This document shows positions 1 through 42,360 of a stretch of 42,360 nt of DNA, in pieces; positions within the stretch are counted from its first letter, which is position 1, and each line of letters opens with the position of its first letter. Under the pieces are notes generated by a model. That model was given only the letters and a program-made list of their open reading frames with translations. It was not told where the DNA came from and searched no databases. A program made the position numbers and the translations under genes. Origin of the DNA: Candidatus Krumholzibacteriia bacterium (GTDB taxonomy: Bacteria; Krumholzibacteriota; Krumholzibacteriia; WVZY01; JAKEHA01); NCBI GenBank assembly GCA_035687255.1, contig DASRYI010000083.1, forward strand, positions 1 through 42,360, written 5' to 3'.

Positions 1-384
1 CTCGTCGAGAGCGGGAACGTGATTGAGCTCCCGGGCCTGGACAAGCAGGCAATGCCGCCCGAGACGCGCGATGTGGTGCGAGACGGTCTCGGGACTGCAG
101 CGCAGCGCACGGGAGATCTGGCGGTTGCCCATGCATCCGACCACCATCATGACGATGCGTGGGATGAGGTAAGGACGCTTTTGCCAGTAGGTCGTCGCGA
201 AGGTCTGGGTACTGAAGTGACGGCGACATGCCAGACATGTAAACCGTTGGATACGGAAGGGAGAGGCTTGACGAATGTAGAAGCCCTTCCGTTTGTACGG
301 CCAGTCATGTAACAACGTGTTGAAGTAACGGCAGTTCGGGTTGGGGCAATGCGGCGGCGTCCACGATGTCGCTCTCGGTCCCAT
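1..384 (-). CDS. IS-type transposase, N-terminal 128 codons (partial; gene continues past the left edge)
   Basis: This open frame is absent from the supplied track because it has no stop inside the window. Hand translation from ATG 384 (alternative GTG 402; in-frame TGA at 421-423 upstream) gives MGPRATSWTPPHCPNPNCRYFNTLLHDWPYKRKGFYIRQASPFRIQRFTCLACRRHFSTQTFATTYWQKRPYLIPRIVMMVVGCMGNRQISRALRCSPETVSHHIARLGRHCLLVQARELNHVPALDE. It has two Cys pairs (CPNPNC ... CLAC, zinc ribbon) followed by an HTH-like segment. That is the layout of IS1/IS1595-type transposase N-termini. The family assignment is from memory only. Confidence 0.55.
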   Translation of the reverse strand, partial: MGPRATSWTPPHCPNPNCRYFNTLLHDWPYKRKGFYIRQASPFRIQRFTCLACRRHFSTQTFATTYWQKRPYLIPRIVMMVVGCMGNRQISRALRCSPETVSHHIARLGRHCLLVQARELNHVPALDE

Positions 385-436
385 GCATCGGACCAGGCAC
401 ACGGCGTGCCAGGGACAATTTCACGGCCACAACCAA

Positions 437-469
437 AGAAAAAGGGCGTCGCAAATGCGACGCCCTTTT
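437..469. terminator. Bidirectional intrinsic terminator
   Basis: Perfect 9-bp stem GGGCGTCGC (444-452) / GCGACGCCC (457-465) with loop AAAT. It is flanked by an A-run (437-443) and a T-run (466-469). It lies about 30 nt downstream of the stop of the minus-strand lipoprotein gene. Confidence 0.6.
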
Positions 470-492
470 CGGCACACCGTCTGTTCGCGCGT

Positions 493-1305
493 CTAGCGCG
501 TAAATACCTTGTCCAGATAGCGCACGTAGGCGAGTTCCGCGGTGCCGCAGAAGTAGTTCTTCTTGCGAAAATCCCACGGCTCGATGTCCTTGTAGAGAAT
601 GCCTCCCACAAAATCCTGCTTGGTCGCCATCAGCATGCGCAGCACGATCTCGAGGCTCGGTCGCAGGCCCTCCTTGCGCCCGGGTGCATAGCCCTGAATG
701 CGCAGCTTCGGCACCTGTCCCCACGCGGAGGCTTCGTATCCCGACAAGACCCACGCCGTGTCCGCCTCGGAGTAGGAGAGGCGGGCCTGGATCGCATACT
801 TCTTCCCGATCATGGCGCGCAGCCCTTCCGTGTCGTTCCACTTGAATACGCCCATCTGCACCTCGGTGTAGTCGTCGGGCGGCGTGAACGTCATGGCATC
901 CTGCGTGCGCGGGAAGGCAATGGGACGCCCCTGGGGAATCACGATCGAGTCCGTCGGGGACACGATGTTGTCCACCTCGAAATGGACGATCGGGCTGAAG
1001 GTCTTGGCGACGCGGAAGGTCAGGCTGTCGAGGGAGCCCAGACTGTCGACCTTGGCGGCAATGTTGTCGCCGGTGAAGAACTCCGTGATGTTTTCCTGCT
1101 TCGCGACCAGAATGTCGCCGAGCTTGTCGACGATCTGCGGGTAGTCAATTCTGTAGAGAAAATCGTCACTGATGACTTCGCCGGTGGTGGCCTCGCGAAG
1201 CGTGGCCTCGACATACGGGTCTTCGACAACTTGCTTCTTGTGGCAACCGGCGAGGCTCACCGCAGCCATGCACACAGCCCCAACCAACAACAACTCTCGC
1301 TTCAT
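493..1305 (-). CDS. Lipoprotein of unknown function
   Basis: Track frame 493..1446 trimmed to ATG 1305. MKRELLLVGAVCMAAVSLAGC is a signal peptide plus lipobox (L-A-G-C). GGAG lies about 10 nt upstream of the ATG. No domain is recognisable by eye. Confidence 0.75.
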   Translation of the reverse strand: MKRELLLVGAVCMAAVSLAGCHKKQVVEDPYVEATLREATTGEVISDDFLYRIDYPQIVDKLGDILVAKQENITEFFTGDNIAAKVDSLGSLDSLTFRVAKTFSPIVHFEVDNIVSPTDSIVIPQGRPIAFPRTQDAMTFTPPDDYTEVQMGVFKWNDTEGLRAMIGKKYAIQARLSYSEADTAWVLSGYEASAWGQVPKLRIQGYAPGRKEGLRPSLEIVLRMLMATKQDFVGGILYKDIEPWDFRKKNYFCGTAELAYVRYLDKVFTR

Positions 1306-1411
1306 CGATGGTTCACTCCTGGAGAATTGGACCGTTCCGAGCCCGTGCGTCCGCGGGATCCAGCACCTGTCCGGCATTCCGGTGGTCCGAATAGGGCGAC
1401 AGTAGAGGGAC

Positions 1412-1440
1412 ACGCTAACACCCGCCCCGGGCTCTGTCAA
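1412..1440 (-). promoter_or_regulatory. Candidate sigma70-type promoter of the lipoprotein gene
   Basis: Minus-strand reading: TTGACA (1440-1435), 17-nt spacer, TAGCGT (1417-1412). The -10 is weak. Confidence 0.3.
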
Positions 1441-1462
1441 CGACATCCGCCCGCCCGGGGGA

Positions 1463-1491
1463 TTGACTCCCCCCCTTCAGTAGACTAATTT
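1463..1491 (+). promoter_or_regulatory. Candidate sigma70-type promoter of the PBP-like/TPR genes
   Basis: TTGACT (1463-1468), 17-nt spacer, TAATTT (1486-1491). It sits about 50 nt upstream of the 1543 start. Confidence 0.5.
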
Positions 1492-1542
1492 ATTTCCTGG
1501 ACTGGGGCGCAATCTGCGAGTCGTGTTACCGAACAACTCAGC

Positions 1543-2538
1543 GTGTCACGGATAGGACCGATGGGGGATTCTCGCCATAGGCCGACGTGGCCCCTTGTAC
1601 GTGTTGCGTTCTACCTGCTCGTGGTGGTGGTGGTCATCCTGCTGCGCAGCCAGTCGTTCAAGGGCGGCGGCGGGACCGGGTTCCGGTTCTCCACGGAGAG
1701 CGACACGGTCAAAACCATCACGCTGGCCGGCGCCGAGCTGGCCCCCGAGCTGGTGCCCCGCATGATCTCGGACTACGAGTTCAGTTTTCCCAAACTGCAC
1801 GTCCGGATCGAAAACGGCGGGACTGCCCGGGCGCTGGAAGCGCTGGTGAACCACCGCGCGGCCGTCGGATTGCTGTACCGACCTCCGACTAAAGAAGAAC
1901 GGACAATCGTTATGTCGGCGGTGAGCGACTCAGTATTGTACTTCCCCATCGCGCTGGGGGGAATCGAGGTGCTGGCGCGCGACGACTCGGGCGTCGATTC
2001 GCTCGGCGTCAATGATCTGCGACACCTGTTGCGCGGCGAGGGCGTCGGCGACATTGAACACGTGTACGCGCCCGATCCCAACCAGGGATTGTGGGACGCG
2101 TTCCGAAGCTGCCTCGGGTTCGCGACCACGGCGCCGGTTCCGGAAACCGTCACCTTTCTCAAGGACGAGAACGAGGTGATCGAGTCGGTACTGGCGGATC
2201 CCCGCGGGATCGGCATCGGGAGCACGTTGAGTCTGCCCGACTCCATCCGCGACCAGGATCTGCACGCACTGTGGATCCGGGCGGACGGAGCGAAGGCGGC
2301 GGTTCCGCCGGGCAATCGGGAAATTGGCTACGGCGACTACCCGCTGTTCCATTATCTGTATGCGGCGTGTCTCGCCAACGGCAGCGTGCGCGGCGCAATG
2401 TTCGTGACGCACTTGACCAGCGATCGCGGACAACGGCAAATCGAGCGAGCGGGGTTTCTTCCCGCCCGGCAGACCGCACGCTCGATCGTCATCACACGGC
2501 ACCCGCTGGGTGGCAACGGTTCTAAGGAGGACGAATGA
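1543..2538 (+). CDS. PstS/PBP-like periplasmic substrate-binding domain protein with N-terminal membrane anchor
   Basis: GTG 1543 (alternative ATG 1561). There is a TM segment VAFYLLVVVVVILL. PBP-like type-2 fold features seen by eye are GGTARALEALVNHRAAVGLL, GIGIGSTLSL and GDYPLFHYLYAA. The stop overlaps the next start (ATGA at 2535-2538). Confidence 0.75.
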   Translation: MSRIGPMGDSRHRPTWPLVRVAFYLLVVVVVILLRSQSFKGGGGTGFRFSTESDTVKTITLAGAELAPELVPRMISDYEFSFPKLHVRIENGGTARALEALVNHRAAVGLLYRPPTKEERTIVMSAVSDSVLYFPIALGGIEVLARDDSGVDSLGVNDLRHLLRGEGVGDIEHVYAPDPNQGLWDAFRSCLGFATTAPVPETVTFLKDENEVIESVLADPRGIGIGSTLSLPDSIRDQDLHALWIRADGAKAAVPPGNREIGYGDYPLFHYLYAACLANGSVRGAMFVTHLTSDRGQRQIERAGFLPARQTARSIVITRHPLGGNGSKEDE

Positions 2539-4394
2539 CATCGATCTCTCATTTCGCGATTCGCCGGCGCATGCACGCGCGGGGCGCGACCGGCGCGCTG
2601 GCGATTCTGGCGATGTGCGTCGCGTTGGGCGGCCTGGTGGTCCAGGTCCACGCGCAGAAGAGCTACCGCTACGAGGATGATCCCATCCGCGGCGGCAACA
2701 AGGCGCTGGAAGACAACCGCCTCGACGACGCCAAAGCGAAGTTCGACGAGGCCATCGAAGCCGGTTATCAGCTTCCCAAGGCGAAGTTCGGCCTGGGCGA
2801 AGTGGACGCACGCACCGGCCGCTTCGAGGAGGCGGAAGAGCTCTACCGGGAGGCGCTGGACCTGAGCAAGCGTTCCGGCGAAAAGTCGTTCCCCGAAGCC
2901 CACGCCGGTCTCGGCATCCTCCTGATCGACTCCGACCGCTGGGACGAAGGCGCGCAGCACATCATGGAAGCGCGCAAGCAGAACGGCGGCTACTGGCCCG
3001 GTATCTATGGAGAAGCCCGCCTGATGATCCATGAGGACAAGCTCGACAAGGCCAAGTCGCTGCTGGACTACGGCGGCAGCCGGCGCGGCGTCGGCCAGGG
3101 CGAGGACCTCTATCATCGCGGACTGGCGATGTACTACATCGCCAAGAACGACCTCAAGGCCGCGGAGACCGAGGCGCTCACCGCGCTGCATCTCAACCCG
3201 GCCAATCCGCGCCACGGCAAACTGGTGGCGCTGGTGTACGAGAAGCGCAACGTTCCCGCGCTGGCCATCAACGCGTGCGAAGAAGTGCTGCGTACGCCCG
3301 GATTCACGCCTACCGCATCCTTCGTGCACTACACCGGAACGCTGTATCAGAAGGCGGAGCGCTACAACGAGGCGCGCGACAAGTACCTGGAAGCGGTGAA
3401 ACTCGATTCCACCTACACCCCGGTGCTCAAGGATCTCGCCCATCTCTACGCCATGGCCGACCAGTATGACCAGGCCTCCAAGGTCTATCTGCGCTACGTG
3501 CAGCTGGAGCCCAACGACATCATGGCGAAAGCCGGCCTCGCGGAAGCACTCGGCGAGTCGGGCCGTTACAAACAGGCGCTGGATACCGCCAACGAGGCCA
3601 TGAAAGCGGACAGCACCCACTGGCAGGTGCGGCTGGCCTACGCCCGGGCCGCCATTCACAGCCGCAGCCGGGCCGATCAGTCGCGCGCCGTGGCGGTGTA
3701 TGCGGCGTTGCCCGACAGCGCCCAGCTCCGTGCCGAGGACTACACGGCCATCGGGGCCCAGCAGATCGAGACCAATCAGCTGGACCTTGCCCGCGGCAAC
3801 CTGCACAAGGCCATGGCCATGGATTCCACCTACGCGGAGGCGTACTTCCAGAGAGGGCTCCTGAGTTTCAAGAACCAGCATCCGGATTCGGCGGTGACCT
3901 ACTTCCGTGCGGCCATCCGGCACGACAACAAGAAGCCGATCTACTTCCTGAACCTGGGTGTTGCCCATTTCCAGCTGAAGCAGGTCGACAAGGCGGCCCC
4001 GGCTTTCCGGGGCGCGCTGGCCCTGGACAACAAGCTGGTCATCGGCCACGTGCTGCTGGGCCAGGCACTGGTATCCGAGGACTCTCTGGCGGCCGCGACC
4101 CGGGCCTACAACGCCGCGCTGGCCATCGAGCCGGACAACGCCAAGGCGTTGCGGGGGCTGGGATTCATCCACCTGCGGAACGCCGAGTATGACGAGGCGG
4201 CCACCGCCTACAAGTCATCCACCGACTCGGAGCCCCGGAACGCGGACGGCTGGGCCGGTCTGGGGCAGGCCTACCTTGGCCTGCGCAATCTGAACGAGGC
4301 CGAGGCGGCTTTCCGCAAGGCCCAGGCGATCGACCCGAACAACGCCACGCTCAAACGCGGCATGGAGACCCTGAACAAGGCCCGCGGAGGTTGA
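2535..4394 (+). CDS. Secreted tetratricopeptide-repeat (TPR) protein
   Basis: Signal peptide ALAILAMCVALGGLVVQVHA. More than ten 34-aa repeats fit the TPR pattern (A..Y..AL..DP.N..A...LG), for example EAIEAGYQ, YRGLAMYYIAKND, YFQRGLLSFKNQ, WAGLGQAYLGLRN. It is translationally coupled to the upstream gene. Confidence 0.85.
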   Translation: MTSISHFAIRRRMHARGATGALAILAMCVALGGLVVQVHAQKSYRYEDDPIRGGNKALEDNRLDDAKAKFDEAIEAGYQLPKAKFGLGEVDARTGRFEEAEELYREALDLSKRSGEKSFPEAHAGLGILLIDSDRWDEGAQHIMEARKQNGGYWPGIYGEARLMIHEDKLDKAKSLLDYGGSRRGVGQGEDLYHRGLAMYYIAKNDLKAAETEALTALHLNPANPRHGKLVALVYEKRNVPALAINACEEVLRTPGFTPTASFVHYTGTLYQKAERYNEARDKYLEAVKLDSTYTPVLKDLAHLYAMADQYDQASKVYLRYVQLEPNDIMAKAGLAEALGESGRYKQALDTANEAMKADSTHWQVRLAYARAAIHSRSRADQSRAVAVYAALPDSAQLRAEDYTAIGAQQIETNQLDLARGNLHKAMAMDSTYAEAYFQRGLLSFKNQHPDSAVTYFRAAIRHDNKKPIYFLNLGVAHFQLKQVDKAAPAFRGALALDNKLVIGHVLLGQALVSEDSLAAATRAYNAALAIEPDNAKALRGLGFIHLRNAEYDEAATAYKSSTDSEPRNADGWAGLGQAYLGLRNLNEAEAAFRKAQAIDPNNATLKRGMETLNKARGG

Positions 4395-4415
4395 CGGGCG
4401 GCTTGCCTTTTCCGT

Positions 4416-4444
4416 TTGACTGGGGTGCGGGGGGCCGGTACAAT
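4416..4444 (+). promoter_or_regulatory. Candidate sigma70-type promoter of the exbB-exbD-exbD-tonB operon
   Basis: TTGACT (4416-4421), 17-nt spacer, TACAAT (4439-4444). Confidence 0.6.
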
Positions 4445-4561
4445 CCGGTTTCCCCGCGCCTCTTAGGTACACCCGGCGCACCAGATCACGAACGCACGGC
4501 AAACGACGCTTGAAGCGCGATGGCGGGAGCCACGCCCGCGCCAGATTTCGGAAGGAGCGGA

Positions 4562-5278
4562 ATGAAACGGTTTATCTTTTTCTTGATATTCGTCGCTTCG
4601 GTGACGGTTTCGTATTTCATCTGGAAGAATGCACCTGAGTACCTGAGAAAGGGCGGCCCGCTCCTCGTTATCGGTCTCACGTGCTTCTTCCTCACATTCA
4701 CGTTTACCGTCGAGCGAACGCTGGTGTTGTGGCGTGCGGGCGGCAAGGGTGGCATCACCAAGTTCATCCGTGCAGTCAAGGAAGGTATCCAGGCGGGCGA
4801 CATTGAGAAGGCCATCGAGGCCTGTCGTAAGCAGGGCGGAAGCCTGGGTAACGTGGTCGGCGCCGGTCTCGAGCGTTACGAAATGACCAAGCCGACGGCG
4901 GCCAACGACCGCGAGCTGCTCGAAGAAACCAAGCGGGCCATCGAAGAAGCGACCGCGCTGGAAAGCCCGATTCTCGAGCGCAACCTGAGCGCGCTGTCCA
5001 CCATCGCATCGATCGCCACCATGCTCGGCCTGCTGGGCACGACGATCGGTATGATTCGTTCCTTCCACGCCATGGGCCAGGCCGGTGCGCCGGACGCCGT
5101 TCAGCTCGCCATCGGTATTTCCGAGGCGCTCGTGAACACGGCGCTCGGACTCACGACGGCCATCATCGGCATTTTGCTCTATAACTACTTCGCGACGCGC
5201 GTGGACAACTTCCAGAGCTCGATCGAAGAGACCAGCTTCGAGGTCATGGATCTCCTGAGGCATTCGAAAGGATCGTAG
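4562..5278 (+). CDS. exbB: MotA/TolQ/ExbB proton-channel protein
   Basis: Track frame 4520..5278 trimmed to ATG 4562, which is preceded by AAGGAG. There are three TM segments. The family signature is LGLLGTTIGMIRSF...ISEALVNTALGL. Confidence 0.9.
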   Translation: MKRFIFFLIFVASVTVSYFIWKNAPEYLRKGGPLLVIGLTCFFLTFTFTVERTLVLWRAGGKGGITKFIRAVKEGIQAGDIEKAIEACRKQGGSLGNVVGAGLERYEMTKPTAANDRELLEETKRAIEEATALESPILERNLSALSTIASIATMLGLLGTTIGMIRSFHAMGQAGAPDAVQLAIGISEALVNTALGLTTAIIGILLYNYFATRVDNFQSSIEETSFEVMDLLRHSKGS

Positions 5279-5281
5279 TCC

Positions 5282-5755
5282 GTGTCCAAGAAGGGTCGAA
5301 TTGGCATCAAGATCGACATGACCCCCATGGTCGATGTCGCCTTCCTGTTGCTGATCTTCTTCATGACCACGACCTCGTTCAAGCCGCCGGAACAGGTAAG
5401 CGTCAAGTTGCCGGGATCGAAGTCGGATATCCACGTCCCGGAGACCAAGACGATTATTTTGACCGTGAACAAGGACGGGGAAACGTATATTTCCACCGAG
5501 GACCTTTCCAAGACCAACCTGGTCGCCAAAGAGGACCTCGTGAACGCGATTCTCACGTGGCGCGCCAAGAACCCCGCCGCCGTGGTGGTGCTCAAGGGCG
5601 ACCGCGACGGTGAGTACGGCAATATGGCCGACGTGATGGATGCGCTGGCCCAGTCGAAGACGCTCCGTTTCAACCTGATGACGGACATCAAGGACACCAA
5701 GGAGAAGGGCGCCAAGACGACGTCACACCGCCGTGGCGGTAACCGTCGCCGATAA
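5282..5755 (+). CDS. exbD: ExbD/TolR biopolymer transport protein (copy 1)
   Basis: GTG start. The signature DMTPMVDVAFLLLIFFM is followed by a periplasmic domain (VVLKGDRDGEYGNMADVMDAL). Confidence 0.9.
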   Translation: MSKKGRIGIKIDMTPMVDVAFLLLIFFMTTTSFKPPEQVSVKLPGSKSDIHVPETKTIILTVNKDGETYISTEDLSKTNLVAKEDLVNAILTWRAKNPAAVVVLKGDRDGEYGNMADVMDALAQSKTLRFNLMTDIKDTKEKGAKTTSHRRGGNRRR

Positions 5756-5791
5756 CGCCGTTGCAGGCCGCAGAAAGGGGGGAGGAAAACC

Positions 5792-6289
5792 ATGGCTGAC
5801 GTACAAACAGCAGAACCAAAAGGTGCGGGTAAAACTGCACTCGGGTTGCGCAAACGCAAACGCGTGGGCATCCGCGTGGACATGACACCCATGGTGGACG
5901 TGGCCTTCCTCCTCTTGATCTTCTTCATGGTGACGACCGTGTTCCGCCGTCCCCTGGCCATGGAAATGAACCTTCCCGAATCCGGGGCCAAGGTGAAGAT
6001 CAAGGAAAGCAACGTCATGACCATCTACATCGAAGAGGATGGAACGATGGTCTATGACGTGGGCAAGCGCGGCCTCCAGCCCCTCCCCTGGGACGAGCTG
6101 CGCCAGACGCTGGTGCTGGAACACGACTACAACCCCGATCTGGTCACGCTGGTCAAGATCGACCGCAAGGCCAAGTACGACCAGATGGTCAACATGCTGG
6201 ACACGCTGGACGAAGCCCAGATGACACGCTTCAGCATCGTTCCCATGACGGACCTCGACAAGACCGCGCTGCAGGGAGGCGGGCTGTAG
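5792..6289 (+). CDS. exbD: ExbD/TolR biopolymer transport protein (copy 2)
   Basis: A GGGGGAGG Shine-Dalgarno site precedes the ATG. Signatures are DMTPMVDVAFLLLIFFM and VKIDRKAKYDQMVNMLDTL. Confidence 0.9.
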   Translation: MADVQTAEPKGAGKTALGLRKRKRVGIRVDMTPMVDVAFLLLIFFMVTTVFRRPLAMEMNLPESGAKVKIKESNVMTIYIEEDGTMVYDVGKRGLQPLPWDELRQTLVLEHDYNPDLVTLVKIDRKAKYDQMVNMLDTLDEAQMTRFSIVPMTDLDKTALQGGGL

Positions 6290-7029
6290 TGGCGATCATC
6301 AAGCAGTTCTCGCTGGCCAATGCCGGCCAGCTTCCCGTCACCGGCGATCTCCATCCGCTGCGCAGGGAATTCACGCGCTGGATCTCGTGGAGCAACATCT
6401 TCTGTCTGGTCGTGGGGGGCGCGCTCTTTGCCAGCTGGTACGTGTATTCGCACCGCCACAAGGAAGACGTGGTACCACGCAACGTCCAGATTGTGAAGTT
6501 CACGGAGCTGGGCGTGCCGCCGTCGATTCAGAAGGAAGCCGCGCCCCAGGTGAACGTCGCGGAGAACATCGCTCCCCCGACCATCGGCGTACCCGAGCCG
6601 GTACCCGATGCCGAGGCCACCGAGTCGACCATCGCCTCCCAGGCCGAAATGTCCGACGCGCTGGCGCCGATTACCGCCTCCGACCTTTCCGGCGGCGGCA
6701 ACGACTCGCTGGTGGTGGACACCAGTGACAAGACCCCCAAACCGGGTGAGTTCGTCCCCTTCGACGAACTCCCGGTGCTCCTGAGCGTCCAGCCGCCCGT
6801 GTATCCCGAGATGGTGCGCGAAGCGGGCATCGACGGCACGGTGACTGTTCAGGTGCTCGTGGGCAAGGACGGGAAGGTCAAGCAGGCCCAGGCCGTCGAC
6901 GGCCCGGAGCCGCTGCGCGTGGCCGCGGTTACCGCCGCCAGGACGGCGCTCTTCAAACCCGCACTCCAGGGCACCAGCCCGGTGGAAGTGTGGGTCATGG
7001 TCCCGATCACCTTCCAGATCGCCAAGTAG
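6289..7029 (+). CDS. tonB: TonB-family energy transducer
   Basis: The GTG start overlaps the exbD stop (TAGTG). There is an N-terminal TM segment, a Pro-rich linker (PPSIQKEAAPQV..PPTIGVPEPVP) and a TonB C-terminal domain (PPVYPEMVREAGIDGTVTVQVLVGKDGKV...VWVMVPITF). Confidence 0.85.
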   Translation: MAIIKQFSLANAGQLPVTGDLHPLRREFTRWISWSNIFCLVVGGALFASWYVYSHRHKEDVVPRNVQIVKFTELGVPPSIQKEAAPQVNVAENIAPPTIGVPEPVPDAEATESTIASQAEMSDALAPITASDLSGGGNDSLVVDTSDKTPKPGEFVPFDELPVLLSVQPPVYPEMVREAGIDGTVTVQVLVGKDGKVKQAQAVDGPEPLRVAAVTAARTALFKPALQGTSPVEVWVMVPITFQIAK

Positions 7030-7081
7030 CCACCGGGACGCCCCGCGGCTTCGTGAAAACCGGCCAGGGCGCAGCTGCGCC

Positions 7082-7110
7082 TTGACGGCCCCGAAGGCCT
7101 GCGTTACCAT
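7082..7110 (+). promoter_or_regulatory. Candidate promoter of hppA
   Basis: TTGACG (7082-7087), 17-nt spacer, TACCAT (7105-7110). Confidence 0.4.
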
Positions 7111-7235
7111 CCCGGGCCTTATCCCTCGGCAGTTGCCGACCTGGACCTGACGACCATTTTGAGATGAAGAATCCGCCCGGTTCGAGTGCCACGGCGTGGT
7201 GCGGCCGACCGGAGTTACCCAGACGAGGAGATACC

Positions 7236-9668
7236 ATGTTGCGATTGACACGCTTCCCCGGAGCGCGGATGACGAAGTCCTGGCTCGCGCTGGCGTGCCT
7301 GTGCGCCGTGTGCCTGATGGGCATGCTGGCGCCGGTGGCAGCCCATGCGTCGGAGCTCGACCTCCAGATCCCGGCCATCGACACGTCCTACACGCTCTTC
7401 GGTATGAACGTCAGCGGTCTGACTCTGCTCTACATCGGCTTCGCGGTGTGTCTCTTGGGCATGGGATTCGGGCTCGCCATGTTCAACAAGGTCAAGGGCA
7501 TGCCGGTGCATTCCAGCATGGCCAGGGTCTCCAACATCATCTATGAGACGTGCAAGACCTACCTGCAGCAGCAGGGCCGCCTGCTCATTATCCTCGAGTT
7601 GTTCATTGCGGCCTGCATCATCTATTACTTCGGCGTGCTCTCGAAGCTGGGAACGGGTCGCGTGGCGCTGATCCTGATGTGGTCGGTGATCGGCATCCTG
7701 GGCTCGTACTCGGTGGCGTGGTTCGGCATCCGGATGAACACCTACGCCAACAGCCGCACGGCGTTTGCGTCGCTGCGCGGAAAGCCGCTGCCGGTCTATG
7801 AGGTTCCCATCACGGCCGGTATGAGCATCGGCGTGCTCCTGATCTGCGTCGAGCTCATCATGATGCTCGTGATTCTGGTCTTCGTGCCCGGCGAATCCGC
7901 GGGCGCATCGTTCCTCGGCTTTGCCATCGGCGAATCGCTGGGCGCCGCGGCGCTGCGTATCGGCGGTGGCATCTTTACCAAGATCGCCGACATCGGTTCG
8001 GACCTGATGAAAGTCGTATTCCGCATCAAGGAAGACGACCCGCGCAACCCCGGCGTGATTGCGGACTGCACCGGCGACAACGCCGGCGACTCGGTGGGCC
8101 CCACCGCCGACGGCTTCGAGACCTACGGCGTGACAGGCGTCGCGCTCATCTCCTTCATCGCGCTGGCCGTGATGCCGGAGCACAAGTCACACCTGCTGGT
8201 GTGGATCTTCGCGATGCGTATTCTCATGATCATCACGTCGGTGGTGGCGTTCTCCGTCAACAGCGCCATTTTCCGCTCGCGCAACGCGGGCAAGGACAAG
8301 ATCAACTTCGAGGCGCCGCTTACCAGCCTGGTGTGGGTCACGTCCATGCTCTCCATCGTCGTCACGTTCCTGGTGTCTTCGTGGATGCTGGGCAGCCTGG
8401 GCGGCGGCCTGTGGTGGAAGCTCTCAGTCATCATTTCCTGCGGCACGCTGGCGGCCGCGTTGATTCCGGAATTCACCAAGGCCTTTACCAGCAGCGGCTC
8501 GCGCCACACCAAGGAAATCGTGGCGGCCTCGCGCGAGGGCGGCGCGTCGCTCACCATTCTCTCCGGTCTGGTGGCCGGCAACTTTTCGGTGTTCTGGAAG
8601 GGCCTTACCCTGGCCGTGATGCTGCTCATCGCGTACATCATGTCGACCCAGGGCCTGGGTGCCATCATGTCGCATGAAGCCGTGTTCTGCTTCGGCCTGG
8701 TGGCCTTCGGGCTGCTCGGCATGGGGCCGGTCACCATCGCCGTCGACTCGTATGGCCCGGTGACCGACAACGCGCAGAGCATTTTCGAGCTCTCGCAGAT
8801 CGAAACGCTCCCGGGCAGCGCCAAAGAAGTCGAAAAAGACTTCGGCTTCAAGCCCGACTTTGCGCTGGGCAAGCACTTCCTCGAGGACAACGACGGTGCG
8901 GGCAACACCTTCAAGGCGACTGCCAAGCCGGTGCTGATCGCGACCGCCGTGGCCGGCGCCACCACCATGATTTTCTCCATCATTCTGTTGCTCCAGCGCC
9001 ACATGGGCGATGCCTTCACGCTTTCGCTCATGGAACCGCGCGTGTTGCTGGGGCTGATCATGGGCGGCGCCACGGTGTACTGGTTCACCGGCGCATCCAT
9101 GCAGGCGGTGACCACCGGCGCCTACCGCGCGGTGGAGTACATCAAGCGCAACATCAAGATCGATTCGGCCGAGGCCGCATCCATCGAAAAGTCGAAGCAG
9201 GTGGTGAAGATCTGCACGCAGTACGCACAGGCGGGGATGTTCAACATCTTCATCGTGATCTTCTGCCTCACGCTGGCGTACGCGTTCTTCGATCCGATCT
9301 TCTTCGTCTCGTATCTGGTGTCGATCGCGGTCAGCGGCCTGTTCCAGGCCGTGTACATGGCCAACGCCGGCGGCGCGTGGGACAACGCCAAGAAGATCGT
9401 GGAAGTGGAACTGAACGAGAAAGGCAGCGACCTGCACGCCGCCACGGTGGTGGGCGACACGGTGGGCGATCCTTACAAGGACACGTCGTCGGTGGCGCTC
9501 AACCCGATCATCAAGTTCACGACGCTGTTCGGCCTGCTGGCGGTGGAGATCGGGGTTTCCAACCCGACCATCTCGCACGTGATCGGAATCGTGCTGATGG
9601 TGCTGGCCCTGTTCTTCATCTACCGCTCGTTCTACGGCATGAGGATTACGGGACAGAAGCAGTCGTAG
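7236..9668 (+). CDS. hppA: Membrane-integral (proton/sodium-translocating) inorganic pyrophosphatase
   Basis: Track frame 7164..9668 trimmed to ATG 7236, which is preceded by GAGGAG. M-PPase signatures are GGGIFTKIADIGSDL, EDDPRNPGVIADCTGDNAGDSVGP, GGAWDNAKK and DTVGDPYKDTSS. There are many TM helices. Confidence 0.9.
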   Translation: MLRLTRFPGARMTKSWLALACLCAVCLMGMLAPVAAHASELDLQIPAIDTSYTLFGMNVSGLTLLYIGFAVCLLGMGFGLAMFNKVKGMPVHSSMARVSNIIYETCKTYLQQQGRLLIILELFIAACIIYYFGVLSKLGTGRVALILMWSVIGILGSYSVAWFGIRMNTYANSRTAFASLRGKPLPVYEVPITAGMSIGVLLICVELIMMLVILVFVPGESAGASFLGFAIGESLGAAALRIGGGIFTKIADIGSDLMKVVFRIKEDDPRNPGVIADCTGDNAGDSVGPTADGFETYGVTGVALISFIALAVMPEHKSHLLVWIFAMRILMIITSVVAFSVNSAIFRSRNAGKDKINFEAPLTSLVWVTSMLSIVVTFLVSSWMLGSLGGGLWWKLSVIISCGTLAAALIPEFTKAFTSSGSRHTKEIVAASREGGASLTILSGLVAGNFSVFWKGLTLAVMLLIAYIMSTQGLGAIMSHEAVFCFGLVAFGLLGMGPVTIAVDSYGPVTDNAQSIFELSQIETLPGSAKEVEKDFGFKPDFALGKHFLEDNDGAGNTFKATAKPVLIATAVAGATTMIFSIILLLQRHMGDAFTLSLMEPRVLLGLIMGGATVYWFTGASMQAVTTGAYRAVEYIKRNIKIDSAEAASIEKSKQVVKICTQYAQAGMFNIFIVIFCLTLAYAFFDPIFFVSYLVSIAVSGLFQAVYMANAGGAWDNAKKIVEVELNEKGSDLHAATVVGDTVGDPYKDTSSVALNPIIKFTTLFGLLAVEIGVSNPTISHVIGIVLMVLALFFIYRSFYGMRITGQKQS

Positions 9669-9691
9669 GGGTTCCATCCCGGCGAAGAAAC

Positions 9692-9727
9692 AAAAAACCC
9701 GCGGTCTTCGGACCGCGGGTTTTTTTT
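9692..9727. terminator. Bidirectional intrinsic terminator (hppA / STAS gene junction)
   Basis: AAAAAA, then CCCGCGGTC (9698-9706), loop TTCG, GACCGCGGG (9711-9719), then TTTTTTTT (9720-9727). It lies between convergent genes. Confidence 0.8.
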
Positions 9728-9749
9728 GTCACTTATCCGGTGTGAGGAC

Positions 9750-10100
9750 TCAAGCGCTGCCCTTGGGCGCCGCGCTCACCGCCTCTTCGACCGATTCAAA
9801 CGTGTCGAAGATCAACACGAGCTTGGTCACGAGGAAGATGGCGTTGATACGATCGCCGACGCGAGCCAGCCGGAACCAACCCTGGCGGTTCACACAGGTG
9901 GTGCGGGCGCGAACCAGCGACCCCAGCCCCACGCTGTTGACGTAGGAGATCTTGCCCAGATCCACGACGACCTTGGGAGTTCCCTTCGCAGCGACTTCGT
10001 CGATCGCGGCCAGAAGCTCCTGGGTCTCATCCTTACCCACCAGGTTTTTCTTGGGGGTCAGTACGGTCACATCGCCGACGAGAGAGCGATCGAAAGTCAT
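9750..10100 (-). CDS. STAS-domain protein (anti-sigma-factor antagonist, SpoIIAA/RsbV-like)
   Basis: Track frame trimmed to ATG 10100, which is preceded by AAGGAG. The sequence is MTFDRSLVGDVTVLTPKKNLVG...VVVDLGKISYVNSVGLGSLV, with a Ser in the N-S-V-G-L-G context expected for the phosphorylatable serine. Confidence 0.85.
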   Translation of the reverse strand: MTFDRSLVGDVTVLTPKKNLVGKDETQELLAAIDEVAAKGTPKVVVDLGKISYVNSVGLGSLVRARTTCVNRQGWFRLARVGDRINAIFLVTKLVLIFDTFESVEEAVSAAPKGSA

Positions 10101-10195
10101 GTGCGTCTCCTTTACAGACCTGTGAAGCGCGTGTCTTGCATCAACCCCGGACGTCCCTGCGCGCGTCCGCGGGCGCACTGCGCTCGAAGGGGCCG

Positions 10196-10224
10196 AGTAT
10201 AGCGGGCGCCCGCGCGAGCGTCAA
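10196..10224 (-). promoter_or_regulatory. Candidate promoter of the STAS gene
   Basis: Minus-strand reading: TTGACG (10224-10219), 17-nt spacer, TATACT (10201-10196). Confidence 0.5.
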
Positions 10225-10296
10225 GGTTGCCGGTGGGCGGTTCGTGACGGCGCGTCCTCCCGGGTCCGCCGGGGAGCACGGCCACGCGGGGTTCCG

Positions 10297-11538
10297 TCAG
10301 CGAACACGCACATCGACGAAGCCGCGTTTGCCCACCTGGATCGCGTATTTTTCCCGGCGTGCGGGCAGTTTCCGGTCGACATCTGCAAGCTTCTCGCCGT
10401 CAACGCGGACCGCGCCCTGCGTGATCATGCGCCGCGCCGCGGACGAGCTCTCGCACAGTCCTGCGGAGGTCAGGATCTTGACGATCCACAGCCCCTCCTC
10501 CGGCGCCTCCAGTTCCAGCTGGCGGATTTCCTCGGGGCGCTCGTGCTCGACGAAGAGCCGGTTGAAGTGCGCCTCCGCGGCCTGCGCGGCCTCTTCATCG
10601 TGGAACTGGGTCACCAGATCACGCGCCAGCTCGCGCTTGAGGTGCGAGGGGTTGGTCGCGGGATCGGCCATTCGCGCCCGGATCGCCGCCACCTCCCCGG
10701 GTCCACACGAACTCACCAGTTCGAAGTATTTCACGATCAGCGAATCCGGAATGCGCATGGTCTTGCCGAAGATCTCCTCGGGCGCCTCGGTGATGCCGAT
10801 GTAGTTGCCCAGCGACTTGCTCATCTTCTCCACACCGTCAATGCCCTCGAGGATGGGCAACGTGAGAATGACTTCGGGCTCCTGTCCGTAGGCACGCTGA
10901 ATCTCACGCGCCATGAGCAGGTTGAATTTCTGCTCGGTGGCACCGATCTCGACGTCAGCATTCAGGGCCACCGAGTCGTAGCCCTGCGCCAGCGGATACA
11001 CGAACTCCAGCAGGCTGATGGGCCGCCCCTGCTCGTAGCGTTTTTCAAAATCGTCACGTTCCAGCATCTGGGCGACGGTCTGGGTTGCGGTCAGCCGCAG
11101 CACGTCGGCAAATTCCATCTTGGCCAGCCAGCGGCTGTTGAAATCAACCTTCGTGCGTTTGGGATCAAGGATCTTGAACGCCTGTTCGGTGTATGTCTTG
11201 GCGTTGGCCACCAGCACCTCGTGTGTGAGTTGCTTGCGCGTTTCGTGGCGGCCGCTGGGGTCCCCGATCATCCCCGTGAAGTCCCCGATGAGGAACACGA
11301 CGGTGTGTCCGAGATCCTGGAACTGGCGCAATTTGCGAAGCCCCACGGTATGCCCCAGATGGATGTCAGGGGCGGTGGGATCAAACCCCTGCTTGATCAC
11401 CAGCGGTTCGCCGGCCTTCAGCGACCGTTCCAGCTTGCGCCGGAGGTCCTCCTCCGGAATGATTTCGACCGCGCCCTGCCGGATGATGGCCAGTTGTTCG
11501 TCGACGCTGAGCGCCGGTGTGTCCTGCTTTCGCGTCAT
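10297..11538 (-). CDS. tyrS: Tyrosine--tRNA ligase (with C-terminal S4-like domain)
   Basis: Track frame trimmed to ATG 11538 ([16 protein letters not shown]). The class I HIGH motif appears as DIHLGHTVG and the KMSKS motif as EKMSKSLGN. The C-terminal part is S4-like ([15 protein letters not shown]). Confidence 0.95.
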
Positions 11539-11586
11539 GGTGATGGCTACCTCGTGACGGTGAATGGGAACCTGTTTGGTGGCGCG

Positions 11587-11615
11587 ATGATAGCAGCGCA
11601 CGGAAGTCCCCGTAA
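11587..11615 (-). promoter_or_regulatory. Candidate promoter of tyrS
   Basis: Minus-strand reading: TTACGG (11615-11610), 17-nt spacer, TATCAT (11592-11587). The -35 is weak. Confidence 0.3.
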
Positions 11616-11699
11616 AGCGTGGCCCCGGAGATGGGCTGCGTGTTATGTTGCCCCCTGCCCGGCATGGCCCTTGCGGTATCCAGGGCCGTCCCGGAAGTC

Positions 11700-13880
11700 A
11701 TGACTGAAGATCGCACGTCAGAAGACCGCGGTGGAGCGCCAAGCGGCGATCCTGCCGTACCCAACGCGCCGGAGGATGCGGGGTTGGCCCGTGGGCTGCG
11801 CCTGCGCACGCCACGCCGCCTGCTGATCGGAGCGCTGGTGCTCGCCGCCGGCGCGATGTTCAGCGCCTATCGCTATTTCTCGGCGGACCTCCCCAGCACC
11901 GCGCGCCTCGAGATGATCGAGCCGACCCTGAAGACGCAGGTCTTCGGCGCCGACTCCAGCGTGGTGGGCGAGTTCTTCATCGAGGACCGCGCCCTGGTTT
12001 CCCTCAAGGACCTTCCGCCGTACGTCCCGGCCGCCTTCGTGTCCGTGGAGGACCGCAAGTTCTACTCGCACTGGGGCGTCGATCTGTTCGGCATCGCGCG
12101 GGCGGTGGTGAGCAATCTCCGCCACGGCCACCGCGTGCAGGGCGGCAGCACCATCACGCAGCAGCTGGCACGCAACCTCTTCGACATGTTCGAAAACACG
12201 CTCACGCGCAAGATCAAGGAAGCACTGCTCGCGATGCGCATCGAGCGCGCCTACTCCAAGGACGAAATCCTGGAGATGTACCTCAACCAGATCTATTTCG
12301 GCGCCGGTGCGCACGGGATCGAAGCGGCGGCGCAGGTATTCTTCGGCAAGCACGCGAAGGATCTCACGCTGGGAGAGGCGACGCTGCTGGCGGGACTGCC
12401 CAAGAACCCGCGCGACTACTCGCCCATCAACCACCTCGACCGTTCGCTCAAGCGGAGGTCGGTGGTGATCGACGCCATGGTGGACACGCACAAACTCACG
12501 CGCGCCCAGGCCGACTCGCTCAACGCCGCTCCCGTGACGGTGCGTCCCGGCCGGGCGGGAAAGACCGAGTTTGCCGCGTATTTTCTGGAAGAGGTCCGCC
12601 AGTATCTGGAAGACAAGTACGGCGCCGACCGCATCTACCGCGACGGCCTCAAGGTCTACACCGGACTCGATCCGGCGCTGCAGCACGCCGCCGAAGACAG
12701 CATGGAGTCGCACCTCTCGCGCATCGAGAAGATGCAGGGCTATCACGACACACGCGCGAGCTACGAAAAGGAACTGGAGAAGGACGAAGATCCCGGTCCG
12801 CCCCAGTATCTGCAGGGCGCCGTCGTCGCCATCGATGTGAAGACGGGATTGATACGCGCGCTGGTGGGCGGCCGCAGCTTCAAGCACAGCAAGTTCGATC
12901 GCGCGGTGCAGGCCAAACGCCAGCCCGGCAGCGCCTTCAAGCCCTTCATCTACCTGGCGGCGCTGGAAAACGGCTACACGCCCGCCGACATTCTGCTCGA
13001 CGCGCCCATCGTGATCGACCTTCCGCACGGCGACGTATGGAAACCGCAGAACTACTCCGAGACCTACGAGGGTGAGGTGACGGTGCGTCACGCCCTCGAC
13101 ATGTCCATCAACATCGCCGCCATCCGGCTCCTGATGGCGATGGGACCCACGGAAGCCATCAATGTGGCGCACCGCCTGGGGATCAAGAGCGACCTCGAGC
13201 CCGTGTACTCGCTCGCACTGGGCGTGTCCGAGGTGACACCGCTGGAACTGACCAACGCCTACGCCACCATCGCCGCCGGCGGCATGCGCGGCGAGCCGCT
13301 GCTGGTGCGCAAGGTGGTGGACCGCGAGGGGCGCGTGCTGGAAGACAACAAGGTGTTCCGCGAAGAGGTGGTGGATCCCAAGGTCAACTACATGATCACC
13401 AGCCTGCTGGAGAGTGTCATGAACGAGGGCTTCGGACGGCGCGCGCGCGCCTTCGGGTTCACGGATCCGGCCGGCGGAAAGACCGGCACCACCGATCTGT
13501 GCACCGACGCCTGGTTCGTGGGATTCACTTCGGATCTGGCCGTCGGAGTGTGGACGGGCTTCGACGAGAAGAAGACCATGGGCAAGAAGATGACAGGATC
13601 GTTCGTGTCATTGCCCACGTGGACCGCCGTCATGAAGACCGAGTACCGCGATCATCACGCGCCCGAGTTCGTGGAGCCGGACGGGATCGTGCACCGCGTG
13701 ATCTGCGAGAAATCGGGCCTGCTGGCCACCGACGCCTGTCCCAAGATACGCCGCGAGGTGTTCATCGAGGGGACGGAGCCTACCCGCCCCTGCGACCGTC
13801 ACGGCTCGGCATCGTCGCGCCCGGTTCAGGACATGGACTCGTTCAACGAACTCGACCGGCAGATTCTCGACAACAACTGA
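11700..13880 (+). CDS. mrcA: Class A penicillin-binding protein (bifunctional glycosyltransferase/transpeptidase, PBP1A-type)
   Basis: GT51 motifs are EDRKFYSHWGVD, GGSTITQQLARN and RKIKEALL. Transpeptidase motifs are SAFKP (SxxK), SIN (SxN) and KTGTT (KTG). An N-terminal TM segment is LLIGALVLAAGAMFSAY. The start is ATG 11700 or GTG 11619, uncertain. Confidence 0.9.
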   Translation: MTEDRTSEDRGGAPSGDPAVPNAPEDAGLARGLRLRTPRRLLIGALVLAAGAMFSAYRYFSADLPSTARLEMIEPTLKTQVFGADSSVVGEFFIEDRALVSLKDLPPYVPAAFVSVEDRKFYSHWGVDLFGIARAVVSNLRHGHRVQGGSTITQQLARNLFDMFENTLTRKIKEALLAMRIERAYSKDEILEMYLNQIYFGAGAHGIEAAAQVFFGKHAKDLTLGEATLLAGLPKNPRDYSPINHLDRSLKRRSVVIDAMVDTHKLTRAQADSLNAAPVTVRPGRAGKTEFAAYFLEEVRQYLEDKYGADRIYRDGLKVYTGLDPALQHAAEDSMESHLSRIEKMQGYHDTRASYEKELEKDEDPGPPQYLQGAVVAIDVKTGLIRALVGGRSFKHSKFDRAVQAKRQPGSAFKPFIYLAALENGYTPADILLDAPIVIDLPHGDVWKPQNYSETYEGEVTVRHALDMSINIAAIRLLMAMGPTEAINVAHRLGIKSDLEPVYSLALGVSEVTPLELTNAYATIAAGGMRGEPLLVRKVVDREGRVLEDNKVFREEVVDPKVNYMITSLLESVMNEGFGRRARAFGFTDPAGGKTGTTDLCTDAWFVGFTSDLAVGVWTGFDEKKTMGKKMTGSFVSLPTWTAVMKTEYRDHHAPEFVEPDGIVHRVICEKSGLLATDACPKIRREVFIEGTEPTRPCDRHGSASSRPVQDMDSFNELDRQILDNN

Positions 13881-13886
13881 GCGCGG

Positions 13887-15053
13887 CTACACCGCGACGT
13901 GATTGGGGAGGACGCCGAGCAGCGTCTTGAAGGTCTCCACTTTGCCGCGGCGGAAGTAGGTCCGCGGCACCCGCTTCGAAATTCCGCACATCACTTCGTA
14001 GCAGATGGTATCGGCCCACGCCGCCACATCGTGGAAGGTGAGCGTCTCGCTTCCCTGCGTTCCCACCAGCACCACCTCGTCACCCGGCCTCGGGGGCACC
14101 GGGACGTCGGTAAGATCGACCATGGTCATGTCCATCGTGACCCGTCCGATGATCGGCACGCGCACGCCACCCACCAGCATGTGTCCGCGACCGGAAAGAT
14201 GAAACGGATAGCCGTGACCGTACCCGACCGGCACCACACCGATCAGTGATTCACGCGCGGTTACAAACGAACGCGCGTAACTGATGCTGCTGCCGGCGGG
14301 AAATTTGCGCACGCGCACCATGCGCGACTTCCAGCTCATGATGGGCACGGCGTCCACGGCCGACAACGCACCGGCGGGGTGGAGACCGTACGCCAGCAGC
14401 CCGGGCCGGACCATATCCATGCGCGCTTCAGCGATGCCGTCGACGGCGGCGGAGTTGGCGCTGTGCACACGCCCCGGGTCGATTCCGGCGGCGCGCAGAC
14501 GCTCGATCAGCGCGCGAAAACGCCGGATCTGTTCTCGTGTGAACGCGGGATCGGTGTCGGAGACGGGAAAATGTGTGTACACACCGCGCAGCCGGATTCC
14601 GGGCGCGCCCGCAATCTCCCGGATGGATTCGAACGCGCTCTCTTCCGCAACACCCGTCCGGCCCATTCCCGTGTCCACTTCGACGTGCGCGTCGATCACC
14701 TGGTTCGGCGCTTCGCGCGCCACCGCGTGCGCGATGTCGGTGGAGGAAATGGTGATGGCCAGACCGTGCAGCGCTACCGCGGCGATTTCCGTTTCCAGAA
14801 TGGGGCTGAGGATCAGAATCTCGTTCTTGATCCCCGCCTCGCGCAGCTCGGCGCCTTCATCCACGGTTGCGACTCCGAACATGTGCACGCGCGACGCGGC
14901 GGCGCGGGCCACCTGCACCGCTCCGTGGCCGTACGCGTCGGCCTTCACGGTGAGCAACATGGATGTGTCGGGCCCGATGTGCGTCTGGATGCGCTCCAGG
15001 TTGCGGTCGAGGGTGTCGAGGTTGATCTCCAGCCAGGTGGGCAGACGCTTCAT
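13887..15053 (-). CDS. alr: Alanine racemase
   Basis: PLP-lysine motif VKADAYGHGA. The N-terminus MKRLPTWLEINLDTL is typical of the family. The track start GTG 15062 adds MQI. I prefer ATG 15053 because of the promoter geometry; see the findings. Confidence 0.9.
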   Translation of the reverse strand: MKRLPTWLEINLDTLDRNLERIQTHIGPDTSMLLTVKADAYGHGAVQVARAAASRVHMFGVATVDEGAELREAGIKNEILILSPILETEIAAVALHGLAITISSTDIAHAVAREAPNQVIDAHVEVDTGMGRTGVAEESAFESIREIAGAPGIRLRGVYTHFPVSDTDPAFTREQIRRFRALIERLRAAGIDPGRVHSANSAAVDGIAEARMDMVRPGLLAYGLHPAGALSAVDAVPIMSWKSRMVRVRKFPAGSSISYARSFVTARESLIGVVPVGYGHGYPFHLSGRGHMLVGGVRVPIIGRVTMDMTMVDLTDVPVPPRPGDEVVLVGTQGSETLTFHDVAAWADTICYEVMCGISKRVPRTYFRRGKVETFKTLLGVLPNHVAV

Positions 15054-15060
15054 GATTTGC

Positions 15061-15090
15061 ACGCTATCGCACGCTCAAAAACAGGGTCAA
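15061..15090 (-). promoter_or_regulatory. Candidate promoter of alr (possibly giving a leaderless mRNA)
   Basis: Minus-strand reading: TTGACC (15090-15085), 18-nt spacer, TAGCGT (15066-15061), then GCAAATC, then ATG (15053). Confidence 0.35.
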
Positions 15091-15184
15091 GCGACGTTTC
15101 TCCGTGCTTTTCCCGGTGCCGGGGCCCGGGGTGACGCCAGCGAGCTATACGTCTGAACGGCTTGCCCTTACTCGGACAAAGGCC

Positions 15185-15214
15185 TTGACACTTCGGGTGG
15201 AAACATGGTTATTT
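15185..15214 (+). promoter_or_regulatory. Candidate promoter of the 823-aa secreted-protein gene
   Basis: TTGACA (15185-15190), 18-nt spacer, TTATTT (15209-15214) preceded by TGg (an extended -10-like element). Confidence 0.45.
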
Positions 15215-15314
15215 TTGGTCGATCCCACCGCTCGTTTTCGTCGGGTACGGCGTGACCCAACAGCCCGGTTTCCAGAATCAGGTGAAATTTCCCTTTCGAA
15301 GGAAGGGCTCCGGA

Positions 15315-17786
15315 ATGAGAAAGCGTAACCTATTGTCCCTAGCGGTCTTCCTCTGTGGGTCGCTGGTGCCCTCACTCGCCGCCGCCCGGGTCGATACGCC
15401 GCCGGAATTGATTTCAAAGGGTAAGAATGGACCGCAGCGCGTCTTCGTGATCGACGGTTCGACGGTTCACAACGTGGGCGAACTCCAGATGATGGTGGGC
15501 AACTGGGGGATGTTCGGCTCCTGGCCGGGTTCAGGACTGCCCTTCTCGGAGGCTCCGTCGGCGCAGTGGCCGGCTGGAAGCGGCGTTGAATACCTCTTCA
15601 CCGCCGGTCTGTGGGTGGGCGCCCTGAAGAGCGGTGTGGCCGCGGTTTCAACCGCCGCCTACCAGTGGGAGTTCCGCCCCTCGAACGACCTGCGCGACAT
15701 CATGTACAAGGCCTCGGAAGGTTCGCGCGGCGGCAATCGTCTGCCCTCGAAGAACGCGGACGACGACCGTGACGGCAAGATCGACGAGGACTGGCTGAAT
15801 GGCTATGACGACGACGGAGACGGGCTGATCGACGAAGATTTTGCCGCCATTTCCAAGCAGATGTTCTCGTGTCAGTATACGGACGACCAGCCGTCCTCCA
15901 CGCAGATCTATCCGCAGCACAACCCGCTGCACCTGCACGTCCGCCAGGAGAGCTACCAGTGGGAAGAGGATCGGTTTGACGATTTCGTGGGCGTGCAGTT
16001 CTGGATCACCAACTACGGCACCGACGTGCTGACGGATCTGTACATCGGCTTCTTCGCCGACGGCGACGCCGGTCCGCGCGACCGTGAAAACTACTGGGAA
16101 GACGACGGCACCGGGTTCATCAGCGTGCCGATTCGTTGCACCGACCTCGGTCCGGTCTCGATGGATATCGCCTACACGTACGACGTGGATGGCGACGAAG
16201 GCCGTACGCTCGGGTATTTCGGTGTGCTGTTCCTCGGTCACACCACCGACCCCAACGGCGAGTTCGCGCCCCGGCGCGTCGGCGTGACCACCTACGCCAA
16301 CTTCTCGGGCAGCCAGTCGTTCGAAGACGGCGGCGACCCGACCAACGACTTTGAACGCTATGAACTGCTCTCGTCGCAGACCAAGGACCGCAACGCCACC
16401 ATCCCGCGCGACTATCGAATGCTGATGGCCGCGGGCCCGTTCGCGGAACTGCTTCCGGGCAGCACGCTGGTGTTCCAGACGTGTTTCGCCATCGGCACGG
16501 GCATCGACGGCCTGCTGGAAAACGCGTCGTCCGCGCAGCTCACTTTCGAGGGCGCGTGGTTCAACCTGGACGGCAACAAGGACACCGGCATTGACGGCCG
16601 CGAGACCCGCGTGGACGGCCCCGCCAGCGGCATCTACGTCGACTCGTGTCTCTATCCCGGACAGCCGCCCATCACCGTGCCCAGCCATACGACCATCTAC
16701 ATCAACGACGACTGCGGCACGGAACGTGCGGCGGAGATGATCTGCGGATATACGCCGGCCGACAGTGCGAAGTACAAGACGGGTGTGGGCGGCAATGAGA
16801 GCCAGTTGTTCTGGATCGTGGGCACGGCCCCGCCACCGCCCAGCATGCGCGTCGATTCCAGCAACCGTGATGGAGTCGCCATTTACTGGGACAACTTCAG
16901 CGAATCGCAGCCCGACGTGAAAACCCAGCGCTACGACTTCGAGGGGTACCGCGTGTTCCGCGCCGATAACTGGGGGCGTCCGGAGGGCACGTCGGTGCTC
17001 AACGGTCCGGGAGCCGATCTCTGGAAGCTGCTTTTCCAGGCGGACATTCGCAACGGCTTCGGCGAGGATACCGGTATGGACCGCCTGCGCTACGAGCCGC
17101 TGACACATACTCTCTCGGCGGGCAAGAAGCGCGACATGATCAATTCGATCAAACAGTACCTGGTGGAGTATCCGGGACAGCATCCACCGTGTCCGCAGGG
17201 TGTAACGACGGAAGTGTGTGACACGTTGTGGGCGCTGGCCGCGTGGGAACTCGGGCTTCCCGAGGGACGGCAGTACTACCGGTACATCGACCGGTCCATC
17301 CATCGCGGGCGGCCGTACTTCTACGCCGTGACGGCGAGCGACCATAACATCGACGATCAGACGGGCGCACTTTCCGAAGGCAAGGTCGGCGATCCGTCGT
17401 CCAACTTCGTTTTCGTCGAACCCGTCACGCCGTCGCAGCTCGACTACCAGTACAAGGAAGACGAAGTGTACGTGGTTCCCAATCCGGCCACCAAGGAGTC
17501 CATGCAGCCGTGGACGCTGGCGCCCAACAACGAGGACCCGACGGGCATCAAGGTGGAATTCCACAATCTGCCCGCCGACCGGGGCACGATTCGCATCTAC
17601 ACGGTCGCGGGCGACCTCGTGAAGGAGCTCCCGTTCGACGGGCGCACCGGTGTGGGCACCGTGAAGTGGGATCTCGTGAGCCGCAACGGCCAGGACGTCA
17701 CCAGCGGTGTGTACATCTTCTCGGTGGAAACCGATACCAACGAGGCGTTCAAGCGCAAGATCGGGAAGTTCGTGGTGATCCGCTAG
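15315..17786 (+). CDS. Secreted protein with Asp-rich Ca-binding-like repeats, FN3-like module and T9SS-type/FlgD-Ig-like C-terminal domain; function unknown
   Basis: Track frame trimmed to ATG 15315. The signal peptide is MRKRNLLSLAVFLCGSLVPSLAAA. The Asp-rich stretch ADDDRDGKIDEDWLNGYDDDGDGLIDEDF (15756-15842) looks like thrombospondin-type-3 or dockerin calcium loops. An FN3-like stretch is VAIYWDNFSE..YDFEGYRVFRA. The C-terminal beta-sandwich is VVPNPAT..GTIRIYTVAGDLVKEL..VKWDLVSRNGQDVTSGVYIFSVE..KIGKFVVIR. Confidence 0.8.
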   Translation: MRKRNLLSLAVFLCGSLVPSLAAARVDTPPELISKGKNGPQRVFVIDGSTVHNVGELQMMVGNWGMFGSWPGSGLPFSEAPSAQWPAGSGVEYLFTAGLWVGALKSGVAAVSTAAYQWEFRPSNDLRDIMYKASEGSRGGNRLPSKNADDDRDGKIDEDWLNGYDDDGDGLIDEDFAAISKQMFSCQYTDDQPSSTQIYPQHNPLHLHVRQESYQWEEDRFDDFVGVQFWITNYGTDVLTDLYIGFFADGDAGPRDRENYWEDDGTGFISVPIRCTDLGPVSMDIAYTYDVDGDEGRTLGYFGVLFLGHTTDPNGEFAPRRVGVTTYANFSGSQSFEDGGDPTNDFERYELLSSQTKDRNATIPRDYRMLMAAGPFAELLPGSTLVFQTCFAIGTGIDGLLENASSAQLTFEGAWFNLDGNKDTGIDGRETRVDGPASGIYVDSCLYPGQPPITVPSHTTIYINDDCGTERAAEMICGYTPADSAKYKTGVGGNESQLFWIVGTAPPPPSMRVDSSNRDGVAIYWDNFSESQPDVKTQRYDFEGYRVFRADNWGRPEGTSVLNGPGADLWKLLFQADIRNGFGEDTGMDRLRYEPLTHTLSAGKKRDMINSIKQYLVEYPGQHPPCPQGVTTEVCDTLWALAAWELGLPEGRQYYRYIDRSIHRGRPYFYAVTASDHNIDDQTGALSEGKVGDPSSNFVFVEPVTPSQLDYQYKEDEVYVVPNPATKESMQPWTLAPNNEDPTGIKVEFHNLPADRGTIRIYTVAGDLVKELPFDGRTGVGTVKWDLVSRNGQDVTSGVYIFSVETDTNEAFKRKIGKFVVIR

Positions 17787-17814
17787 AACACGGGCGCCTT
17801 CCCACCGACCATAC

Positions 17815-17851
17815 AAAAGGGCACGGTCTCGAAGACCGTGCCCTTCTTTTT
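17815..17851. terminator. Bidirectional intrinsic terminator (secreted-protein gene / etfA junction)
   Basis: AAAA, then GGGCACGGTC (17819-17828), loop TCGAA, GACCGTGCCC (17834-17843), then TTCTTTTT. Confidence 0.8.
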
Positions 17852-17877
17852 GGGGTCCTGCAGCGTGCCCGCCGAGG

Positions 17878-18858
17878 CTAGGTGCCGAGCAGCTTCTTGA
17901 ATTCCTCGGTCACCTTCGGCACCACGTCAAAGAGATCTCCCACGATGCCGTAGTCAGCCTTCTGGAAGATGGGAGCATTTTCATCCTTGTTGATGGCCAC
18001 GATCACCTTCGAGGTGCGCATGCCCACCAGATGCTGAATCGCCCCCGAGATTCCCACGGCGAAGTAGAGCCTGGGATTGACCACCTTGCCGGTCTGTCCC
18101 ACCTGCGCGGAATGCGGCCGGTACCCGGCGTCCACGGCGGCGCGGGAGGCGCCCACCGAGGCTCCGATGGTTTTCGCCAGGTCTTCGAGAATCGAGAAGT
18201 TCTCCGCACTCTTGAGCGAGCGTCCTCCCGACACGATGACCTCCGCCTCGGTAAGGTCCTTGGCGCCGGTGGAAGTCTCAACCACCTCGACCACGCGGCC
18301 GCGCAACATGGCGTCGTCAATCTGTACCGGCACGTCCACCACTTCGGCGCTTCCCGATCCGGAAACCGGCGGAAACACGTTGGGACGGATGGAGGCCATC
18401 TGGATGGGCGCCGACGATTCGAGCTCCGCATAGACCTTCCCGGAATAGACCGGGCGCCTGACGTGCAGCACGTCGCCCACGAGCGACAGCTCGGTACAGT
18501 CGGCAAACAGCGATGCGCCGCAACGGGCCGCCGTCCGGGCCGAAAGATCCCGCCCGGTGACGGTTGCGCCGAACAGCACGATCCCCGCGTCCGCCGCCGT
18601 CACCACGGCGGCCAGGGCCGCCGCGTACGCCTGCGACGAATAGGATGCCAGCAACGCATGCTTTGCCGTGAACACCTTCGCCACGGGCAGTGACTTCGCC
18701 TCCGCCACCGCGGCGTCGGCGCCTTCTCCGATCACTGCAATCGCCACCGATCCGCCGCCTGCCTGGGCCAGCTGATTGGCGGCGCTCACCAGTTCGCGCG
18801 TAATGGGCTTGAGAGCGCCTCCACGAACCTCGCCGAAAACCAGAACTCCTTTTGCCAT
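17878..18858 (-). CDS. etfA: Electron transfer flavoprotein, alpha subunit
   Basis: Track frame trimmed to ATG 18858 ([24 protein letters not shown]). The C-terminal FAD-binding signature is [19 protein letters not shown]. Confidence 0.9.
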
Positions 18859-18908
18859 CGGATTTCGGGGCCTCGCCCCTCTCCTTTCCGTCGTATGGCC
18901 CTCACGGC

Positions 18909-19706
18909 CTAGATGACTTTCGCTTCCTCGCGCAGCAACCGGACCAGTTCCTTCGCCTGCGCCGCAGCATCGCCCGGAATCATCTTCACGGGTGGGCGCT
19001 CCGGCAGCGTGTGATATTTGATCAGTTTGGTCAGGCATCCCGCAGCGCCCACCTGCTCGGGTTTGAGGGGCAGGTCGGCCAGCGTGACCTTGCGAATTTC
19101 CTTCTTCTTCGCCTTCATGATGCCGGGCAGCGACGCGTAGCGCGGCTCGTTGAGTCCTTTCTCACACGTGACGATGGCGGGCAACGCCATGTCGACGATC
19201 TCATCCGCTCCTTCGATACGCCGGCGCGCCCTCATGCGCGTATGATCGTCGGAGAGTGTCAGTTCGGTCACGATCTGCGCCTGGGGAATTCCGAGGAACT
19301 CCGCGATGGCCGCACACGTCGTGGCCGCATCGTCGTCGATCCCCTGTTTTCCCCCGAGGATCAAATCCGCGCCCAGCGGGCGGATGGCCTCGGCGAGCAC
19401 GCGCGCGTCACCCAGCGCGTCTCCACCCGCGAACGCCGGATCGTTCACATGCACCGCGTCATCGGCTCCCATGGCCAGCGCCGTGCGCAGAACGTCCATC
19501 ACGCGATCGGGGCCCATGGAAATCGCCACCACGGTGGTGTCGTCCTTGAGCCGTTCGCGAATACGCAGCGCCTCTTCGACGGCGTATTCGTCGTAGGGAT
19601 TCATCACGAACTTGATCCCGGCAGGATCGATGGACACCCCGTCGGCGCCAATCTTGATCTTGGACTCGGTATCGGGAACGCTCTTGACCAGAACAACGAT
19701 CTTCAC
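18909..19706 (-). CDS. etfB: Electron transfer flavoprotein, beta subunit
   Basis: The GTG start is preceded by AAGGAGG. MKIVVLVKSVPDTESKIKI...NPYDEYAVEEALRI is typical of EtfB. Confidence 0.9.
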   Translation of the reverse strand: MKIVVLVKSVPDTESKIKIGADGVSIDPAGIKFVMNPYDEYAVEEALRIRERLKDDTTVVAISMGPDRVMDVLRTALAMGADDAVHVNDPAFAGGDALGDARVLAEAIRPLGADLILGGKQGIDDDAATTCAAIAEFLGIPQAQIVTELTLSDDHTRMRARRRIEGADEIVDMALPAIVTCEKGLNEPRYASLPGIMKAKKKEIRKVTLADLPLKPEQVGAAGCLTKLIKYHTLPERPPVKMIPGDAAAQAKELVRLLREEAKVI

Positions 19707-19757
19707 GAACAGGCCTCCTTGGGACGGGACGACAGGCGCGTCGCGCGCTGCGCCGTC

Positions 19758-20906
19758 CTACTGCAGATTCTTGAGGATGTGGCGCGCAATCACGATGCGT
19801 TGAATTTCGCTGGTTCCCTCGTAGATTTCCGTGATGCGCGCGTCACGGAAATACCGCTCGACGGGGAAATCCTCCAGATACCCGGCGCCGCCGTGGATCT
19901 GGACCGCTTCCCGCGCCGCCGCGTTCGCGCTCTCCGACGCAAACAACTTGGCCATGGCGGCTTCCTTGCCGTGCGGCAGGCCTTCGTCCTTGAGACGCGC
20001 GGCGTTGTAGACCAGCAGCCGCGCCGCTTCGACGCGCGTGGCCATGTCCGCGATCTTGAACTGAATGGCCTGGAACTTGCCAATGGGTTGATCGAACGCT
20101 TCACGCTCACCCGCGTACTTCACGGACGCCTGCAGGCAGGCCTCGGCGATTCCCACCGCCTGCGCCGCAATCCCAATGCGACCGCCGTCGAGCGTGTGCA
20201 TCGCGATCTTGAAACCGCCGCCGACTTCACCCAGGATGTTGGCCGCGGGCACACGTGCGTCTTCGAGAATCAACTGGACCGTGCTCGAGGCCCGCAGGCC
20301 GAGCTTGTCTTCTTTCTTCCCCACCGAGAATCCCGGCGTGCCGGCGTCGATCACGAACGCCGTGATCCCCCGCGTCTTGTGCGAGGTGTCGGTGCGGGCC
20401 AGCACCAGCACCACGTCCGCCTCTTTTCCGGTGGTGATGAAGTTCTTGGTTCCGTTGAGAACGTAGTCGTTGCCGTCGCGAACCGCCGAGGTCACCAGCC
20501 CCGCGGCGTCACTTCCCGAACCCGGCTCGCTGAGCGCATAGGCCCCCAGGAACTCGCCGGTGGCAAGCCTGGGAAGGTAGCGGCCCTTGACGTCGTCGCT
20601 GCCCCAGTGGAGAAGCGGCGCATTCACCAGCGAGTTCTGCACCGACATGGTGACGCCGGTGGACGCGCACACGCGGTTGATCTCCTCCAGGGCGATGACC
20701 AGGGCCAGGTTCCCGGCGTGACTCCCGCCGTACTGCTCGGGCACGGTCATGCCCAGGAAGCCCATTTTGCCCAGTTTCTTGACGATTTCGAGGGGAAACT
20801 TGCCTTCGCGGTTGTGGCGGTCGGCAACCGGCGCGATCTCGCTGTCGGCGAATTCGCGGGCTGTCTCCTGAATCATCCGCTGCTCATCGGTCAGCGTGAA
20901 TTGCAC
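19758..20906 (-). CDS. Acyl-CoA dehydrogenase (short/medium-chain, butyryl-CoA dehydrogenase-like)
   Basis: Track frame trimmed to GTG 20906, which is preceded by AGAGGA (VQFTLTDEQRMIQETAREFA). ACAD signatures are GAYALSEPGSGSD, IAAQAVGIAEA and ITEIYEGTSEIQRIVIARHIL. It lies in an operon with etfBA. Confidence 0.9.
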   Translation of the reverse strand: MQFTLTDEQRMIQETAREFADSEIAPVADRHNREGKFPLEIVKKLGKMGFLGMTVPEQYGGSHAGNLALVIALEEINRVCASTGVTMSVQNSLVNAPLLHWGSDDVKGRYLPRLATGEFLGAYALSEPGSGSDAAGLVTSAVRDGNDYVLNGTKNFITTGKEADVVLVLARTDTSHKTRGITAFVIDAGTPGFSVGKKEDKLGLRASSTVQLILEDARVPAANILGEVGGGFKIAMHTLDGGRIGIAAQAVGIAEACLQASVKYAGEREAFDQPIGKFQAIQFKIADMATRVEAARLLVYNAARLKDEGLPHGKEAAMAKLFASESANAAAREAVQIHGGAGYLEDFPVERYFRDARITEIYEGTSEIQRIVIARHILKNLQ

Positions 20907-21013
20907 GTCATCCTCTTTGGAAACAGGAAGACCCGGCGAGACCGGGTGATGGAAGCGCCGTCCGGGCAACGCGTGGGGCCCCGGATGCACCGTTGCGGCA
21001 TCTGACGCAATGG

Positions 21014-21042
21014 AAACTACCCCAGCGCCCGACGGGTGTCAA
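21014..21042 (-). promoter_or_regulatory. Candidate promoter of the acd-etfB-etfA operon
   Basis: Minus-strand reading: TTGACA (21042-21037), 17-nt spacer, TAGTTT (21019-21014). Confidence 0.5.
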
Positions 21043-21075
21043 CCGGGTTTTGGAAGGATACCCCTTGGGAATTCG

Positions 21076-24000
21076 CTACTTGAGCAGCACCATCTTGCGC
21101 GTGGTGGCAAAGCCCGGGGCGGTCATCCGGTAGAAGTAGATGCCCGAACTCACGGGGCTGCCCGCATCATCGCGACCGTCCCAGACCGCCACGTAACGCC
21201 CGGCGTCTTTCGGCCCCGACACCAGCGTCCGTACGCGGGCGCCGCGCACATCGTACACGATCAGGCTCACGCCCGCCTGCGCCCCGGAGCGGGCGCCGTC
21301 CGGAACCCAGTAGTCGATCTTTGTAGTCGGATTGAACGGGTTGGGATAGTTCTGTCCCAGGGCCGCGCGGCTGACCGGCACATACAACATGCCGGTCTCA
21401 TGCACCACGCCGGTTTCTCCGCTGAGCCGGTAGACGTATTCGTCGCCCATTTCGACGCTGGTGTCACTCACCTGAACGCGGCCATCGGGCGTGGCATTCA
21501 CACCGCGCGCGATGCGCTGGAACACCCCCGTCGTCCCGCCCTGCACCGGAGCGCGGTACACATCGAAGGTCCGCCCCGCCTCCACCGGAACGTTCCATTC
21601 CAGATTGATGCGGTTGTCGGCCAGCGTGAACGCGAAGCGTGTTCCCGCCACCGGCGTGGGTTGCAGATAACCCACGCGCCCGTTGTTGTGCAGGTTGGCG
21701 TGGAAACGCGGCCATGGCGCATTCGCCGGATTCCACGGCGAGTTGAAGTGCCACACGTAGACGTTCTTGTCCCAGCCCGCCGCCACGATGTCGACCTTGC
21801 CGTCGCCGTCGACGTCGGTCACGGTCGGCACCGAGCGCATGGCGTCGCCGGTGGTGAGCGGGAATCCCGCCAGCACCACCCCGTTGCGGTTCCAGGCCCA
21901 GATCTTCTTCTCCTCGCTGCCGATCAGCACGTCACGCAGCCCGTCGCCGTCGATGTCCGCGATCACCGGCGACGATTCCGTATACGTGGTCGCCGAGTAG
22001 GTGGTCGGGAATCCGGGCAGATCCGCGCCCGTGGACGTGAGCCCGTACAGTTTGCCGTTGTACGTGGGAACGAAGGTCTCCAGTTTGCCGTCGCCGGTCA
22101 CATCGCCGATGGCGGGAGAAGGCGCGAAGAAGTACGTGTTCCCTATTGTCGTGCGCGACCACAGGTCAGTGCCGTTGTTCTTGATACAGCGAACGTGGCC
22201 ATCCTTGATGTTCACGACGATTTCCAGGGAACCGTTTCCGTCCACGTCGCCCACGGCCGGACTGCCGGCGATGTCGTCGGAGAGCGCCACCGGAAACCCG
22301 GGCACGTTGGTGCCGTCGTCGTTGAAGGCAAACAGCTGATTCCCCTGCGTACCCACGATGATCTCGTCCTTGCCGTCGCCGTCGATGTCCGCCAGTGCGG
22401 GCACGGAATACTGGAGCGAGCATCCGGTCAGGCGCGCGAACACACCCTGGGTGGCAGGATTGGAATCGCCGTCGCGATACTCGGTCCCGTCGCTCTTCCA
22501 CACGTACAACACCCCGAGTTCATCGATGGCGACGACTTCGAAAAGGTTGTCGTTGTTGATGTCGCCCACCGCCACACCGGCGCGAATGTTGTTCTCCACG
22601 GGACGCGGCCACCCGGGCAGCACGGTCCCGTCGTATCTGAAAATGTAGACTTGCTTGGTGTCACGCGACGCCGCCACGATATCCAGTCCTTTGGTTCCGT
22701 CCATACGCGCCAGCGCGACGTGCCCCACGTAGCTCTGCCCCTGGGTGCTGAGCACGCCCCAGCTGAGCGGATTGGAGTCACCGTCGATGAGCTCGATGCC
22801 GTTGGCGTGCCACGCGTACACGTACTTGTCGCCGACCACGATGTCCTGGCCGCCGTCGCCGTCGATGTCTCCCACCGCGACCGAGGAGACGGTCTCCGAC
22901 TCCATCGCAATCGGCCAGCCCGCCAACTGCGCCGGATTGGTGCTCCCCGAATACACCGCCGACATCGCGCTTTCATTTCCCGAGACGTCCACGGCCGTGG
23001 CCTTGTAGTAATAGGTCGTTGTCGGACTGAGACCGGTATTCATGAACAACGTGTGCGGAACCGGATCGACGTTGACCTGCGTAAACGGCCCGGCCCCGCT
23101 CAGAGAGCGGTACACGTTGTAGTACATCACGTCGGTACTCGGACTTGGTGACCACGTGAGCTGCAACCGGTCCGGCCCGATGCTGGGATCAATGACGATA
23201 TTGGTCGGCGGGCCGGGCGGCCGCAGTTCTACCGTGTCCTCATAGGCGCGTCCGAACAGATCCACCAGGCGCAGGCGCAGGCGGTGCTCGGTCGCGACGC
23301 TGCTTTCCGTCAGCGTAAATCCGGTGGTGTTCTCAATCGAACCGAGGCTGGGAATGCTGGCGTACGCCGAAGTTCCGCCCCCACCGATGGTAAACGCGCC
23401 GTCGAGGTCGTACGCCGTCATGGTTCCGCCGGGGTACGCACCGGTACCAAAGTTCTTCACCTTGTAAAACAGCTTGAACTGCTCTCCCGCCTGCACCACG
23501 CCGTCGCCATTGCCGGTGCCGGTGTCGTCGATGCGAAGCTTGACAAGGGAGAGATTGGGTTCGTGGACCAGTTTCTTGAAGGTATCGCGCCAGGTCTCAA
23601 TGCCGTTGTTCTTGATGATCAACGTGAACGGAATGGCCTGCTGGTCGGTCAACGAACTCGCAAAGGAAACACGACATCCCCCGGTCATGGTCTGCGTGGC
23701 ACCGGCGGCGATGGTGGTGCCCGCCGCGGTACTGTCGACCACCGTGACGCCCGCAGTCCCGGCGCGCAGGACGACGCTCACGCTGCCGCTGGTGGCGGTG
23801 CCGTTGTTCTTGAGCGAGAAACCCAGGTCAACGGTTTCGCCGCCGTCGATGACGCCGTTGCCGTTGCCGGAGGTCCCGCCCGTGTTGTCGTCGTCGATGG
23901 TGATGGAATTGATGGCCAGGTACGCTCCGGTACCGCCCACCGTGATGGTGCCCTCGTAGCGCTTGCAATTGAGCGCGGTCACCACCACATCGATTGTGCC

Positions 24001-26031
24001 CGCGCTCTCGGCGCGGAACGACAGCGTCGCCTGTCCCAATGCGTTGGTGGTACCCACCTTGTAGTCGTCACTGCCCTTGGACAGACACACGGTCGCGAAT
24101 TGCAGCGGGTTTCCCCCTTTGGTCACCGTTACCGTAATCGAGTTGGTGCCCTTGTTCACGCTCGAGGGAAAGGCCACGGCCATGGTGGAAACCGGCCCGG
24201 TCCACAACGGCATTTCAGGGTCGGCCAGCAAGGTATAGGTGAAGTGCGTCCAGCGGTCGCCGGCGTCGGACGCTTCGGCGTACGCGGTACGCGCTTCCCG
24301 CGAGCGGGCAAAGGCCTCGCCGATGTGCACCACGTTCTGATTGAACAGGAGGTCGTAGTACTCATCGAGGTAATCGGTGGCGACGGTGGGAAACGCGCTG
24401 TCGTTGGAACCGACCACCGACACCGCTCCACCGTTCACGACGCGCAGGAAGTGCTCCGCCAGGCACTCGTAGGTGTACGCACAGGCGGTGCAGTTCAGCA
24501 GGTTCATGTTGGACAGCTTGACGCCGTTGGTGAGCCCATCGGCGTCCGCGTTCACCAGGCTGGCGTCACCACACGACATGTTGAATCGAAACCCGTGCCC
24601 GATGTGCACCACATGGTTGTATCCGGTGTTGAGCGAATCGATGGCCGCCTGCCGCGTTTCCGGCAACGAGCCCGGATACAGGCTGTAGGTTTCATAGTTG
24701 CGGGCCACGGAGAGCCCCGGGGCGGTGAGATCGGAAAGCCGGATGTATTCGGCGAGGTCGGCGCCGTTGAGGGTGATGGTGTCTCCAGGGTGGTAGTTGG
24801 ACGGAAACAGCACTTCGCCCAGCATCAGGATCTTTTTCTCGTACGTGGTGTTCACCGGTGTCTCGTAGTTCTTTACCTTGCCGACCATCAGGTTGACTTC
24901 CGCGTTGTTGCGCGTCGGCAGCCGGCCCACGTACACCTCGGCCCACAGGTCGGCGTTGTCCGAACCAAATTCGCCGAACACGGCGTCGTGGTCGGCGTTC
25001 CAATCGCCGTCGAGACAGCCGAAGTACATGTCGACGGGAATGCTGCTGCCTACGCCGGACGGATAGAACGCGCTGTAGGCCATGCGCACCGGAATCTGGG
25101 CGACATCCCCGCCCAGCAGCAGATACTTGATCCCCCACAGTGAGTAGGCGTCTTTCACGAAATTGCGGATGGTCTCCGCCATGTCGGAGCCGTTGCGATA
25201 ATTGGCAGCGATCCATTCGGTCGTGCGCACCACGGTGGGAACGCCCTTGCTGGTCTTCCAGTCCGCCAGCACCTGATACGCGGCCGCGAGCGAGTCATTG
25301 GTCACGATCACGTAGTCGACCGGGCTCCCCTCGAGCGACGGGTACGTGGATGCGGTGAACCCGCTGTGCGTCTCGGGCACCACCACTTCCGTGAAGGCGT
25401 ACGCGGACAGCGCCTCGGGATTGACGACCATGTGTTCGAGATTCTGGCGCACGCTTTCCCGCCATCCGTCGCGATGGCGTACACGCGCCGCCGTCGTGCT
25501 CGTCAACGGACGCGTGTCGATGCGCAGTTCGACGTCCGACGCGCGCCGCAGAGATCCCGAGTCGGTCCCGAACGGATACACCGCAAAACTGGCCACCTGA
25601 TATCCACACAGGGTGCCGGTACCGAGATACTCCACCCGCTGGGACGCATCGCGCGTGCGGGATGGCGCCGTCACACGCTCACCCTCGGTTCCCACCAGAT
25701 CGCCGGCGGCGGCAGGCGCAAATGTGTCAGCCATTCGGGTCTCGCCAGAAAACGTGAACGAGAAGGTGTCCACTTCCTGGCCCTGGGGAAGAACGATGCG
25801 AACGGTACGGCGTGGAAGTTCGGTTGCGCCCGGCGTCCGCGGCACATCCCACCCGGAACCGCGCAGCGCAATGCGATCGCCGTCGGTCTCGTGCGAAACC
25901 GTTGCGGGATCACCCGGCAGCGAAACCGTGTACGTGAGCCGGTCGGCATGGGCCGGCGTACTGAGAACGAAGGGGGCGGAAACAACCGTGCAGCACAGGG
26001 CCAGCAGTCGTGCAACGGGTCCCTTGGTCAT
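21076..26031 (-). CDS. Giant secreted protein, paralogue 1 of 3: gingipain-like C25 cysteine peptidase + beta-sandwich modules + FN3 + ~8 FG-GAP/VCBS repeats + T9SS-type C-terminal domain (1651 aa)
   Basis: Track frame trimmed to ATG 26031, which is preceded by GGAGG. The signal peptide is MTKGPVARLLALCCTVVSAPFVLSTPAHA. The C25-like block is DYVIVT..ADWKTSKGVPTVVRTTEWI..YLLLGGD..DMYFGCLDGDWN..VYVGRLP..YETPV..HIGHGFRFNM..LLNCT..ADPEMPLW. The FN3 stretch is LQLTWSPS..YNVYRS..YYYKATAVDVSGNES. Repeats include GDIDGDGGQDIVVG, ADIDGDGKDEIIVG, GDVDGNGSLEIVV, ADIDGDGLRDVLIG and TDVDGDGKVDIVAAG. The C-terminal tail is LGQNYPNPFNPTTKIDYWVPD..YDVRGARVRTL..PVSSGIYFYRM..TRKMVLLK. Confidence 0.9.
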   Translation of the reverse strand: MTKGPVARLLALCCTVVSAPFVLSTPAHADRLTYTVSLPGDPATVSHETDGDRIALRGSGWDVPRTPGATELPRRTVRIVLPQGQEVDTFSFTFSGETRMADTFAPAAAGDLVGTEGERVTAPSRTRDASQRVEYLGTGTLCGYQVASFAVYPFGTDSGSLRRASDVELRIDTRPLTSTTAARVRHRDGWRESVRQNLEHMVVNPEALSAYAFTEVVVPETHSGFTASTYPSLEGSPVDYVIVTNDSLAAAYQVLADWKTSKGVPTVVRTTEWIAANYRNGSDMAETIRNFVKDAYSLWGIKYLLLGGDVAQIPVRMAYSAFYPSGVGSSIPVDMYFGCLDGDWNADHDAVFGEFGSDNADLWAEVYVGRLPTRNNAEVNLMVGKVKNYETPVNTTYEKKILMLGEVLFPSNYHPGDTITLNGADLAEYIRLSDLTAPGLSVARNYETYSLYPGSLPETRQAAIDSLNTGYNHVVHIGHGFRFNMSCGDASLVNADADGLTNGVKLSNMNLLNCTACAYTYECLAEHFLRVVNGGAVSVVGSNDSAFPTVATDYLDEYYDLLFNQNVVHIGEAFARSREARTAYAEASDAGDRWTHFTYTLLADPEMPLWTGPVSTMAVAFPSSVNKGTNSITVTVTKGGNPLQFATVCLSKGSDDYKVGTTNALGQATLSFRAESAGTIDVVVTALNCKRYEGTITVGGTGAYLAINSITIDDDNTGGTSGNGNGVIDGGETVDLGFSLKNNGTATSGSVSVVLRAGTAGVTVVDSTAAGTTIAAGATQTMTGGCRVSFASSLTDQQAIPFTLIIKNNGIETWRDTFKKLVHEPNLSLVKLRIDDTGTGNGDGVVQAGEQFKLFYKVKNFGTGAYPGGTMTAYDLDGAFTIGGGGTSAYASIPSLGSIENTTGFTLTESSVATEHRLRLRLVDLFGRAYEDTVELRPPGPPTNIVIDPSIGPDRLQLTWSPSPSTDVMYYNVYRSLSGAGPFTQVNVDPVPHTLFMNTGLSPTTTYYYKATAVDVSGNESAMSAVYSGSTNPAQLAGWPIAMESETVSSVAVGDIDGDGGQDIVVGDKYVYAWHANGIELIDGDSNPLSWGVLSTQGQSYVGHVALARMDGTKGLDIVAASRDTKQVYIFRYDGTVLPGWPRPVENNIRAGVAVGDINNDNLFEVVAIDELGVLYVWKSDGTEYRDGDSNPATQGVFARLTGCSLQYSVPALADIDGDGKDEIIVGTQGNQLFAFNDDGTNVPGFPVALSDDIAGSPAVGDVDGNGSLEIVVNIKDGHVRCIKNNGTDLWSRTTIGNTYFFAPSPAIGDVTGDGKLETFVPTYNGKLYGLTSTGADLPGFPTTYSATTYTESSPVIADIDGDGLRDVLIGSEEKKIWAWNRNGVVLAGFPLTTGDAMRSVPTVTDVDGDGKVDIVAAGWDKNVYVWHFNSPWNPANAPWPRFHANLHNNGRVGYLQPTPVAGTRFAFTLADNRINLEWNVPVEAGRTFDVYRAPVQGGTTGVFQRIARGVNATPDGRVQVSDTSVEMGDEYVYRLSGETGVVHETGMLYVPVSRAALGQNYPNPFNPTTKIDYWVPDGARSGAQAGVSLIVYDVRGARVRTLVSGPKDAGRYVAVWDGRDDAGSPVSSGIYFYRMTAPGFATTRKMVLLK
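21079..21360 (-). other. Paralogue 1: T9SS type-A-like / FlgD-Ig-like C-terminal domain, approx. aa 1558-1651
   Basis: LGQNYPNPFNPTTKIDY ... IYFYRM ... RKMVLLK matches my memory of the Por_Secre_tail (TIGR04183) consensus. Confidence 0.65.
21712..22929 (-). other. Paralogue 1: FG-GAP/VCBS repeat region (about eight repeats, putative beta-propeller), approx. aa 1035-1440
   Basis: The unit (P)G(W/F)P ... x-D-(I/V)-(D/N/T)-G-D-G ... (I/V)V recurs about eight times (counted by eye). Confidence 0.65.
24196..25320 (-). other. Paralogue 1: C25 (gingipain-like) catalytic domain, approx. aa 238-612
   Basis: The boundaries were set by eye, from DYVIVTNDS to ADPEMPLW. The putative catalytic His479 codon is at 24595-24597 (GHG context). 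The putative catalytic Cys514 codon is at 24490-24492 (LLNC context). Confidence 0.6.
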
Positions 26032-26238
26032 GAGGCCTCCACGGCAGTGCCATTCCGGACTGGAAAGCCGGCGGCCTGCACGTCTCAACTGGTTCTGCCC
26101 GGTCCGCCTGCCAGAACGCGGCACCGAACGATCTTCAAAACTGACCTGTCGATGGAGATGTAAAATCCGTTGTTGGTAGCAGAGATGCCGTGCCGTGAAC
26201 TCCCGCGGTTGTTCGACACTTCAAAAGCAGCGAATCAC

Positions 26239-26267
26239 AGTATATCGCATGCGGACACCGGCGTCAA
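26239..26267 (-). promoter_or_regulatory. Near-consensus sigma70-type promoter in front of paralogue 1
   Basis: Minus-strand reading: TTGACG (26267-26262), 17-nt spacer, TATACT (26244-26239). This implies a leader of about 200 nt before ATG 26031. Confidence 0.55.
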
Positions 26268-26316
26268 CGGGAAGGTGCATCACCGACCGTGGACAACAGA
26301 AAGTCCCTCCACAAAT

Positions 26317-29300
26317 CTACTTGAGAAGAACCATCTTGCGAACTCCCGAGAAACTTCCCGTCACCATGCGGTAGAAGTAGATACCGGAACTCACCGGGCT
26401 GCCGGCTTCGTCGCGACCGTCCCACTGCGCCACATAGCGTCCCGCGCTCATCGGCCCCGATGCCAGGGTGCGCACCCGCGCGCCCCGCACGTCATACACC
26501 ACCACGCTGACGGTGGACTTCCCGCCTCCCGGGGCGTCGGGAACCCAGTAGTCGATCTTCGTCACCGGGTTGAACGGGTTGGGATAGTTCTGTCCCAGTT
26601 CCGCGTGACTTACGGGTACGTACAGCGCGCCCGTCTCGTACACCACGCCGGTCTCACCGCTCAGCCGGTACACATAACGGCTGCCCATGTCGACGCCCGC
26701 ATCCGTCACCTGGACGCGGCCGTCCACGCCCGCATTGACGCCACGGGCAATCCGCTGGAAGCCGCCGGTGGCGCCGTTGTCAACCACAGCGCGTTGCACA
26801 TCGAACGTTCTTCCGGCCTCCACAGGCACGTTCCATTCCAGATGAATGCGTTCGTCGGCCACCGTGAAGGTGAAGCGTGTTCCCGCCACCGGCGTCGGCA
26901 CTACATAGTTGATCCGGCCGTTGTTGTGCAGGTTCGCATGGAAGCGCGGCCAGGGTGCGTCGGCCGGATTCCAGATTGCGTTGGAATCCCAGACGTACAC
27001 ATTCTTGTCCCAGCCGGCCGCCACCAGGTCCACCTGTCCGTCGCCGTCCAAATCGGACACCGTGGGCACGCCGCGCATGGCATCATTGGTGAACAGCGGG
27101 AAGCCCGCCACCGGCTGCCCCTGCATATTGAAGGCGTGAATGTAACGCGATTCGTCGCCGATGAGGATGTCCGGCGAACCATCGCCGTCCAGGTCGGCGA
27201 TGACCGGCGACGATTCCGTGTACTGCCCGCTGGTGTTGTAGTACACGGGGAAATTGGGCAGATAATTGCCCGCGTAATCCACTCCGTAGAGCCGGCCGTT
27301 CTTGGCCGGGACGAAGACTTCCAGCTTGGAGTCTCCCATCACGTCGCCGATCGCGGGTGACGGCGAGAAGAAGGACGCCCCGTTGGTGAAGAAACCCAGC
27401 GAATGATCGACGCCGTTGTGATCGATCCGGTGCAGGGGTCCGTTGAGCTCGTACACTACGATGTCCAGCCAGCCGTCGCCATCCACGTCGCCGACCGCCG
27501 GACTTCCGGAGATGTCACCAGTAAGTGCAAACGGGAATCCCGGCAGGACAGTTCCGTCTCCGTTGAACACGAATACCTGGTCACCCTGCGAGCCGACGAT
27601 CAACTCATCCGTGCCGTCGGCGTCGATGTCCGCGACCGCGGGCGTGGAGTAATTCAACGTGCACCCGGTCATGCGGTAGAACACGCCCTGGGTGGCGGGG
27701 TTGGAGTCTCCGTCGATCAATTCCGTTCCATCGGCGTGCCACACGTAGATAACACCGAGTTCGTCCACGGCGATCACTTCGAACTTCCCGTCTCCATCCA
27801 GGTCGCCCGCCACCAGGCCGGCACGAATCGTGTTTTCGACGGGGCGCGGCCAGCCCGGCAGAACCGTTCCGTCGTGTTTGAAGATGTAGACTTCCTTGGT
27901 ATCGCGCGACGCGGCGATGATATCGAGCCCCGGGTCGAGATCCATGCGCGCCAGTGCGGGATGCGACACGAACGAGCTTCCCAACGATGACAACACGCCC
28001 CAGGTCTGGGCATCGTGGTCGCCGTCGACCATCTCAATGCCGTTGGAGTGCCACGCATACACTTTGTCGGCGCATTCCACGATGTCAGGGTTGCCGTCTC
28101 CATCGATGTCGCCCACAGCAGGAGACGACGTGGTTTCCACCTTCATCGCAATCGGCCATCCCGAAAGCTGGGGCGGATTCGTACTTCCCGAGTAGGTGAG
28201 CGACACCGCACTCTCGTTACCCGAGGTATCGATGGTGGTGGCCCGGAAGAAGTACTGTGTGTTGCCACTCAGGCCGCCACTCACGTAAAACGCGTTCGAC
28301 ACCGGGTCGGGGTTGGCGAGCGTATAGGGTCCGCCGGACGCCAGGGACTGGTAAAGATTGTAGTGTGACGCGTCTCCCGAGATGCTCGGTGTCCACGACA
28401 CGCGCAGCTTGTCCGGACCCAGGCTCGGATCCACCACCAGCGCGGTGGGCGGCTGCGGTGGTCGCAGCTCGATGGTGTCGGAATAGTTGCGGCCTTTCGC
28501 ATCCACAATGGTCACGCCGAGACGGTGTCCGGTCGCGATGCTGGGCTCAACCAGCACCAGACCGGCTGTGTTCTCGATCTCCGACAGCGACGCCGCCGTG
28601 CCGTACGTATCCGCTCCGTTGATGATATTGAACCCTGCGTCGAGATCGGTCACCACCAGCGTCCCGCCCGGAAACGCGCCGGTGCCGAAATTCTTGATCT
28701 TGTAGTACAGCTTGAACTGTTCTCCGGCGTCCACCACGCCATTGCCGTTGCCGGTGCCACTGTCGTCGATGCGCAGTCGCACCAGATCGAGCTTCGGCTG
28801 GTGAATGTCCCGTTTGAACGTGTCGCGCCACATTTCCGTGCCGTTGTCCTTGATGACGAGCACGTACGGAACGGAATGTTCGTCGGGCGTGCTGGCGCTC
28901 AGCTCCACGCGGCACCCGCCGGTCATGACGCCGGTGCCCCCCGGCGCAATCGTCCCCCCGCTGGCGGTGCTGTCCACCACCGTGGCCGCGCCGTCGCCGC
29001 TGCGCAGCACCACGCTCACGGTTCCCGTCGAGGCCGATCCGGTGTTGCGCAGCGTGAAGCCTAGATCGACGATCTCGCCACCTTCAATGATGCCGTTCCC
29101 GTTGCCCGAGGTTCCTCCCACGTTGTCGTCGTCAACGGTGATGTTGTCGATGCGCACATACGCCGCGCTGTTGGTCACGGTGATGGTATCCGTCGCACGT
29201 GCGTGGTTGCGCCCGGTGGCCACCACCGTAATCGACCCCGTGGTCTCGGCGCGGAAGGACAATGTGACCTGCCCGCTGCCGTCGGTGCTGCCGACCTGGT

Positions 29301-31266
29301 AGTCCTCGTCGTCTTTCGACAGGCACACCATGGCCGAGTCCACCGGATTGCCATTGTCCGTCACCGTGACCGTGATGGAGTTGGTGCCGGTGGCAACCGA
29401 GGACGGATGGCTGAGCGCCAGCGTGGTGACGGGGCCGGTCCACATCGGCATCTCCGGATCGCCGAGCAACGTGTAGATGTAATGTGTCCACAGGTCGATG
29501 TAGTCGCCCGACTCCGCCAGCGGGGTGCGCGGCAGACGTGAACGCGCAAACACTTCGCCCAGGTGCACGACGTTCGTCTGGAACAGCAGCCGGTAGTACT
29601 CATTCATGTAGTACTGCGATGCATTCGGGAAGGCGCTGTTGTTGGCGCCGATCACGGAAACAGCGCCGCCGTTGGGGTTGCGCAGGAAGTGTTCGGCGAT
29701 GCACGAGTAGTTGTAGGCCGCGCCGGTACAATTCAGCATGAACAGACAGAACTGCTTGTTGCCGTTGGTCAGCGCGTCGGCATCCGAGTTCACAATACTC
29801 ACGTCGCCCACTTCCATGTTGAACCGGAACCCGTGTCCCACGTGCACGACATGGTCGTATCCGTTGTTGAGCGAATCGATGACCGCCACGCGGTTTTCGT
29901 CCACGGAACCCGGGAACAATTCCTCGGTCTCATACATGCGCGCGATGTAGAGGTTGGGGTTCGTCATGTAGCTGGTTCGCACATATTCGGTGAGATCGGC
30001 GCCGTTGAGCGTGATGGGCTGCGGCGGCACCCATCCCATCGGGAACAGCACTTCGCCGAGCAGAAGCACCCGCTTGCCGTTGTTGACGTTTACGGGGGTC
30101 TCGTAGTTCATGACTTTGCTGATCATCAGGTTGGCCTCGGCAACCGAATCCGACGGCAGACGCCCAACGTAGACTTCCGCATACAGGTCGGGACTGTCGA
30201 CCGTACCGCCCTCCCCGAATACATCGTCGTGATCGCCGTTCCAGTCGCCGTCCAGGCATCCGAAATACATGTCGGCGGGCAGGAACTGGCCGCCGTCATA
30301 GAAGCCGCTGTACGCCAGACGCGGCGGGATTTCGGCCGTGTCACCACCCAGCAGCACATACGTGATTCCCCACTTGGTGTAGGCGTCGATCACGAAGTTG
30401 CGGATGGTCTCCTGGATGTCGGAACCGTTACGATAGTGCGCGGCAATCCATTCCGTGGTGCGCACCACGGTGGGCACGCCCTTGGCCGTCTTCCAGTCGG
30501 CAAGCGTCTGATAGGCGGCCGCCATCGAATCCGGCGTCACGATCACGTAGTCCACGGCGCTCCCTTCGAGCGAAGGAAACGACGTGGGCTGGAATCCACC
30601 GGGACGTTTCGCGACGGGAATCTCGTTGAACACGTAGGCACCCGCATCGCGCGGATTGATGACCATGCTGGCAAGTTCGTCGCGCGCCCGCGCGCGTATC
30701 TGCGGCGAAAGTCGCTGTAGAAGCGTGGGCTGAATGCGCGCCGAAGGCGCGCTTTCCACGTCCAGCGTCACGTCCGAAGCCACCACCTGGCCGTCTTCCA
30801 CCCGCACCGCATACACCGCGAAGCTCGCGATGGTGTAACCGTGCAGGATGCCCGTGGACAGCAACCGGGCGGACTGCGCGGGAAAAACGTCTCCTTCACC
30901 CGACACCATCATGGCCGACATTCCCGGCCGCCCATCTTCACTGACGGCGGACGTGGCGGTGGCGAGATGGTCGGCCGACGTGAGAACGCGCGTATCGCCG
31001 GCGGTTACGTGAAACGACGTGACGTCTTCCCCCTGCGGGAGGAGGACCGATACGACGCGATACGGGAGCGCGGGTTGGCCTGGCTCGTCGAGCACGCTGA
31101 ACCCGGGATCATCGACGCGTATCGACGTGACACCCCCCGACTGCTCGACGTGAACACGCCCGGAGGGAAACGGGAGAGAAAAAGAGCGATTGCCGGCGGC
31201 GGCAATGGAAACCGAGCACACCACTAGCGCGGAGGAAAGTGCAAGCAATCTGACAGCGCGTCCCAT
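26317..31266 (-). CDS. Giant secreted protein, paralogue 2 of 3: C25 peptidase + beta-sandwich modules + FN3 + FG-GAP repeats + T9SS-type C-terminal domain (1649 aa)
   Basis: ATG 31266 is preceded by GGGAGG. The signal peptide is MGRAVRLLALSSALVVCSVSIAAA. The protein is colinear with paralogue 1 throughout. The His478 codon is at 29833-29835 and the Cys513 codon at 29728-29730. The tail is LGQNYPNPFNPVTKIDYWVPD...VRKMVLLK. Confidence 0.9.
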   Translation of the reverse strand: MGRAVRLLALSSALVVCSVSIAAAGNRSFSLPFPSGRVHVEQSGGVTSIRVDDPGFSVLDEPGQPALPYRVVSVLLPQGEDVTSFHVTAGDTRVLTSADHLATATSAVSEDGRPGMSAMMVSGEGDVFPAQSARLLSTGILHGYTIASFAVYAVRVEDGQVVASDVTLDVESAPSARIQPTLLQRLSPQIRARARDELASMVINPRDAGAYVFNEIPVAKRPGGFQPTSFPSLEGSAVDYVIVTPDSMAAAYQTLADWKTAKGVPTVVRTTEWIAAHYRNGSDIQETIRNFVIDAYTKWGITYVLLGGDTAEIPPRLAYSGFYDGGQFLPADMYFGCLDGDWNGDHDDVFGEGGTVDSPDLYAEVYVGRLPSDSVAEANLMISKVMNYETPVNVNNGKRVLLLGEVLFPMGWVPPQPITLNGADLTEYVRTSYMTNPNLYIARMYETEELFPGSVDENRVAVIDSLNNGYDHVVHVGHGFRFNMEVGDVSIVNSDADALTNGNKQFCLFMLNCTGAAYNYSCIAEHFLRNPNGGAVSVIGANNSAFPNASQYYMNEYYRLLFQTNVVHLGEVFARSRLPRTPLAESGDYIDLWTHYIYTLLGDPEMPMWTGPVTTLALSHPSSVATGTNSITVTVTDNGNPVDSAMVCLSKDDEDYQVGSTDGSGQVTLSFRAETTGSITVVATGRNHARATDTITVTNSAAYVRIDNITVDDDNVGGTSGNGNGIIEGGEIVDLGFTLRNTGSASTGTVSVVLRSGDGAATVVDSTASGGTIAPGGTGVMTGGCRVELSASTPDEHSVPYVLVIKDNGTEMWRDTFKRDIHQPKLDLVRLRIDDSGTGNGNGVVDAGEQFKLYYKIKNFGTGAFPGGTLVVTDLDAGFNIINGADTYGTAASLSEIENTAGLVLVEPSIATGHRLGVTIVDAKGRNYSDTIELRPPQPPTALVVDPSLGPDKLRVSWTPSISGDASHYNLYQSLASGGPYTLANPDPVSNAFYVSGGLSGNTQYFFRATTIDTSGNESAVSLTYSGSTNPPQLSGWPIAMKVETTSSPAVGDIDGDGNPDIVECADKVYAWHSNGIEMVDGDHDAQTWGVLSSLGSSFVSHPALARMDLDPGLDIIAASRDTKEVYIFKHDGTVLPGWPRPVENTIRAGLVAGDLDGDGKFEVIAVDELGVIYVWHADGTELIDGDSNPATQGVFYRMTGCTLNYSTPAVADIDADGTDELIVGSQGDQVFVFNGDGTVLPGFPFALTGDISGSPAVGDVDGDGWLDIVVYELNGPLHRIDHNGVDHSLGFFTNGASFFSPSPAIGDVMGDSKLEVFVPAKNGRLYGVDYAGNYLPNFPVYYNTSGQYTESSPVIADLDGDGSPDILIGDESRYIHAFNMQGQPVAGFPLFTNDAMRGVPTVSDLDGDGQVDLVAAGWDKNVYVWDSNAIWNPADAPWPRFHANLHNNGRINYVVPTPVAGTRFTFTVADERIHLEWNVPVEAGRTFDVQRAVVDNGATGGFQRIARGVNAGVDGRVQVTDAGVDMGSRYVYRLSGETGVVYETGALYVPVSHAELGQNYPNPFNPVTKIDYWVPDAPGGGKSTVSVVVYDVRGARVRTLASGPMSAGRYVAQWDGRDEAGSPVSSGIYFYRMVTGSFSGVRKMVLLK

Positions 31267-31274
31267 GACGACCT

Positions 31275-31298
31275 CCCGCGGCCGCTAAGGCCGCCGGG
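31275..31298 (-). promoter_or_regulatory. Intercistronic stem-loop overlapping the Shine-Dalgarno site of paralogue 2
   Basis: On the mRNA strand: CCCGGCGGCC-uuagc-GGCCGCGGG, a 9-bp stem with one bulged base. The last GGG forms the first half of the GGGAGG Shine-Dalgarno site (31272-31277). No U-tract follows. The whole gap between paralogue 3 and paralogue 2 is only 44 nt. Confidence 0.35.
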
Positions 31299-31310
31299 AA
31301 TCTATCCCGA

Positions 31311-34300
31311 CTATTTCAACAGCAACATCTTGCGCGTTTCGGAGAAATTCGTGGTTGCCATGCGATAGAAGTATATCCCGGAACTCACGGGGGCGCCGTC
31401 GTCGTTCCTCCCATCCCACTGCACGCGGTAGCGGCCGGCGGGCTGGGTAGCGTTGACGAGGGTTCGCACCCGGGCGCCACGTACATCGTAAATTACCAGA
31501 CTAACGGTGCTCTGGCGAGGCCCACGTTGATCCGGCACCCAGTATTCGATGTGGGTCGACGGATTGAACGGGTTGGGGAAGTTCTGTCCGAGGCCCGCTC
31601 GGGCCACCGGAACGTAGAGGCTCGCCGTCTCGTTGAGGGTCGCTCCGCTCTCCCCGACCAGGCGGAAGGAGTACCGGGCGCCCATCTCCACGCTGGTGTC
31701 CGTCCACTGCACCACGCCGTCCGGCGTCACGGCCACGTTGGACGCCACGCGATGATACCCCGTCGCCACGCCCCCGACCACGTCTGCGCGGTCGACGCCG
31801 AAGTGCGCCCCGGCCTCCAGGGGCACGTGCCATCTCAACTCGAGACGCCCGGGCCGGATCGAGTACGCGAACGTGGCGCCGCTCACGGGCGTCGGCAACT
31901 GTGTGGTGGGGTTGCCGTCGTTGTACAGGTTGGCGTGATATTTGGCCCACGGCGCTTTCTGAGGATTGAACATTTTGGGGAAATCCCACACCCGCACCGT
32001 CTTGTCCCAGCCGGCCGCGATGACTTCCACGTCACCGTCTTTGTCGAGGTCGCAGATCTCGGGCGTCGCGCGCACCGCATCGCTCATGGCGAGTGGAAAT
32101 CCCGCCACCGGCTGTCCGGTCGCGTCCCATGCATCGATGTACTTGTTCTCGTTGCCGAGCACGACGTCGAGCACACCGTTGTTGTCGAGGTCCGCGATGA
32201 CGGGAGAGGATTCCGTCCACGAGCTGGTTGCGTACACCACCGGCCACCCGGGCAGGTCGGTGCCGTTCCAGCGAATGGCGTAGAGATTGCGGTCCTTGCT
32301 GGGAATCAGCGTCTCCAGCTTGCCGTCGCCGTCGAGGTCGCCGAGCGCGGGGGACGGTGAGAAGCTCAGGTTGTCGGGCGCCCAGCGATACCACAGCTGC
32401 GTTCCGTCGCCCTTGAAGGCGTAGGTATCGCCGCTCTGAAGATGAACCACGACGTCCATGCCGCCGTCGCCGTCGATGTCTCCGACCGCCGGCGCCCCGG
32501 CCACCGGCGAGGGAAAGGCTTTCGGCCATCCCGGCGCCGATGATCCGTCGGCGTTGAGCACGAAGAGCGAGTCGCCCTGCGTGCCCACCACCATCTCGTC
32601 GATGCCGTCGCCGTCCAGGTCCCCCATCGCGGGACATCCATACTGATAAACGCAACCCCCGAACTTGCGGAACACGCCGTTGGTGGAAACATCGTGGTCT
32701 CCGTCGCGATACTCGGTGCCGTCGGGATGCCACACGTACAGCACGCCGTGTTCGTCGATCGCGATGACTTCCTTGGTGCCGTCACCGTCGATATCACCGG
32801 CGACGAGGCCGGCGCGGATGGCGTTGAGAACGGTTTGCGGCCAGCCCGCAATGACACTCCCGGTGTAGTTGAAAGCGAAAACTTCGCGCGTGTCGCGTGA
32901 CGCGGCCAGGATATCGAGCCCCGGCACCGTGTCGATGTCCGCAAGCGCGAGGTGCGACACGAAATTGTTTCCCAGCGTGCTGAACAGACCCCAGGTCTGC
33001 GCATTGCCGTCGCCGTCACGCACCTCGACTCCGTTGTGGTGCCATGCGTACACCTTGGTGTCGCCCACGAGGATTTCAAAGGTATGGTCGCCGTCGATAT
33101 CGCCCACCACCGGCGAACTCACGGTTTCGGCGGCCATGGTGATGGGCCATCCCTCCACCTGCTTGGGATTGGTGTTGCCCACCGTTTCCGGCGACAGCGC
33201 GCTTTCGTTTCCCGACGCGTCCAGCGCGCTCAACCGGTAGTAGTAGGTGGTCGTGGGATACAGGCCCCGGTCGAGGAAGGTCGTGTAGTGCACGGGATCC
33301 ACGGAAACCAGGTCGTAGGGGCCACCGGGCGTCCCGGAGCGATACACCTGGTAGCGATTCACATCCAACGAGCCGGACGCGCTCCACGTCAGAACCAGCC
33401 GGTCCGGCCCCAGGCTGGGATCACAGACGAGATTGGTGGGTGGATCCGGCGGACGCAACTCAAACGTTTTCTGCCACAGGCGGCCGTACGCATCGGTAAC
33501 ATCCAGACGGAGATTGTGCGGCGACGCGACGTTCGATTCGCTGAGATAGAAACCAACCGTATCTTCCACGGCGCCGATGCTGGGCAGATCGCCGTACGTG
33601 TCCGCATTGTTGAAGATCGTAAACACGCCGCCCGAAAGATCCACGAGTGTGCCATGCACGGCGTGCGCCGCCCCTGTGCCGAAATTCTTGAGACGGTAGT
33701 GCAGGTGGAAGTTCTCCCCGGCCTGCACCACGCCGTCGCCATTGCCGGTTCCCGCGTCGTCGATGCGCAGTACATCGAAATCAAGCGACGGGGCATGCAC
33801 GATGCGCGTGAAATGATCCGTCCACGCGGTCACCCCGTTCTGCTTGACCGCCAGCGTAAACTTGACCGGCGTGTTGTCGGCGAGCGAGGACGCGAACACG
33901 ACCCGGAAGGGGTCGGACGCGGTGGTGGCCCCACCCGACGCCACCGAACCCACGGTCGCGACGCTGTCGGCCACCGTGACGCCGCCCTGCGACGCGCGCA
34001 GCGCCAGGGTAATGTTGGACGCGGAAACGCCGCCGGTGTTCTTCACGCGAACCGTGAAGTCGATGGTCTCACCCGCATCGATCACGCCGTCAGCATTGCC
34101 GTTGGTTCCCGCCAGCGCGTCGTCGTCGATGGTCTCGGAATCATAGGTCACATACGCCCCCGCGCTCGGCGTCACGGTAATGTTCGCGTCGTAGCGTCCG
34201 CGATTGAGGGCGGTGGCGACAATGCGCACGCTGCCCGCCGACTTCGCGGTCATCGACAACGTCACATTGCCGGAGGCGTCGGTAACCCCCACTTTGTAGT

Positions 34301-36275
34301 CGTCGGTCCCTTTGGAAAGACAGACGCGCGCGCCGGCCACATTCCCCAACGCATCCGAGACATGGACCATGATCGGCGTGGTCCCGATTCCGATCGAAGC
34401 CGGGTACGTCACCGTGAGCGCCTGCACGGGCTCGGTCCAGATGGGCATCTCGGGATCCGCAAGCATGGCGTACGCATAGTGCATGTACAGATCCGAATTG
34501 TCGCTCTGCATGGCGATGGGCGTACGCGGAAACTTGGAACGCGCATACGCCTCCCCGATATGCTCCACATGGTCGACGTAGAGAAGCTTGTAGTACTCGT
34601 CCATGTACGGTTGCGCAACCAACGGATACACGCTTTCGCTGGATCCGATCACGGACACGGCGCCACCGACGGGGTTGCGCAGAAAGTGCTCGCCGAGACA
34701 GTAGTAGGTGAACGCCACCCCGGTGCAGCTGAGAAGGAAGAGATTGCTGTAACGGTTCGTATTGGTGAGTGCGTCGGCGTCGGCGTTGGAGATACTGGCG
34801 TCGCCACACGACATGTTGAACCGGAATCCGTGCCCGATGTGGTTGACCTGGTCGTACCCCTCATTCAGGGACGCGATGGCGGCGGCCGCTGTCTCGGGCA
34901 GCGAGCCCGGGTGCGGCACGTAGTTCTGGTAGTTCTTCTGCACCGTCAACGCCGGATTCGTGAATGCCAGCAGGTACAGGTAGTCCGCGATATCCGCGCC
35001 GTCCTGAGTCACCGACTGCCCGGACTGCCAGTCGATGGGAAACAGCACTTCCGCCAGCAGCAACGTCTTTCCCGTGTACGACGGATCCACCGGCGTTTCG
35101 TAGCTTTCAATCTTGGCGATCAGCGATGCCGCCGTCGCGTTGTCGACGGCGGGAAGGCGTCCCGTGTACACCTCGGGATACAGATCGGTCTGATCGACAC
35201 TCACCGCTTCGCCGAAGTACTGGTTGTGATTGGCATTCCAGTCGCCGTCGAGGCACCCGAAGTACATGTCCGCAGGCAACGTCTTGTCACCCTGATAGAG
35301 CGAATGTCCCAGACGCACCGGAATCTGGTCGGTATCGCCACCCAGAAGCACATAGGTGATACCCCACTGCTGATAGGCATCGAGGATGAAGGTGCGGATG
35401 GTTTCGGCGGGATCGGCACCATTGCGGTAGTGCGCGTCTATCCACTCGGTGGTGCGCACCACGGTGGGAACACCCTTGGCGGTCTTCCAGTCGGCGAGCG
35501 TCTGGAACGTCGCCGCCAGGGAATCGTTGGTAATGATCACGTAGTCGACGTCACTGCCCTCCAGCGACGGATAGGACGTCGGCTGAAAGCCGCCTGTGGT
35601 CTTCTTCGCGGGCGCGCCCTGGAGGGGATACGCTGAGGCCAGTTGTGGATTGACCACGGTGGCAGACAATTCGCGCTGCATGTCCGCGCGGAATCCCTCG
35701 CGCTGGCGCAATCGTCTGGCCACGCGGATGCCCGATGCATCGGGTCCGGTGGTGACGTGCAGCGTGAGCGAGGTGGCCACCGTGAGATCCCCGTTGTCGA
35801 CCCGGATCGGGTACAACGCAAAACTCGCGATGGTAAAGCCGCGCAGGTAGCCGACGCCCAGGAACACGGCCCGCTCCGCCGGATACACGCCCTGGGTGTT
35901 GAATGTCGCCGTGGCGGGTGCCATGCCGGACCCGTTGTCCGCAAACGCGGGCGCCAGCATCGGGGTTACGCCGCGCCCCACCACCACATCCTCTCCGGCG
36001 TCAACGCGCGTGCCCACCACCGTTTCGCCGGGCGAGAGCAACATGCTGATGATTCGATACGGAAGCATCGGCTGCTCCGGCGCCGTGACGTACTGATAGG
36101 AATCGCCGGTGGCAAGCACCTGGTCCCCCGACGCGCTGGATTTCACTGACACGTCCGCGGGCGTTGTATTCAGTGTCCATGTGAGCTCGCCCGCCTGGAG
36201 CGGAACGGTCACGGCAACGAGGGCGAAAATAGAAACGAGAAGGGCAAGGGCGATGCGAAGCAAGCTGGTGCGCAC
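31311..36275 (-). CDS. Giant secreted protein, paralogue 3 of 3: C25 peptidase + beta-sandwich modules + FN3 + FG-GAP repeats + T9SS-type C-terminal domain (1654 aa)
   Basis: GTG 36275 is preceded by GGAGGA. The signal peptide is MRTSLLRIALALLVSIFALVAVTVPLQA. This is the most divergent copy, but it is colinear with the other two. The His482 codon is at 34830-34832 and the Cys517 codon at 34725-34727. The tail is LGQNFPNPFNPSTHIEYWVPD...TRKMLLLK. Confidence 0.9.
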   Translation of the reverse strand: MRTSLLRIALALLVSIFALVAVTVPLQAGELTWTLNTTPADVSVKSSASGDQVLATGDSYQYVTAPEQPMLPYRIISMLLSPGETVVGTRVDAGEDVVVGRGVTPMLAPAFADNGSGMAPATATFNTQGVYPAERAVFLGVGYLRGFTIASFALYPIRVDNGDLTVATSLTLHVTTGPDASGIRVARRLRQREGFRADMQRELSATVVNPQLASAYPLQGAPAKKTTGGFQPTSYPSLEGSDVDYVIITNDSLAATFQTLADWKTAKGVPTVVRTTEWIDAHYRNGADPAETIRTFILDAYQQWGITYVLLGGDTDQIPVRLGHSLYQGDKTLPADMYFGCLDGDWNANHNQYFGEAVSVDQTDLYPEVYTGRLPAVDNATAASLIAKIESYETPVDPSYTGKTLLLAEVLFPIDWQSGQSVTQDGADIADYLYLLAFTNPALTVQKNYQNYVPHPGSLPETAAAAIASLNEGYDQVNHIGHGFRFNMSCGDASISNADADALTNTNRYSNLFLLSCTGVAFTYYCLGEHFLRNPVGGAVSVIGSSESVYPLVAQPYMDEYYKLLYVDHVEHIGEAYARSKFPRTPIAMQSDNSDLYMHYAYAMLADPEMPIWTEPVQALTVTYPASIGIGTTPIMVHVSDALGNVAGARVCLSKGTDDYKVGVTDASGNVTLSMTAKSAGSVRIVATALNRGRYDANITVTPSAGAYVTYDSETIDDDALAGTNGNADGVIDAGETIDFTVRVKNTGGVSASNITLALRASQGGVTVADSVATVGSVASGGATTASDPFRVVFASSLADNTPVKFTLAVKQNGVTAWTDHFTRIVHAPSLDFDVLRIDDAGTGNGDGVVQAGENFHLHYRLKNFGTGAAHAVHGTLVDLSGGVFTIFNNADTYGDLPSIGAVEDTVGFYLSESNVASPHNLRLDVTDAYGRLWQKTFELRPPDPPTNLVCDPSLGPDRLVLTWSASGSLDVNRYQVYRSGTPGGPYDLVSVDPVHYTTFLDRGLYPTTTYYYRLSALDASGNESALSPETVGNTNPKQVEGWPITMAAETVSSPVVGDIDGDHTFEILVGDTKVYAWHHNGVEVRDGDGNAQTWGLFSTLGNNFVSHLALADIDTVPGLDILAASRDTREVFAFNYTGSVIAGWPQTVLNAIRAGLVAGDIDGDGTKEVIAIDEHGVLYVWHPDGTEYRDGDHDVSTNGVFRKFGGCVYQYGCPAMGDLDGDGIDEMVVGTQGDSLFVLNADGSSAPGWPKAFPSPVAGAPAVGDIDGDGGMDVVVHLQSGDTYAFKGDGTQLWYRWAPDNLSFSPSPALGDLDGDGKLETLIPSKDRNLYAIRWNGTDLPGWPVVYATSSWTESSPVIADLDNNGVLDVVLGNENKYIDAWDATGQPVAGFPLAMSDAVRATPEICDLDKDGDVEVIAAGWDKTVRVWDFPKMFNPQKAPWAKYHANLYNDGNPTTQLPTPVSGATFAYSIRPGRLELRWHVPLEAGAHFGVDRADVVGGVATGYHRVASNVAVTPDGVVQWTDTSVEMGARYSFRLVGESGATLNETASLYVPVARAGLGQNFPNPFNPSTHIEYWVPDQRGPRQSTVSLVIYDVRGARVRTLVNATQPAGRYRVQWDGRNDDGAPVSSGIYFYRMATTNFSETRKMLLLK

Positions 36276-36468
36276 GGCTCCTCCGACGCGTTGCGAACCG
36301 TAGTTTTCCGGCGGGCCGGTGCTGTGGGCGCCAGGCGGCTGCCGGAAGTTACGGACTTGATGATGCTGGGCTCAATGTCGTTGGAAGCGTCGACGCCAAC
36401 TCCTGGACGGGGTAGGGTCGCGGCTCCCGCGTGACGCGATCGCGCAGTCACAAGATTGTGCGGAAATA

Positions 36469-36498
36469 ATTATATCGCAACGGGGTTGGACACGTCAA
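36469..36498 (-). promoter_or_regulatory. Near-consensus sigma70-type promoter in front of paralogue 3
   Basis: Minus-strand reading: TTGACG (36498-36493), 18-nt spacer, TATAAT (36474-36469). This implies a leader of about 190 nt before GTG 36275. Confidence 0.6.
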
Positions 36499-36555
36499 CG
36501 TGGCGTTGCGACGCGACAATCGCGGTTTTCAGATGTGGAAATCGGACGACGGAAA

Positions 36556-36577
36556 GGGGCGGGCAGACGCCCGCCCC
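36556..36577 (-). terminator. Probable intrinsic terminator of clpB
   Basis: GGGGCGGGC (36556-36564) / GCCCGCCCC (36569-36577), a 9-bp GC stem with a 4-nt loop. It begins 9 nt after the clpB stop. On the mRNA strand only a short TTT follows, so the U-tract is weak. Confidence 0.5.
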
Positions 36578-36585
36578 CGGCTGGC

Positions 36586-39168
36586 TCAGGCCGTGGCCAT
36601 TTCCGCCTCCAGAATATCGACATGCAGGCGGTCCTGGTCGACTCCCACTCGTACCGTGCCACCGTCCCGGATGGTCCGGGACAGCATCGCCCGGGCGATG
36701 TCGCCCTCGAGCTCGCGCTGGATGAGGCGCCGCAGGGGCCGCGCGCCGTACACCGGGTCGAGCCCGCGCCGGGCGAGATCACGCACCGCGTCGTCGCTGA
36801 CCTCGAACCCCATGCCGTGGTCAGCAAGCTTCTTCTCGAGCTGGCGCAGCTGCAGGCGTGTGATTCGTTCCATTTCATCCTGGCCGAGCGGATGGAACAA
36901 TACGATCTCGTCGATACGGTTCAGGAACTCGGGTCTGAACGCGTGTTGCATGGCGTTCATCACGGAATGCCGCATGGCCTCAACGTCACGGAACTGCTCC
37001 GCGGACGTGCCCAGATTCGACGTCATGATGATCAGCGCATGCGAAAAATCCACGGTCCGGCCCTGCCCGTCCGTCAGGCGGCCGTCATCCATCAACTGCA
37101 GCAGCACGTTGAACACGTCGGGGTGGGCCTTCTCGATCTCGTCGAACAGCACCACCGAGTAGGGCGTGCGGCGCACGGCTTCGGTCAGGTATCCGCCTTC
37201 GTCGTAGCCGATGTAACCCGGCGGCGCCCCGATCAGGCGGGCGACCGAGTGCTTTTCCATATATTCGGACATGTCGACACGCACGATGCGGCTCTCGTCA
37301 TCGAACAGAACGTCCGCCAGCGCGCGCGCCAGCTCCGTCTTGCCCACGCCGGTGGGACCGACGAAGACAAACGACCCGACCGGACGATGCGGACTCGCCA
37401 GACCGGCACGCGCGCGCCGGATGGCTTCCGCCACCGCGTGCACGGCCCCGGGCTGACCCACCACGCGCTCCTCGATGCGGGCCTCCAGCTCGAGCAGGCG
37501 CTCGCGGTCCGACTCCAGCATCTTGCTCACCGGAATGCCGGTCCAGCGCGCCACGATTTCGGCGATCTCCTCGGCCGTGACCACTTCGCGCAGTAATCCT
37601 CCGTCGCGATGCAACTGCTCGAGTTCGCGGTTGGCGGCGTCGAGTTCCTGCTCCAGCCGCGGGATGGTTGAGTAGCGAATCTCCCCCACCTTCTCGAGAC
37701 GGTTTTCGCGAATCGCGAGGCTCTCGTCCCGGCGAGCGGCCTCGATCTTTTCCTTGCCGTCGCGGATGCGCTGGATGACGCGCTTCTCGTTTTCCCAGCG
37801 CGCGCGGCGCGTCGCATAGGTTTCCTGCAGAGCCGCCAGACGGCTCTCGATTTCCTGCAGACGCGCACGCGCGGCCGCGTCGTGCTCGCGCTCCAGCACC
37901 TGCTTTTCGATGGTGAGCTGGGTGATCTTCTCCTTGTCGGCCTGCAGTTCGGCGGGCTGGCTGTCCAGCTCCAGTTTGAGCTTCGACGCCGCCTCGTCGA
38001 CCAGGTCGATGGCCTTGTCGGGAAGAAAGCGCGACGTGATGTACCGGTCGGAAAGACGAGCAGCCGCCACAATGGCGCCGTCAGTGATCTTCACGCCGTG
38101 GTGGACCTCGTAGCGTTCCTTGAGCCCGCGCAGGATGGCGATGGTCTCGTCCACGCCCGGCTCCGAAACCGGCACCACCTGGAAGCGCCGCTCCAGCGCG
38201 GCGTCCTTTTCGATGTGCTTGCGGTACTCGGTCACGGTGGTGGCGCCGATACAGTGCAGCTCGCCACGCGCCAGCGCCGGCTTGATCATGTTGGACGCGT
38301 CCAGCGAACCCTCCGCCGCACCCGCTCCCACCAGGGTGTGCAATTCGTCGATGAAGAGGATGATTTCACCGTCACTCTGCGTAATGGCCTTGAGCAACGC
38401 CTTGAAACGTTCCTCGAACTCGCCGCGAAATTTGGTGCCGGCCACCAGCGAACCCATATCGAGCGCTAGCAGGCGCTTGTTGCGCAGCGCATTGCCGACG
38501 GCGATGCGCTGCGCCAGCCCCTCCACGATCGCAGTCTTTCCCACGCCCGGGTCACCGATGAGCACGGGATTGTTCTTGGTGCGGCGTGACAGGACCTGGC
38601 TCAGGCGGCGAATTTCCTCGTCGCGGCCGATCACCGGGTCCACGCGGCCGGCGCGCGCGCGCGCCGTGAGATCCAGCGTGAACTTTTCCAGTGCCTGGAT
38701 CCTGGTCTCGGGATTCTGGTCCACCACCGCTTCCCCGCCACGCAGCTCCTGGAGCGCGCGCAGCACGCGGTCTTTTCCCACGCCGATCGAATGCAGATAC
38801 TCTCCGACCGCCGAACGCCGTTCACGCACCATTGCCAGCAGGAGGTGTTCGGTGGAGACGTACTGATCCTTCATGGCCTTCGCTTCCGCCATGGCGTGCT
38901 GGATCACGGTTCGGAACTGCGCCGACGGCAGCGCCTGGCCGCCACTCTGGGTGGCCATCGAGGCGAGCTGGGCGCTCGCTACCTCGCGGACGCGGGCGGG
39001 GTCGATTCCCATCCGCTGAAACAAGGGCGGTACCAGCCCCTCGGGCTGGTCGATCAGCGCGGACAGCAGATGCCAGGGGTTGACTTCCGCATGGTTGGCG
39101 AGAAAAGCGGCCTCGTTGGCGTCGCTCAGTGCGGCCTGGGCCTTTTCTGTGAACTTGTCGAGCATCAT
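36586..39168 (-). CDS. clpB: ATP-dependent chaperone/disaggregase ClpB
   Basis: Track frame trimmed to ATG 39168 ([14 protein letters not shown]), which is preceded by AAGGAG. There are two AAA+ modules with Walker A motifs GDPGVGKT and GPTGVGKT. A long coiled-coil middle domain lies between them. The C-terminal D2 small domain is present. Confidence 0.95.
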
Positions 39169-39234
39169 GAAGATCAATCTCCTTCCAGAGAGTCTCACCT
39201 CTACTGGGCAGGAATGGTGCCAGCCCGAAATGGC

Positions 39235-39264
39235 AATTATTTCGTTGATTTTAAATAACTTATA
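39235..39264 (-). promoter_or_regulatory. AT-rich island upstream of clpB: -10-like TATAAG plus 8-nt inverted repeat (candidate operator)
   Basis: Plus-strand AATTATTT (39235-39242), 10-nt spacer, AAATAACT (39253-39260): the arms are complementary at 7 of 8 positions. On the minus strand TATAAG (39264-39259) abuts the repeat. No good -35 is seen. The sequence does not match CIRCE or HAIR as I remember them. Confidence 0.3.
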
Positions 39265-39332
39265 TTTATGCCTGCCCACGTCACGGGCCGAGAGCCCGCC
39301 AGGCCTGACAGTGTGACAGCTGGAAATGGCAG

Positions 39333-41123
39333 TTAGTTACGCTCGTAGCGGCGGACGTTCCAGCCGCGTGGAATGCGGAGGTAGGTCTTGAGAACAGCGA
39401 CCTCGTCGCTGGTCAGGGTGGTTGCCTTGGGTGACTGGCCGCCCACCATGAGGTGGTTGGGGTCGAGGCTGTGGTTGAGGCCCAGCGAGTGGCCGAGCTC
39501 GTGCCGGCATATCACCTCGAAGGCGTCTTTCACGGGCGCCGAATAGACGGTACGAAATTCGATCCGGCTCGTCAGTGGGTACCAGTCCGTGGTCCACGTC
39601 AGAACCTGATGGTTATCGGCGGACACGGTTCCACTGTAAGTCGTCTCCACCCGCTGCGAGGGCAGAGGATCGTTCTCGCCCAGAATTCTGAACACCTGCG
39701 TTCCCAGCAACGCGTCGAATCCCTGGGCCGCTTCACGAATTGCGCCTGCATAGTCCAGTCCGTCTTTCTCGAAGGGGCGGATATAAAGCGCCAGGGGAAT
39801 ATCGCGTCGACGCTGATCTGCGTTATACGGAATTCCGCCCACGTCCGTCATGCTGCGAAAGAACTCGAGGAAGTCCTGGTAGTAGGTGGTCTGCAGCGGG
39901 TAGTTGGGAATCAGATACATGTTCACAACGTCGAGGTGTTGCACCGAATACGGCTTGCTGTAGTCAAAATAGTCGCCGATATCCGGGCCCAGTTCGTCGC
40001 GCGCCGTCAGAATCCCGTCGGCGTATCCCTGCTCGGTGAACTCGTAGATTCCGTCACCGTCACTCGTCACCGTGGAAGTGCCGAACGTAAGCGTGGCATT
40101 GGGAACCCCTTCTCCCGTGACCGTATCGATCACGCGCCCGCCGAAGCGCATGCCTTTCGTCGTCACCAGCGTCGGCTGGGGCAACGGCGAGATATTGCCG
40201 AAATCGTCGGTGGCACGCACCCCCACGTAGGTCTCCCGCGCCGGCTGCAGGCCGCCCACCACCATGCTCATGGTCTCGCCCGGGGGAAGCGGCGCGGGAA
40301 CGTTGGGCCGTTCACTGCCGCGGGCCCAGTCCTGCTCGGTCGTGAAGGGCACCGGCGACGTGCGCACCTGATAGAACGACGGCAACCCCGTCATCCCGTC
40401 CCGTCCCACCGCGGTCCATGCGATGTTGATCTCGCCGGGTTGCGCGCCGGTTTCGGCCAGCGTGATCGGCACCTGCGCGGGCGGAATATCGTCGGGAATC
40501 GTCGTTACTTTCAACTGCCAGGTGCGCGTCACCACGTTGGTTCCGTCCGTGATGGTCACGCGCACGGTCTTCTTCCCCACTGACGTTGCCTCGTAACTGA
40601 ACTGCCGTTCGTTCACCACCACGGAATCGTTTACCGAGAACGAATACGACAGCGGCAGCGATTCGGGATCGCTGGCCACGACGGCGAAGTTGAGCCAGTG
40701 ACCCACCACCAGCACCGGATTGGGCTCCACCGGGACGGCGGTTTCGACGACCGGCGGGAAATTGATGGGAATCTTGCTGGAGACGCGCCAGTCGATGTAG
40801 GAGGTGTGCTGCCCGTCGGACACCGAACCGCGAATGTCCACCACGCCGGTATCGACGATGGCGTAGTCGAAGTCACGCCCGTCGAAAACGTGCTTGCTAC
40901 CCATCTGGTAGGACGTCGACAGATGATCGTTGTCCGGATCGTGGGCGTGGATCGTGAACTGGAGCGTGTCGCCGACGAAGGCATTCAGGAACCGCGTGGT
41001 TGGATAGAAGGAATCCACCACCGGGGGCCGCCCCACCCGTTCGGGGTCGTTGGAACCACATGATGCCTGCGTCACCGCCACGGCCAGTGCCAGGGCGAGA
41101 ACCGCTCGATTTGACAGCTTCAT
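39333..41123 (-). CDS. Multidomain lipoprotein with C-terminal metzincin (matrixin/M10-like) zinc metalloprotease domain
   Basis: The signal peptide plus lipobox is [22 protein letters not shown]. There are two tandem Ig-like modules, each starting PPVV(D/E) (He_PIG-like: ...[14 protein letters not shown] / ...[14 protein letters not shown]). An FN3-like module follows ([18 protein letters not shown]), then a CarboxypepD_reg-like segment ([20 protein letters not shown]). The zinc site is [12 protein letters not shown] (HExxHxxGxxH), followed by a possible Met-turn (NHLMVGG). Confidence 0.85.
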
Positions 41124-41206
41124 AATCAGGGTTTTGTGGGGTCAAGCCGTGCGGCTTGATGGAAATATAGGGGGCAGGTTACCCGCGGACAAGGACGGGT
41201 TCGCGG

Positions 41207-41632
41207 TCAGAGACTGGCCACCGCGGCCACGGCCACCCCGTAGAGGAACCCCACGAACACCTCGGCCCAGGTGTGGCCGACGAGTTCCTTGAGCCGGTCG
41301 CGGTCGAGGTGGTGGGTCTGGCGCATTTCATCGACCAGCTCGTTGAGGACACGGGCCTGATTGCCCACTTCCTGGCGCAGGCCGGCAGCCTCGAAAATGA
41401 AGTAGAGGCTGAAGAGCAGCGTCACCGCGAAAAGCGGCGACCCCATGCCGGCGTCGCGGCCCACCCCGATGGTGAGCGTGGTGACCAGGGCGGTGTGGGA
41501 AGACGGCATCCCGCCGTTGTCGAAGAACCGCAGCAGGTTGAGCTGGCGGGTCCGAATCAGGTGGAGGATCACCTTGATCAGCTGCGCCGAGAGCCCGGCC
41601 ACCAGCGCGGCGATAGCGACGCGATGAATCAT
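41207..41632 (-). CDS. Divergent PAP2-family membrane protein (DUF212 / acid-phosphatase-vanadium-haloperoxidase-related)
   Basis: Family features are AQLIKVIL, GGMPSSHTALV and GHTWAEVFVGFLYG. The 141-aa protein has several TM helices. Confidence 0.8.
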   Translation of the reverse strand: MIHRVAIAALVAGLSAQLIKVILHLIRTRQLNLLRFFDNGGMPSSHTALVTTLTIGVGRDAGMGSPLFAVTLLFSLYFIFEAAGLRQEVGNQARVLNELVDEMRQTHHLDRDRLKELVGHTWAEVFVGFLYGVAVAAVASL

Positions 41633-41661
41633 GACAGAGCACTCCCGGTGATGGCGTGACG

Positions 41662-41690
41662 TTGACGGAAAATTCGCGCCTTTATATCCT
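41662..41690 (+). promoter_or_regulatory. Candidate promoter of the thiolase-like gene (very short or no leader)
   Basis: TTGACG (41662-41667), 17-nt spacer, TATCCT (41685-41690), then CAAATC, then GTG (41697). Confidence 0.35.
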
Positions 41691-41696
41691 CAAATC

Positions 41697-42360
41697 GTGA
41701 ACGGAATCAAGATCAAAACAGCCGTCATGACGCGCATCGGCCGCCACCAGGACGACTATCACCATCTGCTGGCCCAATCCATCGCGGCGGCGCTGGGGCC
41801 GGGCAATTCGGGCCCGCTGGATTCGATCTTCCTGTCCTCCTTCGCGCCCCGCGAACTGTGCGGAATCGCCGACGCGCGCCAGTCGGTGCGACGGGCGCTG
41901 CGAGCGCTGGACGTCGGCGCGGAGCCGGCGATCCATGGTCCCTTCCGTACCGGCGGTGAAGCTCTCTACCACGCCATCGAACGCAGCCACTCCACCCCGG
42001 ACGACATCCTCGTGGTCGGCTGCGAAAAGATGACGCACATGGATGCCGCCACCGCGTCGGGCCTGCTTGCGCCGCGCGTGTCCGACGCGGTCGAAAACGC
42101 GCACGGCGCCACCCTTCCGGCCCTGGCCGCCCTCGCAGTACGTGCGTACATGGATGCGTTCCGCGTACCCGCCGCGGCATTCGATCAGGTGTCGGTGAAG
42201 AATCACGCGCACGCCGCACGCAACCCGGCCGCACAGTTCCGGCGCGAGATTTCCCTGGACGAAGTGCGCGCGAGTCCGGTGGTGGCGGACCCGCTGCACC
42301 GGCTTCACTGCGCGCCCATGTCGGACGGCGCCGCCGCGTGCGTGCTCACGCGCCGCGAGG
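41697..42360 (+). CDS. Thiolase-like protein (SCP-x / acetyl-CoA acetyltransferase superfamily), N-terminal ~221 codons (partial; runs off right edge)
   Basis: This frame is not in the track because it has no stop in the window. Hand translation gives VNGIKIKTAVMTRIGRHQDDYHHLLAQSIAAALG...DDILVVGCEKMTHMD...AAFDQVSVKNHAHAARNPAAQFRREISLDEVRASPVVADPLHRLHCAPMSDGAAACVLTRRE. The motifs GxEKM, KNHxxAxxNPxAxF and ADPL..x..C.P.SDGAAA are typical of the thiolase fold. Confidence 0.8.
   Translation, partial: MNGIKIKTAVMTRIGRHQDDYHHLLAQSIAAALGPGNSGPLDSIFLSSFAPRELCGIADARQSVRRALRALDVGAEPAIHGPFRTGGEALYHAIERSHSTPDDILVVGCEKMTHMDAATASGLLAPRVSDAVENAHGATLPALAALAVRAYMDAFRVPAAAFDQVSVKNHAHAARNPAAQFRREISLDEVRASPVVADPLHRLHCAPMSDGAAACVLTRRE

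What the first reader, a model, noticed from the sequence alone, without database searches (positions are those of the whole stretch)
21076..36275. Tandem array of three ~5-kb paralogues: gingipain-like C25 protease fused to an FG-GAP propeller and a T9SS-type sorting domain
Seen in sequence: three consecutive same-strand genes of 1651, 1649 and 1654 codons (21076-26031, 26317-31266, 31311-36275) are colinear over their whole length. The shared order is as follows.
- A signal peptide.
- A ~200-aa N-terminal region.
- A conserved block DYVI(V/I)T..ADWKT(S/A)KGVPTVVRTTEWI..Y(L/V)LLGGD..DMYFGCLDGDWN..EVY(V/T)GRLP..YETPV..H(I/V)GHGFRFNM..L(N/S)CT..(A/G)DPEMP.W.
- An Ig-like module and two CARDB-like beta-sandwich modules.
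- An FN3 domain.
- About eight repeats of (P)G(W/F)P...D(I/V/L)DGDG...(I/V)V.
- A second FN3-like module.
- The tail LGQN(Y/F)PNPFNP.T.I.YWVPD...YDVRGARVRTL...PVSSGIYFYRM...RKM(V/L)LLK.

Established knowledge (from memory): the first block looks like peptidase family C25 (gingipains, clan CD). The DxDGDG repeats look like FG-GAP/VCBS integrin-type propeller blades. The tail looks like type IX secretion type-A C-terminal domains / FlgD-Ig-like sandwiches.

Inference: a clan-CD protease joined to an integrin-like recognition propeller, and triplicated, suggests a family of surface-displayed or secreted targeting proteases, with the propeller doing recognition and C25 acting as effector. I know of no characterised protein with this full architecture. 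One third of the window is devoted to it, which argues for an important role. Possible roles are proteolytic foraging, predation or surface remodelling.
Basis: partly seen in the sequence, partly recalled or inferred. Interest (0 to 1): 0.8.

Follow-up and report, generated by a model that had tools for sequence, protein, structure and literature searches.

The report
Three gingipain-like propeller protease genes
Three neighbouring 5-kb genes of an uncultured Krumholzibacteria-type bacterium each encode a secreted gingipain-like cysteine protease precursor joined to an eight-bladed calcium-type propeller and a type IX secretion tail; the reading is right, but the family is large, already machine-annotated and follows a known design.

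Summary
Three colinear minus-strand genes (C 31311-36275, B 26317-31266, A 21076-26031) encode proteins of 1654, 1649 and 1651 aa that are 51-62% identical.

Each protein contains, in order:
- a signal peptide;
- a divergent gingipain-type prodomain;
- a Peptidase_C25 domain (E 1e-57 to 1e-61; the His/Cys dyad is invariant in 111 homologues; the AlphaFold model matches RgpB/Kgp, TM 0.75-0.81);
- an Ig-like domain, two beta-sandwiches and an FN3 domain;
- an eight-bladed FG-GAP propeller;
- another beta-sandwich;
- a type-A T9SS C-terminal domain (TIGR04183 above its cut-off).

The array is not peculiar to this window. The block metzincin-like lipoprotein, ClpB, C25 array, acyl-CoA dehydrogenase, ETF recurs on four other contigs, three of which carry the full triplet. 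A, B and C form three old orthologue groups. More than 100 clusters at 50% identity share the C25-to-propeller layout. NCBI calls the homologues "C25 family cysteine peptidase" (Candidatus Krumholzibacteria and Latescibacteria). No paper on the family was found.

Best reading: latent, T9SS-exported, surface or released proteases for protein foraging. The propeller plays the binding role that haemagglutinin/adhesin domains play in large gingipains. Activity, specificity, the propeller's ligand and the presence of T9SS machinery in this genome are untested. I rate this a new variant of a known kind, of modest interest.

The parts
31311..36275 (-). Gene C (1654 aa, GTG start), first gene of the array; C-type orthologue group
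   Evidence: ORF. Pfam and NCBIfam hits. Groups with L001_1 and L004_1 in the tree.
26317..31266 (-). Gene B (1649 aa), 44 nt downstream of C with a GGGAGG ribosome-binding site; probably co-transcribed with C
   Evidence: Spacer sequence. B-type group.
21076..26031 (-). Gene A (1651 aa, ATG start), 285 nt downstream of B with its own promoter-like site
   Evidence: Upstream sequence. A-type group.
31195..31266 (-). B: Sec-type signal peptide (aa 1-24, MGRAVRLLALSSALVVCSVSIAAA); A and C have equivalents
   Evidence: Read directly from the translations. No signal-peptide predictor was available.
30745..31191 (-). B: N-terminal beta-sandwich (aa 26-174), a divergent gingipain-type prodomain
   Evidence: AlphaFold strands at model residues 2-150, pLDDT about 76-95. 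A profile of this region has one PDB hit, the 214-aa Lys-gingipain chain 5mun_A, E 0.029. I take that chain to be the Kgp prodomain from memory. More distant full-length family members score PF08126 Propeptide_C25 at this position. The window proteins themselves give no Pfam hit.
30562..30744 (-). B: linker and two helices (aa 175-235) carrying Arg185, which is invariant inside an RxRxR motif; candidate processing or latency site
   Evidence: Arg185 is present in 111 of 111 homologues, flanked by R183 (83/111) and R187 (91/111). Its function is inferred only.
29464..30549 (-). B: C25 catalytic domain (aa 240-601)
   Evidence: PF01364 E 4.2e-61. phmmer against RgpB 4ief_B E 2.4e-10. Foldseek matches 4ief_D, 1cvr, 6i9a and 4rbm at about E 1e-23, TM 0.75-0.81.
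29833..29835 (-). B: catalytic His478 codon (GHG motif)
   Evidence: Aligns with the His of RgpB's 'YTGHG', which is His211 from memory. Invariant in 111/111.
29728..29730 (-). B: catalytic Cys513 codon (LNCT motif)
   Evidence: Aligns with the Cys of RgpB's 'FDVACVNGD', which is Cys244 from memory. Invariant in 111/111.
24595..24597 (-). A: catalytic His479 codon
24490..24492 (-). A: catalytic Cys514 codon
34830..34832 (-). C: catalytic His482 codon
34725..34727 (-). C: catalytic Cys517 codon
29173..29418 (-). B: Ig-like domain after the catalytic domain (aa 617-698)
   Evidence: PF03785 Peptidase_C25_C, 25.3 bits against a cut-off of 25. Beta-sandwich in the model. Included in the RgpB and Kgp structural alignments.
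28468..29157 (-). B: two beta-sandwich modules (aa 704-822 and 826-933), CARDB-like
   Evidence: All-beta in the model, pLDDT about 85-95. CARDB hits are only marginal.
28183..28446 (-). B: FN3 domain (aa 941-1028)
   Evidence: fn3 is above the cut-off in A and C. B matches the integrin beta-4 FN3 at E 0.0019. Beta-sandwich in the model.
26965..28161 (-). B: eight-bladed FG-GAP beta-propeller (aa 1036-1434); six blades carry DxDxDG calcium-loop motifs
   Evidence: FG-GAP_3 and FG-GAP hits. Blades and motifs listed. Model with pLDDT 91.3 and eight strand groups. Foldseek matches to BBS2/7, V. cholerae Bap1 (6mlt) and chains of the KICSTOR complex.
26635..26877 (-). B: beta-sandwich between propeller and C-terminal domain (aa 1464-1544), FN3-like
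   Evidence: Seven strands in the model. No Pfam hit.
26320..26562 (-). B: T9SS type-A C-terminal sorting domain (aa 1569-1649)
   Evidence: TIGR04183 25.9 bits against a cut-off of 23. FlgD_ig E 1e-11 and Por_Secre_tail E 2.6e-4. Seven-strand sandwich in the model.
24205..25314 (-). A: C25 domain (aa 240-609)
   Evidence: PF01364 E 3.4e-57.
21724..22920 (-). A: FG-GAP propeller (about aa 1038-1436)
   Evidence: plus the alignment with B.
21088..21348 (-). A: T9SS type-A C-terminal domain (aa 1562-1648)
   Evidence: TIGR04183 23.7 bits against a cut-off of 23.
34443..35543 (-). C: C25 domain (aa 245-611)
   Evidence: PF01364 E 1.9e-56.
31956..33152 (-). C: FG-GAP propeller (about aa 1042-1440)
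   Evidence: plus the alignment with B.
31323..31580 (-). C: T9SS type-A C-terminal domain (aa 1566-1651)
   Evidence: TIGR04183 28.2 bits against a cut-off of 23.
36469..36498 (-). Sigma-70-like promoter candidate upstream of C (TTGACG-18-TATAAT, 11 of 12), leaving a leader of about 190 nt
   Evidence: sequence. This is a consensus match only; the region-wide count of such sites does not exceed the shuffled controls.
26239..26267 (-). Sigma-70-like promoter candidate upstream of A (TTGACG-17-TATACT, 10 of 12); shares CGTTGACG...GCGATATA with the site upstream of C

Best explanation
The three genes encode paralogous precursors (zymogens) of gingipain-like clan-CD cysteine endopeptidases that are exported and displayed on, or released from, the cell surface.

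Proposed sequence of events:
1. A Sec signal peptide takes each ~175-kDa precursor to the periplasm.
2. The C-terminal type-A domain directs it through a type IX secretion system. [quoted passage not shown]
3. An N-terminal gingipain-type prodomain keeps the Cys/His active site latent until it is cut off, possibly near the invariant Arg in the RxRxR linker.
4. In the mature protein the C25 domain cuts proteins.
5. Four Ig/FN3-type sandwiches act as a spacer.
6. The eight-bladed, calcium-loop FG-GAP propeller binds substrate, particles or glycans. It fills the role that haemagglutinin/adhesin domains fill in HRgpA and Kgp.

The likely physiological role is extracellular protein foraging by a heterotrophic Krumholzibacteria-type bacterium. 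The three copies are old, separately conserved orthologue groups, so they are non-redundant. C and B probably form one transcript, and A has its own promoter.

Shown here: the domain identities, catalytic residues, fold, paralogy, synteny and family size. Inferred: export route, latency, proteolytic activity, the propeller's binding role and the physiological purpose.
For: - C25 identity: PF01364 E 1e-57 to 1e-61. The RgpB catalytic His and Cys align with the GHG and LNC motifs. His and Cys are invariant in 111/111 full-length homologues.
- Fold: the model of B 25-1035 has pLDDT 91.3 and pTM 0.90. Its top five Foldseek hits are RgpB and Kgp, at about E 1e-23 and TM 0.75-0.81.
- Prodomain: the only PDB hit of the N-terminal profile is the Kgp chain 5mun_A, E 0.029. 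Distant family members and neighbouring C25 proteins carry PF08126 at the same position.
- Sorting domain: TIGR04183 is above its cut-off in all three proteins. The model shows a seven-strand sandwich at the extreme C-terminus. The same tail sits on a fourth protein in the window and on other large proteins in related loci. The mechanism of type-A domains, including PorU cleavage and attachment, is taken from PMC10202324.
- Propeller: FG-GAP hits, eight blades and DxDxDG loops. Its structural neighbours include the V. cholerae biofilm matrix protein Bap1.
- Selection: the C25 domain and the propeller are the most conserved parts within orthologue groups, at 0.81 and 0.78.
- Three orthologue groups and conserved synteny.
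- More than 100 clusters at 50% identity share the C25-to-propeller layout.
- Promoter-like sites and the short C-B spacer.
Against: - No biochemical or expression evidence exists.
- The window proteins do not themselves reach any Pfam Propeptide_C25 score. The supporting hits are weak: E 0.029 and E 0.09.
- The residue aligned with RgpB's S1-pocket Asp163 (residue number counted on the 1cvr chain; its pocket role is from memory) is Asp in only 76 of 111 homologues. P1 specificity is therefore unknown, and the invariant Arg need not be a cleavage site.
- Whether this genome encodes the T9SS translocon, PorV and PorU could not be checked.
- Almost no sites are fixed differently between the A, B and C groups (7 of 362 in the C25 domain, all conservative). 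Sequence therefore gives no direct sign of different specificities.
- The promoter matches are consensus hits in a region where their number equals the shuffled expectation.
Confidence: 0.66

Rival explanations
1. The proteins are mainly surface adhesins or coat components. The propeller and the Ig/FN3 stalk would be the functional part. The C25 domain would serve only for self-maturation, or for processing of partner proteins, rather than for nutrient proteolysis.
For: Two thirds of each protein is non-catalytic binding or spacer modules. The propeller is as conserved as the protease domain. The structural neighbour Bap1 is a biofilm matrix protein. Gingipain-type enzymes are known to process other surface proteins (my knowledge).
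Against: The catalytic dyad and a 362-aa catalytic domain are under the strongest conservation in 111 homologues. A prodomain-type latency device suggests a dangerous, broadly active protease. Related C25 proteins swap the propeller for other modules, namely Laminin_G_3 and CarboxypepD_reg. That marks the protease as the constant element and the binding module as the variable one.
Confidence: 0.12
2. They are PorU-like sortases or transpeptidases. These would be C25-type enzymes that cleave the C-terminal domains of other T9SS cargo and attach them to the surface, triplicated for different cargo classes.
For: The NCBIfam PorU model NF033707 and the PorU2 model NF052324 give hits over the C25 domain, E 1e-25 to 1e-27 and 1e-9 to 1e-13. 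PorU is a Cys/His C25-type enzyme that keeps a C-terminal domain of its own (PMC10202324).
Against: The scores of 87-95 bits are far below the PorU cut-off of 420 and cover only profile positions 360-733 of 1095. The generic Peptidase_C25 model scores twice as high. The best structural matches are gingipains. The overall architecture, with prodomain, FN3 and propeller, is unlike PorU.
Confidence: 0.04
3. The proteins are exported but not by a T9SS. In this lineage the FlgD-Ig-like tail would be just another structural sandwich, or the signal for a different sorting system, and the proteins would stay periplasmic or use another route.
For: T9SS machinery was not demonstrated for this genome or lineage. 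The Pfam Por_Secre_tail score is below its cut-off, at 20.9-21.6 bits against 27, whereas FlgD_ig scores higher.
Against: TIGR04183 passes its curated cut-off in all three proteins. The tail is always at the extreme C-terminus of large signal-peptide proteins, in this window and in related loci. The PNPFNPxTxI motif recurs at protein C-termini across phyla of the FCB group (Fibrobacterota-Chlorobiota-Bacteroidota and allies). According to the review, the distribution of such C-terminal domains tracks that of the T9SS core genes (PMC10202324).
Confidence: 0.1
4. The enzymes are exported as in the best explanation, but their targets are other cells (antagonism or predation) or the cell's own surface (remodelling). 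The propeller would recognise a specific surface ligand.
For: FG-GAP propellers are ligand-recognition modules in integrins (my knowledge). Three conserved paralogues could mean three targets.
Against: No toxin, immunity or contact-dependent system genes are nearby; the neighbours are housekeeping genes. There are very few group-specific fixed differences in the propeller, 11 of 399 positions. Nothing in the data separates this reading from foraging.
Confidence: 0.08

Closest known systems
Gingipains RgpB, HRgpA and Kgp of Porphyromonas gingivalis (MEROPS family C25, clan CD)
   Same: - The order of parts is the same: signal peptide, N-terminal prodomain, caspase-like Cys/His catalytic domain, Ig-like domain, then non-catalytic binding modules in the long forms, then a T9SS type-A C-terminal domain.
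- The catalytic His and Cys align.
- They are the best structural matches, TM 0.75-0.81.
- The N-terminal profile hits the Kgp chain 5mun_A.
   Different: - Sequence identity is only about 19-20%.
- The binding module is an eight-bladed FG-GAP propeller preceded by two sandwiches and an FN3 domain. HRgpA and Kgp carry haemagglutinin/adhesin (cleaved-adhesin) repeats instead.
- The prodomain is too divergent for Pfam PF08126.
- P1 specificity is unknown, because the Asp aligned with RgpB Asp163 is not conserved.
- The host is an environmental, uncultured lineage.
- The genes form a conserved tandem triplet.
PorU, the T9SS sortase (NCBIfam NF033707)
   Same: It has a C25-type Cys/His domain and carries a T9SS C-terminal domain (PMC10202324).
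   Different: The score is 87-95 bits against a cut-off of 420, and only the protease core matches. The flanking domains differ. The window proteins look like cargo rather than machinery.
Shorter C25 + FG-GAP + C-terminal sorting domain proteins of Cloacimonadota (e.g. L008, 1206 aa), and C25 + other module + sorting domain proteins in Krumholzibacteriia, Cloacimonadota, Ignavibacteriae and an Armatimonadota-labelled MAG
   Same: They share the plan Propeptide_C25, Peptidase_C25, binding module, FlgD_ig/Por_Secre_tail. L008 also has the FG-GAP propeller.
   Different: Identity to B is 23-28%. They lack the two sandwiches and the FN3 domain, or they replace the propeller with Laminin_G_3 or CarboxypepD_reg modules. 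All are uncharacterised.
FG-GAP propeller modules in other secreted bacterial proteins: the NCBIfam family 'T9SS-dependent M6-like inactivated metalloprotease' (NF052323) and the Vibrio cholerae biofilm matrix protein Bap1 (PDB 6mlt)
   Same: The propeller region of A, B and C matches NF052323 profile positions 787-950 at E 1e-30 to 1e-32. Bap1 is a structural neighbour, TM about 0.46. In both cases a calcium-type propeller is attached to a secreted protein.
   Different: The catalytic or partner domains differ (M6 fold; a beta-prism in Bap1, from my knowledge). NF052323 scores about 105-111 bits against a cut-off of 600, so the window proteins are not members.

Membership tests
Peptidase family C25 (gingipain family, clan CD) | Match to the family's sequence model above the curated threshold | tested here: met
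   PF01364 scores 194.8, 207.7 and 192.3 bits against a cut-off of 23, covering the full model length.
Peptidase family C25 (gingipain family, clan CD) | Catalytic His and Cys at the positions of RgpB His211 and Cys244 | tested here: met
   The GHG His and LNC Cys align with the RgpB catalytic residues. Both are invariant in 111/111 homologues and present in A, B and C.
Peptidase family C25 (gingipain family, clan CD) | Caspase-like alpha/beta catalytic fold followed by an Ig-like domain | tested here: met
   Model pLDDT 91.3. Foldseek top five hits are RgpB and Kgp, about E 1e-23, TM 0.75-0.81 over roughly 480-510 columns. PF03785 is at or near its cut-off.
Peptidase family C25 (gingipain family, clan CD) | N-terminal inhibitory prodomain (Propeptide_C25, PF08126) | tested here: inconclusive
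   No Pfam hit for the window proteins even at E 10. The N-terminal profile has a single PDB hit, the Kgp chain 5mun_A, E 0.029. hhalign against an N-terminus that carries Propeptide_C25 gives E 0.09. Distant full-length relatives P0131 and P0248 score PF08126 at E 7e-7 and 2e-10 in the same position.
Peptidase family C25 (gingipain family, clan CD) | Endopeptidase activity with defined P1 specificity (Arg or Lys in gingipains) | not testable with these tools
   The residue aligned with RgpB Asp163 is Asp in 76/111 homologues.
T9SS cargo with type-A C-terminal domain | C-terminal ~80-aa domain matching TIGR04183 / PF18962 at the extreme C-terminus | tested here: met
   TIGR04183 scores 23.7, 25.9 and 28.2 bits against a cut-off of 23. 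PF18962 is below its cut-off (20.9-21.6 against 27), while FlgD_ig scores 39-59 bits. The model shows a seven-strand sandwich.
T9SS cargo with type-A C-terminal domain | N-terminal Sec signal peptide | tested here: met
   Each translation shows a hydrophobic N-terminal segment ending in an AxA-like site. This is a reading by eye; no predictor was available.
T9SS cargo with type-A C-terminal domain | The same genome encodes the T9SS core (SprA/Sov, PorV, PorU, GldK/L/M/N homologues) | not tested
   None of these genes lies in the 42-kb window. A bulk NCBIfam scan of 37 ORFs from Krumholzibacteriia loci was uninformative. No literature was found.
FG-GAP / VCBS beta-propeller | Repeated FG-GAP units above the Pfam threshold that fold into a closed propeller with DxDxDG calcium loops | tested here: met
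   FG-GAP_3 scores 89-101 bits and FG-GAP 41-65 bits, both above their cut-offs. There are eight repeats, six of them with DxDxDG. The eight-blade model has pLDDT 91.3, and its Foldseek neighbours are propellers. Calcium binding itself was not tested.
PorU T9SS sortase (NF033707) | Full-length match above the equivalog cut-off | tested here: not met
   Scores of 87.2, 93.3 and 94.9 bits against a cut-off of 420; only profile positions ~360-733 of 1095 match.
T9SS-dependent M6-like inactivated metalloprotease (NF052323) | Full-length match above the equivalog cut-off | tested here: not met
   Scores of 104-111 bits against a cut-off of 600; only the propeller part of the profile (787-950) matches.

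The most novel reading that the evidence does not exclude
The three old paralogues might not be simple isoenzymes. They could assemble on the cell surface into one hetero-oligomeric protease-adhesin machine, as the gingipain-adhesin complexes of P. gingivalis do. Their calcium propellers would dock onto particular polymers or onto other cells. Such a complex would be the main protein-capturing organ of Krumholzibacteria and related uncultured lineages, and a new class of propeller-guided clan-CD proteases.
Probability: 0.1. Interest if true: 0.6.

Novelty: new variant of a known kind. Interest (0 to 1): 0.3.

Why it matters
If the reading is right, uncultured Krumholzibacteria and related lineages invest about 15 kb in three gingipain-like surface proteases, and have kept them in the same chromosomal slot.

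This would extend the gingipain design (latent C25 protease, binding module, T9SS tail) from oral Bacteroidota to environmental phyla. It would also pair that design with a different binding module, a calcium-type eight-bladed propeller.

It gives a concrete candidate for extracellular protein degradation in sediments and soils where these bacteria live. It also offers a tractable set of natural variants, with more than 100 clusters, for studying how clan-CD proteases are kept latent and targeted.

It does not reveal a new principle. The parts and their order are familiar, and the family is already machine-annotated.

Tried and rejected
1. Taxonomic spread through the GTDB species genomes. It returned C-terminal domain proteins from many FCB-group phyla rather than the orthologues. 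It was useful only for finding distant C25 relatives (L007, L008, L010, L011, L013, L015, L017, L020, L034).
2. Looking for T9SS machinery genes near related genes. A bulk NCBIfam scan of 37 ORFs from eight Krumholzibacteriia loci listed only histidine-kinase families. It is uninformative and is not evidence of absence.
3. Literature. Seven searches combining Krumholzibacteria(ota), Latescibacteria, C25, gingipain, FG-GAP and T9SS found nothing on this family.
4. PorU identity. Rejected on score.
5. Pfam on the isolated N-terminal 240 aa at E up to 10. No hit. hhalign against one sequence bearing Propeptide_C25 was weak, E 0.09.
6. Specificity from the RgpB Asp163 position. The aligned Asp is not conserved, so no call was made. 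Model coordinates are not exposed to scripts, so neither the S1 pocket nor prodomain-active site contacts could be measured.
7. Signs of functional divergence between A, B and C. Only 22 group-specific fixed sites across the ten domains tallied (1534 positions), none obviously in the active site.
8. Regulatory RNA in the ~190-200-nt leaders. No Rfam family and no tRNA in the window. The two leaders align only around the promoter-like boxes.
9. The longer GTG start of gene A (26124). Judged unlikely.
10. The many long antisense ORFs over the array, for example 32952-35636 on the plus strand. Treated as artefacts of the high G+C content.

Full report
**Observation**

The window is 61-65% G+C throughout. 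It carries three long ORFs on the minus strand at exactly the coordinates given: C 31311-36275 (1654 aa, GTG start), B 26317-31266 (1649 aa) and A 21076-26031 (1651 aa). They are transcribed in the order C, B, A.

- A MAFFT alignment of the three products has 1667 columns and only 19-24 gap columns per pair. Identities are 61.5% (A/B), 52.1% (A/C) and 50.7% (B/C).
- The first ~200 residues are the most divergent, at 22-38%.

**Domain content**

Pfam gives the following:
- Peptidase_C25 over the whole 374-position model: E 3e-57, 4e-61 and 2e-56.
- Peptidase_C25_C Ig-like domain at or near its threshold.
- fn3 above the threshold in A and C.
- FG-GAP_3 and FG-GAP well above their thresholds.
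- FlgD_ig at the C-terminus.
- CARDB only marginally.

NCBIfam TIGR04183, the T9SS type-A sorting domain, passes its curated cut-off in all three. NCBIfam's PorU sortase model and its M6-like T9SS-dependent model are hit only through the C25 core and the propeller respectively. Both are far below their cut-offs.

**Catalytic competence and fold**

- phmmer against PDB sequences finds RgpB (4ief_B E 2.4e-10; 1cvr). The RgpB 'GHG' His and 'AC' Cys align with H478 and C513 of B. From memory these are His211 and Cys244, the catalytic dyad.
- Both residues are invariant in 111 full-length homologues and are present in A and C.
- An AlphaFold2 model of B residues 25-1035, built on a 60-sequence family alignment, has mean pLDDT 91.3 and pTM 0.90.
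- Its five best Foldseek matches in the PDB are RgpB and Kgp, at about E 1e-23 and target-normalised TM 0.75-0.81.
- The model divides this part into six units: an N-terminal beta-sandwich (aa 26-174), a helical linker, the alpha/beta catalytic domain (240-601), an Ig-like domain (617-698), two further sandwiches (704-822 and 826-933) and an FN3 domain (941-1028).

**The N-terminal region**

It has no Pfam hit on its own. Three lines of evidence suggest what it is:
- A profile of it has one single hit in the whole PDB sequence set, the 214-aa Lys-gingipain chain 5mun_A (E 0.029). From memory this is the Kgp prodomain.
- More distant full-length family members (P0131, P0248) score Propeptide_C25 at the same position.
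- Neighbouring C25 proteins of other FCB-group lineages (Fibrobacterota-Chlorobiota-Bacteroidota and allied candidate phyla) do so as well.

I therefore read it as a divergent gingipain-type prodomain, which would make the products zymogens. This step is supported but not proven.

An Arg inside an RxRxR motif between this sandwich and the catalytic domain is invariant in 111/111 sequences. It is a candidate processing or latency residue, by inference only.

**The C-terminal third**

The model of B 1025-1649 (pLDDT 91.3) shows three units:
- Eight four-stranded blades (aa 1036-1434). They match the eight sequence repeats, six of which carry DxDxDG calcium-loop motifs.
- A seven-strand sandwich (1464-1544).
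- The seven-strand C-terminal domain (1569-1647).

Structural neighbours of the propeller are the BBS2/BBS7 propellers, chains of the KICSTOR complex and the V. cholerae biofilm matrix protein Bap1. It is thus a generic FG-GAP-type propeller, of a kind that includes a bacterial matrix adhesin.

**Context and relatives**

The neighbours are ordinary chromosomal genes:
- ExbB-ExbD-ExbD-TonB;
- a proton-pumping pyrophosphatase;
- a class-A penicillin-binding protein;
- alanine racemase;
- an 844-aa protein with the same kind of C-terminal domain;
- ETF alpha and beta subunits and an acyl-CoA dehydrogenase;
- then the array, ClpB, and a lipoprotein-like protein with a PKD domain and a metzincin motif.

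The database search returned more than 120 near-full-length relatives (46-72% identical, about 1650 aa). Those named by NCBI are called 'C25 family cysteine peptidase' or 'T9SS type A sorting domain-containing protein', from Candidatus Krumholzibacteria and Latescibacteria MAGs.

The block metzincin-like protein, ClpB, C25 genes, acyl-CoA dehydrogenase, ETF recurs on four other contigs. It has three C25 genes on contigs of 469 kb, 246 kb and 3.2 Mb. In GCA_964588695.1 it has two C25 genes plus an M6 peptidase with a C-terminal sorting domain. A single-copy relative sits in a different context.

Identity patterns and a neighbour-joining tree show three orthologue groups. Each triplet contributes one A-type, one B-type and one C-type gene, and the C-type is always first. 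In one genome A and B are swapped. The triplication is therefore old and has been maintained. It is not a recent amplification.

**Family size**

An exhaustive HMMER search with B 230-1429 found 2880 representatives at E <= 1e-30. More than 100 clusters at 50% identity match in one stretch over the whole C25-to-propeller span, at 31-53% identity and typically 1500-1700 aa. Five of them checked with Pfam have C25 plus FG-GAP. Three also have the FlgD_ig tail.

A shorter Cloacimonadota protein (L008, 1206 aa) has Propeptide_C25, C25, FG-GAP and FlgD_ig/Por_Secre_tail. Other relatives keep the prodomain, C25 domain and sorting domain but replace the propeller with Laminin_G_3 or CarboxypepD_reg modules. 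The protease with its sorting signal is the constant element, and the binding module is exchangeable.

**Expression signals**

- Strong sigma-70-like matches lie upstream of C (36498-36469) and of A (26267-26239). They share CGTTGACG...GCGATATA.
- C and B are separated by 44 nt with a GGGAGG site and no T-run. The likely units are therefore C-B and A.
- These are consensus matches only.
- No Rfam family or tRNA is present.

**Mechanism**

The best-supported reading is a set of three latent, exported gingipain-like proteases:
1. Sec export.
2. Recognition of the type-A C-terminal domain by a T9SS, followed by its removal and either release or anchoring by a PorU-type sortase. This mechanism is as reviewed in PMC10202324.
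3. Removal of the prodomain.
4. Proteolysis by the Cys/His dyad.
5. The Ig/FN3 modules act as a stalk, and the calcium-type propeller acts as the substrate- or particle-binding module. This corresponds to the adhesin domains of HRgpA and Kgp.

Within orthologue groups the C25 domain and the propeller are the most conserved parts (0.81 and 0.78). The prodomain is the least conserved (0.60). This pattern fits two functional modules plus a latency device.

**What is not shown**

- Proteolytic activity and P1 specificity. The Asp aligned with RgpB Asp163 is present in only 76/111 homologues.
- The propeller's ligand.
- The existence of T9SS machinery in this lineage. My attempts failed and no literature covers it.
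- Any functional difference between A, B and C. There are very few group-specific fixed sites.

**Rivals**

- Mainly an adhesin or coat protein with a self-processing protease.
- PorU-like sortases. This is rejected on the membership test.
- Export by a route other than T9SS.
- Antagonism or surface remodelling rather than foraging.

**Novelty and score**

However, the family is abundant in public data and is already named by automatic annotation. Its logic copies the large gingipains, with a different binding module.

I class it as a new variant of a known kind, with interest about 0.3. The conserved three-gene arrangement and the propeller are the only mildly unusual points.

Noticed in passing
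window 15252-17786 (+): An 844-aa protein whose only recognisable part is a C-terminal FlgD_ig / T9SS-type tail. TIGR04183 scores 19.6 bits, just under its cut-off, and the PorZ model matches only over the tail. It has no sequence relative in the PDB. It is a fourth protein with this tail in the window, and the function of its body is unknown.
   Followed up: partly
window 39333-41123 (-): A 596-aa lipoprotein-like protein (N-terminus ...TQASCGS) with a PKD domain and a C-terminal [11 protein letters not shown] metzincin zinc motif. Peptidase_M10 scores 25.9 bits, and matrilysin matches at E 0.003. Together with ClpB it sits upstream of the C25 array in L001, L004 and L005 as well, so a second putative extracellular protease is syntenic with the array.
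   Followed up: partly
window 36469-36498 (-) and 26239-26267 (-): Two sigma-70-like promoter candidates share the extended sequence CGTTGACG...GCGATATA upstream of genes C and A. Each leaves an untranslated leader of about 190-200 nt with no Rfam match. This could reflect common regulation of the two transcription units.
   Followed up: partly
L002:1-14959 compared with window 21076-36275, L001 and L004: In one related genome the A-type and B-type genes are in swapped order (C-A-B instead of C-B-A). In L005 (GCA_964588695.1) only two C25 genes are present, and an 868-aa Peptidase_M6 protein with the same C-terminal sorting domain follows them, ahead of the acyl-CoA dehydrogenase gene.
   Followed up: partly
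window 30712-30714 (-) (Arg185 of B) and the equivalent positions in A and C: An Arg within an RxRxR motif between the prodomain-like sandwich and the catalytic domain is invariant in 111 of 111 homologues. By contrast, the residue aligned with RgpB's S1-pocket Asp163 is Asp in only 76 of 111. What this conserved Arg does is unexplained.
   Followed up: partly
window 4520-7029 (+): An ExbB/TolQ - ExbD - ExbD - TonB-C gene set lies directly after a 619-aa TPR protein and a PBP-like protein (1543-4394). It looks like an ordinary energy-transduction cluster.
   Followed up: no
window 349-1488 (+), 10543-11703 (+), 41682-42308 (-): ORFs of 379, 386 and 208 aa have no Pfam or NCBIfam match. In this G+C-rich sequence it is unclear whether they are real genes.
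   Followed up: no
window 21010-23151 (+), 23284-25143 (+), 32952-35636 (+): Long antisense ORFs of 619-894 aa overlap the three protease genes. They are most likely artefacts of the high G+C content and were not examined further.
   Followed up: no
window 36551-36578 (-): A G+C-rich hairpin (GGGGCGGGC-gtct-GCCCGCCCC) followed by TTT lies just after the ClpB stop codon. It is too T-poor to be called by the terminator scan, but it may separate ClpB from the C25 array.
   Followed up: no
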